DNA of 64,000 nt from Phoronis australis. Taxonomy: Eukaryota > Animalia > Phoronida. Positions 1-64,000 of this stretch are shown one piece after another. The first letter of the stretch is position 1; every line of letters starts with the position of its first letter. A program made the position numbers and the translations under genes. Where the stretch lies: assembly GCA_002633005.1 (NCBI GenBank), contig NMRA01000349.1, positions 62,001 through 126,000 on the forward strand, given 5' to 3'. A model generated the notes under the pieces. That model worked only from the letters and a program-made list of their open reading frames with translations. It made no database searches and had not been told where the DNA came from.

Positions 1-954
1 TGTATTCAGGAGCTATGAATAATGGCCCATGAATAAGCAAACAACCAGTTACAAATATCGTTTTATAACTTAAGTTTGCCGCTTCTTATTTCAAATTGTC
101 TAGGTTGTCAATCAATCCGTGCCCGCTATAAGAAAATTGCAGTGACGCTGCTCGGATTTACCGCCAATCCTGGCGTTTGAATATTGTGGTTTAGTCATCG
201 CTGTGCTTCGGAGCAGAAGAGGTACTTGTTACGGAGTATGGTACATAAGAAGTTTTGTACCGCAGTGTCGGGTGGGGCTAGTTCGTGCTCTAATGTGGCG
301 TTTTTAACTGAATACGGAATGTAGATATACTAAATATTTTGGTTACTGTAGATTTCTGGCTTAAATATTGAAAATACCTCCTCAGGTGGCAGTAATCATT
401 TAACTGATCTGGTTCAATTCAAAGTTTGCTCATAGAGTTTCTAATGAGGTTTGGTTTAATCAGTGTTACTTGTGAAGAAAATTTTATTCAGTTCACTCTC
501 ACAATATACGAGAGGCTGTTATCGCCAGAGAGATATTTCTAAACTGAAATTGTTCAGGTTATGTTTCAAGGCGATTGTATTCACAAAAGTTTTCTGCATT
601 TTTCATGGTTTTTCTCGTTCATAGGCGCCAGAAATGTTTGCTTTAGTGGGGAGAGGTGAAACAAGTGAGAACACAAACCAATCCTCTCTCCCCAACCTCG
701 TCTCCGCCACGGACACGCAGTTTTGCATCTAGATCCGTGACATCAGGTTCACTCCACTCCATACTTAAGTTATAGACTCTTGGCAACTGTTGGTTGGAGA
801 AGTGTACCCAAACTAATTCGACTTCGTCAACATTTGCCCCGTGGCCCTGCATTCATATTCCTTCGTATCTCCACCGCTTCAACCGACTCGTCGTCAATGT
901 CCCACCTTCTTCGCCATTGGCGTCCGGACAGTGCTGTTCAGGAGCACACGTACA

Positions 955-1175
955 CATGCGCGCACCCAGCCTTTAATATGGGAGGACTCGAATTTCTGTC
1001 GATGTGGATCTTTTGCTGACAAAAAACGGGGAGGACTGAAAAAACGGGGTACTACATTCACTGCGCGTCTGTGCCAGTTTAGTGGACTTTTGTCTCGTTT
1101 TCTCGGACGTTTTCTTTCTCTGAGGCGGACCTTTTTGCCCACTTCGCCAAATGGGCCACCTTGGGTGCGCGCATG
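955..1175. mobile_element. MITE, ~220-250 bp family with CATGCGCGCACCC...GGGTGCGCGCATG terminal inverted repeats (copy 1 of 3)
   Basis: TIRs at both ends; near-match 5-bp flanks gtaca/ataca; internal sequence recurs at 13343 and 63704. Confidence 0.8.
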
Positions 1176-2639
1176 ATACATGTCAGAATGTTTAGTTGTA
1201 CCCAACTAATCTCAATTCATCTCAACTTATCCTGCCATCACCATGCCAGCCTGTTGCTGATGTCATTTTTGTTAGCACCCTGCCCCCGCAGGTGGTGCAG
1301 CGATTAGCACAGTGTCACGATTAGCACCGTGGTGGAATGTTGTTCAACATGGCTTCTCATTGGTTAAAGTAGTGCCGGCAGACCGATCGAGACCACTCGC
1401 ACTGACAAAAGACTAAGGCATGCCGTTCCCTGCTGTTTTATCGGAATAAATGGTTCTAATCATGAATGCCGTATACATACAAAGATAGTTTTCGACACTT
1501 GTATAAAATTACGGACAAGTAAAAGTCCTGCGCCAACGATTGACCAACAACCGAGACCGACTATGGCGGGCTAGGCTAAGCGTGTTTTATTTGGTTTAAT
1601 TAACTCTGGAAAACAAACAGTATAAGCAGAATAACGAACATGCAACATCAAAATATTGAATAAAATTTCTACAGTTAGAATATCCTGACAGTTAAACTTG
1701 CAAAAATATGGAAAATAAATTTAGACGCGACTTGGCTACCGCGGGCGGGCGGCTGACTGCCAAGAGAATTTCAATTTTTGGCGAAATAATTTCAAGTAGA
1801 AAACGTGCCATGATGTCAAATGGTATAATGGTATTAATGAGTTTAAAGTACAAGGAATAATTCCCACTTAGCCAGAAACATTCGTATACGCTGCTAGCGC
1901 CTGGCCTGCCGTGCTCGGACCTGAGCTGCGCCGGGCAAGATAAAAACATTAATTAGCTACCTGACCCTGCATGAGTGAAATTCTTGTGACAAAGAGATTG
2001 AAAAATACTGCGTAATATTTTCCCATCGCCGACATTCAGCTCATTTAGTAAAATTCACTACACTCCCCCCGCTCCGGTTTGCGACGCGGAATTTTTATAT
2101 TTAGACAACAGAGGTATATACGGTATTGTAATTGCAAGTTTGTTTTTTGTGAAGTTTGAAAATATATTTCCCTGGTAATTGAAAATCAAAGCCAATTAAT
2201 TTGGCAAGTGATTATTTTCCCGGCGAAGAGTCACGGCGACTGCAGGCCGGGGAATTACTTCGTCGGTTACTGTGCCCTGGCAAAAAAATCAAGCACAGAT
2301 GAAGGGCGCACTGTTTCGAGATAAAACTTGTTTTTATTTGTCGATGTATGTTTTTTCTTTTTTACATTTTTAACGGCCAGTAAAGCATGAGTCGATTAGC
2401 TGCCAATTATGCACTGCGCTCACACGTCCGAGTAGTTACCGTGACACAGTTATATTATTGCTCACTTCAGGCTTGTACTTTGCATCAGTTTCACGATATG
2501 GCGATGAAGATAAGACATTTGTTGATAAAAAAAACTATATTCCTTTAATTTATTACCTAAAGGGTACTATTTTTGAAATTTGACGTACCCTCGCGATGAG
2601 TCAGGGCTGACTTCAGTAGCCTAGTATTGGGTACGGGAG

Positions 2640-5075
2640 ACTTTGCGACGGCACTTCACAAACTTATGTTAGACAGGTTGGTGTGTTTCAGCAAAGTAAG
2701 AACGAAAAGAAAACGTAGTATAAGGAACTCGAGTGGTGTGCTTATTTTTGTAAAAAAAAAGAAATTATCTAGTTATGTAAATGAGGTTGCATCATATTCG
2801 GAAAATATGATTTGGATAAAATTTGCTGCTGGTATGAATAAGCCACCTCTATATTTAGGAAATGTTTATATTTCCCCTCAGGGTTTCAGGCACGCAAATG
2901 AACCAATTTTTGACAAAATGAATCCCTGGTTGCACAATTTAAGTCTCACAATCCAAATAGCAATGTCATGTTGTGCGGTGATCTCAATGCGCGCACCGCC
3001 TCAGAAGATTTTGTTAACGATGAGACTGTAGTGCCATTTCTTGAAAATGACCTAAGTGACATGGGTTATGAGTGTGATACCCAGATGCCACCACATGAGT
3101 CTCAAGATAACGAGTGTAATAGTTATGGTCGTGAATTATTGTACTTTTGTAAAAGCTGTAGAATTAGAATTCTCTAGAGCGGTCGCAGAGGTAGTGATAA
3201 AAAACCGGTAAATTTCATTTTGTGAATACAAATGAAAGTAGTGTATTAGACTATTTCATGGTCAGTGAAGAAATTATTACCTCAGTCATCGATTTTCAAG
3301 TCGGCTATCGAGTCGACTCTGATCAGTTTCCGTTGGAAATGATTACAGACGGGGAAGTGTTGTTTAACTTGCAGGTAAACCGCAACAATACACTGGATAC
3401 CCACAGTGTCAGTATGAAAATAAACAGATCCATAATTTGAAGAGATGAAAATAATAATAATTATTTTAAAAACTTGCAATTTGCTGAAGGCGGTGGCTGT
3501 CTAGAAAATATATCAAGTCTACAAAATAACACGAGTATTGTTGACGAAGCCTTAGATTGTATGTATAATTCGGTTGTAAAATCAGCGATACGCTCTGTTA
3601 TGAGAAAAATTGAGCCATCAAAACGTAGATCAAAACCAGAAATATGGTTTGATAGAGAATGTCATGATAATAGATATAGATTATTACAAAGCGAAGTCGT
3701 TATCCCACGTTATCTAGAGCCCGAGTGGACGGGATGTAAAAAATTAATAAAAACAAAACAAAAAATATTCCAAGAAACGCTAACCAAAGCGTTGTTGGAT
3801 ACATCCATGAATGAAAATAACAAACAATTTTGGAACTTGGTGAAAGGTAACAAAGAAGAACGGTCTTCAAATATTACACATGCACAATGCTATAACGGTT
3901 TTAAAAACTTTATACTTCTCAGACTGGAGACTACGATGTATTTTTCAATCAGTTTCATATATATGTTGAGCAGTTTAATCACGGTGGACAACATGGAAGA
4001 TCAGTCAGTTTTTAATAAAATTATTAATTTTGATGAAGTAGATAAGTGTATGAATGACATGAAATTGGGTAAAGCTGCTGGAAATGATGGCATTTCGTTG
4101 GAATTTTTCAAGTTCGCAACACCCGCATTTAAACAGTTTCTCGTTTGTTTGTAGAATAAACTTTTTGATACGGGGAATTACCCGTCTCAATGGAATTCAG
4201 GTATTATGGTCCCTGTGTTTAAGTCTGGAAATAAGAATGATCCAGGTAACTACAGAGGAACCACGCTGTTACAGGTGGCTCCCAAGATATTTGCCCGGTT
4301 GTTATGTAATCGACTCCATTCATGGGCGGATGCGAACAATGTACTGTGTGGGAGGTTTCAGGAAGGGGTATTTCACTGTGGGTAACATGTTTATTCTAGA
4401 TACACTAATTAGCAAATATCTATTGAAACGTAGCGGCCGGTTCTATTGTCTTTTTTCGAGTGTAAAAATGAGTTCAACTGGGTCTGGCGATGGGGTCTTA
4501 AGTATAAAATGTCAAGTTTTGGAATATATGGAAAAATGCATAAAATTCTAAACAGTATGTATGAAGGAATGTGAAATATTGCGTTTGGCTGAATGGGGAT
4601 GGCTACGTAACCGATTTCTTCCAATCTACGATGGGTGTAATACAAGGGTGTCAATTATCTCCCTTTCTCTTCTCGCTATTTATAAATGATTTAGAAAGTG
4701 AAAAATGTAATGGGCTCGTTTGTAAATATTGAAATATTGAATTTATATTTGTTGTTGTTTGCCAATGATTTGGTTCTCGTCGCTGAAACCGCTATTGCTA
4801 TGCAAAGATTAATTACCAAACTAGAAGAATATTGTAATAATTGGAAGCTTCGTGTGAATATGTCGAAGACAAAAATTATAGTCTTCCAAAAAGGGGGAAA
4901 TTATGAAAAGCGGAAATTATTTGGCGAAATTGTACAAACGACTTGAGAGTATAATTATTTGGATATCAAGTTTACTCCTAAAGGTGTATTTACGAAGGCG
5001 CATAAAACGTTAGCTGACAAAGCGGCAAAGGTTATTTTTGTTCTAAAAAGCACATGTTTAAAGGAGAATGCCACC
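2640..5075 (+). mobile_element. Decayed non-LTR retrotransposon ORF2 (APE endonuclease + reverse transcriptase), L2/CR1 group
   Basis: Frameshifted pieces in order: GVLIFVKK, YLGNVYISP, LCGDLNART, NSYGRELL, SVLDYF, SDQFPL (APE); WFDREC, KAAGNDGI, NYRG, GFRKG, QG..LSPFLFSLFINDL, LLFANDLVL, VNMSKTKIIVF (RT). Confidence 0.9.
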
Positions 5076-5371
5076 CAAAAAACAACCTATTTTGTATCAA
5101 TTTAGATCGAGTAGTTCTACTTGATAACGGCACGTTCGGTTGCTTTACCTGACTCCTGACGGCAGACGGAGGTGTTGAAATTATCCAATGACGTCATTGG
5201 TTTCACACGCAATCTGTTCAGCAGTTCACAACACGGGTTAGTGGTGTCAGCTTATCGCTTGAATTCATCGTTTAACACCAATAAATCATCACACTTCGAT
5301 GTAAAACCCTTAAAAATACACCGATTACTTATAAAAACGTGTTGTTTTATTTCGCTGTTACGGATTTACTA

Positions 5372-5396
5372 CTCTCTCTCCCTCTCCCTCCCTCTC

Positions 5397-5427
<31 letters not shown>
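5372..5427. repeat. (CT)n microsatellite running into the assembly gap
   Basis: ctctctctccctctccctc... directly before the N run. Confidence 0.95.
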
Positions 5428-5925
5428 NNNNNNNNNNNNNNNNNNNNNNNNNNNNNNNNNNNNNNNNNNNNNNNNNNNNNNNNNNNNNNNNNNNNNNNNN
5501 NNNNNNNNNNNNNNNNNNNNNNNNNNNNNNNNNNNNNNNNNNNNNNNNNNNNNNNNNNNNNNNNNNNNNNNNNNNNNNNNNNNNNNNNNNNNNNNNNNNN
5601 NNNNNNNNNNNNNNNNNNNNNNNNNNNNNNNNNNNNNNNNNNNNNNNNNNNNNNNNNNNNNNNNNNNNNNNNNNNNNNNNNNNNNNNNNNNNNNNNNNNN
5701 NNNNNNNNNNNNNNNNNNNNNNNNNNNNNNNNNNNNNNNNNNNNNNNNNNNNNNNNNNNNNNNNNNNNNNNNNNNNNNNNNNNNNNNNNNNNNNNNNNNN
5801 NNNNNNNNNNNNNNNNNNNNNNNNNNNNNNNNNNNNNNNNNNNNNNNNNNNNNNNNNNNNNNNNNNNNNNNNNNNNNNNNNNNNNNNNNNNNNNNNNNNN
5901 NNNNNNNNNNNNNNNNNNNNNNNNN
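5428..5925. other. Assembly gap (N run)
   Basis: Continuous Ns. Confidence 1.
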
Positions 5926-6177
5926 TCTGATCTACGAGTGCTGTTCTTACCAAGATAAGATAAGGTGGACGAGATAGTGTTCAGAATCTTTTTACAGACT
6001 CATGATTTAAATGTTCTGAGAAAAGTTGCTAGATATTTAATTAATGCGGAGAAACGCCGAAATGAATTCCTTGATATGAATAAATTTAGATTTGAGAAAT
6101 CTTGTACTCTCTATGTATTATATATTTGTAATGTGGGCCGGAGGCCTGTTACATGAAATAAACCTATATATCTATCA
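5926..6177 (+). mobile_element. Probable 3' end of the LINE (ORF2 C-terminus, 3' stem-loop, AATAAA and simple tail)
   Basis: LIYECCSY...NVLRKVARYLINAEKRR resembles L2/CR1-group ORF2 ends; hairpin tgtaatgtgggccggaggcctgttaca followed by aataaa and ctatatatctatc. Confidence 0.6.
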
Positions 6178-7964
6178 AGTTTGTATAAAAAGAACCAAAT
6201 TGGGAATCAAAAACAACCAAACAAAGAAACAACGCATACACTCACGGTGATGTCAATACGTTTTCAAGGACAACATTCAGGTATCGTTCCTAACTGACAC
6301 ACAGGAACTCGGTCACGAAACAGACGGAATAGTCGATGATATTACGCTCTCGGCTGAGGCAAAGATACTAATCTTTGGCCGAGGTACAAAATAGACCTAT
6401 ATCACACCGACAGGATACGCGTTCCAAACGAGACTCACTACTATAGCTCTGTTGGCTTATCGGCATCTAGTACTGGTTGTATTTCGCGTTGCTCGAATGG
6501 CTAGAAAATACGGTCACTTAACTGTCTGTTTTACAATCCCTAAGGACGTTGAGATTCGGAAGCGTTGTGTACATGTAGTTGCCATGCGTTGCGATGAAGA
6601 AAAATATGTCCGTGTAAAATTTATAAATGTTTTCGAAAAGTTATATCATATTTTGTCGCACCTCAGTTGCCGAGCATCATAGCAACCACCGGAGAATCTT
6701 CGGCCCGCCAGGCTGTGTTTTCATGACTGCGGGTTGAAAGAGGATGCATTTTGTTCCAAAAAGGTGAGGGTCCTCAATCTGTCGATTTTGGGGCCAAATG
6801 TCAGCCCTATTTCTGTCTCAAAAATATTTTAAAAATCCCCCGAAATTCTCCCCCACGACGCCCTAAAAATTCCCCTAGTGATTGAAAAGTTCTCTCCCGA
6901 GAAGTTCAAATCACCTGTAACCACACAGGTGACAATTTAAAAGAGCACAAAATGCTACTTGAGACCAAGCCTATGAGAGCTTGCAACAGGACGGGGTGCT
7001 ATTGATGATGATCGGGAGGTAGATTTTTCCCCTCACACGGCGAAACCCCCCCCCCTCAGTCAGAAGGCACAGGCACCTTTCGGCCCCTTGGATGAACGAG
7101 GCCCCTAAAGAAACATGATAACTATACTTGCCGTGTCCAGTTAAATGAAATTGAGCTCTAAAACGAGGCTGTGCTTTGGACGAACGAATTGTGTGTTTTA
7201 ATTTTATGATTCAGCTTGGTCTAGATTGATATTTGAAACCGAACACATGAAATAGGCGTAAGAATTATTAAAACCAAGAAAGCAGAATTGATGGTCAAAT
7301 ATTTACTTGTGACTGTATGCAAGAGAGTGAATGAGAACCTGGATATAATGTGAACGTGATTTCTGGGACTGTGCTCGTTTTTAATTTTTTTCAAAATTTA
7401 AAAAATGGTTAAATATTTTTTAGTTTCAATTACGTGCCTGTTTTTATTTTGATAAAAATATATTTGATAACATCAGTTGTTTACAAGAAGAAACGTAACC
7501 CTGTATTCAGCATAATACCTATTCCGTAACACTACTATCGCCGCAGTTTGGTTATGTTTACTTTTCATGTTTCGAACCGAGTTTTCCGAAAAAAACTTAT
7601 ACCCTTTCGTCGGACAACTCTTTTGTGCATTGACTTGTTCTCTAATGTATTTTTCTACGTCTTTGTGGCTAATTATCGACCCATTTTTAAGATTTTAATA
7701 TCCAGGTTGAACTCGAAAGACCGGCCATCTAACTCACGCAATGTCAACTTCCGCTTTGTTTATCGCAAAGAGCTTCGCGTGAATTAGGTCTATTGTGCTA
7801 AGAAAGGCTTTTAGTTTGATAACAGCGATATTTTCACGGTGCAAGCTTAACATGAAAAGATCCTTAGTAAGCTAGACTAGTTACTTAAAAATTATTTTAC
7901 AGGTTCACTTTATTTCTATTTTGTTTCTGTTTTTATTTTATTTTAATCATTTTAACAAGAAAAC

Positions 7965-8215
7965 GGCGTTTCTTAAAAGGTCACGACCTCCGACCCCAGG
8001 CTTCTGACATAGAAAGTATTTACAAAAGCCGAGGCGAGTCGGGAAAGGTAGTTCGATTCACTGCAATGTTCATCGTTCAGTATGTGGTATAAATAGGTTA
8101 TCACGTATACTCAGTCGTTATTTCCCTTTTCTAGAGTCATTGTGGCGATTATTATCCAATATCCACTCGGGCTATAGATTACAGGGGATAACGATTTCCC
8201 ATGTAATAATCTATA
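7965..8215. repeat. Interspersed repeat with terminal hairpin (same family as 10838-11669 and 13585-13693)
   Basis: ttcttaaaaggtcacgacctccgacccc...cagtatgtggtataaatag...ccatgtaataatctata shared with 11385-11669. Confidence 0.8.
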
Positions 8216-8855
8216 TATTCAGAGAGATGTTTCCGGTGTGTTTTATGGACGCGTTTCTAAAATGAAAATTGCACAGAGCCTTCTAGCAAACCACACGCTC
8301 AAAATTCCATAGTTGTGAAACTTATTATTTGGTAGTCACAGCAGAAAACTGGGCACAAGTAATTTGGGTTAGTCTAGTCAGTCCAAAAACCTCACGCAGC
8401 TCACACAGTTTACCAATGGAACAATAAGGAATGCAGCAATGAAGACATATATTTCAAGTTATGTTGCTCATAAACAAGATGTGGCGATAACTCCACGAGG
8501 GACATGAACAAAAGCAAACAGTAAACAAACACAACTTCTAGACAGTCAATCTGTTTACACTTGTACATTAGAAATCATCCAATTCTACGGACAACTTGAA
8601 ATTCAAGGCTAACAAAATTATCAAAACATTAACACAGGACAGAAACAATACCATTTCTCATCAAACCCCTGATTCGTACAGGTCAAGCCAAATATTAAAG
8701 GTTAATAAAAATATTGACCTTGTGAATTGAGATATGTGAATAACACGATTTTCAGGTAAAGATCGTTCCGTTTGTTGTCATCACGAATTTTCAGTCATGC
8801 GCTTTAGTTGACTTAGCTTAAGAACCAATATTGTGTAAATCTATTTAGTTTCAAA

Positions 8856-9135
8856 CAAAATTGCTCACCTGTAAATTAAAACAGTTTTTGCATAAAGACG
8901 ACTTTTAAGTATTTAAAAATGCTTCGAAAGTGATACCGAAACTACTAGCAATCAAAATTGCTCAACTGTAACTGAAAACAGTTTTTGCATGAAGACGACT
9001 TTTAAGCATTTAAAAATGCTTCGAAAGTGATACCGAAACTACTAGCAATCAAAATTGCTCAACTGCAACTGAAAACATTTTTTGCACGAAGACGATTTTG
9101 ATGCTCCGAAAGTGATACCGAATTTGCAGCAATCA
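8856..9135. repeat. Tandem repeat, three ~97-bp units
   Basis: caaaattgctca...gcttcgaaagtgataccgaa...gcaatc starting at 8856, 8953 and 9050. Confidence 0.9.
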
Positions 9136-10085
9136 ATGCGACATACAAGAACAAAAATTCTATTGTATACTGGGAAGAGCTTTGTTTACTCTAGATGTCT
9201 GGGTGCACAGGTGACTCGCCGAAGATAAGAATAGCCCGGTTTGATAAAATCCGGGTATCGGGTTGCTGTCTTTCTAAGAGCATTCAGATTACATCCCTGT
9301 GGCATTTTAACGCACTTTTTCATAATACCCCTCTAGTGCACTGCTTTTCTGTGTTGTTCAGCTCTAAGACTGACGTTTATTGATTTTCCGCAACCTGGGG
9401 GGACAGATTTGTGCGCAACATGAGTTATCAAAACATCTATAGAGTGCCTCACTACGCTCATGTCATATCAGCTCAATACTTTCATAGAAATAACACAAAT
9501 TTTCACATTTAGCTGAAAGTAATGAATTGTAGAGTCTTATAGAGTAGGCCATACAAGCACTGAGAACTTTAAAACAACGAGTTTCGCAGTTATTCTAAGT
9601 ATTTTAAAGTTATCTGAGGGTCCAGTCAAATCTCTGTTAACTCGAATCGGTAATTGGCCAATATGTATGGTACGCTTCGAACTAACTTACAATTTTGTTA
9701 CAAGTCATGCGGCGTGATTGGTCAACAGATTACAGTTGAGTCCAAGGTGAAGGGGGTCGGGATTCTCGACTGGTCACTAGTTAGAGGCCATGTTTACACG
9801 CGGAGAAGAAATGATAAAATTTGCTTGCATCGAGCGGTTGTGAAGTGTGTGAACGGAAATTGAAAAAATGAAACATAATCGATGATCGTTGTACATATGC
9901 GCACTCACAGGCATCATGTTTGTCGAAGCATAAGACGCAATGATTTTTTCTTTAACTAATTATGAGCTGGCCATAACTGTTTACTTTGGGCACCGATGTT
10001 TAAACAAAGGAACTGATACACTTCTGAGGGTACTCTCTACGAGGGTGATTGCATTACGTTATTGCAATGATGCAAGATGACGACT

Positions 10086-10691
10086 TCAGATACCTTCCTG
10101 GATTATGGACTTGATCGTTGAGACAATCCCATCATAATTTTTCGCATTTCCAGCCGATAGTTTACCAGAATTATAAATTTGCCAGACTCCACTGCGTTTG
10201 CACATGGAGCACATTACAACTGCTTGAGAATGACGAGCGTGTTTGAAAGATGTCGAACACAGATCTTTGTGTATGTCTGAAGCTTCATAAAACTTTAAAC
10301 TAGGGTTTGGGTAACGTGAAATGTTTGGTGAACTCCATGCGCTGAGTGTGAAAAATAAATGGGTTATGTTTTGTGACATTTCTTTCAATTTGACATTTAT
10401 TGTATGATGACCTATTCTTTTTTGGTCGTCCATTTTGTCACCTGAATGTCGTATCGCTTGATTTTTTCTGTGCCCATAATCAACTACAAATAACAAGTTT
10501 GTGCCACTAAATGCGAGGCATGATGCATCAAGGTAGTCTCTACCAGAAGACGGATACCCCCAGAACAAATCAAAGATAACGTGATTAAACTGGTCGGGAA
10601 TAGCGTACAGTAAGACCACGAGATGCAGTGTCTGGTGAGCTTGTATGCCGTAGTCTTGCAGTTGTGCTAGGGTGCCATTTTTTCTTTGAAC
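10086..10691 (-). CDS. RING-Ubl-TerD-like gene copy A, last exon (C-terminal half of Ubl + TerD-like domain)
   Basis: Acceptor tttcag|GTT at 10691, 606 nt to TGA. LQDYGIQAHQTLHLV matches ubiquitin LSDYNIQKESTLHLV. Then LFWG..DYLDASCL, HSGD, I.VKL..ITHLFFTLSAW, QAVVMC..GVWQI: TerD-family pattern. About 78% aa identity to paralogue at 61500-62105. Confidence 0.85.
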   Translation of the reverse strand, partial: VQRKNGTLAQLQDYGIQAHQTLHLVVLLYAIPDQFNHVIFDLFWGYPSSGRDYLDASCLAFSGTNLLFVVDYGHRKNQAIRHSGDKMDDQKRIGHHTINVKLKEMSQNITHLFFTLSAWSSPNISRYPNPSLKFYEASDIHKDLCSTSFKHARHSQAVVMCSMCKRSGVWQIYNSGKLSAGNAKNYDGIVSTIKSIIQEGI

Positions 10692-10837
10692 CTGAAATGG
10701 ACAACGATCTATCAGAATTATTACACCACGGGAGACACAAATCCCATATAAACAACGATAACCATCCCCTAAACGTTTGCTCTTGTAGTTCTTAGTTTTT
10801 ATCCCACAATATTAGCACCAAATGGCAGATACAACCG

Positions 10838-11669
10838 TGTAATAATCCATTAAGTTATCTCACTAGTGAGATAACGATTTGGCGGGAAACCGAGGACGGA
10901 GTCGAACCCCGGACCTTGAGTTTGTTGGTCGCCGACCTTAACCACTACACCACGTAGCGGCTGACGTCATCAAGAGTGAAAATAGAATACTTAAATGAGC
11001 ACGCGCAATAATCGCATGTTCAACAAACCGCATTGTACTGTACGTATACTCTACGAAAAATAAGACACATAATTTCCATAAAAATGACATCTTAATTCAA
11101 TGAAATATTTCTCTCATGTCCTCTTACTTGTAAATCACCGATCTCCAGTTTGAATGCGGGTATCGTGTCGTCAGGATCTTTGGCTTGAGAATTATATTCA
11201 GTTACCAGTGGTAACCTACTTTAGCAGACGATAATTTCCCGGTCGAAGCTTAGCGTGAAGAAAACGTGTTTTAAGCTATAATAGTTGGTAAACCTTACTT
11301 TATAAATTCAATTTATTTCTATAATATTTAAGTTTTCAATTGGTTTTGAGTAAAAGCAATATTTGACAAAAATAACCGGGCTTTTCTTAAAAGGTCACGA
11401 CCTCCGACCCCGGCCTCTGACATAGAAAGTAGTTACAAAGCCGTGGAGAGTCAGAAAAGGTAAATCGATTCATTGCAATGTTTCTCGTTTAGTATGTGGT
11501 ATAAATAGATTATTACATGTTCTCAGCCGTTATCCCCCTTATCTAGAGCCCACGTGGATTTTGGAGAATTATCACCCTCGGGGCTGACGCCCCTCGGGCG
11601 ATAATTCTCCAAAATCCACTCGGGCTCTAGATAACGGGGGATAACGACTTCGCCATGTAATAATCTATA
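10838..11669. mobile_element. Non-autonomous element in intron, containing a tRNA-like segment and a ~165-bp terminal palindrome (class uncertain, possibly Crypton-like)
   Basis: Begins and ends with tgtaataatc(c/t)at; near-perfect hairpin 11505-11669; 3' part repeated at 7965-8215 and 13585; hairpin-end fragment at about 3675-3730. Confidence 0.55.
10888..10960 (-). repeat. tRNA-derived (SINE-head-like) sequence with Pol III A and B boxes
   Basis: Minus strand TGGTGTAGTGG (A box) ... GGTTCGACTCC (B box); acceptor and anticodon stems do not pair well, so not a functional tRNA. Confidence 0.6.
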
Positions 11670-11948
11670 TTTATCAATAGCTGAAAAGCGTTCAACGCAT
11701 AATTGGCTGCGCACCAGCCGCGGCGTTTTGACTACAGGAACACTGTTGTAGATAGTGAACATACGACATCGAGTCTCTCATTTCAAGATGAGCACGAGGA
11801 CTTTAGGGACTCCCACGCCCAAAGCCGACTTTACGCTATTATATCCGATTAGAATAAGCTAGACGCCATTGAAAAGTGAAAACCTGAAAACAAACCGACT
11901 TCACATTGATTCGAACATATCCGCATGTCTACAGAAAGTGGAACTTAC

Positions 11949-12269
11949 GTCAACATCCTTGCCGTTGAACAACAGTAGCTGTTTAGACTCCTCGTGACCT
12001 TGTCTCTGAAGGATGATCTGTTTTAATTGCAGTATAGTCATTGAAGGGTTAAATGGCACGAAGATACTTTCCCCCGTCAACGTTGAAATTCGAATGTTGG
12101 CTTCAGTATCGCCGCTAGGTTCGGGGGCGCTGAACTCAACGTTGTAGGTGGGGAAGAGATAGGCAAGCCTTAGTTGAATGTCTTTGATAGCTGGTGACTC
12201 GGGGGTCACTTGGGCAGCGCAGTTCATGTCCGGACATTCTGGCTTCGAATGGACACTCTTGACCACACA
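11949..12269 (-). CDS. RING-Ubl-TerD-like gene copy A, middle exon (end of RING + N-terminal half of Ubl)
   Basis: ttgtag|TGT at 12269 and GAC|gtaagt at 11949; 321 nt, phase 0/0; CVVKSVHSKPECPDMNC then IRISTLTGESIFVPFNPSMTILQLKQIILQRQG..KQLLLFNGK, clearly ubiquitin-like. Confidence 0.85.
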
Positions 12270-12681
12270 CTACAACAGGAAGGTGCTTTACAAGCAAGGT
12301 TTTGTTTACGTTTATTGATTTAGGTATGAAATCCCTTTTAGAATTGCCCTCAAAAAGCTAACGAAATATATTTTCCACACAAAGGTATACGCTTCACGAA
12401 AGGCTAGTCTCCTTTAGTCTAACGCATGGTAGTCCCAAGTTGGCGAAGCCGTTTATGTTGTGATGTACCTGAGAAAATATACATTGCAAATTGCGAACTT
12501 AATGGGATTGTATGTTTTCGACTTAAAATCCGATTAGAAATGCTACTTGTAGTAAACTACTTTCATTCAGCCCGGGTATCGTCGCTCCATTTTCATCACA
12601 ATCGTATTTTGCCGGGAATACTTTAAAACACGTTTGTTGAAAACATGTTGTGAAATAATTTGGAAACCGTTACATACTTAC

Positions 12682-12780
12682 TCTCATACACGCACGTGAT
12701 ATATGATCACATTTTTCTGTCAGTGGCTCCGGGGGAAATTCTTTTGACAGTTTCTCTATTCCGCATATAAAACACTTCAT
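12682..12780 (-). CDS. RING-Ubl-TerD-like gene copy A, first coding exon (RING finger N-terminal part)
   Basis: Not in the ORF track. ATG at 12780 (acceptor ttttcag 8 nt upstream); MKCFICGIEKLSKEFPPEPLTEKCDHISRACMR|gtaagt. Splices in phase 0 to complete C-x2-C-x17-C-x-H-x4-C-x2-C-x10-C-x4-C. Confidence 0.8.
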
Positions 12781-13342
12781 ATTGCAGGCTGAAAATAAAC
12801 CATGGTTTAGTACATTCCTGTGCTGTACTCAAAACAAAAATTGCATCGCAAGCAGGTAAAATCTATAACTGCTCGATATTATTTGATGTCACCAACTGAT
12901 GCTGGGTGTTGACGACTTTAATAAGTGTCAGCCATTGTTTTGTAACTTTCACTAGACTGGCCAACGCTTAAACTTATTTGTCCCCTGCTTATATGTAGTT
13001 GTCAAGGTGCTTGACTAAAGCACTTTGGGGTTTAAAAACATTACCACGCTTTTTCAGTCATGAAACTCTGAAACGTATTTCTCGAGTCGCTCATGATTTC
13101 AATGATTTTGTTAGTAAAAAAGTAAATGACCTTATTTGATTTTAGTTTTAGACATCTAATTAACGCGCGAAATGCAGCTTAAAGATGTTTGCCACCTGTT
13201 ACGTCATTGCAGGCCAGTAGCAAGGTAAAATTTCACTCTGGGGGACACATCTAAATGCGACATCTTTAAACTTTACTGCCTGCCAGGTAGGTATCGTTTT
13301 CTTCCCCTTGTCCTCCCAAATTTTGTTCTGTTGCCACCACTT

Positions 13343-13583
13343 CATGCGCGCACCCAGCCTTTAATATGTCAGGCTCGATTTTTTCCGACGACGTGGACCT
13401 TTTACTGACAAAAAAGCCCGAAGTACTAAAAAAAATTTTAAAAAAATAAAACGGGGTAGCACGTCCAGGGCTGTGAATTGTGCGTTTACGCCTTTTCAGT
13501 GGATTTTTGTCTCGTTTTCTCGGACTTTTTGTTTCTCCGAGGCGGACCTTTTTGTCCACTTCGCCAAATGGGGGGACTCTTTT
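13343..13583. mobile_element. MITE copy 2 (CATGCGCGCACCC family), truncated at single-N join
   Basis: Left TIR and internal sequence match 955-1175; ends at n 13584. Confidence 0.75.
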
Positions 13584-16500
13584 NACATAGAAAGTATTTA
13601 CAAAAGCCGAGGCGAGTCGGGAAAGGTAGTTCGATTCACTGCAATGTTCATCGTTCAGTATGTGGTATAAATAGGTTATCACGTATACTCAGCATGCACT
13701 TTCATCCTCGTCAAGTTCGCATCTCTCCAATTTCCACTCTCCACTCTGTCACTGAAGTGTCTGGACTTTGCTTAGACTGTTTGGGCAGCAAGTGATATAG
13801 AGTTTCCGAAACTTCGCCAAAATTCGCTGAAGCATTAATTTCTTAAGTTTTGTAGTTAAAATGCAGGATTTACTACTAAAGAGACTAAAATTCCGCCTTC
13901 CGTCAAGAAATAATTGACTGTTTGTTCTTGCTCAAGATAACGCCTGATAAGTTCGCTTGACACGGCGTGTCATTTTGTGCACCGAGTATGGACTCAAGCA
14001 CTTCCGAACTGGCACTTTTTCCATGACCTAGAAATCATTCTTCACCTAAATGAGGAAGACGAGGGACCGAGCTTTAATCATTGTATAGTAATCGAAATTT
14101 ACTAACTCAAAATTTCGAATTCATGATCATACGGTCATGTGATGTGGCCAACAGGGAGCGTGCAAACTGGACGTAAATGTTTGTAACTCATAATTATTTT
14201 TGTCATTTTCCGTCCTACTTTTCAGTGAACTCAAGATAACTGTTTGTTGTTCTTTGCTCCTGTACATTATGGTTTGCGCATATGAGTTCTAGTCCATGCA
14301 AGTTGGCCCTCAATGACCCCTAGATTCGAGCTCTAAGTTCAAGTAAAAACTGAAAATTTTCGAGTTCACACTCCAACACCCTTTCAAGTAAATCATACTA
14401 TAAGTTACTCGAGTACGGCATGATACACACTTATGCTGAGTTAGCAAATTGCACAAATAATTTCAATTTCGTTTACAAAAATTATACCCCAGGTCCAGTG
14501 GTTTTATAACGGATAATGGTGTAAATCCAAAGTTATCTTTTGAAAACCACGGTTGGGTTTGTTACCGCTCTTGTAAATTTGTGTTTTATATATTTTTAAG
14601 TGATTCCCGAAGTCGCACGCACACAGATGCCAAACGAGCACCCGAAGACAGATGGGCGACGCAGTACCATAGCCCACGGGCCAGGGAGATTTAGACCCTT
14701 CCTTAAAATAATGTTAAAGATTTTGCACTTCACTAAAAAGTCATAGAAACTTATTTACGACTGACAATATTTTGAACTCTTTGAATCTGAAAAAGTCAGA
14801 CAACCAGTGACATGTACTCGGCCATAATCCCATCTCACTGACCGTCTGACCTACACAGAAAGTATTGTACGTAAAACTGTCTTTTCATGCATCGTGTCTT
14901 CCTCATAACCATCTTCAAAATAACTACTGTTCAATTGTAATCCTTTGTCATATAAAACCACAAGAACTGTTGTTTTTCTGCAATTCCTCTTTGGCTCATT
15001 TATGACACTTTGCTTTACGAATACTACGGTGGTGGGAAACTGGGAACAGCAGACCGTCTCAGTCACCACACCTTTTTCGAAGAAATCATTAACGCACAAC
15101 CTATATCCTACAACTAATACTAATAAAAAGCAGGTAAAGGAAGAATACCGAAATGAGCATCTAAAGAAAACGCTAGAAGTTGTATAAATCGAGCTACTTA
15201 CGTTTATCGGCATTGATTCTGTGATAGCAGTGGAACTAAAACATTTGTACTTTACAAACGACAAGGAGAAACTATGTTTTCCGCCCAACCGACGTAGATT
15301 GAACCTGCTGCCTGACTAGCAACATATAGGTCACAAAGACCATAAAGCCACCGTGTTTTGATGCACAAAAGAACACCACGAAAAAATATTCTTTTGTTTT
15401 CAAGATGACTTTTTCTGCATATCTTTTCGCTATTTCGATTTGATCATCGTTTTGAAATTTTATTGAAATAAGCTTAGTATCAATTATTAATGACAGCAAA
15501 TGACGTCATTGTATTGGAGCTTTCGTTACTACATAAGCGAGTAAGCCGCAGACAAGGTGTTCTTTGAAAGCGCTCTACTGCAGTGAAAGGTGTTGCTTTA
15601 TTACATTTAAAATGAAAGAAGTTCTTACAACTTAAATGTTTTTGATAGACAGACTAGGTACAGGAAACCGATAGGTACGTAACAATTACTACTAAGTGTG
15701 ATAAATTTTAGCCCTCAACGTTACACGTGGACAGTGCCTCAGTAGCTGTAGGAAAATGACTGGGTACACGCAGGACGCGGCCACGGAATGTCAATGACAC
15801 TATATACAACCTGTTATGTTGTGTGAGGATCACCTATAGCTATGACTTTTCCTCATAACAGCATCATTAAGGTTCGTGGATTTTCAAGAAGTATTAGGTT
15901 AGTCTACTTTTTCTTTACTGACCTATACTTAGGTCGGTCGATGACGAGCAATACAACTACGGTTAGTTCCTGGCAACAGCCGGTTCGAGGTTTTAGATTA
16001 GCTGGACTCCGCTGGTGAATCTCTTTTTCTTTGTCACCTTCCGTTTCCCTGTGCGTTTCTTATTGTCCTCCCCGAGCTCCCCAACTATATCGTGGAGGCG
16101 TTTAGAGACCAAACTTGTCCTACGCAAGAGACGTACACTATGCCTAAGATAGGTAGAAAACGATCTTCTGACTTTTTGCGTCTAGATTTTTTCAGTTCTA
16201 GTGTACACTCATTAAAAATGTAATTTACTGCGAGTTACGTGTCTTGCGGAGGATGTAGGGAACTCGGTTCATTTCGAAGAAATTATGTGTTGCGTACATG
16301 TATTTATTGATTAGGACACGATAAGCCGTACAGTGCCGTGATTGGTTAATTTTGGGAAGAATTATATCTTGTTTCATCAGTGAGGGGTCACGGGGATTTG
16401 TGATATGTTTGTACAATGTTTTGTTACATTTTAAGTAAATATGATAAAATCCATAGTTTATTACAGTAATAACATTCCTGTCTGATTTTCAACAAAATTA

Positions 16501-17301
16501 TACTATGAACAGTAATTATTTCGAGAACCGAACGTGATTGCCGAGAACCGAGGCTACAAAAAGGAAACTGGCCCAAATTGAAAAAAATGAAACCGTTGCA
16601 GCCCTAATAAATAGCTATGGCAATTTTCGCTCAGACTCGTGGCAAAGATATTTTACTACTATGTGCAACTATTTCTCCTATAGTATCTGTTTTATTTCCA
16701 CGCTTTATTTGACAAGCCTGGAACCTCGTGTGCCGTGTTCAGTCGCTTGTGATACATGAACACGCTCGTTAGTTTCCGTGCGCAATTCTATTTTACTAAT
16801 GTACACAACAACGTCACAAGAAATGGACGAACTTTGTATTGAACGGGATTGGTGGTGAGCCTCATAAAGGAAATTTCGAAGAAATCACGTGACATCTATT
16901 ACGCTTAAAAATGAAAATCTTCAATCAAGTATTTCTTGGAAGAATGTTGCCGAAGAAACACATTACGGTGGCATTATAGATTATGGTGAATATAGTCGTC
17001 GAAAAGGTTGTACCGTTGAAGTGTCAACAAATCCAAGATTTGATTTATACCACTTACCATTACACGAAATTGGTCTATTTTTTTCAAATTGGAGGTTATT
17101 TCAGGTCTTGAAAGAACTGACAATTCGTTTTCCAATTTTGAGTTACACGTGAGTGTCAACAAGGAATAGTTTCTGAATCTAATGAAGCACCCCTTCCTTA
17201 AAAAATTCTGTGGATGATGCTAGTACACGATGACTTAAGTCAAATTTACATTTCAGCTGTGTTAGCATGTAATCAGCGCACGAACAGGAACACAAACTGA
17301 A

Positions 17302-17329
17302 ATGGCGAGTGAACAAGGGGCTCCATTTG
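17302..17329 (+). CDS. RNF213: RNF213-like gene, putative first coding exon (MASEQGAPF)
   Basis: gaaATGG start context, G|gtaagt donor, phase 1 matching the next exon; acceptor tttcag at 17256 implies an upstream 5' UTR exon. Confidence 0.55.
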
Positions 17330-20300
17330 GTAAGTTATTCGAATATGTCAGTTGTTGGTCAACTTTATATGAGGTAAAGCCTACATTGAATTAATTAGCA
17401 AGACCTACTGTATATGTTGAAAATCGATGCTGGTGATTCGAATTTCAAATTTCAAAAAAAATATTTTCCTTGTATTTCCGTAAGTCGTGAAGTCGTGTTT
17501 GCGCAGATTTGAAATCTGATGTTAGATTAGACCATACACTGTACATGCACCGCCAACTCCGTACATTTTCAATGGACGAAATCTGTGATGTTACGCACCA
17601 TGATGTCATTCACTAGCGACACCTGGCAGATATAGCACGTTTTCCTTCCGGCAACTACGTCGTCTGCTCATCATAGTCATTTCGTCAGGATTGGGCGATT
17701 TTGCCCAACTCACACCCGTGTTTCAATAAATTGAACGCTCGGAAAACGTTAACTTTGTTAAGCTTATATTAATACTCCAGAAATAACTACACCAGGCCTA
17801 CTCATTACCAATCTGGCACTTCAACAGAAGTTTACATACTTAACAGCAACTGGACGTTTCATTTTAAGCTCGAATACACTTCGGTGTAATATTGGCAGAC
17901 CTTGAACAGCATTTCAATGCCGAAATAATGTTTTTCGTTGTGTTAGACAGTTAAATAGATGAAAGAGTTTCCCGTCACAGTACACTAACCGGAAGCTGAG
18001 TTTGCTATGTTTAGAGGGTGGCGCTTCCTCTAGGATATTTCGTAAGAAAATGTCGGAGTTGCGAATCTGTTGTCTCTAATGTATGAAAAGACGGAGTAGG
18101 GAGACCGGGGTAAGTCTCCCACTTTTCGGAAAAGCTGCCGTACAGTGGAAGCTGTTAATGCCAGGTTTATTGATATTTGTCAGCTTTACAAATTCTTATT
18201 ATCTGAAATATGGCATTCTTTAAACGATTATACGAAAAATTGTGTAAATGTAATGTCAGTTTAAACCAACGGAGCTCAAAGCGGTGAACTCGACGCGGGC
18301 CGGGACGAGTTTGATCACTACAGCATCCTTTATATAATGGCCATTTTGATATTTACAAGAAAATTTTTAAAGCTGTATTTCCTCCTCTTTAGATGATTAC
18401 AAAAACAAAATCTTATTAGGCCTTTTACTCTCGTAACATTAGTCTATTGTTTGCAACCGTTGAGATGACAACCATTTTTGAATTTTGTGTGTTTTGAAAT
18501 ACTAGCAGTCAGACTTGGCTTTTTATAACTGATTTGTGCAAATATATTGCATTAGTTTTGCTCGGCGTTTGTGTTGTTGAAAAGGCTATTTTGATGTGTG
18601 TGTACACGAGTTACCGTGGCAACTATCTTTGGATTATGCAAATTGTTCTACGTATTGTTATATATCTTTGAAGAAAGGACTATACTAAAGCAAATGGGCA
18701 TTTTAAATGCTTTAAATTTCGTTTTTCTCTGGCGTTCGCAGATTAACTTATTGTTGCAATGCTAGGGATGGCCCCTAAACTGCTTTGAGCATGGCTGCCA
18801 GCTTCTAACATGAGTGCCATCAAGCTTAAAGCTCAGGGTTTCAACAAAGAGTCACTCCAATTACATGTATGGTTGCCTGTTTCTATAATGACTTTCCTCT
18901 CAAACCTGAAATTGATGATTTTAAATGATAAAATATTGGATACTGTGGCAACAGTGCATGTTTCAGCTTGATTTACCTTACTAAGTTGAGCATGGTTGAG
19001 AACTTATAACATGACTTTGCAATAAAACCTGATTTTGGCTGCCTGACCACCGCTTCGCACAAATAACATGAAAGCGTGATGCAAAACCCGTGTAAATACA
19101 TTAAATTTTTAACCTAAAAAGTTATTATAATGCATAATTGCCCAGTTCCAGACACATTCCACCGAGTTTGCTCCCCGGCACATGTTATCGTTTTCGTGTC
19201 TGCCCATTTCCGCTAACCGTTGAAATAATCTTCATGAAAGTTTGCATTTTTATCGTTTTCGTTTCTGTCCGCCCCATCTGAAAATCGTTGTGAGAATCAT
19301 CATGTCCCCCTCAAATTCAGTTCTAACCAGTTTCGTAGTTAACTGGTCTGTGTTACCGATGTCCGCGTTTTCTTCGTATACATGTATAATCAGTGAGAAG
19401 AAAGTGTGACCAAAGTACGTTGTTTCCAAGCATATCCAAGATTTCGCTTCAGCATTTGTTCAGTCTTTGCATTTTTGCCTTCATGTCTCCTTAGAGCGAT
19501 TCCATATCGAACTAAATACTAGAGAAACTCAATGATCAAAGCAAGAGTATAACGGCTTGTGTTTTGCGTTTGTGTCGGTGTCTTGTTAGTTAGTGTAACA
19601 TACTCCTGGTGCAACTTAAAGCGGCATTAACCCCTGGTTTTAGTCATGAAAACGAGCTTTGACTTAACGTTGTAAAATTGGCCTTGTCTTGTTCCTTACT
19701 CAGTTTAGAAGTGATTTCTGGGCTCAGAGAGAACTGACAATTTCTTTTTTCTTCACGGCAAAGTTGCAAAAATTTAGGCCCCAGCTACTAGAATTTTCAT
19801 AAGCTTCGTTTGAAGAAATAACAGAATGCCAGTTCTTTCAAAAACACTAAAATCATTGGCTAAGGAACAACTTTGATCGTAAAGAGAAGTGACCCAAATC
19901 AGAACTCTTATTTTACTGATAACATATTTCCACATTAAGCCGCATCCTTTCCATGAGCTTTTAAGCTTCCCAACCGCCTTCTTCCACTTCCAGGCGTGCG
20001 TGTGAATTAATGCTCGGTCTAAACTCGGTATATGGATAAGGTCCCATTTTGAAAACTGTTGTACGAATATGAAAACGTGCTGTATCATTCTTTTCGTTGC
20101 AGTTCAAACACTGAAATCGATCAATTCAGGTCGTCTAAAATAGTCGCTACAGTGTGCCAAACACTTTTTGAAATTTGAAACTTCAAGGAGTTGTCTTTGT
20201 CTTCAAATAATGCTGCCTGTTTGGAAACTGACATGGATTATAAAGTTCTGGCGTTTTGTTGCCGCTAGAGTCGCCCCGGTATTTCTTTTGTTTTTATCAA

Positions 20301-20480
20301 CATGACGAGTCAAATCAATTCAACGGCCTCCTGAATTTTCTTCCCATTGAGGAACGTCTTTTTGAAATGTCTTTGTTATGTCAAGAAACTGGCGGGATTA
20401 TCTATTTAGTTAAAAAGTTATTGCTTGGGTCCCCATATTAAATAGGAACGCCGTTATGACCATACGTTGCTTCTCTGTGA

Positions 20481-22450
20481 TTTTTATGCCCCCACATTTT
20501 TTATGTGTACTGTAGGAATTATGCCGTCATCGGCGTCCGCTGCTCTATCTCCAAAACGCCTTGACGTAGGCCCCCTATGTTCATCAAATTTTGCACATGT
20601 GTTCCTTCCGTGGATGGGACGGCATGAGCGAGCCTTCGGACGGATCCGACTACCGGTGTGCCCCCTAATGGCAATTTAATTTTTTACGTTTACCTCTGTA
20701 TCTTCAAAAGTCCTGAACGGATTTTCATAAAATTTGGTATATAGGCACCCATTAGTGAGATGACGCTGTCCTCTTGTTTCGGATGGATTAAATGTAGTTT
20801 GCGCCACCTAGTGGCCATTTTTACTGTTTTCGAGTCTGTTATTTTTTGCGTCCACCCTTCTATCAACCAAACCGCTCAAAGGATGATCGTGAAAATTGGC
20901 ATGTATGTTTTTATTACTAAGTGGGCGGCTGACGAGGATTTTTCGACGAGTTCGACTACTGTGGCGCCTCCTAATGGCAGTTTTGTTTTGTTTTTCTTGC
21001 ACTCATGGCTGTAACTCCTAAACCGTTTGCGGGATCTTTACTTAATTTAACGTATGTATTTATATGATGTTGACAACGGACAAAGATGACTTTCGGACGG
21101 ATTTGACTACTGGTGTGCCCCCTAGTGACAACTTTAGTTTTTTACGTTTACCAGTCTGTATCTTCAAAAGTCCTCAACAGATTTTCATAAAATTTTGAAT
21201 GTAGGCATCTATTGGTGAGATTGGTGAGATGACGCTATCATCCTGTTTTTGGATGGAACCAAGGTATTTTGCGCCACCTATTGGCCATTTTTGCTGTGTT
21301 CAAAACTTGTTTTTGGCATCCACCCCTTGATTTACCAAATCATTCTAGGGATGGTTTTAAAAATTGGCCTATATGTTTTCAGTGTGAAGAGGACGTTTGA
21401 TGAGGGGCGAGTGACTACTGTGGCGCCTCCTAGTGGTATCTTTGTTTTGTTTTGTTTTGTTTTGTTTTGTCTTTCGCCCATAGCTGTATCTCCAATGTCC
21501 ACTGCAGGATCTTTTTTAAATTTAGTAAGTGGATTTATATGAAGAAAACAGACGACTTTCAAGCGGATCGAACGAACTCTGTGCCCACAAGTGGCAATTT
21601 CATTTTTTGTTCGGTTTTCCTTTGTTTCTCTGAAGTTCCTTGACAGATGTTGGATGTCTGTCCTGTTGGTGAATCTTCTAACTACACACACTGTATAGCG
21701 ACAGTGCACTTGCTGGTCACCGTCTCTGGTGATGCAACACTAGCAGGCAATTTCTTCTACCCGCGATTCTTCTTGCTGGTCACATTCTCTGGCTGATGAC
21801 GCAACACTTCAGGTAGTATCTTACTACCCACGATGCAAGTGACAAGCTCTTAGTTAACTTCCTGTTCGTTAACCCTTGCCCTTGCCAAGATCCTTTCTAG
21901 AATCATCCACGAGATGGCTCTGTTGTACAATTGCCTCTGTACACCGTAGCAAGTCTTAATGCTTCAACTACTATAGCGCATCTCATTATCTTGCTGATTT
22001 CAGCCCATAATATAACATTCTACTTATTTAGTGATTGGCTAATAAAAATCACATGATCATGTCCACTCATATTATTGGCTGTTACAATTTGTTCTCAGAA
22101 TTTTCAAGAATCTCTAGAGTACTTTGACCCAAGAACCCAAAGTTGTAAACACCATCTAAAAATAGATTTTGGCGTTAAAGTACATGTCAACAAGTCTGAT
22201 CCCATCATTTAAAAGTACATATCCACAAATTTTGGGCAACTTAAAATGGATCTATTCTTACTAATTACTTAATCAATATTTATTGACATATGGCATGTTC
22301 CCGTTTTTGGATGGATTGTACGTTTTTGCGCCATCTAGTGGCCAGTTTTATGATACAAATAAATAACCCTAAAAGCACACCATTTGCGATGCATTCGTGG
22401 GCGCATTTCAACGCTCTGCAAGATGCCAAAAGCAATACCCATGCATTCGC
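20481..22450. mobile_element. Helentron/HINE-like non-autonomous element with internal ~155-bp tandem repeats (intronic)
   Basis: Starts ttttatgcccccac; imperfect inverted match gtgggcgcat near 22397; repeated units containing aaa(t/c)ttgg and gcgccacctagtggc motifs with ~460-bp higher-order periodicity. Confidence 0.5.
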
Positions 22451-22754
22451 AATTGATTTGAACCAATTATGCAGATCATTGGATATGCATATGCTAAACG
22501 GTCGAAGGTAAATCCATGTGCATTCACATTTGTTTCAGGACGATCTGTAGCCTAGCATTTTTAATTTCTACTGTTTTCCCCATCTACCTATGCAAATGAG
22601 GGGTTTAAACTCGTCATTCGAGTGTCTAGTGTGTCCGAAATATCGAGTGAAGTTCTGCAACCCTTTTTCAGGTACATTTTGGTATGCGGAGTTTACTTGC
22701 TGAAATTCATATATGGTTTTATGTTGTGTGCTTCACACTTTGAATTTATTTCAG

Positions 22755-23157
22755 AGTTCCCTCTTCATTTCTGTTTGAGTGTTAAGAAAGGTGGAGGCAA
22801 AGAACGTACTGTTGATTCTCCTGAAAAACTTCGAAAACTGCTTCACTTTCTTGAAAAGAAACGTTCCACTATCAGTGACTTCTTCTCCAAGAACTACGAA
22901 TCTGTTTCTGTACACAAATTTGAGTTAGTTGGCGATGCAATCCACTGCGTCACTCAAGTAGCTACAAAGGCGGGTCTGAAATTGCTATACCAGGCAACTA
23001 ATAATGATTTGTCGTCTAAGCTTACGACAGTGTTGGACGTTCATGGTCTTCAAGATGCCGTGGGTTCTCAGCATGATGAGTCATACATCATAAGCGTGGA
23101 ATTGACAAGGATGTGGTACAAAAAGGGAGAGGAACACTTTGACGATCAATCGGAAAG
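22755..23157 (+). CDS. RNF213: RNF213-like gene exon 2 (possible TRADD-N-like domain)
   Basis: tttcag|AG at 22755 and AG|gtaaaa at 23157; phase 1/2; open 403 nt. Confidence 0.7.
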
Positions 23158-24560
23158 GTAAAAGTGCAGATGTAGCCTAAATTCAACTTTATATGGATAG
23201 GGATCGATTTTTACTGATAAGTTATCCTCCTAAATACAGAGGCTATTTTGCTGAACTAGAACTTAACAGATGTTATTAGTGTCTGCCAAGAGTTGATACA
23301 ACTCAGCTGTTTCCGGTGTTATTGAAATTATTTTAATAATATTTAAAAAGCTAAAATGGATGTTAAAGTAAAACTCAATTGCATAACAAGTTAAAGATAT
23401 TTTGCATTGCAGTAACATGGCATAAACTTTCACTTTTGTTAAGCTGAAGTACAATTACCTGAAGGAAATAACTCGTTATTACCACTACAGTCGTAGCGAG
23501 ACAAAGTAAAACCAACGGAGAAATAACGGAGATATTAAATACCATAACAAATATTTAGTTATTGTTTGCGACTTTCTGGCAGTACGAGAAGATGAAAGCA
23601 TGATTTTTTCAACATAGGTGCAGCTAATGTGTGTGCTTAGATATAATTAATAGCATGCACTGGCACTAATGAATTGGTGACATATTCTGAATTTTCCCGG
23701 TGTTCTTGTGGTGGTTTTCGATCTTAAGTGATGTCTTTAACACCCTGAACGGAATGTATTACCTAGCCTGTTTGACCATTCTAGCACTTCCTAGTGGCCA
23801 CTTTGTTCTCGTCAATAAGGGATTTTGAAGTGTAGTTTGTGGGAAAAGCTTTTCCGGATGATATCACTACAATCGACTGACGGACTTAGATAAAACTTGA
23901 CACACAGGTTTACGGTATCAATTGCCCTGTACCATTTGATTTTCTGATGATTTGACCAATGCGGCATCTGTTAGTGACTATTGAGGAAAGAGCATTTGAG
24001 GACGGTCTCTTCTGAACCTTGATGCATTTTAATAAAACTTGACACAGATCGTGCAATTGCTATGGTATGGTAATTTTGCAATAAAGCGCACTGGATTTAA
24101 GACTCGGTGAAAACAGAAATTGGCCTACAGATAGCGCTCAAGAAGTTTTATGATGGCGCTCCCAAATTTGACACACGTGATCACCCTCACAACTTAGCTG
24201 TAACGGACTAGCATAATTCTTTTCGAGCCTATAACAAATTAGTTTAATTAGGGAAGAGTCTAGCTTTCGGAGAAATTAAGTTTATGTACGATTTTGTTTT
24301 CCCACTTCTTACTAAGATCGTTCCAAAGCTGTATATTCATTAAAGTTTTTAACAAGATTAAAATCATTAGCTTACCATTCGTGATTCATTAATGTCGTTT
24401 CCACATCAATGTTTTACGTTGCTGTGGTCTGATATGACACTTCATTGCCTATAATTCACAAAACTGCAAAAATAATTTTAATGCATGAAAATACAAGTAT
24501 TTGCATCATACAGTTAATGGCAAAGCCGTGTGAATGCAATTCTTTGCCGTTTGTTTCCAG

Positions 24561-24723
24561 TCTGCCGCCTGCTGTGCCAACGAGTAAGGGCCAGACAGGT
24601 GGCATGGGTGCCAAGGGTAACAACAAAGAAGTTGATGGATTAAATACATTGAGTGACATCACATCTGGTCATAGCGCCCGACAGCAATCTGACAAAACTC
24701 CTTCATCAACAATCGACCCTCAG
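24561..24723 (+). CDS. RNF213: RNF213-like gene exon 3 (low-complexity linker)
   Basis: tttccag|T and CAG|gtaact; phase 2/0 matches neighbours. Confidence 0.7.
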
Positions 24724-26639
24724 GTAACTGGATTTTTAATGTAGTTAGTGGGCCTTGGTCTGTTTCGCGAGTACTTTCGCCTGGAAGTTTTATTTTGACG
24801 TTTCTCACCTCATCCACAAGTGTACTTTTCAAATATAAAAATTTCGTGGGTTTAAAGTCGTGCAATTTACCAACGAAAAATGTCAAAATGTTGAGTTGGT
24901 GTACAATGCGTCATTATTGATAAAATTTTGTATCCTCAATTTTAAGAGACATATTCAAGCTCTGTTGGTGACAATAAACATGCAAAATGGATCAAAATAA
25001 CAATACAAACAAGCTATTTAAAAGTCACGCCACCACGTACTGGTAAAATGTGAAACTTCCTTTGATAACAGGAAAACGTAAATTCGTCTCATGTTGAACA
25101 TGCGACGAATTACGTTGTCAAGCTGTTTCAACTGAACGAGTATGAGAACAGTTTTAGCAGACAGTATGATAAAGCAATTGTAAGGCAAATAGGGGTGAAA
25201 GACATGACAAAAGCGGACCTCAAGAGTGGAATACTTTTTGTTACGGTTACCAAAGATAATCAAGCCTTACCAAAATCAGGATCGAAAAATGAAACAGTTA
25301 CTTTCTTCCCATCGATTCAAAGAGGGTCAGCATTAACTTGTTAAAGTTTCTTTAATGGTTAAACAGTGCGGTTGAGTTTTCTTGTCACTGAATGCTTGAT
25401 CGTTTTGATTGGCCTATTCAGTAGCAATCTTAATAGCACGTTGAGCCCATTACCATCAGCGGTTTGTAAGGCTAAGTCATCATCATTAGCCTGGATATCT
25501 GTATGATGTGTCACCATACAGTTTAGCTTGAGTAGTGTGGTGTCCCAGCATATACTTAATCCGTAGACTAAGAATAGGGTGTAACTCTAGTTCTTGCAAG
25601 GCATTTTCTTTGGTATCAAAAGCAATGTTGCGAAGGCGCCAGCAATACATAGAACGATACCTAGTGCTGATAGCTTCTTCTCAAGAATTTTCTCATTCCG
25701 TTGTACAACAAGGGGAGTTTCTGCTTAAGCCCTTACACCGAACCCCAACTGGGCATTGGAGAGCTTCCTTTGAAGTCATGTAGTTCCAGACATTTAAATT
25801 GTTTAACATCAAGCTTTCCAACCATTTGATTTAGGCTTCAAAATATTTCACATTGAACTAGGTATTCTTTCTGGGATTTCGGAAAAAGACTCCTTTGCAA
25901 TTTCTCCAAACGTTTGTCCCCCATAAACAGGCTTTGAAAATGGCGCGATAGATGTCCTTGACCTGCATTCAGTCTTCCTACAAAAGAACGGGGTGAATGT
26001 CATCCTATGTATGAGTTTTATAGCCTGGATTTCATCTGATGCCACCTCCATTCGGTTTGATAAACGAATGCGATCAGTTATTCTGTTTCAAGGTGTAACG
26101 TGAACACAGCAATATAGCCTCATCCACCTGTGCCGTGTGGTTTACAGCATCTCGATACTACCCCAGGCATTTAAAACATAATACAATGTTTCACTGTAGG
26201 CAGAATAGGCAAAAGAAGGGATGATCCACTAGGTGAGATACTAATTGAATGAGGTCAACACCATATTCGTGCTGCTAAATTTTTGTTTCAATGCTCACCT
26301 GTCAAAAATATGGCCAATGCTTCTTATGACGACAATTCCTGTTTATCACGCTTCATAAGTCTAATAGTGGTATTTGCTTCTAATTCGTGGTGAATGTTCT
26401 TCTTAAGACCTATCGCCTGAAAGTGTTCTTTTATGGCATCGTTTTGCAAGTGATTGGATAGTCTTTGGGACAGGCAGTGAACATACAGTTTGACCAATAT
26501 AGCACTGCTTACTCATAAAATGAATACATTGATTCTCAGCACAAATAAACTCGTAACGAAACTGCATGAGGGAGGTCTTTCTGCCAAATTATGTTTGCAT
26601 ATAGGTTTTATTTATTTGTTGAACTTATGGATGAATGTC

Positions 26640-26765
26640 TGTACGTATGTTTGCATGTGTATGTATTTTTAATGTATATGCATGTATGTATGTTTGAATG
26701 TATGTGTGTATGTATGTATGCAAGTATGTATGTATGTATGTATGTATGTATGTATGTGTGTATAT
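26640..26765. repeat. (TATG)n microsatellite
   Basis: tatgtatgtatg runs, repeated at 27131-27182. Confidence 0.9.
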
Positions 26766-26776
26766 GTCAAATAAAT

Positions 26777-26950
26777 ATAGTTCGGTAGCAACAATTCATT
26801 GACACAAACTTGGTTGAAGAGAGGACTGTACTGTTTGTTTGACAACATAATGTTTAGAGATTACGAGCGAGTATATATTAAGCTGCCAAACAAAAATACG
26901 GTCGTGTTTTCAACCAAGTTTGTGTCAATGAAGGGCTGCTACCGAACTAT
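26777..26950. mobile_element. Hairpin MITE (~175 bp), duplicated at about 27194-27367
   Basis: atagttcggtagca...ttcattgacacaaacttggttgaa is inverted against ttcaaccaagtttgtgtcaatgaa...tgctaccgaactat. Confidence 0.75.
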
Positions 26951-26996
26951 GCTATACTATATATCAAATACGTAAGCAATCATTTTATTCTTTCAG

Positions 26997-27059
26997 ACGC
27001 CTGATGTCCATTCTGCTACAAATACGCGAGTGCTAGTTAGCGGACCATCGTCTGAACAA
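26997..27059 (+). CDS. RNF213: RNF213-like gene exon 4 (63 nt; second near-identical copy at 27414-27476)
   Basis: tttcag|ACG ... CAA|gtaagt, phase 0/0, TPDVHSATNTRVLVSGPSSEQ. Confidence 0.65.
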
Positions 27060-28479
27060 GTAAGTAATAAATTGCTCATGGACAAGTTCCAGTTACCTAC
27101 GTGAGAGGGAGCTCTTTTTGTTTACAGTCNATGTATGCAAGTATGTAAGTATGTATGTATGTATGTATGTATGTGTGTATATGTCAAATAAATATAGTTC
27201 GGTACCAACAATTCATTGACACAAACTTGGTTGAAGAGAGGACTGTACTGTTTGTTTGACAACATAATGTTTAGAGATTACGAGCGAGTATATATGAAGC
27301 TGCCAAACAAAAATACGGTCGTGTTTTCAACCAAGTTTGTGTCAATGAAGGGCTGCTACCGAACTATGCTATACTATATATCAAATACGTAAGCAATCAT
27401 TTTATTCTTTCAGACGCCTGATGTCCATTCTGCTACAAATACGCGAGTGCTAGTTAGCGGACAACCGTCTGAACAAGTAAGTAATAAATTGCTCATGGAC
27501 AAGTTCCAGTTACCTACGTGAGAGGGAGCTCTTTTTGTTTACAGTCTTCTGGTTTTTCATGTAATCTGAAGTTGTGTGCTTGAACAAAAAAGATGCTTGA
27601 AACATCGAATGTGTTGCCGGTGCCCACCTCTGTAACGTAAATGTATAAAATTTTATCAATCTCAGGTTGCAATGACATTTTAAATAACGCAGCTCACGTC
27701 GATTCGTAGGCCTACCGTTTATGTGTGCAGTAAGCCCATGCGTCTGTATACGAAACTGCCTACTTCCGGATTTAGGCAGTATAACTATGCTTGAAACTAA
27801 TGTCCGCTTCTCTGTTGTGACTGGTATTTACGATTCTACGTAGTATTTATCGAACAATAAATGCTCATTAACTCGTGATCAGCTAATTACCATACTGTCA
27901 GATAGTGTTTGCGGGTTTTCTCATTTCGACTGATAGACGGGTGGAGTGCTTTTGGTGTTTTAAATTTTTTATATGAAATTGGTGGTTTCAAGCACTTTAA
28001 ATCATCTTGTAAGAAATAAAAAAACTGAAATATAGAGTCAATTTTGCTATCGAATTTGGCTATTTTGAATTCAGAATGCCTAAAACCGATTACGTGATTT
28101 GGCGAAAAGTGGTACCAACGCTAATATTTTACGCGAGAAAGAGATCCATACATGTGTTCTGACCATTTTTTGTGACATCAAAGGCAGTTTGGAGTTAAGG
28201 GATAGCCCTAGAGTCTGAAATGTTTCGGTGCTTTGTAGAATGGTTTTGGAGGACCCAGAATTGATCTTTTTGGGACACCGGTTGAGACATTAACTGGAAA
28301 ATGCAATATTATCTGAAAAGAGAAAGTTACTGTTTTCAGGCCTGCAGGTAGCTAGTAAACCAGTTAAGTTCCATGTTTTTCGATGTTGTAGTAGCTCATT
28401 TTTTAAATATATTTTTAACATATATTTAATATATGTGATCGGTTGTGTCAATGACTTTTGCTAGTTCAGCAACATTAAT

Positions 28480-28760
28480 GAGGGTCTTTTGTTGACATAA
28501 GTAGATATTTCGTGTAGATGTTCTAAATTCTTAAGTTCATTGGAGTGTTTATGGTGAACGCCATACTGTTGTTCATACAAAGGAGTGTGTACAGAGAGGT
28601 AGATGTAATGTATTCTTATTTGCTCGAGTACAATTTTTGCGACATTTTTAGAACACACGCAATATTGAAATCACTTTATACATTGCCATGTTTTCCTCCT
28701 CGAGATCATTGTTTTAAGTAACGGAGCAAATTTGGCAATTTTAGAAAAATTCTGTTACAG
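28480..28760 (-). mobile_element. LINE reverse transcriptase remnant
   Basis: CSKNVAKIVLEQ...LYEQQYGVHHKHSNEL resembles the RT SK..EK.V..Q...QYGFR..HSTE motif. Confidence 0.5.
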
Positions 28761-29211
28761 GACGATTTGTTAATGATTGATGCCTAATTTGATGAAGATT
28801 TCATTGTGTCTGTTGGTTATTTTTTATAATTCCATCTTCATTAGTTGCTGTAAACTTTAATATGTGTTGTATAGGTGTTTGAAGATATTCGTTATTTTTA
28901 CCGGCCTTATTTACCAAATACTTCGAAGTGAGAGTTCGTCCACGTTTTGGAATGCAGGAGTTGAATGCACTGGCTATTTCTTATGGTTAAGTAGTGAGCC
29001 ATGTACACAAATGATTACCGAAATAGAAGTGCGGTATGATCAGTTGCTTCTTTTAAGAACACCGTTAATAGTGAGCCATGTCTTGCTACAGTTATCATTC
29101 TGATAATAAAGCATATCGAGCATTTTAATGGTGTTGCGTTGCTAAGTGAATTGATGTTAACACATTAGATTGTGCATGGCATGGTTTATTTGCTCTGTTC
29201 TTGCCTTTCAG

Positions 29212-29286
29212 GGTGGTTCAAATGTGAAGAATATCATCTCTGACTTTGAAAATGTGATTTCTGAGACTGGGTCGCTTCCGAGCAAG
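29212..29286 (+). CDS. RNF213: RNF213-like gene exon 5 (75 nt)
   Basis: ttgcctttcag|GGT ... AAG|gtgatt, phase 0/0, GGSNVKNIISDFENVISETGSLPSK. Confidence 0.6.
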
Positions 29287-30924
29287 GTGATTGACTTTTG
29301 AATATCTGAAAATGCTCTCAAAACGTCTTGGGTCCGAAATCCTATCTCCTTACTCAAAACCTGAATTCAGTTTTGATATATTTGTTTAATACTTAAAACT
29401 ATGTCTCCTTCTGTTTACCTGTTCGAAAAAACAAAACAAAAACTAGGCATGCGAGCAATTATGAATAAATTTTAAAGAAATCTGACCGTTTTGGCCCAAT
29501 TGCAGCTGGTAATATTTCAGCTGAATGTTGGAATATGTGCACAAAAAATATCAACCTTGCTTTATTGGCGTATTTCTTGATTTTACGCTTAAGCATCTAC
29601 GCCATGCATCGATCTATGTTCTTAGCAAATTTGCATTCGAAGCAGGTAGCTGCCTAAGCGAATAGTTCATTTTCTGTAAAAAAACGATATTTCTCAATAG
29701 GTGATCCTTTCATTGACAATGCCTGCAACGATTGAGAAATTATTTAAACGCATTAAACGCATGAGCAAGAGATCTTTATATCGTTTCTAGGGTGCCTTTC
29801 ATGTAACAAGTTTCTTGAAAATCTGGCTTGAACACGCGAGACCACGCAATATTAGGCGAGTGTGTGCGTGTTATTGCATTTCAGTGACGTTATTATCTAA
29901 AACCATGTTTAACATAATTTCCATATGTTTTCGTTCTCCTGGTCTCAGTAGTTTCATTTTTTCACTGTCGAACGTGGACAGTAGCTGTTAAGCCCTTTAA
30001 CCTCGGACAAGTATTAAACAAACTGTCAAGCTGTTGAAGGTGTTTGTAGCTTGTACTAAACATTTTTTCTCGCTACACGGTATGTATTTTGCATCTGAAG
30101 TTCCCCTAGAATGAAGATAAGGTATTTTGCTACACAAATGTGAAATATTGTAAAAACTGCCAATTTTTGCCAATAAAGTTTGAGATATCGTTAAGTTCAC
30201 TCCATTTAGACCTTGTTTTACAAAACCTTCAAAGATCCAGGCATTTTCATATTTTTAAGTATTATTAAAAGTAATACACCACAAGTCAAATGTGTTCTGT
30301 AATGGTTTACTGCATCGGTCGTTCCCTGCTCAAAAAGAAATTGCACCCAATACACAATCACTTTTCAGAACGGTACAGCTAGCTATACGCTACACCGAGG
30401 GCCACCAACTGATACTCAGAAAGCTGACCAAGTATGTCATACCGTTTTGTTTTGCTCAACTGTGGAAGTGTGTGTGACAGATAAGTGGCAATGCAAAATT
30501 TCAAACGGGAGTCCACTGCCTCTCAACCTTTTTGGGATTTTTGAATATTCAGTCTGATAGTAAATTATTCAGTAACCTACAATCTTGCATGATAGACTGC
30601 GTTCCGTTACTCTATTACTTTAAGTTTACGAGAAATGTCTCATCCCGACTGATGATTGCAACAGGTGCCACACGAGTAACTGAGTCCAACGCAAAAACAA
30701 AACAGTGAATGCTTTCTTGATTATTCTATTTAATATTTAGTTTAGCTGAGCCTGAGAAGTACTGCAAATTTAGAGGGATCCTCTGAAAGGGCCACTGGTT
30801 TTGGAGCGCAGTGATTTGTGACTCTGTTCAGAGTGAAATTTTAAATTTATATCTTTTCGAGCTGCTCCATACCTGTTGAGTTTTATTCGTTGCAAGTCTT
30901 GTATGAAGCACGGAGGCTGATCCC

Positions 30925-32182
30925 AAGGTGATCCAAAGATGACATCGCACGTTTCTTTCTTAATCATCTCAGGATCTCGAGATCCCTGTTAAGTTATCTC
31001 AGGATCTCGACATCCTGACTTAATTGTTTTGGGATTTCGATTCTATCAACATAGTCTGTTATCAAATGACAACCGGTCTCAACTATTAATTTTGTGATTT
31101 AAGCTTTTGTGGGTGAGTGCAGATATTCGTTTGTAGCCAAGTTTTATGGGAGAGTCATTCAGCGACGTAATATGATTATTAATTGTGTAAGTCATATCTA
31201 TTGCCACAGTCGTGGGACGACGGTGTGTGTGGGTCGAGGGGTTTCAGAACAATCCCGGGCCTTTAAACCTCATATTTCTGAGCCATGACATTGTGATGAG
31301 CATATCAAATAATTCTAATTGCATTCGGAAATTCTATATTTTACGGAATAAGATAGATGACTCTACCTTCAACGTTTGTAGACACACATGCGATCCCATC
31401 AGGCGTGAAATCAGGTATAAAGCTTATGGTCTCAACGAATAAAAGCAAATGACAATATTATTAAACAACGAGATTTTTCAACTTCAGCATATTTCGATGC
31501 CTCCTACATCTACCATCTTGTAGAGCTATCAGGATGCATCATAGCAACAAAACATCAGTGTTTAGATCTTCCATCTATCAACACTCCAGATAACAACAAA
31601 ACAGATTAACGTGTCTGGTGATAATGGAATGATTTTAACGATACTCTTTCTGCTTAAACTGCAGTACTACAAGTTTTGCTGACTGAAAAAACAAAATAAA
31701 ATTAGACCTCTTTCTGTTGTAAAATTTATCTTGCATGATAGGCCTTGTTTTCTGTTACCAAGAATGTTCGAATTTGGATAAAGATGAAGCTGTTAATGAT
31801 CTTCCCAAATGTCGCAAAAAGAAACTGTAGACATGCCCAGGTATCGCTTTGGTATCATTATTAGAAACTTTTCGGTGTTTGTTGCCAAGATTAAGGCTCA
31901 CGTCGTAACAATTATTGAGACATTGTTGGTGTGATTTGGTTTCATAGTCCGCCACATATCGATGCCTGTCTGGGCAGCCAACCTGGTTATAGATTAATGC
32001 ACCATAAATATGTATCTAATGGCTTAGTGGTGAAACAAGAAACTGTGAATCATTCTTTCTGCTGCCAATCCAGATGATGTGGCAATGCGACGTGTCAGAC
32101 AACATTGGTACTCTGAGGAAAATTATTTCGAGATCCTGAGATAATTAAAAAAGAAACGCGCGATGTCATCTTTGGGACACTG
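30925..32182. mobile_element. ~1.25-kb non-autonomous TIR element
   Basis: ccaaagatgacatcgcacgtttctttcttaatcatctcaggatctcga (30933-30980) is inverted against tcgagatcctgagataattaaaaaagaaacgcgcgatgtcatctttgg (32128-32175); right end cactg|ta. Confidence 0.65.
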
Positions 32183-32235
32183 TATGATGCTTTTTGTAAA
32201 AGTTGTTCAGATTGAAACGTTAGCAATTTTTACAG

Positions 32236-34226
32236 GTAATAACGAAAAGATTTGCTCTCTTTGTCCCGGACAAAGTGACTACGAAGTATGGCCATGATCC
32301 GAGAAATGTCTCATTGGTATTCGACAGCGAAATCAAGGACATTTCAGAAATACAGTTTAAAAAGCACGCGTCGAATTCAAAGATCTGGATTTCTTCTGAC
32401 GCCACCTTTAACGTTGAAGACACCAACCGAGTCAAATATTCTTATATTCTAGGGTTTGAAAAGACCAGAGGTCAAAAACTTTTATCCGTGCTGACTACCC
32501 TTTCAACCCAGGCTTTAAACGAAAATGAGTATGCTAAAGAAAATACAATGCGAAGTCTTGAATCTGAGGCACTTGTTCATTGCGATACATTTATGCTGAG
32601 AAAGTGGGATAGGAATGTGCAGAACATATGTGCTCAAGACGGTTTTTATAGCCATGTTCAGATAATGAATGACGAAGTGACCAAAGATACACTGAAAGAC
32701 TTTTTGATTCAGCTCGAATATTTGCGTTTCCCAACTCAGATGGTCGAAAGCAAGACTCGCAAAGAATTCGTTGAATTTTTAAATAAAGTATCGTCTCCGG
32801 ACGTTGCCAAAGGGTTATTTCTGCTATGTAGTCTTTCTTTGTTTACCCATTTAACCCATAATGTCATCTGGGAAAACATTACTGAAAAGACGGCAAGTTG
32901 TTTGGTTAAGCCTTTGTCAGGAACATCACGCCAAGAATTGCTTGAATCCAGGGTAAAATCAGTAATGGATTTGCTTCCAACTCTTCTGAAGCGTGCGTTT
33001 GGAAAACAAGTGCCATGGGAATTTTGTTTGCAGTTCATTTTCCCGTTCCTGTCGCTTGAGGAGGCTAAGAGTATCCAAGGGAAGTTTCCAGGTCCAGTTA
33101 AAAGCTTCGACAGTCTTGAGCCTACATTAATTCACCTGTTCCACAATTTACCCAACTGCTGCGGAGCAATAGAACTCTTTAAACTTATTATCAGTCGCCA
33201 ATCAGTACCTTTTTTAATTAAAATTGAATCGTGGTTAATTTCAAAAGAAACAGAAATGGCGAAACATCAGTTCCAGTTTCTTGTCTCATCAGTTCATGCG
33301 ATATATATCAACTTATTGAAGATGAGGAGAACCCACCAGCATGCCGAAAATCAAATAGATGAGTGTTGGCAACAATGGAAATGGATCATCGACCACATAG
33401 TTGTGATCAGTGATGAACTGGCTGAGATAGTGCTTGATCTGAAACCATTGAAGCTGTTGTTGCAAGTTAGCTCCCTTGTTAAGGGTAAGATGAGACGTCA
33501 TGAAGATTTAACCGTTAGGTTTAATGCCAATTTGAATAAAGTCACACGACAAATGGTTGAAAGTGAGCTTCATAGGAAGACAAGTCTCTGTGGTATCCAA
33601 GAGACATTAGCCCTACTTGAGAGAAATGTAGAGAGCCCGATGTATGAATTACTAGCACCGCTTGCTGCCCACCGTGTTGTTTCAGTGTGCTCAGACTCGT
33701 GTTGGAAGTCAGACGAAAGTGAACTTGAAGCTTTGGAAAACCTTTCATCAAATAGCGAAGTGTTCGGTAAAACATGTGACTTCAGAAGTTTGGTTTCTTG
33801 CATCGCGAATCACAGTGAAGAAACGGTTAGACACATTTTCATCAACCTAGTTAGGAAAGTGAATCATGACGATCCAACCATGTGCGATCCAGCTTTGTCT
33901 TGGTACAACACAGAGCAACGGGCTATAAAGACGACATATTATCAAATCTCTGATAAAATAAAGGCTATATACGATCTGTATTTCCTTCTTCATGATCTGC
34001 CAGCCTTGAGACAAAATAAAGAATTTTGTCAACAAATCGACAAAGAAGTGGAAAATAGCATTCACTCATTTGGCGTGCATAACTTATGCCATGAAATTCC
34101 AAGATTAGAGAAGATGAGCCAAAGAACCCAACAAAAGTTTGAAGAGCACCTGCAGAAAATCTTCATGTCGCCATCTAGTGTTCCACAGCTACCGTTGACC
34201 AATACCAGGATCTATGTCGACACAAG
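32236..34226 (+). CDS. RNF213: RNF213-like gene exon 6 (1,991 nt; possible degenerate CBM20-like beta domain + helical N-stalk)
   Basis: 651-aa ORF; ttttacag|GTA at 32236 and AG|gtaacg at 34226; phase 0/2 matches the giant exon. Confidence 0.85.
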
Positions 34227-35411
34227 GTAACGTAGGCATTCTGTTAAGCACTCCTGTCACACTCGCACACATGTTTGGTTTTCACTGCATGATGTTCTAT
34301 TTTTTCAGCCATGCCAGGCGCCCGATACGTTTCAATAGTGCTTCAAGTTTTGGCTGCAAAGGTCTTAAGAGCCGATACTGCTTTTGAGTCAGTGCCGGTT
34401 TTTGGTCTTAGTATTTATAGAAATGAGACGATAACATCTTTCGCGATACTACTCATATTTAGGATATACATACTGTCATATCTTTCGCTGAACTACAGTT
34501 AAACGTCATCATTTACTGTACAACCAATAAGTGGTTCCTCACCAAGTTTCTGTATAAAATCATAGTCCCACTTGTAAGAATGCCACAACATTCAATCATT
34601 TAATCACGTCTTGGCCGCGGATGCAGTTCTGTTCATGTAACATCAGTGTTTAAAAAATATTGAGCTGTTTGTTCATTAATCAACAGTGATTCTTTGATAT
34701 GAAGGTTCGGTTAAAAGCTTAACTTTTCTAGCCTCTGAATTGTCTAAACTGTAACTAGTTCTTTTTACTTAGATTTTTTTTCATTACACCTTCGTCTTTC
34801 GTCCCAAAGTTGTTACTTTACTGTGCATGTATTAATATTTATTTCATTTTTGATTAATTTTCTTCGTGTATTTATGTTTTCATTTCATCGTTCAACGTCT
34901 TTGTTAATGTAACCTTTACTGCTTTTGTTTTTACGATATTTTTATCGATATCTGCACCTATTTTATATTATTTTGCTTCTGCTGTACAATTATTTCGCGT
35001 CTTTTATTCCTAAACGTGTTTATTCCTTTTGTTCATTGCTTTAAATGACCTATGTGGGTGAATAGTAAATGTTACTGAGACGCCTGTCCACTGTTAATAA
35101 AGATTTGAATATCTCAGCATCCGTATAGTCAGTGCTGTGTTAATTATACGCATGGTGAGACACCAACACTTTTTGTCACTGAACTTTCATATCAAAAAGT
35201 CACTGTTCATTCAGCAACGAACTTTTCAATAATCTTTAAACAATACTACTACATGAACACAGATACACCTGTGCCCAGCATATGATTGCATGTTGTGTTA
35301 TTCTTTCTAGTTTGTGAGATGATGTATTGTAAGTGTGTGGATGTGTGGAACTACTTATTGGTTGTATAGTCACTGATGATGCTTACCTGAAGTTCGGCGA
35401 AACGTTTAACA

Positions 35412-35412
35412 G

Positions 35413-35460
<48 letters not shown>

Positions 35461-35492
35461 TGTGTGTGTATATACATACATACATGCATACA

Positions 35493-35522
<30 letters not shown>
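35412..35522. repeat. Compound (TA)/(TG)n/(CATA)n microsatellite
   Basis: Seen directly. Confidence 0.95.
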
Positions 35523-35523
<1 letters not shown>

Positions 35524-36291
35524 GGTAATGTATATGATAACGTTACACAGAAATAGGCGAACTTTTATCGAATGAGCGTTCTTAGAGGCGTACTGTTTGC
35601 AATGTAGTAATGGGCGAATGTCAACGCTTTGTGGTGTTCTTGCTGTGAAACATGTTGGTGATTTGAGTTTTGATCCTCTTTTTATTTAATTATCAAAATT
35701 AATGATGTAAAAACATTTGTTTTTTTATTACCGAATTCCGTTTAGATGCCGTTAAGTAATGTGTCAACGAAGACACGAGTGTACAGTAACTGCGCGTCGG
35801 TATTTGACAATTCAGTAATACACTTACAGTCGTTTTATTGTCTGTGTGACCACACCCGAATTTAAATCTGATTTTCGAGTTTGTTGTTGAGTTGTGCAGA
35901 AGTCATAACATTTGATTGCGCAGGTGAATAATCGGTGTTTAAAATATTGACCACCAAGTGAAAACTGGAAATCAAATAAATGTTGATTTTGGTATTGTTG
36001 AATTACACAATTGATGATAGAACCGTAATAATTTACCACACCATTTTATGAATTCTACCGCAGCGATTGTTCAGGGTTTTTTTGTTTTCAAAACATGAAT
36101 GATCTTGTTCAGAAGCAGCGTGTAACTGCTCTGAGCTATGGGGAAACGTTATTGTTTGGATATCCGATGCACTTATACGGTGTGAAAGAGGCAGGTGTTA
36201 TACAACTCTTTTATATGGATGTCTCTGACACATCTTAAAATGATAGCTTACGTAAACTGACTTACTGGCAATATCTTAATTTTCATTTCAG

Positions 36292-39200
36292 CCTACGTGC
36301 GGTGCCTATCAAAGCTCTCCTGAACGTCCAAAAAGTGACACCTTGTCAAGACATACAGGATCCAAATCTCCTTCTCAGCTTGAGAGATATCTTGAAACAG
36401 TCTGACTTTTGGTATAAAATTCTGTCTGCTGATGGCAGATTTGCATTCTGCCTAAGAGAGCACGATAGTGCTAAAACGGTTAAGTATATTTTGTTATTGG
36501 TGACAAGTAGTTTGAAACAACCGAGCACAGCTGTTCATGTTGCAAAATCCTTGTTGGAAGCATTTGATTCGAGTGACAGGAAATCCACTGCAGTGCTTCT
36601 CGACTATGTTTCCAAAGACTTCTCAAAAACTGCTAGACACATCAAGTCATTAATTGATCGAGTGTCAGATGTAGTGAGAAAATTGCGAACGTTTGAAAAT
36701 GTTTTCCTGCCGATGTGTAAACAACAGCTATGTGACAGAGAGCAATTCAGTGCTGCGTTGAATGATATAGAGATAAAACTAACAAAAGGAGACACGTGTA
36801 GTCTTGCCGAGATTAGTAATGATAAGCGTTTCTGGGGTCCTTTTATCACCATGGTTGATCATGTATCGCTACTGCAGTCGTTGAAAAGTTCTAAAGCATT
36901 CTTGAAGTTATCTGAGAATACCCTACTCACGACAGATTTCCACAGTAATGAAACTGTCGGTACATCATCGTTTAGAGACAGCTCATTTGATGGCTCTGGA
37001 GACAGTTCTGGGCTTCTACATTTGCACGAATTATTTGATGGTGAGGAAAACAAAGAGATGGATGGTGAGCAAGTATCTAGCGGCGAATGCGGAATTTCTG
37101 TGTCGATTATAGCCGAACACTTGGCTGGTAACACATTCGAGAAGTACAAAGCATGTCTTGCACCATTCTTCGACGGCACCGATGTCTCTGTCGCTAAAGT
37201 TCGTGACCTGTTTGAGTCTTGCGACTCACTCGAAACTGAAGTAGATGTAATTGAAAAGATTTTTTGCAAACCCTTTCATGCCGACTTCAAAACAGCTTTG
37301 ATGAATTTCATGGAATATGGCAGCTACATTAATCAGGTTGAAAATATTAAGACTTTCTTGAAGAATTTCAACCTTGATATTTTAGAAAGTGACGCCTTAG
37401 GTCTTGCTTTGAACTCTCTTCTCAGCTGTGCGCAACATGAAGGAGTTACTCTGCTTCAGATAAGTAGAAGTGTCCAGTGTATAAAAGATCTGCTCATTGG
37501 CGAAAAAGAAGACGCTATTCTTTCAGAGCTTACTCGGTCAAAAAACTTGATTGCATTCATTCAGGACAATCAAGATGAAGACTTCAGAAATCTTATCGAT
37601 GCAGTCGAAGAGCATTCTGATTCCTTTGTTAGAGATGTACAAGTATCCCAACTGATTGAAGTGAAGCGGTTTCTTTACCCATTAATCCGTATTGTAAAAG
37701 ACAGAAATGGTAAAATGGCGAGCCTTGAATTTCTGGAGTTTTTTCTAAAGGAATGTAAAGGCGTCTCTGGCGATATAGGAGGTAAACTGAATGGCTGCAG
37801 CGAGCACTTCTACGCCTTAAAAACTCTTCATTCCAGTGTGGCTAACAGAGGTGAAATGACGAAGGGAATTATTGAAAACATTATGAAGGTCGGGAAATTT
37901 GTGTTCAACATTAAATCAGGTGAATGCGACGTTACTGTTTCATACACACGAAATCATCATAAAAGAAGCTACACATTGCAGGAACTGTCGGACCTGAAAA
38001 GTAGAGCTTTGCTAATAACAAATAAAGACTCTAACGTCGAAGGTGTCGATGATCTTGCAAGTGCAAAGGTAAAAGACGCTTTAAAAGGGTTTATCACTGT
38101 TTACGATGATGTGAACAGTATTGTCCAAACGTCCACTGACCTTCATAGATCCGGTCATTTCAACTACAGGGTGTACAACAAAAAGATCACTCAACGAAGC
38201 GAATTGAAACATATGTCTGATGCTCTTGAGCAAGATCGCAAGAGCTGGGATGATAAACTAAAGAAAGCTCGTGAAAAGTATTACCATCTCAATTTTGTTT
38301 ACTCTGACCAGATTTGGACGTTGTTTGACTTTTTCAAGGCTAAAAAAGATCCAGAACGAGCAAAGTTTATTCTTCAATTTATTGACCCAAATATTCCGTT
38401 CAATGACGTCCAGCTGGTGCCCTTCCATCAAAATGATGACAAACTTGATTTTGTGGGTAAACAGTTACAACAGGTATTTGGGGCTGCAAAAACCATGAAA
38501 CGACCTCTCGATGTTCCTGACGACTCAGCCCCCTTGAAGGACCTTGTCACTCCTGCTTTACCGTTTATTATTCATCAACCCGATGGCTGCATGTCTGTTG
38601 TCAAAACCGTTTTCAAAGTGTATGGATCACTTTCCAACTGCTACCCGTTACCGCACCAGATTCTATTTTGCTCGCCAGATTCTGAGTGGGAACAAATTCA
38701 TCTGCTTCTACTGCGATACATTTGCTCAAAACTTCCTGAAGAAGTCTTCTGCCTTGCGAACGTCGAACTACTTCCTAACGAGTTGCAGTTTGCGTTAGTG
38801 GATGAAATCAACGAAATGATAGAGCAGTTTCAGTTGTACCATCATCCTGTCTCATTTCTTTGTCTTATTTGTAAAGGGTCAACATCTGATCCCGTACTAG
38901 GTAAATTCCCAGACCTTGTTCATCGGACTCAGCCGCTTCATGAAAAAGACGTAGAAGTTTGTCTTCAAACAGTTTGTCCAAATGTGGTGACAGTAACGTC
39001 GGCTGTACCTGGTCTTGGCAAATCCGAGACAATACGCAATTTATCGTTTGCTAGTGGGAGAGCGGTTATTCATTTTCCTATCAATGGCCCATTCATCAAA
39101 CGTGAGCTGATAAGAAGGTTACAGTCAGCAAAGATCACACATAGTTCGCTTTTACACCTAGATATCGGCGAAGTCGATCATCCATACCTGCTGGAAGTGT

Positions 39201-42200
39201 TTATTTTCGAGCTCACTGTGCTAAGGATGGTTTCAGCTGGAACAGAGAGGTATGTCTTGCCGACTGAATATGTCTATATTGAACTTGGGAATACACTGAA
39301 ACAAAGGTTACGCAATATGTTGTACATTTGCACGTGCTTCACACGGCTGAACTTAAAGTGGCAAAATTATGATGACTTCTTGGTTTCAACTGAGTTGTCA
39401 AGTCCTATTCAAGTGGTCTGTCACTACCTTCACGCCCTAGAAAACGCCACGGTTGACACCTCTGACATTCATTTTGGGGAATGTTCAAAACTGGAACCTT
39501 TACAGACCGACTTGTGCCGGGATTTGATGCGCAGGCATTTGACTCTTGGAGATGATATGTCATTCACAGTCGTTGAAGTATTCCTCAACGTTTTAGCTGA
39601 TCAGCTTAGAAAGCTTTCTGGTAGCCAGTTCTTTCAGGCACACATTCTTAAAAGCATGGTTGGAGACAAGTCCAATGTGAAGAGTACGCTAGTGGAAGCG
39701 ATGATAGATGTGTTCAAATGTTTTGCGAGCAGATCAGTTAACGCATATAGAGAAGCCCAAGCAGACGTAATTGAAATACAACACTCGACGCCACTAATAA
39801 AAACTAGGAATGACATGGTTGCCAGAGTTGACGGTATGATTCGGTGGGCGGACACTAATCACCTCCTCGTTATATTCCACTCTCAAGACTTCAACACAGT
39901 TTCTGCCTTGTACAGGAACAAGGAAAAAGTTCCAGATCAAATTTCACATTTGTTTAAGACGCAGATCAAACGACCAATGCCTAACTATGAACGAGAAGAC
40001 CAAATGTCACTCCAGGCTGAACTGGAAAAAATCGTCAGAACAAGTCAAACGTCACCGTCTAACTTGCCTAAGGATTATGCCCTGACTCCCGACAACTTGC
40101 TTAAAATGGTTCTGGTATTTTTGAGGATCAAAGCAGGCGTGCCTGTTCTTATCATGGGCGAAACCGGATGTGGCAAAACTAGCCTAATAACGTATCTGGC
40201 GAAAACAACTGGCTGTCATTTAGAGATCTTCAATATTCACGCAGGCATCCAACAGGAAGCCATATTGGAAAGGGTGAAGAAAATGCATCACGACGCTCAG
40301 ACTCACCCCCAGCTTCAGTATTGGCTATTCATGGATGAAATCAATACCTGTGACCACCTTGGCCTTATAAATGAAATGCTTTGCCACCGCACGTGCCTTG
40401 GACATGCGATTGCCCCAAATCTAATTCTACTGGCTGCTTGTAATCCTTACAAAGCACGAAACGACGACAAAATTCTGACTTCAGGGCTTGAAGGAAAGGT
40501 GAAGGCGGATACCCGTTCCAATCTGGTGTATAGGGTTTACCCGTTGCCGGAATCAATGATTGATTATGTTTGGGACTATGGTTCGCTTAATGAAAATGAC
40601 GAAAAGGCGTACATTACGAGAATGGTCGATGTCGTCTTTCCAGATCACAAGGAACTTTTAAGGGAGCTCTTATCGTCATCTCAAGATTTCACGAGAAATT
40701 CTGAAGCTAACTCTTGGTGTGTAAGCCTTAGAGACGTGAAACGATGTATATCGTTGTGCGATTGGTTCCTTCGGTATTACATGGCGAAAAAGTATAACAT
40801 GGACAAAACGAAAGAACCACACAAAAGAGTGCTGTTGCAAAACTCCATCATATTTGCATTAGCCCATTGCTATTATTCCCGCATACCAACTTCTGAAGCT
40901 CGTATTAAATATAGTGAAAGAATGGCGGAGATTTTCCAGAACCACGGACACAACATTAGCAGTAAAGGTTTCCGACAAATCCTGAGAGAAGAACAACAAG
41001 AATTGGTCGATAAAATGGACCTGCCAGAAAGCACTGCTAAGAACACAGCGTTGTGTGAGAATGTATTTGTAATACTCGTTTGCATGTTGAACAAAATTCC
41101 AATCTTCGTGGTTGGAAAACCAGGGTGCAGCAAATCACTCTCTGTACAGCTGATACGAAGCAACCTCCGTGGCCCGGATTCGCGAAATGATTTCTTCAGG
41201 TCCCTGCCGCAAGTGTTCGTTGTGTCTTATCAAGGGTCAGAATCGTCGACGTCTGAAGGTATTATCAAGGTTTTTGATAAGGCGAAGCGTTACAAGGAAA
41301 GTAATAATACGGATGCAGTGCTGCCTGTCGTTTTGCTAGACGAGATAGGATTAGCTGAACAGTCGAAGTCAAACCCACTGAAAGTACTGCACTGTCTACT
41401 GGAACCGGAAGGAGGAAAACTTCCAGATGTTGCCGTTGTTGGAATCTCCAATTGGGCTTTAGACGCTGCAAAAATGAATCGAGCCATTCACCTGTCTCGC
41501 CCTGAGCCCGATCAAGCTGAACTTTACGATACTGCCCACTCTATTTCTACATGTGTGGAATTGGACAAATCGTTCAGATTTCTGAGTGGTGGTCAACCTC
41601 ACGATACACCACGATTAACTGAAGAGGAGTTGCAAGCTGTTTCCAAAGCTTACTTTGAGTATCAAAGGAATCAAACCCATCGTAATTTTCATGGTCTTCG
41701 AGATTATTATTGTCTCATTAAATACTTGAGTAAGAATGCGAATGGCTGTTTAGACATCGAACGTTGGAAGAAAGGCCTGCTTCGCAATTTCGGCGGCCTT
41801 TCTTTTGAAACACACACAATCGTGAACAAGTTTCTGTCCTTTGTCAACCCATTGGAAAAGTGCGAAGCGTGTATTCCTGTCAAAGAGCTCGTACAAGAAA
41901 ACGTGAGTGATGCGTCCGCTCGACATCTCATGTTGATCACACATGGAGACTCCGCCCTTGGAATTCTGGAAAATTTCATCAATCTCCAAAATCGGAGACA
42001 TGAAATAATTTTTGGAAGCAAATTTGAGGAAGATCTATCTGAAGACTATAATTACAGAATGCTCAGCAGAATCATCTTGTGCATAGAACAAGGTGTCATA
42101 CTTGTTCTAAAGGACCTGGAAAACATTTATGGGAGTCTTTATGACATGCTCAATCAGAATTATTCACTTGTCGGTATCAAAAAGCGAAAAAACTGCAGAA

Positions 42201-45200
42201 TTGCCCTGGGGCCTTACAGCAACCCAATGTGCTTTGTACATGACGACTTCAGATGTGTTGTACTTGTTGATTTGAATAAAGTGGATTATTCGGACCCACC
42301 GTTCCTAAACAGGTTTGAGAAACAGCTTCTTACCTTTAAGGACGTCCTTAATAAAAGGCAGAATGACGTAATTGGAAGACTTGAAAAATGGTTTAAGGCA
42401 TTGTGCACAATTCTTAATCTCAAAGATCTCTTCAACGAGGGCAATGTTCTTGTTGGTTTTTCAAATGACCTGTTGTCCTCGTTGGTATTGCACATTTGGC
42501 CAAACTCCGACTGCGGCGAAGAGGAACAAAGAGAATATCGACAAAATGAAGTATTAGACAAATGCAAGCAAGAACTTATGTGGATTTGCTCGCCTGATGG
42601 TATGCTGAGGGCTTCTAAGTCAGTCCTTGCTTCAGAAAATGAAGAGGAAGTTCTTAAGTGGCAGCAAGTCTATTTTGAACTTCCGATTCACAATGGTCTG
42701 CGACGTTTTTTGTCCACTATTCATGCTGGTCAAAAAGGTCTTTGGATATCTGATGAAACAGGTTTCAAAATAATCTTGTTCACTCGCACGAATATAATGT
42801 TTGATGTACAAGACTGTGTTAAAGAACTTTTCTCTTGCCAAGTAGAAAAGTTAAGCGTGTTCAAATCTGAAAAACAGCTTACTAGCCAAATCAGACAGTT
42901 TTGGAGCGATGATAAGGACCTGTTGGTCTTACAGTGCAAACCTTCGTCGGACAGTCAGCACATTTTGCTTGCGAAATCCATAATCGATAGGCACAGGGCT
43001 GAATACAAAAAGACGGAGCCTGAGAATCTGAAACATGTTATTATCGTAGTACACCTGGATAAAGAGAATGTGGATGGTTGGCAGTTTAATTATTTGAGTG
43101 GTTGGAAACTTGTCAATATAGATTCGTTGGATGAATTGGCAATTTCCTTGCCTTGGCTACGGGGGAAGCAGGTAGTCGAAATTTTAGAGGATGAGTCTGG
43201 ATTTGACATGAACGAGTCCATTCTAGACAACCTACTGTGGGCATTTTCTGTCATCAAGTATTCGGGGAAACCTCGATCCACGGAGAATGTGGTAAAGCTT
43301 ATAGGGAGAGCAAAAAAGTCAGGCATTATTGTCGTGATAAAAGAGAGAATACTTAATTGGATGAGGGGGCACAATAAGGATTGGGGCGAAGCGTCATGTT
43401 CATGGCAAGTGACCCTGGCATGTGATAGCTACGCGCTACATAACTCTTCAACAGTGCTTGAAGCTTATAAGTCATACCTACTAGAAAAGGTTCGAGAACC
43501 TTTGGCAATCATTGTCTTCAAGCTGGAAACACATGGGGCTTGGTCAAGTTTTGCTGACCATGTCACTTTCTGGAAAGCCGTCTTTTTCAGTGACGAATTA
43601 CTTGATATCGATCGTGTGCCATTGTATCGTGAGGCTGGTTATTACAATCTGGAAGGCGTGTGCCTTGACCTCGCCTTCCCGTTTACCAGATTCTTTGTAC
43701 AAGCTCTTTTTGACGTGAAAGACGTTTTTCTTCGTGGCTATCAAAGTTTATTAGAGCATGATGATAATCTCGACGAAGACGATAATATTCTACGTTCTGT
43801 GTACTCTTCTCATCAGCAACAAACATTAGAACTAATTTTCGAGAATGTCCCTGGTCTACGTACCTACATTTCCGAGAACAACTGTGATAAGTTCCTGGCC
43901 GACTTCTGCAACATTGTAACAGCAGAACACGACAGTTTGCTCAAGACCGAAGACCGAATATATGTAGCACGATGGGCAATAAACCTCCACCAAGAAGACA
44001 GCGAACAGTCCCCACACGAAAAAATTGTTCAGGTTGTTACAAACTACTGGGTTCGTGGTCCTGTTGTGCATAGTATCTTACGTTTGGCATCTGAATGCAA
44101 GGAAGTTGCTGGCACCGACGTAGTGGATCTAATTGTTGCAATAAAAGCTGGAATGGACATGGACAGTGAAGAAATAAGTGATCAGTTGTCTAATGAAGAC
44201 GACGAACATCCTGACGATCAGGCTGAAGAAGAAAAGGGAGACAACAACGGAGAAAACATACATGACAGAGGTGTATACTCCCCGGAGGATTGTCTCGTCG
44301 ACGCAGCTTGCAAAGCAATGCTTCCAACAGAAAAAGTTATAAACGCATGTCATGGCATTTTGAATTGGCAATATAAAGTAAACCTTGTGCTATCTGTAGC
44401 TAGCCAAGTGAGTTTATCATCCACTACACTGCATTTCCTTCGCACGTGTAATGACTTTGTCGTCAACTTACAGATTCCATTCAATCTACAGGACACGCAT
44501 GTTTCAGATATTGCCGAGTGTGGTGGTTGCGAGGGTGATCCGTTAGAGTCAAACATAGTGTTCAATCGTGTCATGAATATGGCAGAAACCCTGGTAGAAC
44601 AAAAGAAGGTACCACTGCTTGAAATGCAAAAGTTCATATGTCTGTACCTCTCCAGGTGTTTTGATTCGTACAAGTCCGACGGCGTGTGCGTTGCAGTTGA
44701 CGCGTTTTTGGAACGATTGTCAGAATTGAAAGCGTCAGACAATGCCTTGCATTTCTTCGGAACTATAATCGACCGCCTCTGGACTGAAGAAATCCATAAC
44801 TTCCCTGACCTTCTCACAGAAATTCTTAGCGGATGTGAATTAGCCGAGCATCCGAATTTACAAAGACTACAGGATGTTTTCTCTCAGTGCACACCGCTAG
44901 CTGTTCTCACATGTGACACTGTTGAGATAATCTTCGCCAAAACACATTCACAGCTCAATAGGGTGGACTTGGAAGGTGAGGGTCACAAGGAAGTGCTGAG
45001 TACGCTGAAGAACACGCTAGCGATAGTGCATGACGAAACTAAATTGTCAGTGAAGATTGTTGTTGCCGTCTCTTTTATTAAATCGTTTTTGCGACAAATT
45101 GCTTTGCTTTTGAAGGACTCACAGCACTTCATGAATACTGACGCCTCCAACAATTTCCTGCAGGAAATTTCGTCTCTGTTTGAACCCCCCTCTGGTGCCA

Positions 45201-47941
45201 TTGCTTCGGACGTGCATGATGAGTGTTCAGTTACTTTCTTACTAAAAGCCTTTCACGAGAGTTTGAGTTTTCAAGAATCGATCCTGCTGATTAATGAATA
45301 TACACTGAAAATACCTTCTCTCCAAAGGATTAAGTGGGCAGAAGACGATTTTGTTAACCCTTTGGGCTTCAAAGTGATGTCAGAAGTTGCCGGTTACCAG
45401 CAGGTCTTTGCAGGTTTTCGGCATTTTCTATCAGGTGACAATTCTGATGTAAAACAACTAGTCACTGAAGCTTCAAATTCGGCAGAGAAGAAGTTCGCTC
45501 TTCTGTCTGTTGTGAATGACAACCTTTATCTTGTTTCGGGTCAACGTGAACTCAAAGACACCGAAAACCAAGCAGGATGTGTCGTTGCAAAACTTTTTAA
45601 AGACGTCAATGTCCCTGCCTTGCTGATAAATCTTATAAAATGTTTATGTCAGGAAACGAAGTTCCACTTGCCAATTTTAAACTTATCCCCTGCAACATCA
45701 AAGTGTGACGTACAAATCGCTTCCGTAATGATTCATTTGGTTTGCATGACTGTGTCTTTTGCTGACGATGGTCAGTGTTTGTTTTCCAAAGCTATTCGTG
45801 ATCCTTTAAGCTTGAAGAGTCTCTTCATTCCGTCTGCTCAGCATGAGAGCCCCACTCACGAAGATATGGATAAAATGGGTACTTACGAATGCGTGTGCTT
45901 ACATAAAGTTGTAACAGCGACGGACAGATGTCCGGTGTGCCACACAACCTTGATGAGACCGACAGAGACTGTTTTTGAAGCTGAAATACCATCAGCTCAG
46001 TTGAAACCACCTAAGGGTTTCTGTCGCTACAACCCGTCACAAGATTGTCCACGTGGCATGTCCTCCACATCCTTCTTCATTTGCAGACTGCTCTTGAACA
46101 GTAGTATTGCAACTGGATATGCGTTGATGAAGTGTGATCTCACCGATATCTATAACCAGGATGGAGTAGTTTTATCCCATGACACGGCGTTAAAGTACAT
46201 CACAGAAGAGCTCAGAGAGATGTGGGGAATTTTAGAATCTTTATTTGAATTGCCTTCTCACCAACTTTGCTGTTTCATGCACGCGCTTCTTCGTAGATTG
46301 CAGCCCTTTTTGACCGATTGCAACCGTTCATTTGCTACAGTTGAAGAAAGAGCAGAGTGGGAGCAGATCTTTACGAAGGAAGTGGACGAACTTATCAGAG
46401 TTAGACATCGCGTTATACGACAAACCATGATCAATACCATCGTGACGTCTGACAATAGCGTTGAGTCGGCAGTCGATGAGCTGAATGATGCCAACACGAC
46501 ACTAGCAAGACTGTTTAGGTTTACTCCCTTGAAATCCACTGAAAAGCTGTTTGGCTTATACAAGCTTAGTGAATTGGAAATCAAGAATCCATTTCTTGGG
46601 TTATTTTTCACCTCTGGTAAGCAACTGTCTATCCTGCGATTTCTGAAGCCTCTTCTTAAGTGGCAAAAGTTGATTGCAAGTTGCAAAAGCCATCACCTTA
46701 CCCGCAAGCGCTCCGGTGAAACCATAAGGCAGGTAATCAGCGAACACAAAGACCCAAAAGAAAAGCAAAAACTGTGTGATGTGTTTGACGAGTTTGCCAA
46801 GGCTTGGAATGAAATTCGTCCGTCTCTGAAAGCTAGTGGTACATGCACCTCTCTTCCAATATTACACGAAGACTGTAAAGTTTATGAATGCGTGGCTATC
46901 AGTGAGGAGTCAACCGTGTACAAAGTGATTGAATCGCTCGTCCACATGCAAAACTCTTTCTTAGACAAAGTTCTAAGACTGGCCGTTTCGGGGAGGTGTG
47001 TTGCTTTGAGTTTTCTACTTAGAGAATCCTTTGCAGCGGTTGTCCCTATAATTCCTTTGGCTGAGGCGGAGTTGTCGCACATTTTGGACTTATGTTGGGA
47101 AGATTTAATCACTGACTTGCTAAGACTGTCTCAGTTTAACACAGTTCGAGGAATGGGTAACGATTTGGAATTTGACTTCACAGCCATTGAGATCGAGTTG
47201 TCAGGCATTTTGGTCTATGGAAAGGCACACCTTTTGTTGGACTCCAGTTTCCCTTTCTTTGCATTTGCTCATGAATTTCCACGTAACTCCACAGTCTTGG
47301 CGCAGATTGGAAAGACAATATCACAGAAGGCACTTCCTGACACGGCAGTTACGCAGCTGAAGGAACTAAACAACGCCAACCCACTTAATACCACGACGTT
47401 AAAGTTCGACTTGGACATCGTCGTTGATATGCTCCAGAAATCGCGCTCGCAGCTGGAATCACCTCAAACATCTATCTTGGACTATGCTGACAGATGGTAC
47501 ACTGTGTTGAACAAACATTTTCCTAGAGACCTGTTGCCGCAGCCAGGGAACTCTTTAAAACTTTGTCATCTGGTGTCTTTGAGTGATACTCTTGACGAGC
47601 TGCTTTCTCATAACTCGGAAGAAAAACTCATGGACAAGTACCGAGAACAGCTGGACAAAACCAATGAGGCAGAATTGCAGACTCGTCTGAGGAAAACGAC
47701 CGCTGACCTTAACTCTGTCATCAAGTTGCTTCGGAGTTTCATTTACAGGTACTTCTCCACACGTGAAGACCTGATCCCAGACGAGTCGCAACCATTGATC
47801 AACCTGTTAATGGCTGAGTGTCAATCCAGAGACGGTCAAGATGATCAAATGTTTATGAAGGAACTCGAACTCCTGTTCACTCCAGTTGTACAAGTACAGC
47901 ATTCATATACAGCCGTAAAGCAGGTCAAGCAAGTTATGCAG
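36292..47941 (+). CDS. RNF213: RNF213 (mysterin)-like giant dynein-related AAA+ ATPase, exon 7 (11,650 nt)
   Basis: 3890-aa ORF with RNF213-family motifs: PGLGKS, LTPDNLLKM, VPVLIMGETGCGKT/LFMDEINT, LVYRVYPLPESMIDYVWDYGSL, VSLRDV, IPIFVVGKPGCSKSLS/VVLLDEIGLAE, GISNWALDAAKMNR, FHGLRDYY, SLYDMLNQ, PPFLNRFEK. Acceptor catttcag|C at 36292, donor CAG|gtattt at 47941. Confidence 0.93.
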
Positions 47942-48451
47942 GTATTTTTTTCTTATTTCCTCCATGAATATTGAATATTTAGATCTACACGTAAGAAATG
48001 ATAATTCCCAGATATTCAGTAGTTATTTCAACCAACAACGGAGTTCAGTGAACAGACAGGATGACGCATAAACGTCTGTGGTCAGTAAGTAATTAAACGG
48101 ACACATTGAGTTTTATGGTCGAAAAACGAACTTTTAGGATTATTGTTGGATGGTATAGACGTCTCGAAGTTATAAGCTTTGACCAGAGCTACAAAACAAG
48201 ACACTCCGTTGTGTTTTGTGGATTTTATTACAAATCGCCAATTCTCATTGCTGGCTGGCAGTCGTCTGTTGAAAACGAGGTCGGTGATTTTATCACTTAA
48301 ATACGATTAAATAATTGGCCGTATCTATCTCGGGATATTTCTCAAAAATATTTTCCTCGACGATTGTTTCACTCTTAATGTATAAGAAATTTTGTGGCAA
48401 ATGATTATTTAATTTATTGTGTAGTTTAATGAATATTCGTTGAATCTTTAG

Positions 48452-48547
48452 GAAAAAATGAAACCCCAAGAGTACGTAAAGAAGGTTGCCGATGATATCA
48501 AGAAACCTGCTCAGAAAAGAAAGAAAGTTTTCATCCGGAAAACGTGA
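48452..48547 (+). CDS. RNF213: RNF213-like gene putative last exon (EKMKPQEYVKKVADDIKKPAQKRKKVFIRKT*)
   Basis: tctttag|GAA, phase 0, basic tail and TGA. Other acceptors (48011, about 48261) or read-through to 47974 cannot be excluded. Confidence 0.55.
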   Translation, partial: EKMKPQEYVKKVADDIKKPAQKRKKVFIRKT

Positions 48548-50589
48548 CACCTAAATTACTGGGTTGTAGTGCTAGCTTATTAAGTGTTTTAATTTTCCAC
48601 CCATGAAAGACTGGATTTGACTGGAAAGAAATTCCCATGCAAATTATATTCTGTAATGACATTCACTGTAATTGCTGTAGGTTTTTAACATCACCTGATT
48701 TCATAGCAGTAATATGAGCATAACGAGAGTTCTATGCTTAGATAATTAAAGCGCAGATAAAATGATAGTGATTTTAGTCCAGCAACGAAGCGAAAAATTA
48801 GTCACTGATCTCTAATGTACTTGTTACTATAGTTACAATGTACCCTTGGATGCAATCATAACACGCTATTTCTTATATTTCACAAGTTTTTAAACTTTTA
48901 AAAATCACACGTGCGACACCTTTTGAACGGAGCATCATATTGACTTACTCTGCAGCTTCTCTTTTCCACTATAGATAAGAATGCATAGCTCCATTAGCAA
49001 AAACTTTTATGAAGTATATTGCCTGGAGGTGTAATTTTAGCACTGATTTTTCTCATTTACATGTCTCTGTTTTGTTGTTTGGTGTTCAATTATGACAATC
49101 CTGGAACAGAAAGTAGCGAAAGCTGTTTTAGATGTATGCTATCATTGATAACTACAATGTATCATTTTGATGTATCTAACCGGCTAAAGATACACTATCG
49201 TTAATTTTTGCGTACCCGTTGTTTTCGTATTCGTTGTGTTTACCTGATTGTGAGAATGTATATGTGTCTGGACACATAGACCATGTGCGCCCACCGTGAA
49301 TATTTACATTTGTCTAGTAAGCGAGCTTCAATAACTACGCCGTGTGTCAGTTTGGCTTTGGTGATTCGTCGCTTCCTTTCTGTAAATGTGTTTGTTATTG
49401 GCGTAATGGTATGATGCTAGATCATTCTAGGTCGTTGCTGCAAAATGACTTTTTTGTGTTGTAGACTGTATCCACAATTGTAGTTTCAATTACTGGTTCA
49501 CGTAACTAGCTATGTGCAGTTACACTTGCAAATAACACAATCGCTTATCGTTATGGTTTAGGCACTGGTGTGTATTCATAGGTTAGGCCTTATTTGTTGC
49601 GCTTTCGTTTTTGAAATACAAGGTACTCAGCGATGAAACATTATCTACATCTATGGCTGGAATTAATCAAATATTAGTTTATTATCTAGTGCTTACTTTG
49701 TGTATCTGTTCGGAAAGCATATGCGAGTTGATGTTTCGTTATTATTTATTTAGGAGATAAATACCCGGTACCTACCGCCAACAAGAAGCTGGCCTGGAAT
49801 CTGTGTGGTACTTGCTGTAAGGGTTACACTCTATTTCCTGTGTCGTATTTTTATGTTAGCGAGGTCTTTGCTTCACTTACCTAACTGTGACAAAATGCTG
49901 TTACTTGTAGATCCATGCAGCAATCACGATTTAACTTGTTTAGAGCACGAACGATCCAAATTTCTAATTTTACAAAGGTTTATTGCACCATGTACATGTA
50001 TAGCAATGTCGTTACATTTACAAATATAAAGTATGCATAGCTAATTACATTTAAGACTGTATTTTCGTTTGGATTAGAATTGATTGTTATTTCAAGAGGA
50101 TATTCATGTACTGCCAGGAAACCCTGGGCGCTAGAAATGTGTACTGTAAATGTATGTCTGTCTATACATACCGGTAAGGCTTTGATGTATCTACCAGGCC
50201 GGAGATACACTAGAATTAGTATTAGGGTTTTTGTAACACATGTTTTCGCTTCTCTGTTAACGATACCATATTTAGACTTTAGTGATAATTGATTAGGACA
50301 GGTTACACACTGTGAACGATTAACGTAGCATCTTTTGATTAAGAGTGTTGTAATGATATTTCCACCCAAAAAATTTTTCAGTGTTAATTATTCGTTGCTT
50401 CATTTATGTGTGTGTGTAACTTAGAAACTGCACAATGTACGACTGTATCCACAAGCGTGACGTATGCAGATGCATTGTGCGTGTTGTAAACTGGAGCAAC
50501 TTTGGTCTTAGAAATTGACTTGCGCTTTGCATATTGTGTATTCGTGTATGTGTGTGTGTGTGTGCTGTTGGTTTGTGGTTTAACTGGCT

Positions 50590-50912
50590 AATATACCCAT
50601 GCTTTGAATGAGTCTTTATTTGAGAGAGTTTGTCTGTATATACAGGGTATCATGCTTATTACGACTTTTAATTACTGGCGTATCCGACTTCCAATCACCC
50701 GTTGTGTGCTCATCCAAGTACACATACGACTCGAGGTTCCGGCTCTTACCGTTGGGAGCACGCAATTACAGAATTTGTTGGTTTTTGGTTTGCATTTAAC
50801 TAGACACTAATAAACCCATGCTTTGAAAGTCTTTTTGAGAGAGTTTGCCTGTATATGGAGGACATCATGTTAATTACGGCCTTTTATTATTGGCGTGACC
50901 GACTTCCATTCT
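50590..50912. repeat. Diverged local tandem duplication (~220-bp period)
   Basis: acccatgctttgaa...ttgagagagtttg...ggcgt..ccgacttcca at about 50596 and 50814. Confidence 0.7.
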
Positions 50913-51506
50913 GTGGCGCACGGGGAAAACGCTGTTCGGCTACGTTCGCAGAGGTGGTTCGTAGGAAAGATTAAGAGATGAGTCTTGACTAGTACATTGA
51001 AGACTGCAAACATTACATGAGGAGAACAACTCTGTGCGGGAAACAACTATTACTAAAAGACATACAGGTGAAAGTGATATAGCCTATGTAGAGAGAGACT
51101 AGAGAGTCGTGTGCTCATAAAAATCGCCACACGACTCTAGGTTCACGCTCTGGGAGCACACAATTACAGTATTCATGAATTAGCCAGTCAATTAGCATAG
51201 CATTTACCATTCATTCGAACCTCTTCAAAAGAAGGTAATTGTACTTTGTAACGTATTAAAGAATTATTATTCGCAGTGCTATTTATAGGATCACTGACAC
51301 TGGCAAAACCAAAAGTTTTTAACACATTGGGCCAAAATTTGATGACCTATGAAGCTACCTTCCGGGACGGTAGGTTCCCTCTTTCCACGGTTTTATGCAG
51401 AACACCAATCTTTGTAATAAGTAATATGTGTTTCCCCAAAAAATAGGTTGATGCATTTTTGGCACACAGTAATTATGCAACCAGTACTTTCATTGTGTTT
51501 CATTAA

Positions 51507-52030
51507 AGGCGAAGGCAACCTTTTTTCATGTCATTTTGAGCTAAAATAAGGTTGGTTGGTTATCCTAGACATATTTTCCACTTAATTACAGCTTTTCGTA
51601 ATTTTGTTGATTATTTGTCCGCTACTCCGGAAGTGACGTTTTAGGAGGCAAGCATTTCGCGCCAATTTCTTTTCATATAGTCTGACTGTGAGAGCTGCCA
51701 AGTCAGTCATTGTTCTACCTCGGTTGTGCTAAGTTACGTCGTCGTTTGCTTTCATTTACTAGTCAGTCAACATGCCACATTGTTGCTGCTTACCGGGATG
51801 TACTCATTATCGTCTCACACGCGCTTTTGGAGTACCTTAGCATCACTTTCCGATGGATGACACACTTCGCCGTACTTGGCTCGTTCGTGTGAAGAACGCA
51901 GCGTTACCCGTCCACGCAACGTACAAAGCAGTCGAGAATTTCCGTGTGTGTGGCAAGCACTTTCTGCCGTCCGATTACGAAAGGGATTTGTACGCTGAAC
52001 TGATGAAGGTCCCTGCGAAACAACGCCTGA
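51507..52030 (+). mobile_element. 5' end of a THAP-domain DNA transposon (Kolobok-like) inserted at TTAA
   Basis: ATG at 51772: MPHCCCLPGC...P*HHFPMDDTLRRTWL...RVCGKHF..SDYERDL = THAP C2CH with one in-frame TAG. Starts AGG right after TTAA and is absent from the duplicate segment. Confidence 0.7.
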
Positions 52031-52031
52031 N

Positions 52032-52682
52032 TTAATTACGGCCTTTTATTATTGGCGTGACCGACTTCCATTCTGTGGCGCACGGGGAAAACGCTGTTCG
52101 GCTACGTTCGCAGAGGTGGTTCGTAGGAAAGATTAAGAGATGAGTCTTGACTGTAGTATATTGAAGACTGCAAACATTACATGAGGAGAACAACTCTGTG
52201 CGGAAAACAACTATTACTAAAAGACATACAGGTGAAAGTAATATATGTAGAGAGAGACTAGAGAATCGCGAATTTTCGTGTGCTCATAAAAATCGCCAGA
52301 TGACTCTAGGTTCACGCTCTTACTGTTGGGAGCGCACAATTACAGTATTCATGAATTAGCCAGTCAATTAGCATAGCATTTACCATTCATTCGAACCTCT
52401 TCAAAAGAAGGTAATTGTACTTTGTAACGTATTAAAGAATTATTATTCGCAGTTCTGTTTATAGGATCACTGACACTGACAAAACCAAAAGTTTTTAACA
52501 CATTGGGCCAAAATTTGATGACCTATGAAGCTACCTTCTGGGACGGTAGGTTCCCTCTTTTCACGGTTTTATGCAGTACACCAATCTTTGTAATAAGTAA
52601 TATGTGTTTCCCCAAAAAATAGGTTGATGCATTTTTGGCACACAGTAATTATGCAACCAGTACTTTCATTGTGTTTCATTAA
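52032..52682. repeat. Duplicate of 50870-51506 across a single-N join (probable second haplotype)
   Basis: Near-identical ~640 bp with a few SNPs/indels. Confidence 0.85.
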
Positions 52683-54833
52683 GGACCGTGTGGTCTCTAG
52701 AGCATTTATAAATAAAATATTAACAAATACTTAATCTGGAATTAGTAGCCTCAAGATTACGTGACATCAAAATAATATTTGTAGTTTAAGATTAAATGGT
52801 GTTGTGCAGTTAAAGAGGCTTGGTGTTTCTGAATCTAGTACCATCAAAATATCCACAAAGTCAAAAAACAGGTCTTGTTGCAACAGCTCCAGGTCCACAA
52901 CATGCACGTGTGTTATCACTAACATATCGCATACATGTATTTTTCTAAACAAAACACTTTTTGCATAAACATTTCTATAACTATTATAATACTTGAAAGC
53001 TCTAACGCAACGAAGTAACTAGAGTTGTGTGGAAGAACTTAAATTGAATTAGTTTGTTGTCTAGATTAATATTAATAAATCGAGTTATATTCTATATGCG
53101 GAGGCGAAAACATTTTGGAAAGCAAATTATTTCCAGAAAACAGAGAGTGTTTATTTTATTTGACAGGAAAGAGATTACGTACTTTGACCTGGAAGACTCA
53201 GGTTTCACCTTAATTACAGTCTCAAAGCATATAACTAATCCAGCTGGAAAGCTTACACCTTTCTTTCAATTCCCCCCATGTCAGGAATTTGTTTTCAAAA
53301 TACATTTTTATCACAAATGATGCCTGTTTCATAGAACTCTTAAAGACTGCATGCTTTGCTTGAATCAAAATGTTAATAAGGCGATAGTAACAGGAGAAAG
53401 TTGAAACTAAAAAACTGAGACGCGATTCATATCCAAGTTATTGACGTAAACCATCATCAGGAACAATGTCAATGGCCGGCAATACAACCAAAATATCAAA
53501 TGAGCCTCACAATGCACGAACATTACTGACAAGTGACAACGGGGCAGTGATCAGAATATATCTAAACCATATGGCCCAACATTCTGTTGAGTGAGCTCTC
53601 GGCATGAGTCTGTTTGATGTGAATAGGTTCACGGATACACCGCTTGAACCTGTTACGGTTTTTGTCTCGTAACTCCTGCGGAAAAGCCCATCTCATGAGC
53701 AGTTAACAATGAGTGAGTACATGTAAATAGAGTGCTGTTGGGGTCTTTAGCATGCTCATTGACTCTAGTTTACACGATCGTAGTTGTCACGCCTATATAA
53801 AAGTCATCGCAATTGTTACAATTGTTCTGATTAATAACAGAAATATTTTGTTGAGTTCTTCATTCACATTTAAGTGTAGACAGCAGCATGAGTCTGTTAC
53901 ATGGCTTGAAAAAATATGAATATTAAGAGATGGTTCTAAAACTCTCAACAACCTGCGTAACTGACGATAAAGAAAAGGTATTGGTTGAGTTGCCATTTGC
54001 TGATAGATCTTCTGTTTCTCTTGATCGTCAGTTACACTGCCCAAGTTGGATTCCTTTCTCAGATTCTGCTTGCAATACTTAGCTTCTGCAATTTATAGAG
54101 TCAACAGGCTACCGATTGTGAAAACAAGCGGATTGAATTCAGTGAGTGTCAGGAAAGCCTCATTGCTTAGAAGTTTCTCAATTTTAGTGGCAAAACAGAG
54201 CTACCCTATCACACAGTGTTACAGACAACAGCAGATTTACAGTGCAAACGAAATGCGCATTGTAGGCCTACATGTGCAAGTTACTTCCTGCGCGAAGGCT
54301 CCTGGGATAGCTTGTGGTCAGGAATGTCGTGAGGAGGCTAGGTAGTGTGTGTATATTTGCAGTGATTAGCCAACTGAAAACCGTTACTTTATTTCGGGAA
54401 CACACGTTTCGGAGCTTTTCGAAGTTTGTATGGTTCCTGTGCTCAAGAGATGGCTGCAATGTCGGGTTGCGTCTGTCTTTGGTTTCAGTGAAGCGAGCGG
54501 CTCTTATAGAATGCTTAGTACTAGGTAATAGTATTACTAGGGCGGCCAAACCAGTTTTTTTTTTCGTTTTGAAAAAACACTTCATCATAATCGGACATAG
54601 GGTCACTTGCTGGGACCGAGTCGTCCATTCTGGGCGACAGCGGCATAAGTTACAAGTTCAAAAATGTTTATAAATTATTTTCACTAATAATTTACGAGGA
54701 AATTTCGTGAGGCTTAACTGTTTACAGTTTTCACCAGATTTCAGCCACGCAGATGTTTGGTATTGATGTGGTAAAAGTACTCACAATTACCGTCGGCAGC
54801 ACCGACAACATGGCGGCTGAAAGTCACTTTTAA

Positions 54834-55105
54834 GAGTTGTATTAACATTCAAGTCTCTAACACTGTCGAATTTATTTAACCCTAAGGACAAAATTCTTAT
54901 GGGTCTACGGTCTAGGGTAGCGTACAAATTTATCTGTGCTGGATGTGGCTCTAGCTATAGAAACTGTTCACCATTTGAAAACCAGGACCAGGGAACATCT
55001 AAACTATGACAGAAGTTCACATGTAAATATTCATCTACAGAGCTCCAATCATTGTTATCAGCAATGCTCTTTCAATGACTTTGCAATAATAGACCAGGGC
55101 CCGGT
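54834..55105 (+). mobile_element. Penelope-like retroelement GIY-YIG endonuclease remnant
   Basis: FNPKDKILMGLRSRVAYKFICAGCGSSY(frameshift)ETVHHLKTRTREHL...SHV..H...FAIIDQ. Confidence 0.75.
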
Positions 55106-56390
55106 CTCCAATCTACGTACTCAGACCCATACTCATACTCGAGATTCCAATACTCAAAATCGTGCTCACTGGAGTCGTACTAAAAAAAGCGTATCTAATG
55201 TCGCATTTCGAGTAGACTCCAAACGTACTCAAATCTGACACACATACTCGAGTTGCTATGGAACTCTTTATCATGAGAAATGCAAAACCACGCAAAGTCG
55301 CGCTGATTCATCGCTCTCTATTGGAACAGACCATCCCAGCAACTACATTATCGTCTGGTGTCGCTACAACTACAAGAGTATAACGTGGAATTCTGAGTGT
55401 TCTGTAACTGTTATTCATTTTTTCAGTTTCAATAAATATTCTTTTACCATTTTTGATACATTTTACAATTATTAAGCTTTACTTCTTGAGTTCCTCATCT
55501 CCCGAAAATGTCTTAAGAAATTTGTAACAGCTTATCACATCAAAGAATCCCTGTTCTCTCTTGTTAATTAGTCTTGACGTAGAACCCATTGCTGTGTAGG
55601 CCTACGCTGATGTCAAAATTTTGATGCTGTACCTTTGTATTTTACCGGGATGTATCAAGTTAGTTGACATTTGGCGCGTGAGATAAAAAACACCACATGT
55701 ACGGGCATTCAGACTTCATCAGTGAACGGACGAAACGTCTAGTGATAAATCGGCAAACAAAATTTGGAATATCATTCGGGGATTGAGGAATTATCGATGA
55801 CTAAACTATGATGTGAAATACCTGACAGGGAAGGAAACGGTTTTTAACTTTCCTCGCCTCCTCGTCTTTTAGAACCCTACAAACCGTAGGCACACCTACT
55901 GAAATAAGGACAGAACAAACTTCTTACACGACTTTTCCCACTACTGCTTTCGACACTTGTAATGACTCACCGAAAAGGGATTAGAATGCGCCTTTTGCTA
56001 GGAATCGTGGAGTAAGAAGGAGTTTATAAATTGGTGGTGATAACATGCAGTGATACTGCGGGTTAATAAGGTGAAGAATAAGAAGATTTAAAATGACAAC
56101 TATTATCTCTGAACTGAAACTGAAGCGCTGAAATGTGGTAAGGGGACTTAATTTTTTTAGATTTGCTGGTGTCTCTCGGTGGCCTTTCGATATTTTGTTC
56201 TCTCGCTCGTATTTATTTTAAAGTACGATTTCAAGCACACTACCAGACCAAACTTGAAATTTGGAGCATATACTCGGAATTTTACTCAAAATCGTACTCG
56301 AAATATAAATGAGATACACCTCAAGTTAAGGCTGGCAGTTTTCTGTAGTTGGATTGTAAGCTCATTTGAAAAATGTAATTACTTTTATGT

Positions 56391-56890
56391 AGAATAACTG
56401 CTTCGGTGGCTTGTGCAATTTACAAACAGCGAAGTTCTAGACCACCTGATGCTATGGTGAAGAAAATCTTGCAGTATGGGCCGACAATTCCGTTGAAGAG
56501 TTGCCAACACGGTACAGTGTAAGGAAGCGACGTGCTATTGAAGTTTATAAATTTTTAGTTCGTCTTCTGGGATAAACATCGCTGCGAATGTCAGTGGTTT
56601 CGTTATGTCGTCTGGGCATTATTTTTTCGGTGTCACGGTTGATGGTATAGTGTACTACGAAGGAGAAGAATCAGGGACTTTAGAAGTTAAATATCCCTAT
56701 GATGAGGAAGGCACGTTCTGTGGTAACTAGCAGAGGAAGAGGTTTTACGTTACCACAAAGCTTAAACCAACATTTGAGAGAGTCCGAACTCTATTCGTTC
56801 AGTTTTGCCGAGAATAACCTACATAACAGCTGCACCCATCCTTACTGAATGTGAGTGTTAATCACAATTACTTTGTCCACGTGTAAGTAC
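56391..56890 (+). pseudogene. YqaJ/lambda-exonuclease-like pseudogene, 5' part (transposon-associated, e.g. ISL2EU-type)
   Basis: RITAS...HG..*..AIEVY; SGFVMSSGHYFFGVTVDGIV...GTLEVKYPY; NHNYFVHV*V; contains stops and frameshifts. Confidence 0.7.
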
Positions 56891-59201
56891 AAACAAACAA
56901 ACAAACAAACAAACAAATAACAAAACATTTACTCCAAAACTCATAGGTCCATTGGCCAACAGTTCAAAGTATTAATATACAGACAGTATAATCTCGCCAA
57001 TTTATCAAATACTCATATTTCCACTCCTAATTGTCATTGCTAGTTGAAAGTGTTATATTTCTTAAAACATACATAGAATCTGAACCTAAGAGTGCCTTAA
57101 TGTGTCTATTTCTAACAATACATTGTGGTAATAGATAATTGCGCAAGTCTGCAAGGACTGGACAATCAAATAAAAAGTGTATCTCTGTTTCAATTTCATT
57201 GGTGTTACAAACGTCTTCTGGTCGAGATACATTGTTTCTTCTACCCAACTCAATCATAAGATAATGCGTCGAACACCTCAAATTTCTGTTGCGAATTCTT
57301 AATTTAATGACATGCTACCACATCAATACTTTTCACATCTTAATTCAGATTAAATTGATCAGTAAAAATTACATTTATCCGCATTTGCAAATGAAGACAA
57401 CAATTGAAAATTCATATATCAAAGTCTTTGCTTAAAAAAAGAAATTAAAAAAATCATTTCATCACTAACACTTTGTTGAAACCAAACACAACCAAACCCA
57501 GTTGTGAATAATACATTTTGACAAAGGTACGCCAGTTTTTTGACCTTTCAAATCGTTTTCGCACAGCATTATGTAACATTGTCTTGGCAATCTATCATCA
57601 TTCATTTTCAACAATTTCAAATGGTAGTTAAAGGGTTTGCACATATATATCACACACAAATCAAAACGTCCAAATTTATATTTTACAATAACATTTGTTG
57701 TCTTGATGCTTGTACGTAATAACCATTTCCAAAACGCAAGCTAAACACTTTACATTTCCTTTCTGTGGGTTGCACCCCACAATTCTGCACCATAAAACAG
57801 AATAGGTGCCACCATAGAGTCAAATAATTTAAATGCTATCTTTACATTTCTATTTGTTCCTATTTTGTATAAATAAGACTTGACTAAATGAAGGGCTTTA
57901 CTCGCCTGTTGGGCAAGTGTTTTGTAACACATCGTCCAACTCAGCCTGCACGAGAAGACAATTCCTAGGTAATTAAAGTAGCTGCATAAATTTAACTTAG
58001 CTCCATTATAGGACCATTTTTCATTATTATCCAGGGTCCCACCTTTTTTAAAGAAAGACCACTATATTTGATTTATCGACATTCACAGACAAGTTCCATT
58101 TTAAGCAAAAATTTTCCAATGAATCAAGCCTACTCTGAAGTTGTACTACAATGTCAGTGACATCATCTGAAAAAGTAACAAAAATAAATTTGCTAGATCG
58201 TGGTTTACCTGTATGCAACTGGTTCTACCAGCCTGTACTTCAGTTGCTAGTTCATTAATATACAACGAAAATAGCATAGGGCTATTCATACAGCCTTGCT
58301 TGACACCTGTTTTGCATTCAAACGCGTGATCATTTATTCCTTAGTCACATTTAACTTTTAATTTAACATTTGAATATATATCTTGTAACACCTAAGTAGA
58401 ACTAAAGACGCCTTTTGATATTAAAATGTAAAAAAATGTTTGTTCTTTATTTATAGAGTCGAAAGCTTTATTGAACTCAATAGATGTACAATAAAATGGT
58501 TTAGATTTACGTTTCAACAAATATTTTTGTATCAAGCTGTTGAGAATAAAAATGTTATTCACGGTTGTGTAGTATTTTCTGAGCCGGGCTTGTTCTTCAG
58601 CAAGAAAAATATTTTCGTCAACCCATGAAGTCTACCGTTTATTTAGAACTGAGGTGAAGACTTTACTGACAACGTTCAAAAACGTAATGCCCCTTTACTT
58701 GGTTGTATCAGATGCATCTCCTTTTTTAATATTGTTAGTATGCTGGTAGCCCACTTTTCTGGGAATTTCCCGGTATGCAAAATTTTACTAAATAAATTAC
58801 AAAGCAATTTCTTAATTTTATCTATTAAAAGCTTAAGAAATTCAACCGGAATTCGGTCCTCCCCACGGGATTCTCCGTTTTGCCTATTATCAATTGCTAC
58901 TACAATTTCTTCTTCCGTAATGTCTTCATTCATTGCATTGTCATTGTCAAATCCGAACTGGTTTGCAGTCCCGTCTGCTGAACGTGTTCTACTCTACTTG
59001 GTCAAATTCAACATCACAGTTTTGGCGTTCTATATTTAAAATATAGCTGAAGTGTGTTACCCATAGTCTGCCAGTAATGTTCTCGTTTACAGGGGTCTTT
59101 AAAGACTGGGTTTTTATTAAGTGCCAAAGCGTTTTGGCATCATTCGACTCACACGCCCTTAAAATTAAATTATACGTTTCTTTATTCTTATTACTTTTCT
59201 T
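56891..59201 (-). mobile_element. 5'-truncated decayed L2/CR1-group LINE with (TTTG)n tail
   Basis: Minus strand: ITEEEIVVAI..GEDRIPVEFLK, FPEKW, GVKQGC..SPMLFSLYINEL, FNYLGIVFS, KLFDSMVAPILFYGAELWG, RLPRQCY, RCSTHYLMIELGR..EIETEIHFLFDCP; tail caaacaaacaaa at 56890-56925. Confidence 0.9.
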
Positions 59202-59390
59202 CAGATGGGTGCAATTGGTCCTAAATGGTCTGATTTTGTGGTGTTAAATGTTAGACAGGATACGCTATCTGATCTGACTGGTGAAATGTTTGTTCAAAGA
59301 ATATTGTTTCACAGTGACTTTTATAAAAACGAAACTTGTTCCCAAGTTAAGAAGTTTCTATGAAACAGGTATTATACATCTACCAGAGAA
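59202..59390 (+). pseudogene. YqaJ-like pseudogene, 3' part (resumes after the LINE)
   Basis: QMGAIGPKWSDFVV...MFVQRILFHSDFY..KLVPKLRSFYETGII, typical YqaJ-family C-terminus. Confidence 0.7.
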
Positions 59391-60559
59391 TGATGTTGAG
59401 TGGTGGAGTGTAGGCTGGGGTACAGCTTTGTCCAAACCGTTCAAGATACAAGTACAGATGATTAGTTTAAATCTGATTTAGTGGCCTCCATTCTAACTCG
59501 TATGTCAAGAAAAATGAGCATTGTCAACCAGCGAAAAAAAAAATTATTCAGGGAAATAAAAATATGTTGATATTTATGTACCATTATTATTACGTTAACA
59601 ACTTCATTTTCAAAAAAGGTACATTCATAGCAAAATATCCCAATTAAAAGAGATTCAATAAAATCAACCGAGGGGTTGTTTTGCCACGAATGTACCTTTA
59701 TTAATGAAAACTTTACCAATTGCCTCAAAAAGCTGTTAGAAATTTTCGAATTCTTTTCCTTTAAATTGGTTTCTATGACAAATCAACTCGCAGAACATAA
59801 AATATTTTTGTAAAAAATAAAAGTTGTATTCGTCTGTGTTACATTACGCAAAAACCAGCAAAAACAAGGCCTATATATCGAAAATCCAAACTGCGTTTTT
59901 GAGATTGATTAATAAATGTAAATGTAAATGTGCACTGCATATATGTTATTTCATTTTCATTTTTCAGTATTACATGGGTATTACATTATTCTTTCCTCCA
60001 CATATACCTCGGTACCATCACCTGCTCGGTTTAGTCACCCATTGGGGGGTTAGTGAAATTTACGAGATTACCCGTATTTCGTTAAAAGTCAGTTGACATG
60101 CTGTTCGGAAGGACAAACTGGATTATTTATATTGCTAATTATTTCTAACACACGTTCCAAGTAGATTCTCAGTCGTGCAAAGAGCCTAGTTTCTATTTCT
60201 TCTTGGCCATTCAAAAATGGTGGAATGTCAAGTTAAATTTGTTATTGCGCCAAATATCCGTCAATCAATAAGTCTCGGTCTACGTCAATTGAATCTACTA
60301 GAAAATACAATCCCTCAATATTTACAGTAACGTTTCCAACGTCACTGTTGTACAGTAAAAGTAAAACGACGAGCTTCGGTACAGAAATATATTAAAATAT
60401 TCCCCAAGTTTCGAGCGGTACGCTCTTTATCAAGGGCATGACAAAGGTGAACGCATGGTGATACACAACATACAGTAGGAACAAAATCACTCACGACAAC
60501 TAACAATGGGGTACGCATGACCTGAGGAAGGGTTTAGATAGAAACGGATATGTAAATGC

Positions 60560-60820
60560 TGCAGTCTATTCATAACATACTTTTAGTGAGAATACCTGTC
60601 CCTATTTAAACCTTTGGCGTGGATACTGAATCCGGCAATGAACTCCGTAAGACCATTTTATGCCATTTTCTGTTCTATTCAATTGTCCACCATTCTTGAA
60701 AATAATTACGTTTGATTTCTTGATATTTACAGACAGACAAATTCTATTTTAAACAAAAATTTTCAGTACGCCTATTGATTCGTCTCCGTAACTAATCAAT
60801 GGAGTCGCCAAGATACGTTT
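60560..60820 (-). mobile_element. LINE RT remnant
   Basis: LSVNIKKSNVIIFKNGG matches the same motif in the other two LINEs. Confidence 0.5.
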
Positions 60821-61499
60821 TCCACCATATACCAGGCTTTTGTTTTTCTTTCTTTTCATTTTTGTTCGTTGAGAGCTGAATAGTCACCGGAGATCAGGAT
60901 GAGGGCGTTCTCCGACTTCCGAAAAAAGGTCTCTGATGCGTGTTCCATGACTTTTGAGACCGTTTTTTTCGTCTATTGGCATTGTCCTTTTTGTTTTATG
61001 TTCTACTTTTGAGGTTTAGGAAGAGGACGCGCTGTAATGTCCCCACAGATCCAACTTCAGGCTCAGTTTTCGTGTCGTGGAGATATGGATGCCTTTACGC
61101 GAAATACCAAAACGACCTTCCTTGACATGCAAATTAGGCACAATTGTCTGAAGCTAAGAAACCTACGTTGCCCTCAGAAATTATTTTCCCTCGTTTCGGA
61201 ACTTTCATCATCATCCTCCTCTCCATCATAATCACCGACCATGTCCCCAATTTCCAGGGCTTCCTTTGACCCTGGATCTCCTTATTTGCCAAAACCCTGG
61301 GAAGCAGACTGCTTTACAACATAAATGAGGGGCGATAATTTATGCCGAGTGTTGAGGCACATATTGACCACTATGGAAACGACAATATATGTCGGTGTTC
61401 ACGGCACAAAATGTCGCACCCGACAGGTCCGGGCTAAGCAGATGACGCAATTCACCACAATAAAACTCGTAATGTCAGTTAACTTTTGCTTTTGTAACT

Positions 61500-62105
61500 T
61501 CAAACACCTTCCTGGATTATAGACTGGACAGTCGACACTAGTCGTTTGTAGCTTTTCGCATTTCCGGCGGAGAGTTTTCCCGAGTTATATATTTGCCAAA
61601 CTCCACCGACCCTGGACACAAAGCACATAACTACGGCTTGGGAATGGCGGGCATGGTTGAATGACGTCTTACACAGGTCCTTGTGTTTATCTGAAGATTC
61701 AAAAAACTTCAAGCTGGGGTTTGGGAAACGTGAAATATTGGGGGAATTCCAAGCACTGAGAGTAAAAAACAGGTGGGTGATGTCTTGAGAAATTTCCTTC
61801 AATTTCACATGAATTGTATGATGTCCTATTCTGTTTACATCGTCCATTACGTCACCAGAATGCCATATGGACCGGTAAAGTTTGTGTCTGTAGTCCACGA
61901 TAGCCAGTTGTTTGGTTCCACTAAAAACCAGGCAGGACGCATCCAAAAAGTCGCAACCATTCGCAGGATATCCCCAGAATAAATCAAAGATGACGTGATT
62001 AAACTGGTCGGGAATAGCGAACAGCAAGACCACGAGGTGCAGTGTCTGGTGAGCCTGTATGCCGTAGTCTTTCAGTTGTGCTAGAGTGCCATTTTTTCTT
62101 TGAAC
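61500..62105 (-). CDS. RING-Ubl-TerD-like gene copy B, last exon (upstream exons not found; probably beyond window end)
   Basis: Acceptor ctgcag|GTT at 62105; exactly 606 nt like copy A; intact frame; same Ubl and TerD-like motifs. Confidence 0.82.
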   Translation of the reverse strand, partial: VQRKNGTLAQLKDYGIQAHQTLHLVVLLFAIPDQFNHVIFDLFWGYPANGCDFLDASCLVFSGTKQLAIVDYRHKLYRSIWHSGDVMDDVNRIGHHTIHVKLKEISQDITHLFFTLSAWNSPNISRFPNPSLKFFESSDKHKDLCKTSFNHARHSQAVVMCFVSRVGGVWQIYNSGKLSAGNAKSYKRLVSTVQSIIQEGV

Positions 62106-62554
62106 CTGCAGTGAAAAACGTACATCAGGAGTGCTCACTGACTGGAGCCGTTGTCGTCAATGATTTTTGGTATTGCATTATATATCAAATGTTCCTGCAG
62201 TGCCATCTTTGAAAGCCATTGTTTTGGTTTGTGTTTTGGAGTGAAAATTGTGTTTTGCTTCAGTAACACGGCACGGAAGCGTTTTTATTTACACACAAAA
62301 CCACGGACCAAATACAGGTCATCTGATTATGTCAACACTCAACAATGAACTTGATTTTTTTGTTTCAAGTTTGCGACTTCGGCGCTGTGTATGACTGCCT
62401 ATAGCTGGAGTAATAGACCGGCAGCACAGAGGGCTTAGCATAGATGAACGAGGTATCAACATTTGACCACCGGATCACCTCAGTACACAAATGGATGTCT
62501 GTCGTTGTCTGCATCCTGGGTATGATCCCTGGGGACCTAACGAGGTCTAGATTA

Positions 62555-63020
62555 GATATTCAAGGTACCGGCCAAAAATGCTCTAAAACGAGCTATCGTG
62601 CCCCATTGAACATCGAATGACCATGACAAACAAATTGCACTCTAGGAAGGGACCGCTAAAAACTCAAAAAGGACCTCTCAAAATGAGCTGGTTCATAAAT
62701 TCCATATAATTCGATACATGTCATTGACGACTAAATGGTATATCACAGACAAAATAAACTCTTGTCTTGTGCCTTCCAGAAAACCCAAAAATCTCAATCA
62801 CGATATGCCACTGAACATTTGAGCAAGATCATATATTCGAGGTACCGGTCAAAACTAATTTAAAGCGAACAGTCTTGCCGTATTGAACACCGAATGACCC
62901 ATGACAGACAAACTGCACAACGATTCCATACATGCCACTAACCACTAAATGGTCTATGACAAACCAAATACACTGGGTTGTCCCTGCTAGAAACCCAACA
63001 TTTAGGGCTGTGATATTCAA
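62555..63020. repeat. Diverged ~277-bp tandem repeat
   Basis: tattc(a/g)aggtaccgg...ttgaaca(t/c)cgaatgacc...gcac at about 62557 and 62834. Confidence 0.6.
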
Positions 63021-63703
63021 AGCCCACGGTGGGTAAAAAAAACAATTCTTACCCAGGACCATAAACGTTTTGTTGAACAGTGTTTACTTCTACAGATCAA
63101 CTGGGACAGTTGTACAGCTAAAAGCAGGGTTCGAACTACTTTCACTGTCCTCCCAAGTAATAAACACCAGTCAGTTTCAAAACCCCTACGGTGTGTGAGT
63201 GACCCCAACGATTTACAACCATCGACCAAATACTAAGCCGCGATACGGACTAGTTACCCGGTCAAGTCTAGAACGCAAAAAATATCAACTATGGAGTTCT
63301 GTTGGAAATTTGTGCTACATTACCTATTTTAGGCCAGAGATAGACCAGCTAAAATTAATTCAAGAGTAAACAATGGTCAATGTATAAGAAACCGCAAGAA
63401 CTCGGGCGGGAAACCCAAATATCTAGACCAGATGTTGTTAAAAATTGCACCAATCGAGGTACATACATTCTCAATTAGGTATTGCATTTAAGTTCACTGC
63501 ATACGTTAAGACACGGGGCCGTTCGAAATAAAACTAATTATATAGATTTGCATTAAAGCTTTGTAGGATGATTTGTTAGAAACTGTTGCATAACGAAAGT
63601 TTGGCAACCTTCCAACTTCGAGAATGGCACAAAGACCTACAAGGACCAGTTCTCAGGAGGAAAACTCTCGTTGTTTCGCCTGGTGTCAACTGTATTCGCT
63701 TCA

Positions 63704-63952
63704 CATGCGTGAACCCAGCCTAAACTATAGGGAGGCTCGAATTCTTGAGGATGTGGACCTTTTACTACCAAGACACGGGGGACTAAAAAACGGGGTACGT
63801 TCGCAGCTATGAATTGTGCCTTCATGCCTTTTTAGTGGACTTTTGTCTCGTTTTCTCGGACTTTTTTCCTCTTAGGCGGACCTTTTAGCCCACTTCGCCA
63901 AATGGGGGGCTCATTAGAGCCATCCGAGCCCCCCCCTCCGGGTGCGCGCATG
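63704..63952. mobile_element. MITE copy 3 (CATGCGCGCACCC family) with 5-bp target-site duplication CTTCA
   Basis: cttca|CATGCG...GGGTGCGCGCATG|cttca; right end duplicated again at about 63972-64000. Confidence 0.8.
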
Positions 63953-64000
63953 CTTCATTACAGCGCTACCGCTCGGGGTGCACGCATGCTTCATTACAGC

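Follow-up and report, generated by a model that had tools for sequence, protein, structure and literature searches.

A ligase-site-less RNF213 relative and a neighbouring RING-Ubl-TerD gene in Phoronis australis and other animals

RNF213 is a central pathogen-coating ubiquitin ligase and a Moyamoya gene. The locus described here raises the question of how an RNF213-like ATPase that has neither of the ligase sites of its vertebrate relative might function, and whether a small gene beside it that encodes RING, Ubl, and TerD domains is its partner. A sequence-only reading of the 64,000-nucleotide stretch of Phoronis australis DNA analysed (the window) had proposed a split between a motor and a small E3, and we evaluated this proposal using gene models, homologue comparisons, and structure prediction.

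The ATPase and its small neighbours in the window

The RNF213-like gene had been estimated to encode ~4,820 aa, and this was borne out: the window's homologue encodes 4,822 aa in a frame that is open throughout, divided over eight coding exons, and all introns are GT-AG (Table 1). Introns 1 to 3 are RNA-backed, through the exon at 27414, and the last four are placed by splice signals, phase, and homology only. The RNA contigs are from run X1, which is not on record as RNA but yields contigs spliced at GT..AG introns, and they cover only positions 9900 to 28000. Because these contigs contain a non-coding first exon, the ATPase transcription start lies no more than about 2.9 kb away from the ATG of small gene 1; the ATG-to-ATG distance is wider, at 4.5 kb. 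Transcripts of both genes are present in run X1. When about 18 to 19 in 100 of the raw reads of each of the runs X2 to X4 were sampled, next to no reads fell on the last exon of small gene 1 or on the ATPase exons, and exon 2 of small gene 1 drew only reads about 90% alike. Silence, absence of the genes from those animals, and a paralogue transcript are indistinguishable in these three runs, and so we make no claim of co-expression.

Table 1. Positions of the gene features in the window and the evidence for each.
Feature	Position	Strand	Evidence
ATPase coding exons 1-8	17302-17329, 22755-23157, 24561-24723, 27414-27476, 29212-29286, 32236-34226, 36292-47941, 48452-48547	+	ATG 17302
ATPase non-coding first exon, 50 nt (size inferred from RNA contig size and bin depth; 5' limit is a minimum)	about 15623-15674	+	RNA joint 15672-17255 (GT..AG), donor site
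ATPase ATG exon	17257..17329 (ATG 17302)	+	RNA contig, open frame
ATPase N-terminal coding exons	22755-23157, 24561-24723, 27414-27476	+	Joined in RNA contigs
ATPase N-terminal coding exon	29212-29286	+	Splice signals, phase, leftover length of RNA contig
ATPase N-terminal arm exon	32236..34226	+	Open frame; weak match to Nematostella homologue N terminus
ATPase giant exon: stalk, dynein-like AAA+ core, E3-module fold, C-terminal domain	36292..47941	+	RNF213 PDB chains, E 3e-126; profile match, four stretches
Intact Walker motifs (A, three; B, two)	39008..41400	+	Motif scan
RNF213-type E3-module fold, no RING insert	44279..47266	+	AlphaFold2 (mean pLDDT 80.8), Foldseek, structural alignment
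RZ-position zinc knuckle C-x-C-x10-C-x2-C, no catalytic Cys	45890..45940	+	Offset from PDB match and structural alignment
ATPase final coding exon and stop	48452..48547	+	Splice signals, phase
Small gene 1 exon 1: start codon and RING ligands 1 to 5 (C3, C6, C24, H26, C31)	12682..12780	-	Loci L018 and L028 share this exon break
Small gene 1 exon 2: RING remainder (C34, C45, C50), linker, most of Ubl	11949..12269	-	Pfam PF00240, 35.8 bits (cut-off 25.4); RNA contig
Small gene 1 exon 3: Ubl end (no di-Gly) fused to TerD, stop	10086..10691	-	Pfam PF02342, 27.8 bits (cut-off 25.3); RNA joint 10689-11947
Small gene 2 final exon: Ubl end and TerD	61500..62105	-	Tail-to-tail with ATPase; 77% protein identity to gene 1

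The kinship of the ATPase to RNF213 is evident in both sequence and predicted fold. The profile match to the RNF213 PDB chains includes the stalk stretch (E 1.5e-27), and both main Walker A motifs are kept in 198 of the 199 ATPase homologues among the matches listed. Using the E3-module model as a Foldseek query, the top eight of eight significant matches were RNF213 (E 1.6e-17), and via structural alignment the RNF213 E3 module gave a Z of 24.3 (next 6.8; rmsd 8.1, 823 aligned), the span in the ATPase being 127 residues shorter than the human one. The C-terminal 818 aa alone gave no PDB match in phmmer, whereas the profile and fold searches did match RNF213; a Pfam search of the two long N-terminal exons gave no CBM20 match. 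The ATPase shares with mammalian RNF213 (mysterin; PDB 6tax, 7oik, 8s24, 9g08, 9jwg) its size, stalk, AAA+ core, Walker motifs, E3-module fold, and a zinc finger where the RZ lies. It differs in that it has no RING, its four-Cys knuckle is without the nucleophilic Cys, the E2-docking spacing was not found, and a conserved RING-Ubl-TerD gene is its neighbour.

Small gene 1 is a spliced gene of 341 aa, head-to-head with the ATPase, and its exon 2-3 joint is present in an RNA contig. The three domains that had been read from it held up: the protein carries the eight ligands of a C3HC4 RING, each kept in 49 to 53 of 53 homologues, and the Ubl and TerD domains score above the Pfam cut-offs. The RING scores below the Pfam cut-offs, and in the PDB its sequence matches RINGs only (RNF4, E 0.006). 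The ligand pattern is common to RING-HC E3 ligases (RNF4, PCGF5, COP1) and the integral Ubl to E3s such as parkin, whereas the small protein has no IBR and no RING2 and the order RING-Ubl-TerD. An RBR identity was rejected because only Ubl and TerD follow the RING, and a conjugatable Ubl modifier was rejected because the Ubl runs into TerD without a Gly-Gly.

In the homologue alignment, the most conserved part of the small protein is the TerD domain and not the RING. A homologue model aligned to the TerD structure 2qz7 with a Z of 18.1 (rmsd 2.3, 157 aligned), and the fold, the DLDAS motif, and the HxGD motif are shared with bacterial TerD proteins (3ibz, 2kxt, 2qz7), although in the small protein the domain sits behind a RING and a Ubl. 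The Asp-Asp-Glu acidic stretch of bacterial TerD, which has a role in calcium binding, aligns with a Gly-His-His that is invariant in 53 of 53 small-protein homologues, a difference that points to an altered site for a metal or ligand.

The small-gene paralogue that had been noted downstream was recovered as a last exon, in which third codon positions account for 86 of the 137 bases that differ between it and gene 1. A family HMM found no RING or Ubl exon for this second gene up to position 64000; its 5' exons presumably lie beyond, and its RING is presumed. There was no vertebrate match for the small gene among the matches listed, and no relative was found in viral contigs.

The RING and RZ sites of the ATPase

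The ATPase model contains neither a RING motif nor a full RZ motif, no open stretch in the window's six frames contains one either, and Pfam gave no RING match in the ATPase. Two overlapping sets of ATPase homologues among the matches listed, of 125 and 82 members, contained no RING motif when scanned with a RING regex (without a positive control), and the homologues have no insert at the expected RING site, where the span is 149 to 187 aa. A canonical RING or RZ in an overlooked exon, which the sequence-only reading had set against its own proposal, was absent from the model, the six frames, and the homologue insert site, and a hidden RING exon was rejected on these grounds.

The knuckle of the ATPase was assigned to the RZ position by offsets, not by residue-level alignment. 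Among the matches listed, at least three of its four ligands are kept in 175 of 181 homologues, and any Cys between the knuckle pairs, counted by alignment column, was found in 16 of 181, at scattered places. In canonical RNF213 the catalytic Cys (human C4516) lies between the zinc-ligand pairs, and it is absent from the ATPase, such that the change in the RZ goes beyond the mere shortening that had been described. The absence of the RING and of the catalytic Cys are clade-wide traits. According to two sources (bioRxiv 10.1101/2021.05.10.443411; PMC11549300), the RZ nucleophile of RNF213 is strictly conserved, and the active site of the mammalian protein is the RZ finger and not the RING. Therefore, the decisive defect of the ATPase is not simply its missing RING.

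The E2-docking spacing of the mouse protein (F5092, W5097, D5101, Y5106) was seen in none of the 199 homologue C-termini among the matches listed, and the structural alignment stops at human residue 4979, before this site. The giant protein may, therefore, have left E2 handling altogether. The Atlas clusters nearest to the C-terminal module carry the RZ finger PF20173 and include RZ-bearing RNF213-like mollusc and fungal clusters (scores 0.85 to 0.88, leads only), whereas PF20173 itself gives no match on the ATPase and is absent from the precomputed domains of all ATPase homologues among the matches listed. The best three PF20173 clusters list no RING family, and so outside vertebrates the absence of a RING is nothing exceptional.

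Linkage of the two genes across animals

Sixteen named assemblies have both genes among the matches listed, a count that leaves out those where just one was listed, the small gene in 14 and the ATPase in 10. Using identifier adjacency, which is a proxy for gene order only, the two genes are within 7 identifiers in 11 of the 16, within 28 in 13, and not close in Potamilus, Tegillarca, and the B. floridae x belcheri hybrid; in 15 of the 16 they are on a contig of the same size. The paired genes were found in amphioxus, Lingula, bivalves, abalone, and coral, representing four animal phyla. In a coral-like contig (L027) the DNA shows the pair directly, tail-to-tail; in locus L004 the two genes overlap in antisense; and in Haliotis asinina the small-ATPase-small order of the window is repeated. 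By arithmetic on locus tags, a gene would fall no more than 10 tags from a listed ATPase with a chance of about 0.003 (Sinanodonta), 0.006 (Mactra), or 0.0002 (Dreissena), values that unlisted paralogues would raise. Gene pairing is conserved from corals to amphioxus.

The linkage that had been predicted thus extends to four phyla, but a head-to-head arrangement as a conserved trait was rejected, as small gene 2 and the coral-like pair are tail-to-tail. Because the orientation varies, the pair is not explained by one common promoter. Both families duplicate locally, and some ATPase paralogue clusters have no listed partner (Sinanodonta 016631-016635, Potamilus 002411/002416). In a tree of the ATPases (quick method, 45 rows, unrooted, no canonical RNF213 outgroup), the linked ATPases are dispersed through the family. 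The ATPase was visible in 2 of 54 metagenome loci, and since only 5 of the 54 reach 8 kb, the misses there say little.

Readings of the gene pair

The best reading, to which we assign a probability of about 0.45, is a split system in which an ATP-driven scaffold cooperates with a small trans-acting RING E3; the ancient gene pair comprises a ligase-site-less RNF213 relative and a RING-Ubl-TerD protein that would bind it and supply ubiquitin ligase activity. The parts are complementary: the ATPase keeps its Walker motifs without the ligase sites, and the small protein keeps the eight RING ligands. Like mammalian RNF213, the ATPase would assemble on the surface of a target, and it would recruit the small protein, perhaps by way of its Ubl, which is not conjugatable; the RING would activate E2~ubiquitin, the TerD domain would read a ligand, metal, or surface, and the output would be cell-autonomous defence. 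Binding of the Ubl ISG15 by mammalian RNF213 is described in PMC8486878. Of the motor and small E3 split as first proposed, the loss of both ligase sites and the conserved linkage stand; the missing RING alone is less telling, as in mammals the RZ finger is the active site.

It is possible, although less likely, that the proteins cooperate with the small one as a regulator, client, or guard, the AAA+ ring gripping, remodelling, or releasing its Ubl, or the small E3 ubiquitylating the ATPase to restrain it. The linkage evidence fits this arrangement equally well, and the greater conservation of TerD than of the RING and the missing E2-docking spacing speak for it. The closest non-RNF213 PDB match of the ATPase is midasin, which pulls on Ubl-domain clients. 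PMC11549300 describes coating of Toxoplasma vacuoles by RNF213 without RZ activity, and so the motor can act without the ligase. What such a role leaves unexplained is why the very clade that lacks both ligase sites is accompanied by a RING gene.

It is unlikely that the two genes just share a pathway or a defence island and are co-regulated or co-inherited, with no contact between their proteins. The proximity of the ATPase transcription start to the small gene 1 ATG, the local duplication of both families, and the existence of unlinked paralogues are consistent with it; however, adjacency survives orientation flips, a better fit to selection on the pair than to a shared promoter, and the domain complementarity would be a coincidence. 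Chance adjacency, or a decaying or mis-modelled ordinary RNF213 with its RING or RZ in a missed exon, is already largely refuted and very improbable: it could draw on the last four introns having no RNA over them and on homologue counts taken among the matches listed, but both sites are within one 11.6-kb exon, the frame is intact, the losses are clade-wide, and the tag-proximity chances in Sinanodonta, Mactra, and Dreissena are low.

Returning to the trans-acting RING E3, a broader form of this reading is only tentatively put forward: a split RNF213 system might date back to the ancestor shared by animals, fungi, and amoebae, with a ligase-dead coating motor and a subunit that would sense through TerD and ubiquitylate through its RING, forming a parallel, undescribed defence pathway that vertebrates appear to lack. 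A literature search that took in few subscription papers returned no description of a pairing of the ATPase with a RING-Ubl-TerD gene.

A widespread clade that keeps the motor, lacks the ligase sites, and lies beside one RING-Ubl-TerD gene provides a concrete partner candidate, and the pairing gives a first functional handle on the uncharacterised eukaryotic TerD family. Many invertebrate genes annotated as 'E3 ligase RNF213-like' are probably unable to ligate alone. If true, the split system would be a natural model for how the RING of the fused human RNF213 may act.

Structure and transcription of the ATPase gene

The window consists of intron-bearing genomic DNA of the animal type. The sequence-only reading had placed in it an RNF213-like ATPase gene of about 4,820 aa, and this was borne out: two long frames on the + strand (32224-34230 and 36239-47974) and six short exons make up an open frame of 4,822 aa, with all introns GT-AG and no internal stops. 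Spliced RNA contigs of run X1 contained the joints 15672-17255, 17328-22754, 23155-24559, and 24719-27410, with 1-2 letter mismatches per listed piece. Therefore, the 5′ end of the gene is confirmed; the RNA cover consists of these 5′ joints, and the last four introns lie outside it. The contigs also added a 50-nt non-coding exon, ~2.9 kb from the ATG of the head-to-head small gene 1.

A 63-nt ATPase exon is present twice in a 417-bp tandem duplication (98%) divided by a single N at 26714-27546; its first copy is skipped in RNA, and the duplication is probably an assembly overlap. It is resembled by a 650-bp pair (94%) on either side of an N at 50870-52682. Intronic repeats at 20600-22400 attracted hundreds of RNA reads that continued into unlike sequence, and therefore these repeats are transcribed elsewhere in the genome. 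A broken LINE-like retrotransposon remnant at 2600-4950 (+; RVT_1 match 4695-4943, E 5.7e-07) adjoins a ~500-N gap near 5428-5925.

An RNF213 homologue with a reduced RZ finger

The PDB sequence matches of the ATPase were exclusively RNF213 (9 chains, best E 3e-126), and its family profile matched human RNF213 in four stretches, from the stalk to the C-terminal module. Walker A occurs three times and Walker B twice, all intact, and both main Walker A motifs were present in 198/199 homologues. The C-terminal 1,199 aa were modelled with AlphaFold2 (pLDDT 80.8, pTM 0.72, alignment of 21 sequences); all eight significant Foldseek matches of this model were RNF213, and model residues 41-1036 aligned to the human E3 module (3857-4979) with Z 24.3 and rmsd 8.1 over 823 residues, the span being 127 residues shorter than in human. 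Directly ahead of this fold is an acidic linker predicted to be disordered (44159-44280, +).

As had been claimed, the ATPase is RING-less: its gene model has no RING motif, and the open stretches of the whole window revealed none as an unrecognised exon. The motif occurred in 0/125 and 0/82 homologues (overlapping sets, motif search without positive control), and homologues have no insert at the expected RING site. A single conserved Cys cluster was seen, C-x-C-x10-C-x2-C, at 45890-45940. In the long frame, residue 3364 aligned to human residue ~4667 (numbered with the help of the structural alignment), and the last ligand of the cluster lies 130 residues upstream of this anchor, compared to 139 for human C4528; judged by this offset, the cluster is the RZ site. 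Excerpts of PMC11549300 give C4505, H4509, C4525, and C4528 as the human zinc ligands and C4516 as the nucleophile; in excerpts of 10.1101/2021.05.10.443411, the mouse counterpart of C4516 is strictly conserved and essential, and the mouse RING is dispensable for auto-ubiquitylation. At least three of the four ligands were retained in 175/181 ATPase homologues, and any Cys between the ligand pairs was present in only 16/181, at scattered places; this is thus an entire clade with the zinc knuckle retained and the nucleophile absent. The shortened RZ-like finger noted previously thus stands, reduced to a four-Cys knuckle, and further lacks the nucleophilic Cys. The ATPase is an RNF213 homologue, but two features that define the ligase-active family are missing from it.

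RZ-bearing relatives coexist with the knuckle clade in molluscs and fungi (Atlas leads, score <0.9). In a freshwater-mussel branch (proteins P0126, P0260-P0263), the knuckle itself is lost; the tag of P0262 adjoins that of a small gene. An unlinked Potamilus paralogue (P0227) has C-x3-H-x6-C spacing like a canonical RZ, which may be chance since it is absent from sister paralogues.

The small RING-Ubl-TerD gene and its linkage

Small gene 1 has three - strand exons encoding 341 aa, with the exon 2-3 joint present in X1 RNA. The RING, Ubl, and TerD domains ascribed to it were recovered as eight RING ligands and Pfam scores above cut-offs (Ubl 35.8 bits, TerD 27.8 bits). The proposed downstream paralogue, small gene 2, was also found (see table); 86 of the 137 differences between the last exons are at third positions, as expected for a coding paralogue, and its remaining exons were not found within the window. 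A second transcript, ~90% alike, over gene 1 exons 1-2 in X1 (12109-12269, 12739-12756), which reads of the raw-read runs X2-X4 match on exon 2, may be the 5′ part of gene 2.

The small-protein family is uncharacterised, with 291 matches near the 341-aa length, 109 clusters at E <=1e-30, and named members in amphioxus, Lingula, molluscs, corals, Rhizophagus, Planoprotostelium, and Physarum. The eight RING ligands were retained in 49-53 of 53 homologues, with the strict spacing pattern in 23/35 distant full-length representatives, and the PDB matches of this domain were exclusively RINGs. A model of an amphioxus homologue (pLDDT 82.2) matched the TerD (Z 18.1) and ubiquitin (Z 14.0) folds; di-Gly is absent from the Ubl. 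The TerD domain, the most conserved part, has an invariant His pair, whereas bacterial TerD has acidic residues there. No relatives were found in viral contigs. Fusions with a VWA domain, with a piece of a kinase, or with EF-hands occur among the relatives (P0346, P0448, P0466, P0483); VWA and kinase genes are likewise partners in bacterial Ter systems.

Linkage was read from locus tags, accessions, and contig sizes in the match lists (best 120 of 291 small proteins, best 120 of 2,712 and best 120 of 304 ATPases, 30 clusters looked up) as a proxy for gene coordinates; GenBank tags give a tighter proxy than RefSeq numbers. Both genes were among the matches listed in 16 named assemblies, including four non-independent amphioxus assemblies, and were <=7 identifiers apart in 11. 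B. floridae and Ruditapes (351-kb contig) join these within 28 identifiers; in the other three assemblies the genes were not close, being 337 identifiers apart in the B. floridae x belcheri hybrid, 623 apart in Tegillarca, and on other scaffolds in Potamilus.

Small gene 2 and ATPase/small-gene pairs in named assemblies
Item	Position or identifiers	Strand or scaffold	Relation
Small gene 2, last exon	62105-61500	-	77% identical to gene 1
B. floridae x japonicum	LOC144869351/352		<=7 identifiers
B. lanceolatum	XP_066278598 vs 601		<=7 identifiers
Lingula	LOC106173543/550	354-kb scaffold	<=7 identifiers
Sinanodonta	010123/010124		<=7 identifiers
Mercenaria	XP_053405686/687		<=7 identifiers
Mizuhopecten	OWF52739/740		<=7 identifiers
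Mactra	002103/002105		<=7 identifiers
Haliotis asinina	small 823-824, ATPase 826, small 832-834		<=7 identifiers
Dreissena	186261 between 186252 and 186267		<=7 identifiers
Mytilus californianus	LOC127707897-898 vs 904-905		<=7 identifiers
Stylophora	LOC111339731/738	292-kb scaffold	<=7 identifiers

Two more pairs (P0026/P0274, P0008/P0279) are concordant in contig size. Among 54 metagenome loci, only 5 of which reach 8 kb, L027 has a small gene ~4 kb from the ATPase 3′ end, with the two genes on opposite strands. In L004, a small-gene contig shares its 3′ end (4742-4843) with the C-terminal coding end of an ATPase in antisense orientation. Linked ATPases are dispersed throughout the family tree, and some ATPase paralogue clusters have no partner among the matches listed. 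The pairing is real and conserved, and chance adjacency or mis-modelling is very improbable.

A possible split system

For more than half a billion years, the gene of a motor that has lost both ligase sites has stayed next to one with an intact RING, and we therefore tentatively favour a split system as the best reading, with a probability of roughly 45%. In such a system, RNF213-like assembly of the ATPase on a target would be accompanied by recruitment of the small protein, whose RING would activate E2~ubiquitin. Since RNF213 binds ISG15, a Ubl (PMC8486878), the small-protein Ubl is plausible as the recruitment handle.

The main rival, in which the motor has the small protein as its client or regulator, is somewhat unlikely; it is compatible with the E2-docking spacing being found in 0/199 ATPase homologues and with the ligase-independent coating of Toxoplasma vacuoles by RNF213 (excerpts of PMC11549300). 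That the genes are co-regulated and their proteins make no contact is less likely still.

The pairing is apparently so far undescribed: our literature search found no paper linking RNF213 with TerD and none on the knuckle-bearing RING-less clade, and the excerpted text of PMC7159879 mentions TerD once, as a possible nucleotide-binding domain, and does not mention RNF213. A putative immune role of the pair is suggested by homology and local duplications.

Follow-up and report, generated by a model that had tools for sequence, protein, structure and literature searches.

The 64,000 nucleotides of Phoronis australis DNA analysed here (the window) hold two copies of a gene for a small protein that joins a RING, a ubiquitin-like (Ubl) and a TerD domain, flanking a gene for a giant RNF213-like AAA+ protein that carries neither RING nor RZ motifs. 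The linkage recurs in other genomes, and we give a rough probability of 45% to the reading in which the RING-Ubl-TerD protein is the separate ligase subunit of this ATPase, probably in cell-autonomous defence. The small protein is an undescribed, eukaryote-wide assembly of known parts in a conserved gene pair. Our literature search returned no publication on a RING-Ubl-TerD protein or on a link to RNF213, the main caveat being that a 2012 survey of Ter systems, or its supplement, may list the architecture; the proteins are already deposited in public databases as uncharacterised. The small genes comprise:

12682..12780, minus strand: copy 1, coding exon 1 (aa 1-33; RING ligands C3, C6, C24, H26, C31)
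12270..12681, minus strand: copy 1, intron 1 (GT-AG, phase 0; interrupts the RING between ligands 5 and 6)
11949..12269, minus strand: copy 1, coding exon 2 (aa 34-140; RING ligands C34, C45, C50, a helix, a flexible linker and the first two-thirds of the Ubl)
10692..11948, minus strand: copy 1, intron 2 (GT-AG, phase 0; interrupts the Ubl; contains dispersed repeats)
10086..10691, minus strand: copy 1, coding exon 3 (aa 141-341; end of the Ubl and TerD-fold domain, aa ~171-341, 10089-10601)
9400..10085, minus strand: copy 1, 3' UTR, minimum extent (within the spliced X1 contig, which continues 364 letters beyond)
61500..62105, minus strand: copy 2, exon 3 of the second paralogue (77% identical to copy 1; reads with copy 2 letters are spliced)

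Copy 1 is a real gene under purifying selection. Its three exons (99 + 321 + 606 nt) form an open frame of 341 aa plus stop, with two phase-0 GT-AG introns, one in the RING and one in the Ubl, exactly as the first-pass annotation had proposed, and exon 3 gives a dN/dS of 0.10 between copies 1 and 2. The proposed junction 11949^10691 was found in a 1,846-nt contig from run X1, presumed to be RNA, which covers 9400-10689 (2 mismatches) and 11947-12138 (0 mismatches) with exactly intron 2 missing; ~1,480 letters could be compared with the window, with 2 differences. The same joint is present in stranded reads from runs X2 (n=9), X3 (n=3) and X4 (n=1), in which the RNA is that of the minus strand. 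Of the 7 listed differences between the copies, these reads agree with copy 2 (61500-62105) at 6, and their source is thus that paralogue or a close sister. Junction 12682^12269 fared less well, as its splicing was seen for the paralogue only: a contig with 16+12 mismatches joins 12269 to 12704 through 22 letters, the length of 12682-12703, and loose read ends (9 and 10 reads) fall at the paralogue's intron 1, with no junction from copy 1 itself. Exon 1 of copy 1 aligns to the family RING profile with a probability of 98.9, and its donor lies after the same codon in all six animal loci in which exon 1 was found. The exon 3 acceptor is likewise shared by 36/36 loci listed, either at the identical codon or at the next one; nine loci with an intronless whole ORF are probably transcripts. 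Paralogue reads leave the genome at an AG around 12790 (12789-12790), 8-10 nt before the ATG, which probably marks the acceptor of a 5' UTR intron behind an upstream non-coding exon.

Exons 1 and 2 of copy 2 presumably lie beyond position 64000, outside the window. In X2-X4 the reads with copy 2 letters are spliced and positions 9862-10477 of copy 1 are without coverage, whereas in X1 copy 1 reaches a depth of 52 and the paralogue 23.5; the two copies may differ in expression or vary among individuals. Palindromic and dispersed repeats, probably non-autonomous transposons, occupy 11497-11676 in intron 2 and 13343-13692 upstream and show a high depth of unstranded reads.

The RING has eight zinc ligands in C3HC4 order (C3, C6, C24, H26, C31, C34, C45 and C50), invariant in 15/15 aligned members, and among solved chains RNF4 matches it best in sequence. 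Fungal members match Pfam C3HC4 at E 9e-6 and 4e-4, and some divergent members have lost RING ligands. Four residues separate H4 from C5 in 58/58 and 35/36 members, against the canonical two to three; the position of the Arg/Lys linchpin after ligand 8 is Ala in the window protein and R/K in only 3/58 and 6/36, and the usual E2-contact positions vary among members. The ending C-P-x3-C noted at first pass is confirmed, with four residues between C45 and C50, and the likeness to RBR RING1 drawn from it survives in part. Zinc loop II is extended to four residues in the window and in 51/58 near homologues, in keeping with the statement in PMC5462532 that an extended loop II and a missing linchpin favour an open E2~Ub in RBRs. 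It exceeds two residues in only 11/36 wider homologues, however, an IBR profile search of 43 members found none, and downstream of the RING lie the Ubl and TerD, with no RING2.

Both further domains predicted at first pass were recovered by Pfam. The Ubl, scanned on the separate exons, scores 35.8 bits against the ubiquitin profile and has a beta-grasp fold, with L8, G10 and a hydrophobic residue at position 44 kept in most of 119 sequences. Gly-Gly is absent after the Ubl of the window protein and occurs near the last strand in 2/91, so that this is an integral domain, as had been claimed. The beta-sandwich encoded by exon 3 matches Pfam TerD (PF02342) at 27.8 bits (cut-off 25.3), and the TerD profile is matched by 43/43 homologues at E <= 0.1. 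TerD, and not the RING, is the most conserved domain of the family (mean identity 58% overall and 46% for the RING).

The TerD domain has been remodelled relative to 13 prokaryotic TerD-family proteins, which come from three plasmids and one phage. Animal and prokaryotic domains have W184, D195, H222, D225 and W310 in common, and four conserved polar positions are replaced: the acidic GDN...GDDE motif, which we take to be the calcium site of bacterial TerD, is lost, its N, D, D and E becoming V/K, G, H and H. The Glu of D-D-E is E in 12/13 prokaryotic domains compared with His in 132/133 animal, 4/4 fungal and 13/13 other eukaryotic domains; in the wider set it is H in 111 and Q in 37 of 150 representatives (His/Gln 148/150). 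To judge by residue conservation, the new near-invariant positions D211, N322 and Y326 suggest a different binding site. Nucleotide derivatives have been proposed as TerD ligands (PMC7159879).

The neighbouring gene exceeds 4,500 codons and lies on the plus strand between both RING-Ubl-TerD copies; copy 1 is directed away from this gene, and copy 2 faces its 3' end:

32224..34230, plus strand: N-terminal coding stretch of the RNF213-like gene (profile of homologue N-termini, E 2.5e-18)
36239..47974, plus strand: main ORF, giant RNF213-like AAA+ protein (3911 aa; RING and canonical RZ finger absent)

Its dynein-like AAA core (aa 1147-2160) matches solved RNF213 at E 3e-126, and the C-terminal stretch that was tested gave no match to the solved protein. 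According to 10.1101/2021.05.10.443411, the RZ finger of RNF213 has the spacing C-x3-H-x6-C-x8-C-x2-C and its central Cys accepts ubiquitin. Neither a RING pattern nor this spacing was found in any of 123 large sequences (the best 120 of 900 RNF213-like matches, the window ORF, the ORF of the coral-like locus L027 and one other), a search run without a vertebrate RNF213 positive control, and Pfam RING or RZ was absent from 7/7 partner sequences scanned and from the window ORF. At the RZ position there is instead a four-ligand zinc ribbon (aa 3218-3235 of the window ORF; 2030-2180 aa after Walker A and, in full-length models, 720-760 before the C-terminus) without a conserved central Cys. The ribbon of the L027 partner (5826-11810, minus strand, aa 1276-1311) resembles the Pfam TerY-C metal-binding domain at E 0.05, below the cut-off, which is probably generic zinc-ribbon likeness; TerY is itself a component of the bacterial Ter systems that include TerD. 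The 11.7-kb ORF carries most of the window gene, and many homologues are single ORFs of 3,900-4,300 aa in metagenome contigs; several lie on contigs of equal size, and tandem arrays are likely. Elsewhere in the window, a Pfam scan of the 23 other ORFs (20 between both copies) gave nothing above cut-off. Broken ORFs at 3441-4551 (plus strand) resemble by eye the remnant of a LINE-type endonuclease/reverse transcriptase, with all Pfam scores below cut-off, and tandem duplications at 26714-27546, 50870-52682 and 5428-5925 border on single Ns (416 and 656 nt) and on a gap of 498 Ns; they are likely assembly joins.

The pairing is not confined to the window. In L027 the two genes are convergent and 4 kb apart, one case in 51 loci, or one in four among loci with at least 5 kb on a side. 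Seven named assemblies were common to both match lists; in five of them the pair lies on contigs of equal size (considering the best 120 of 900 partner matches), and in Potamilus and Stylophora on different scaffolds. Gene numbers are near-consecutive in three assemblies, with gaps of 1 in a Branchiostoma hybrid (LOC144869351/352), 3 in Dendronephthya (LOC114520098/095) and 7 in Lingula (LOC106173543/550). An RNF213-like neighbour that lacks the known ligase parts is also found in corals, a brachiopod and amphioxus.

A search with exon 3 yielded 291 family proteins out of 323 candidates, and the complete RING-Ubl-TerD layout is present in 44 of 150 representatives (clustered at 50% identity). 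Named carriers include corals, bivalves, gastropods, Lingula, Patiria, Branchiostoma and Petromyzon among animals, and Salpingoeca, several Glomeromycota, Planoprotostelium, Paulinella and Pterocystis outside them; names were sought for 20 representatives, which gave one for 12 and a taxon for 8. The lamprey member (P0281/P0424, Petromyzon marinus LOC116951905) has no jawed-vertebrate counterpart among the named matches. In other eukaryotes the same TerD subfamily is joined to E2 + F-box, or to an alpha-kinase, and the former fusion ties it to ubiquitin transfer. A separate protist family combines E2, F-box, a ~300-aa unannotated region and a His-type TerD (P0136, P0137, P0139 and P0147, the four proteins with E2; P0134, P0141, P0143, P0144 and P0146 are also assigned to it). 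P0128 and P0293, of molluscan type, carry a vWA domain ahead of RING-Ubl-TerD, a vWA-TerD pairing that echoes bacterial Ter neighbourhoods. The TerD phylogeny suggested at first pass was run as a quick tree of 57 domains, in which the branch that sets 12 prokaryotic domains apart has a length of 2.85 (SH-aLRT 100). A single C2-TerD from a eukaryote, which has the acidic motif, groups with them, and the copies of the window form a sister pair (98). With prokaryotic sampling as thin as 12 domains, no donor is claimed. Among the bacterial, archaeal and viral contigs searched no close relative was confirmed, the best plasmid match having 27% identity.

As the linked giant ATPase has none of the known ligase parts, the small protein likely supplies the ubiquitin-tagging half of a two-gene module. 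The RING would recruit a ubiquitin-loaded E2, the Ubl would engage the ATPase or partners that bind ubiquitin, the remodelled TerD pocket would bind a target or a small ligand, and the RNF213-like ATPase would serve as scaffold and switch. RNF213 is a moyamoya-disease gene and an immune ligase that ubiquitylates bacterial LPS, and its choice of targets and the role of its RING are open questions. A role for the pair in immunity is suggested by this homology together with the reported induction by poly(I:C) of a Nematostella RNF213 homologue, one of unspecified paralogy (PMC13319465). A widespread RING-less, RZ-less relative beside a small RING-Ubl-TerD gene offers a testable two-component version; the small size of the protein (341 aa) allows direct biochemistry, and ubiquitin transfer could serve as a read-out for the TerD ligand, unsettled even in bacteria. 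More tentatively, the pair might be an ancient, eukaryote-wide split RNF213 machine, in which a ligase-less AAA+ scaffold works with a RING-Ubl-TerD subunit that recruits E2 and senses a microbial ligand via TerD. If so, the family would have a third route of ligation, conserved over a range that spans protists, fungi, amphioxus and lamprey.

The first-pass reading of a ligand-sensing E3 is partly supported by the RING ligands, Ubl and TerD; in its stand-alone form, with the RING recruiting E2, TerD selecting ligand or substrate, and linkage reflecting shared regulation in one pathway, it has become a rival that we regard as rather unlikely. A RING and a recognition domain are complete in one chain, as in RNF146 or DELTEX, the architecture is fixed in the 44 representatives and the pair is unlinked in 2/7 named assemblies; yet the absence of both ligase motifs from the linked giant and the persistence of the pair across three phyla would go unexplained, and the linchpin is mostly missing. 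The proposal that TerD binds nucleotide derivatives (PMC7159879) would also suit a stand-alone enzyme. The odd H4-C5 spacing, the lack of a linchpin, the variable E2-contact positions, the RING ligands lost in divergent members and the greater conservation of TerD could point to a non-catalytic adaptor, its RING serving as a structural zinc finger while Ubl and TerD gate or target the AAA+ ATPase with no ubiquitin transfer. We consider this improbable, given that the eight zinc ligands, and apparently the RING fold, are kept across eukaryotes, with the fungal C3HC4 matches and RNF4 as best solved match.

It is even harder to sustain a relay in which an RBR-like RING passes ubiquitin to a TerD Cys or to a His/Asp-activated hydroxyl. 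The extended loop II and missing linchpin (PMC5462532) would fit, E2-TerD fusions exist, and C301, C285, D195, H222 and H236 are near-invariant among 133 animal TerD domains. Across the 150 wider representatives, however, the Cys give way to small residues (C301 in 132/144, C198 in 107/138, C285 in 96/147) and H236 to Gln in 37, bacterial TerD has Ala/Gly/Val at the family's Cys positions, suggesting that these are buried, and the long loop is absent in 25/36. The chance that the locus is a contaminant, a pseudogene or a recent bacterial transfer serving as a calcium or tellurite sensor is very small indeed. The nearest structures are bacterial TerD, and bacteria make up 79% of the top Atlas cluster; against this stand the introns, already invoked at first pass and now found at conserved positions in other animals, the spliced transcripts, the low dN/dS, the eukaryote-wide spread, the long branch to the prokaryotic TerDs, the distance of the best plasmid match and the loss of the acidic motif.

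The preferred ligase subunit resembles several known systems in part. Small E3s such as RNF146 (RING-WWE) and DELTEX (RING-DTC) likewise couple a RING to a recognition domain, and Parkin, HOIL-1L and UHRF1 likewise carry an integral Ubl without GG; none of the five is known to have the RING-Ubl-TerD order or a TerD module. Compared with RBR RING1 (HHARI/ARIH1, ARIH2, HOIL-1L, RNF144A), the window protein has no IBR or catalytic RING2, its family places four residues between H4 and C5, and most non-bilaterian members carry the canonical two-residue loop. Bacterial TerD/TerZ (PF02342; PDB 2qz7, 2kxt, 3ibz, 2qng) are 13-21% identical to the window domain; the D that follows W184, the GDN asparagine and D-D-E become G, V and G-H-H in the window family, which gains invariant D211, C301 and Y326 and has its TerD fused behind RING and Ubl, with no ter operon. 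Vertebrate RNF213/mysterin (PDB 6tax, 7oik, 8s24, 9g08) is like the neighbour in its AAA core, its length and the ribbon at the RZ position, whereas the neighbour has no RING pattern and no CHCC-plus-catalytic-Cys RZ spacing, and adjoins a separate gene in which RING, Ubl and TerD are combined.
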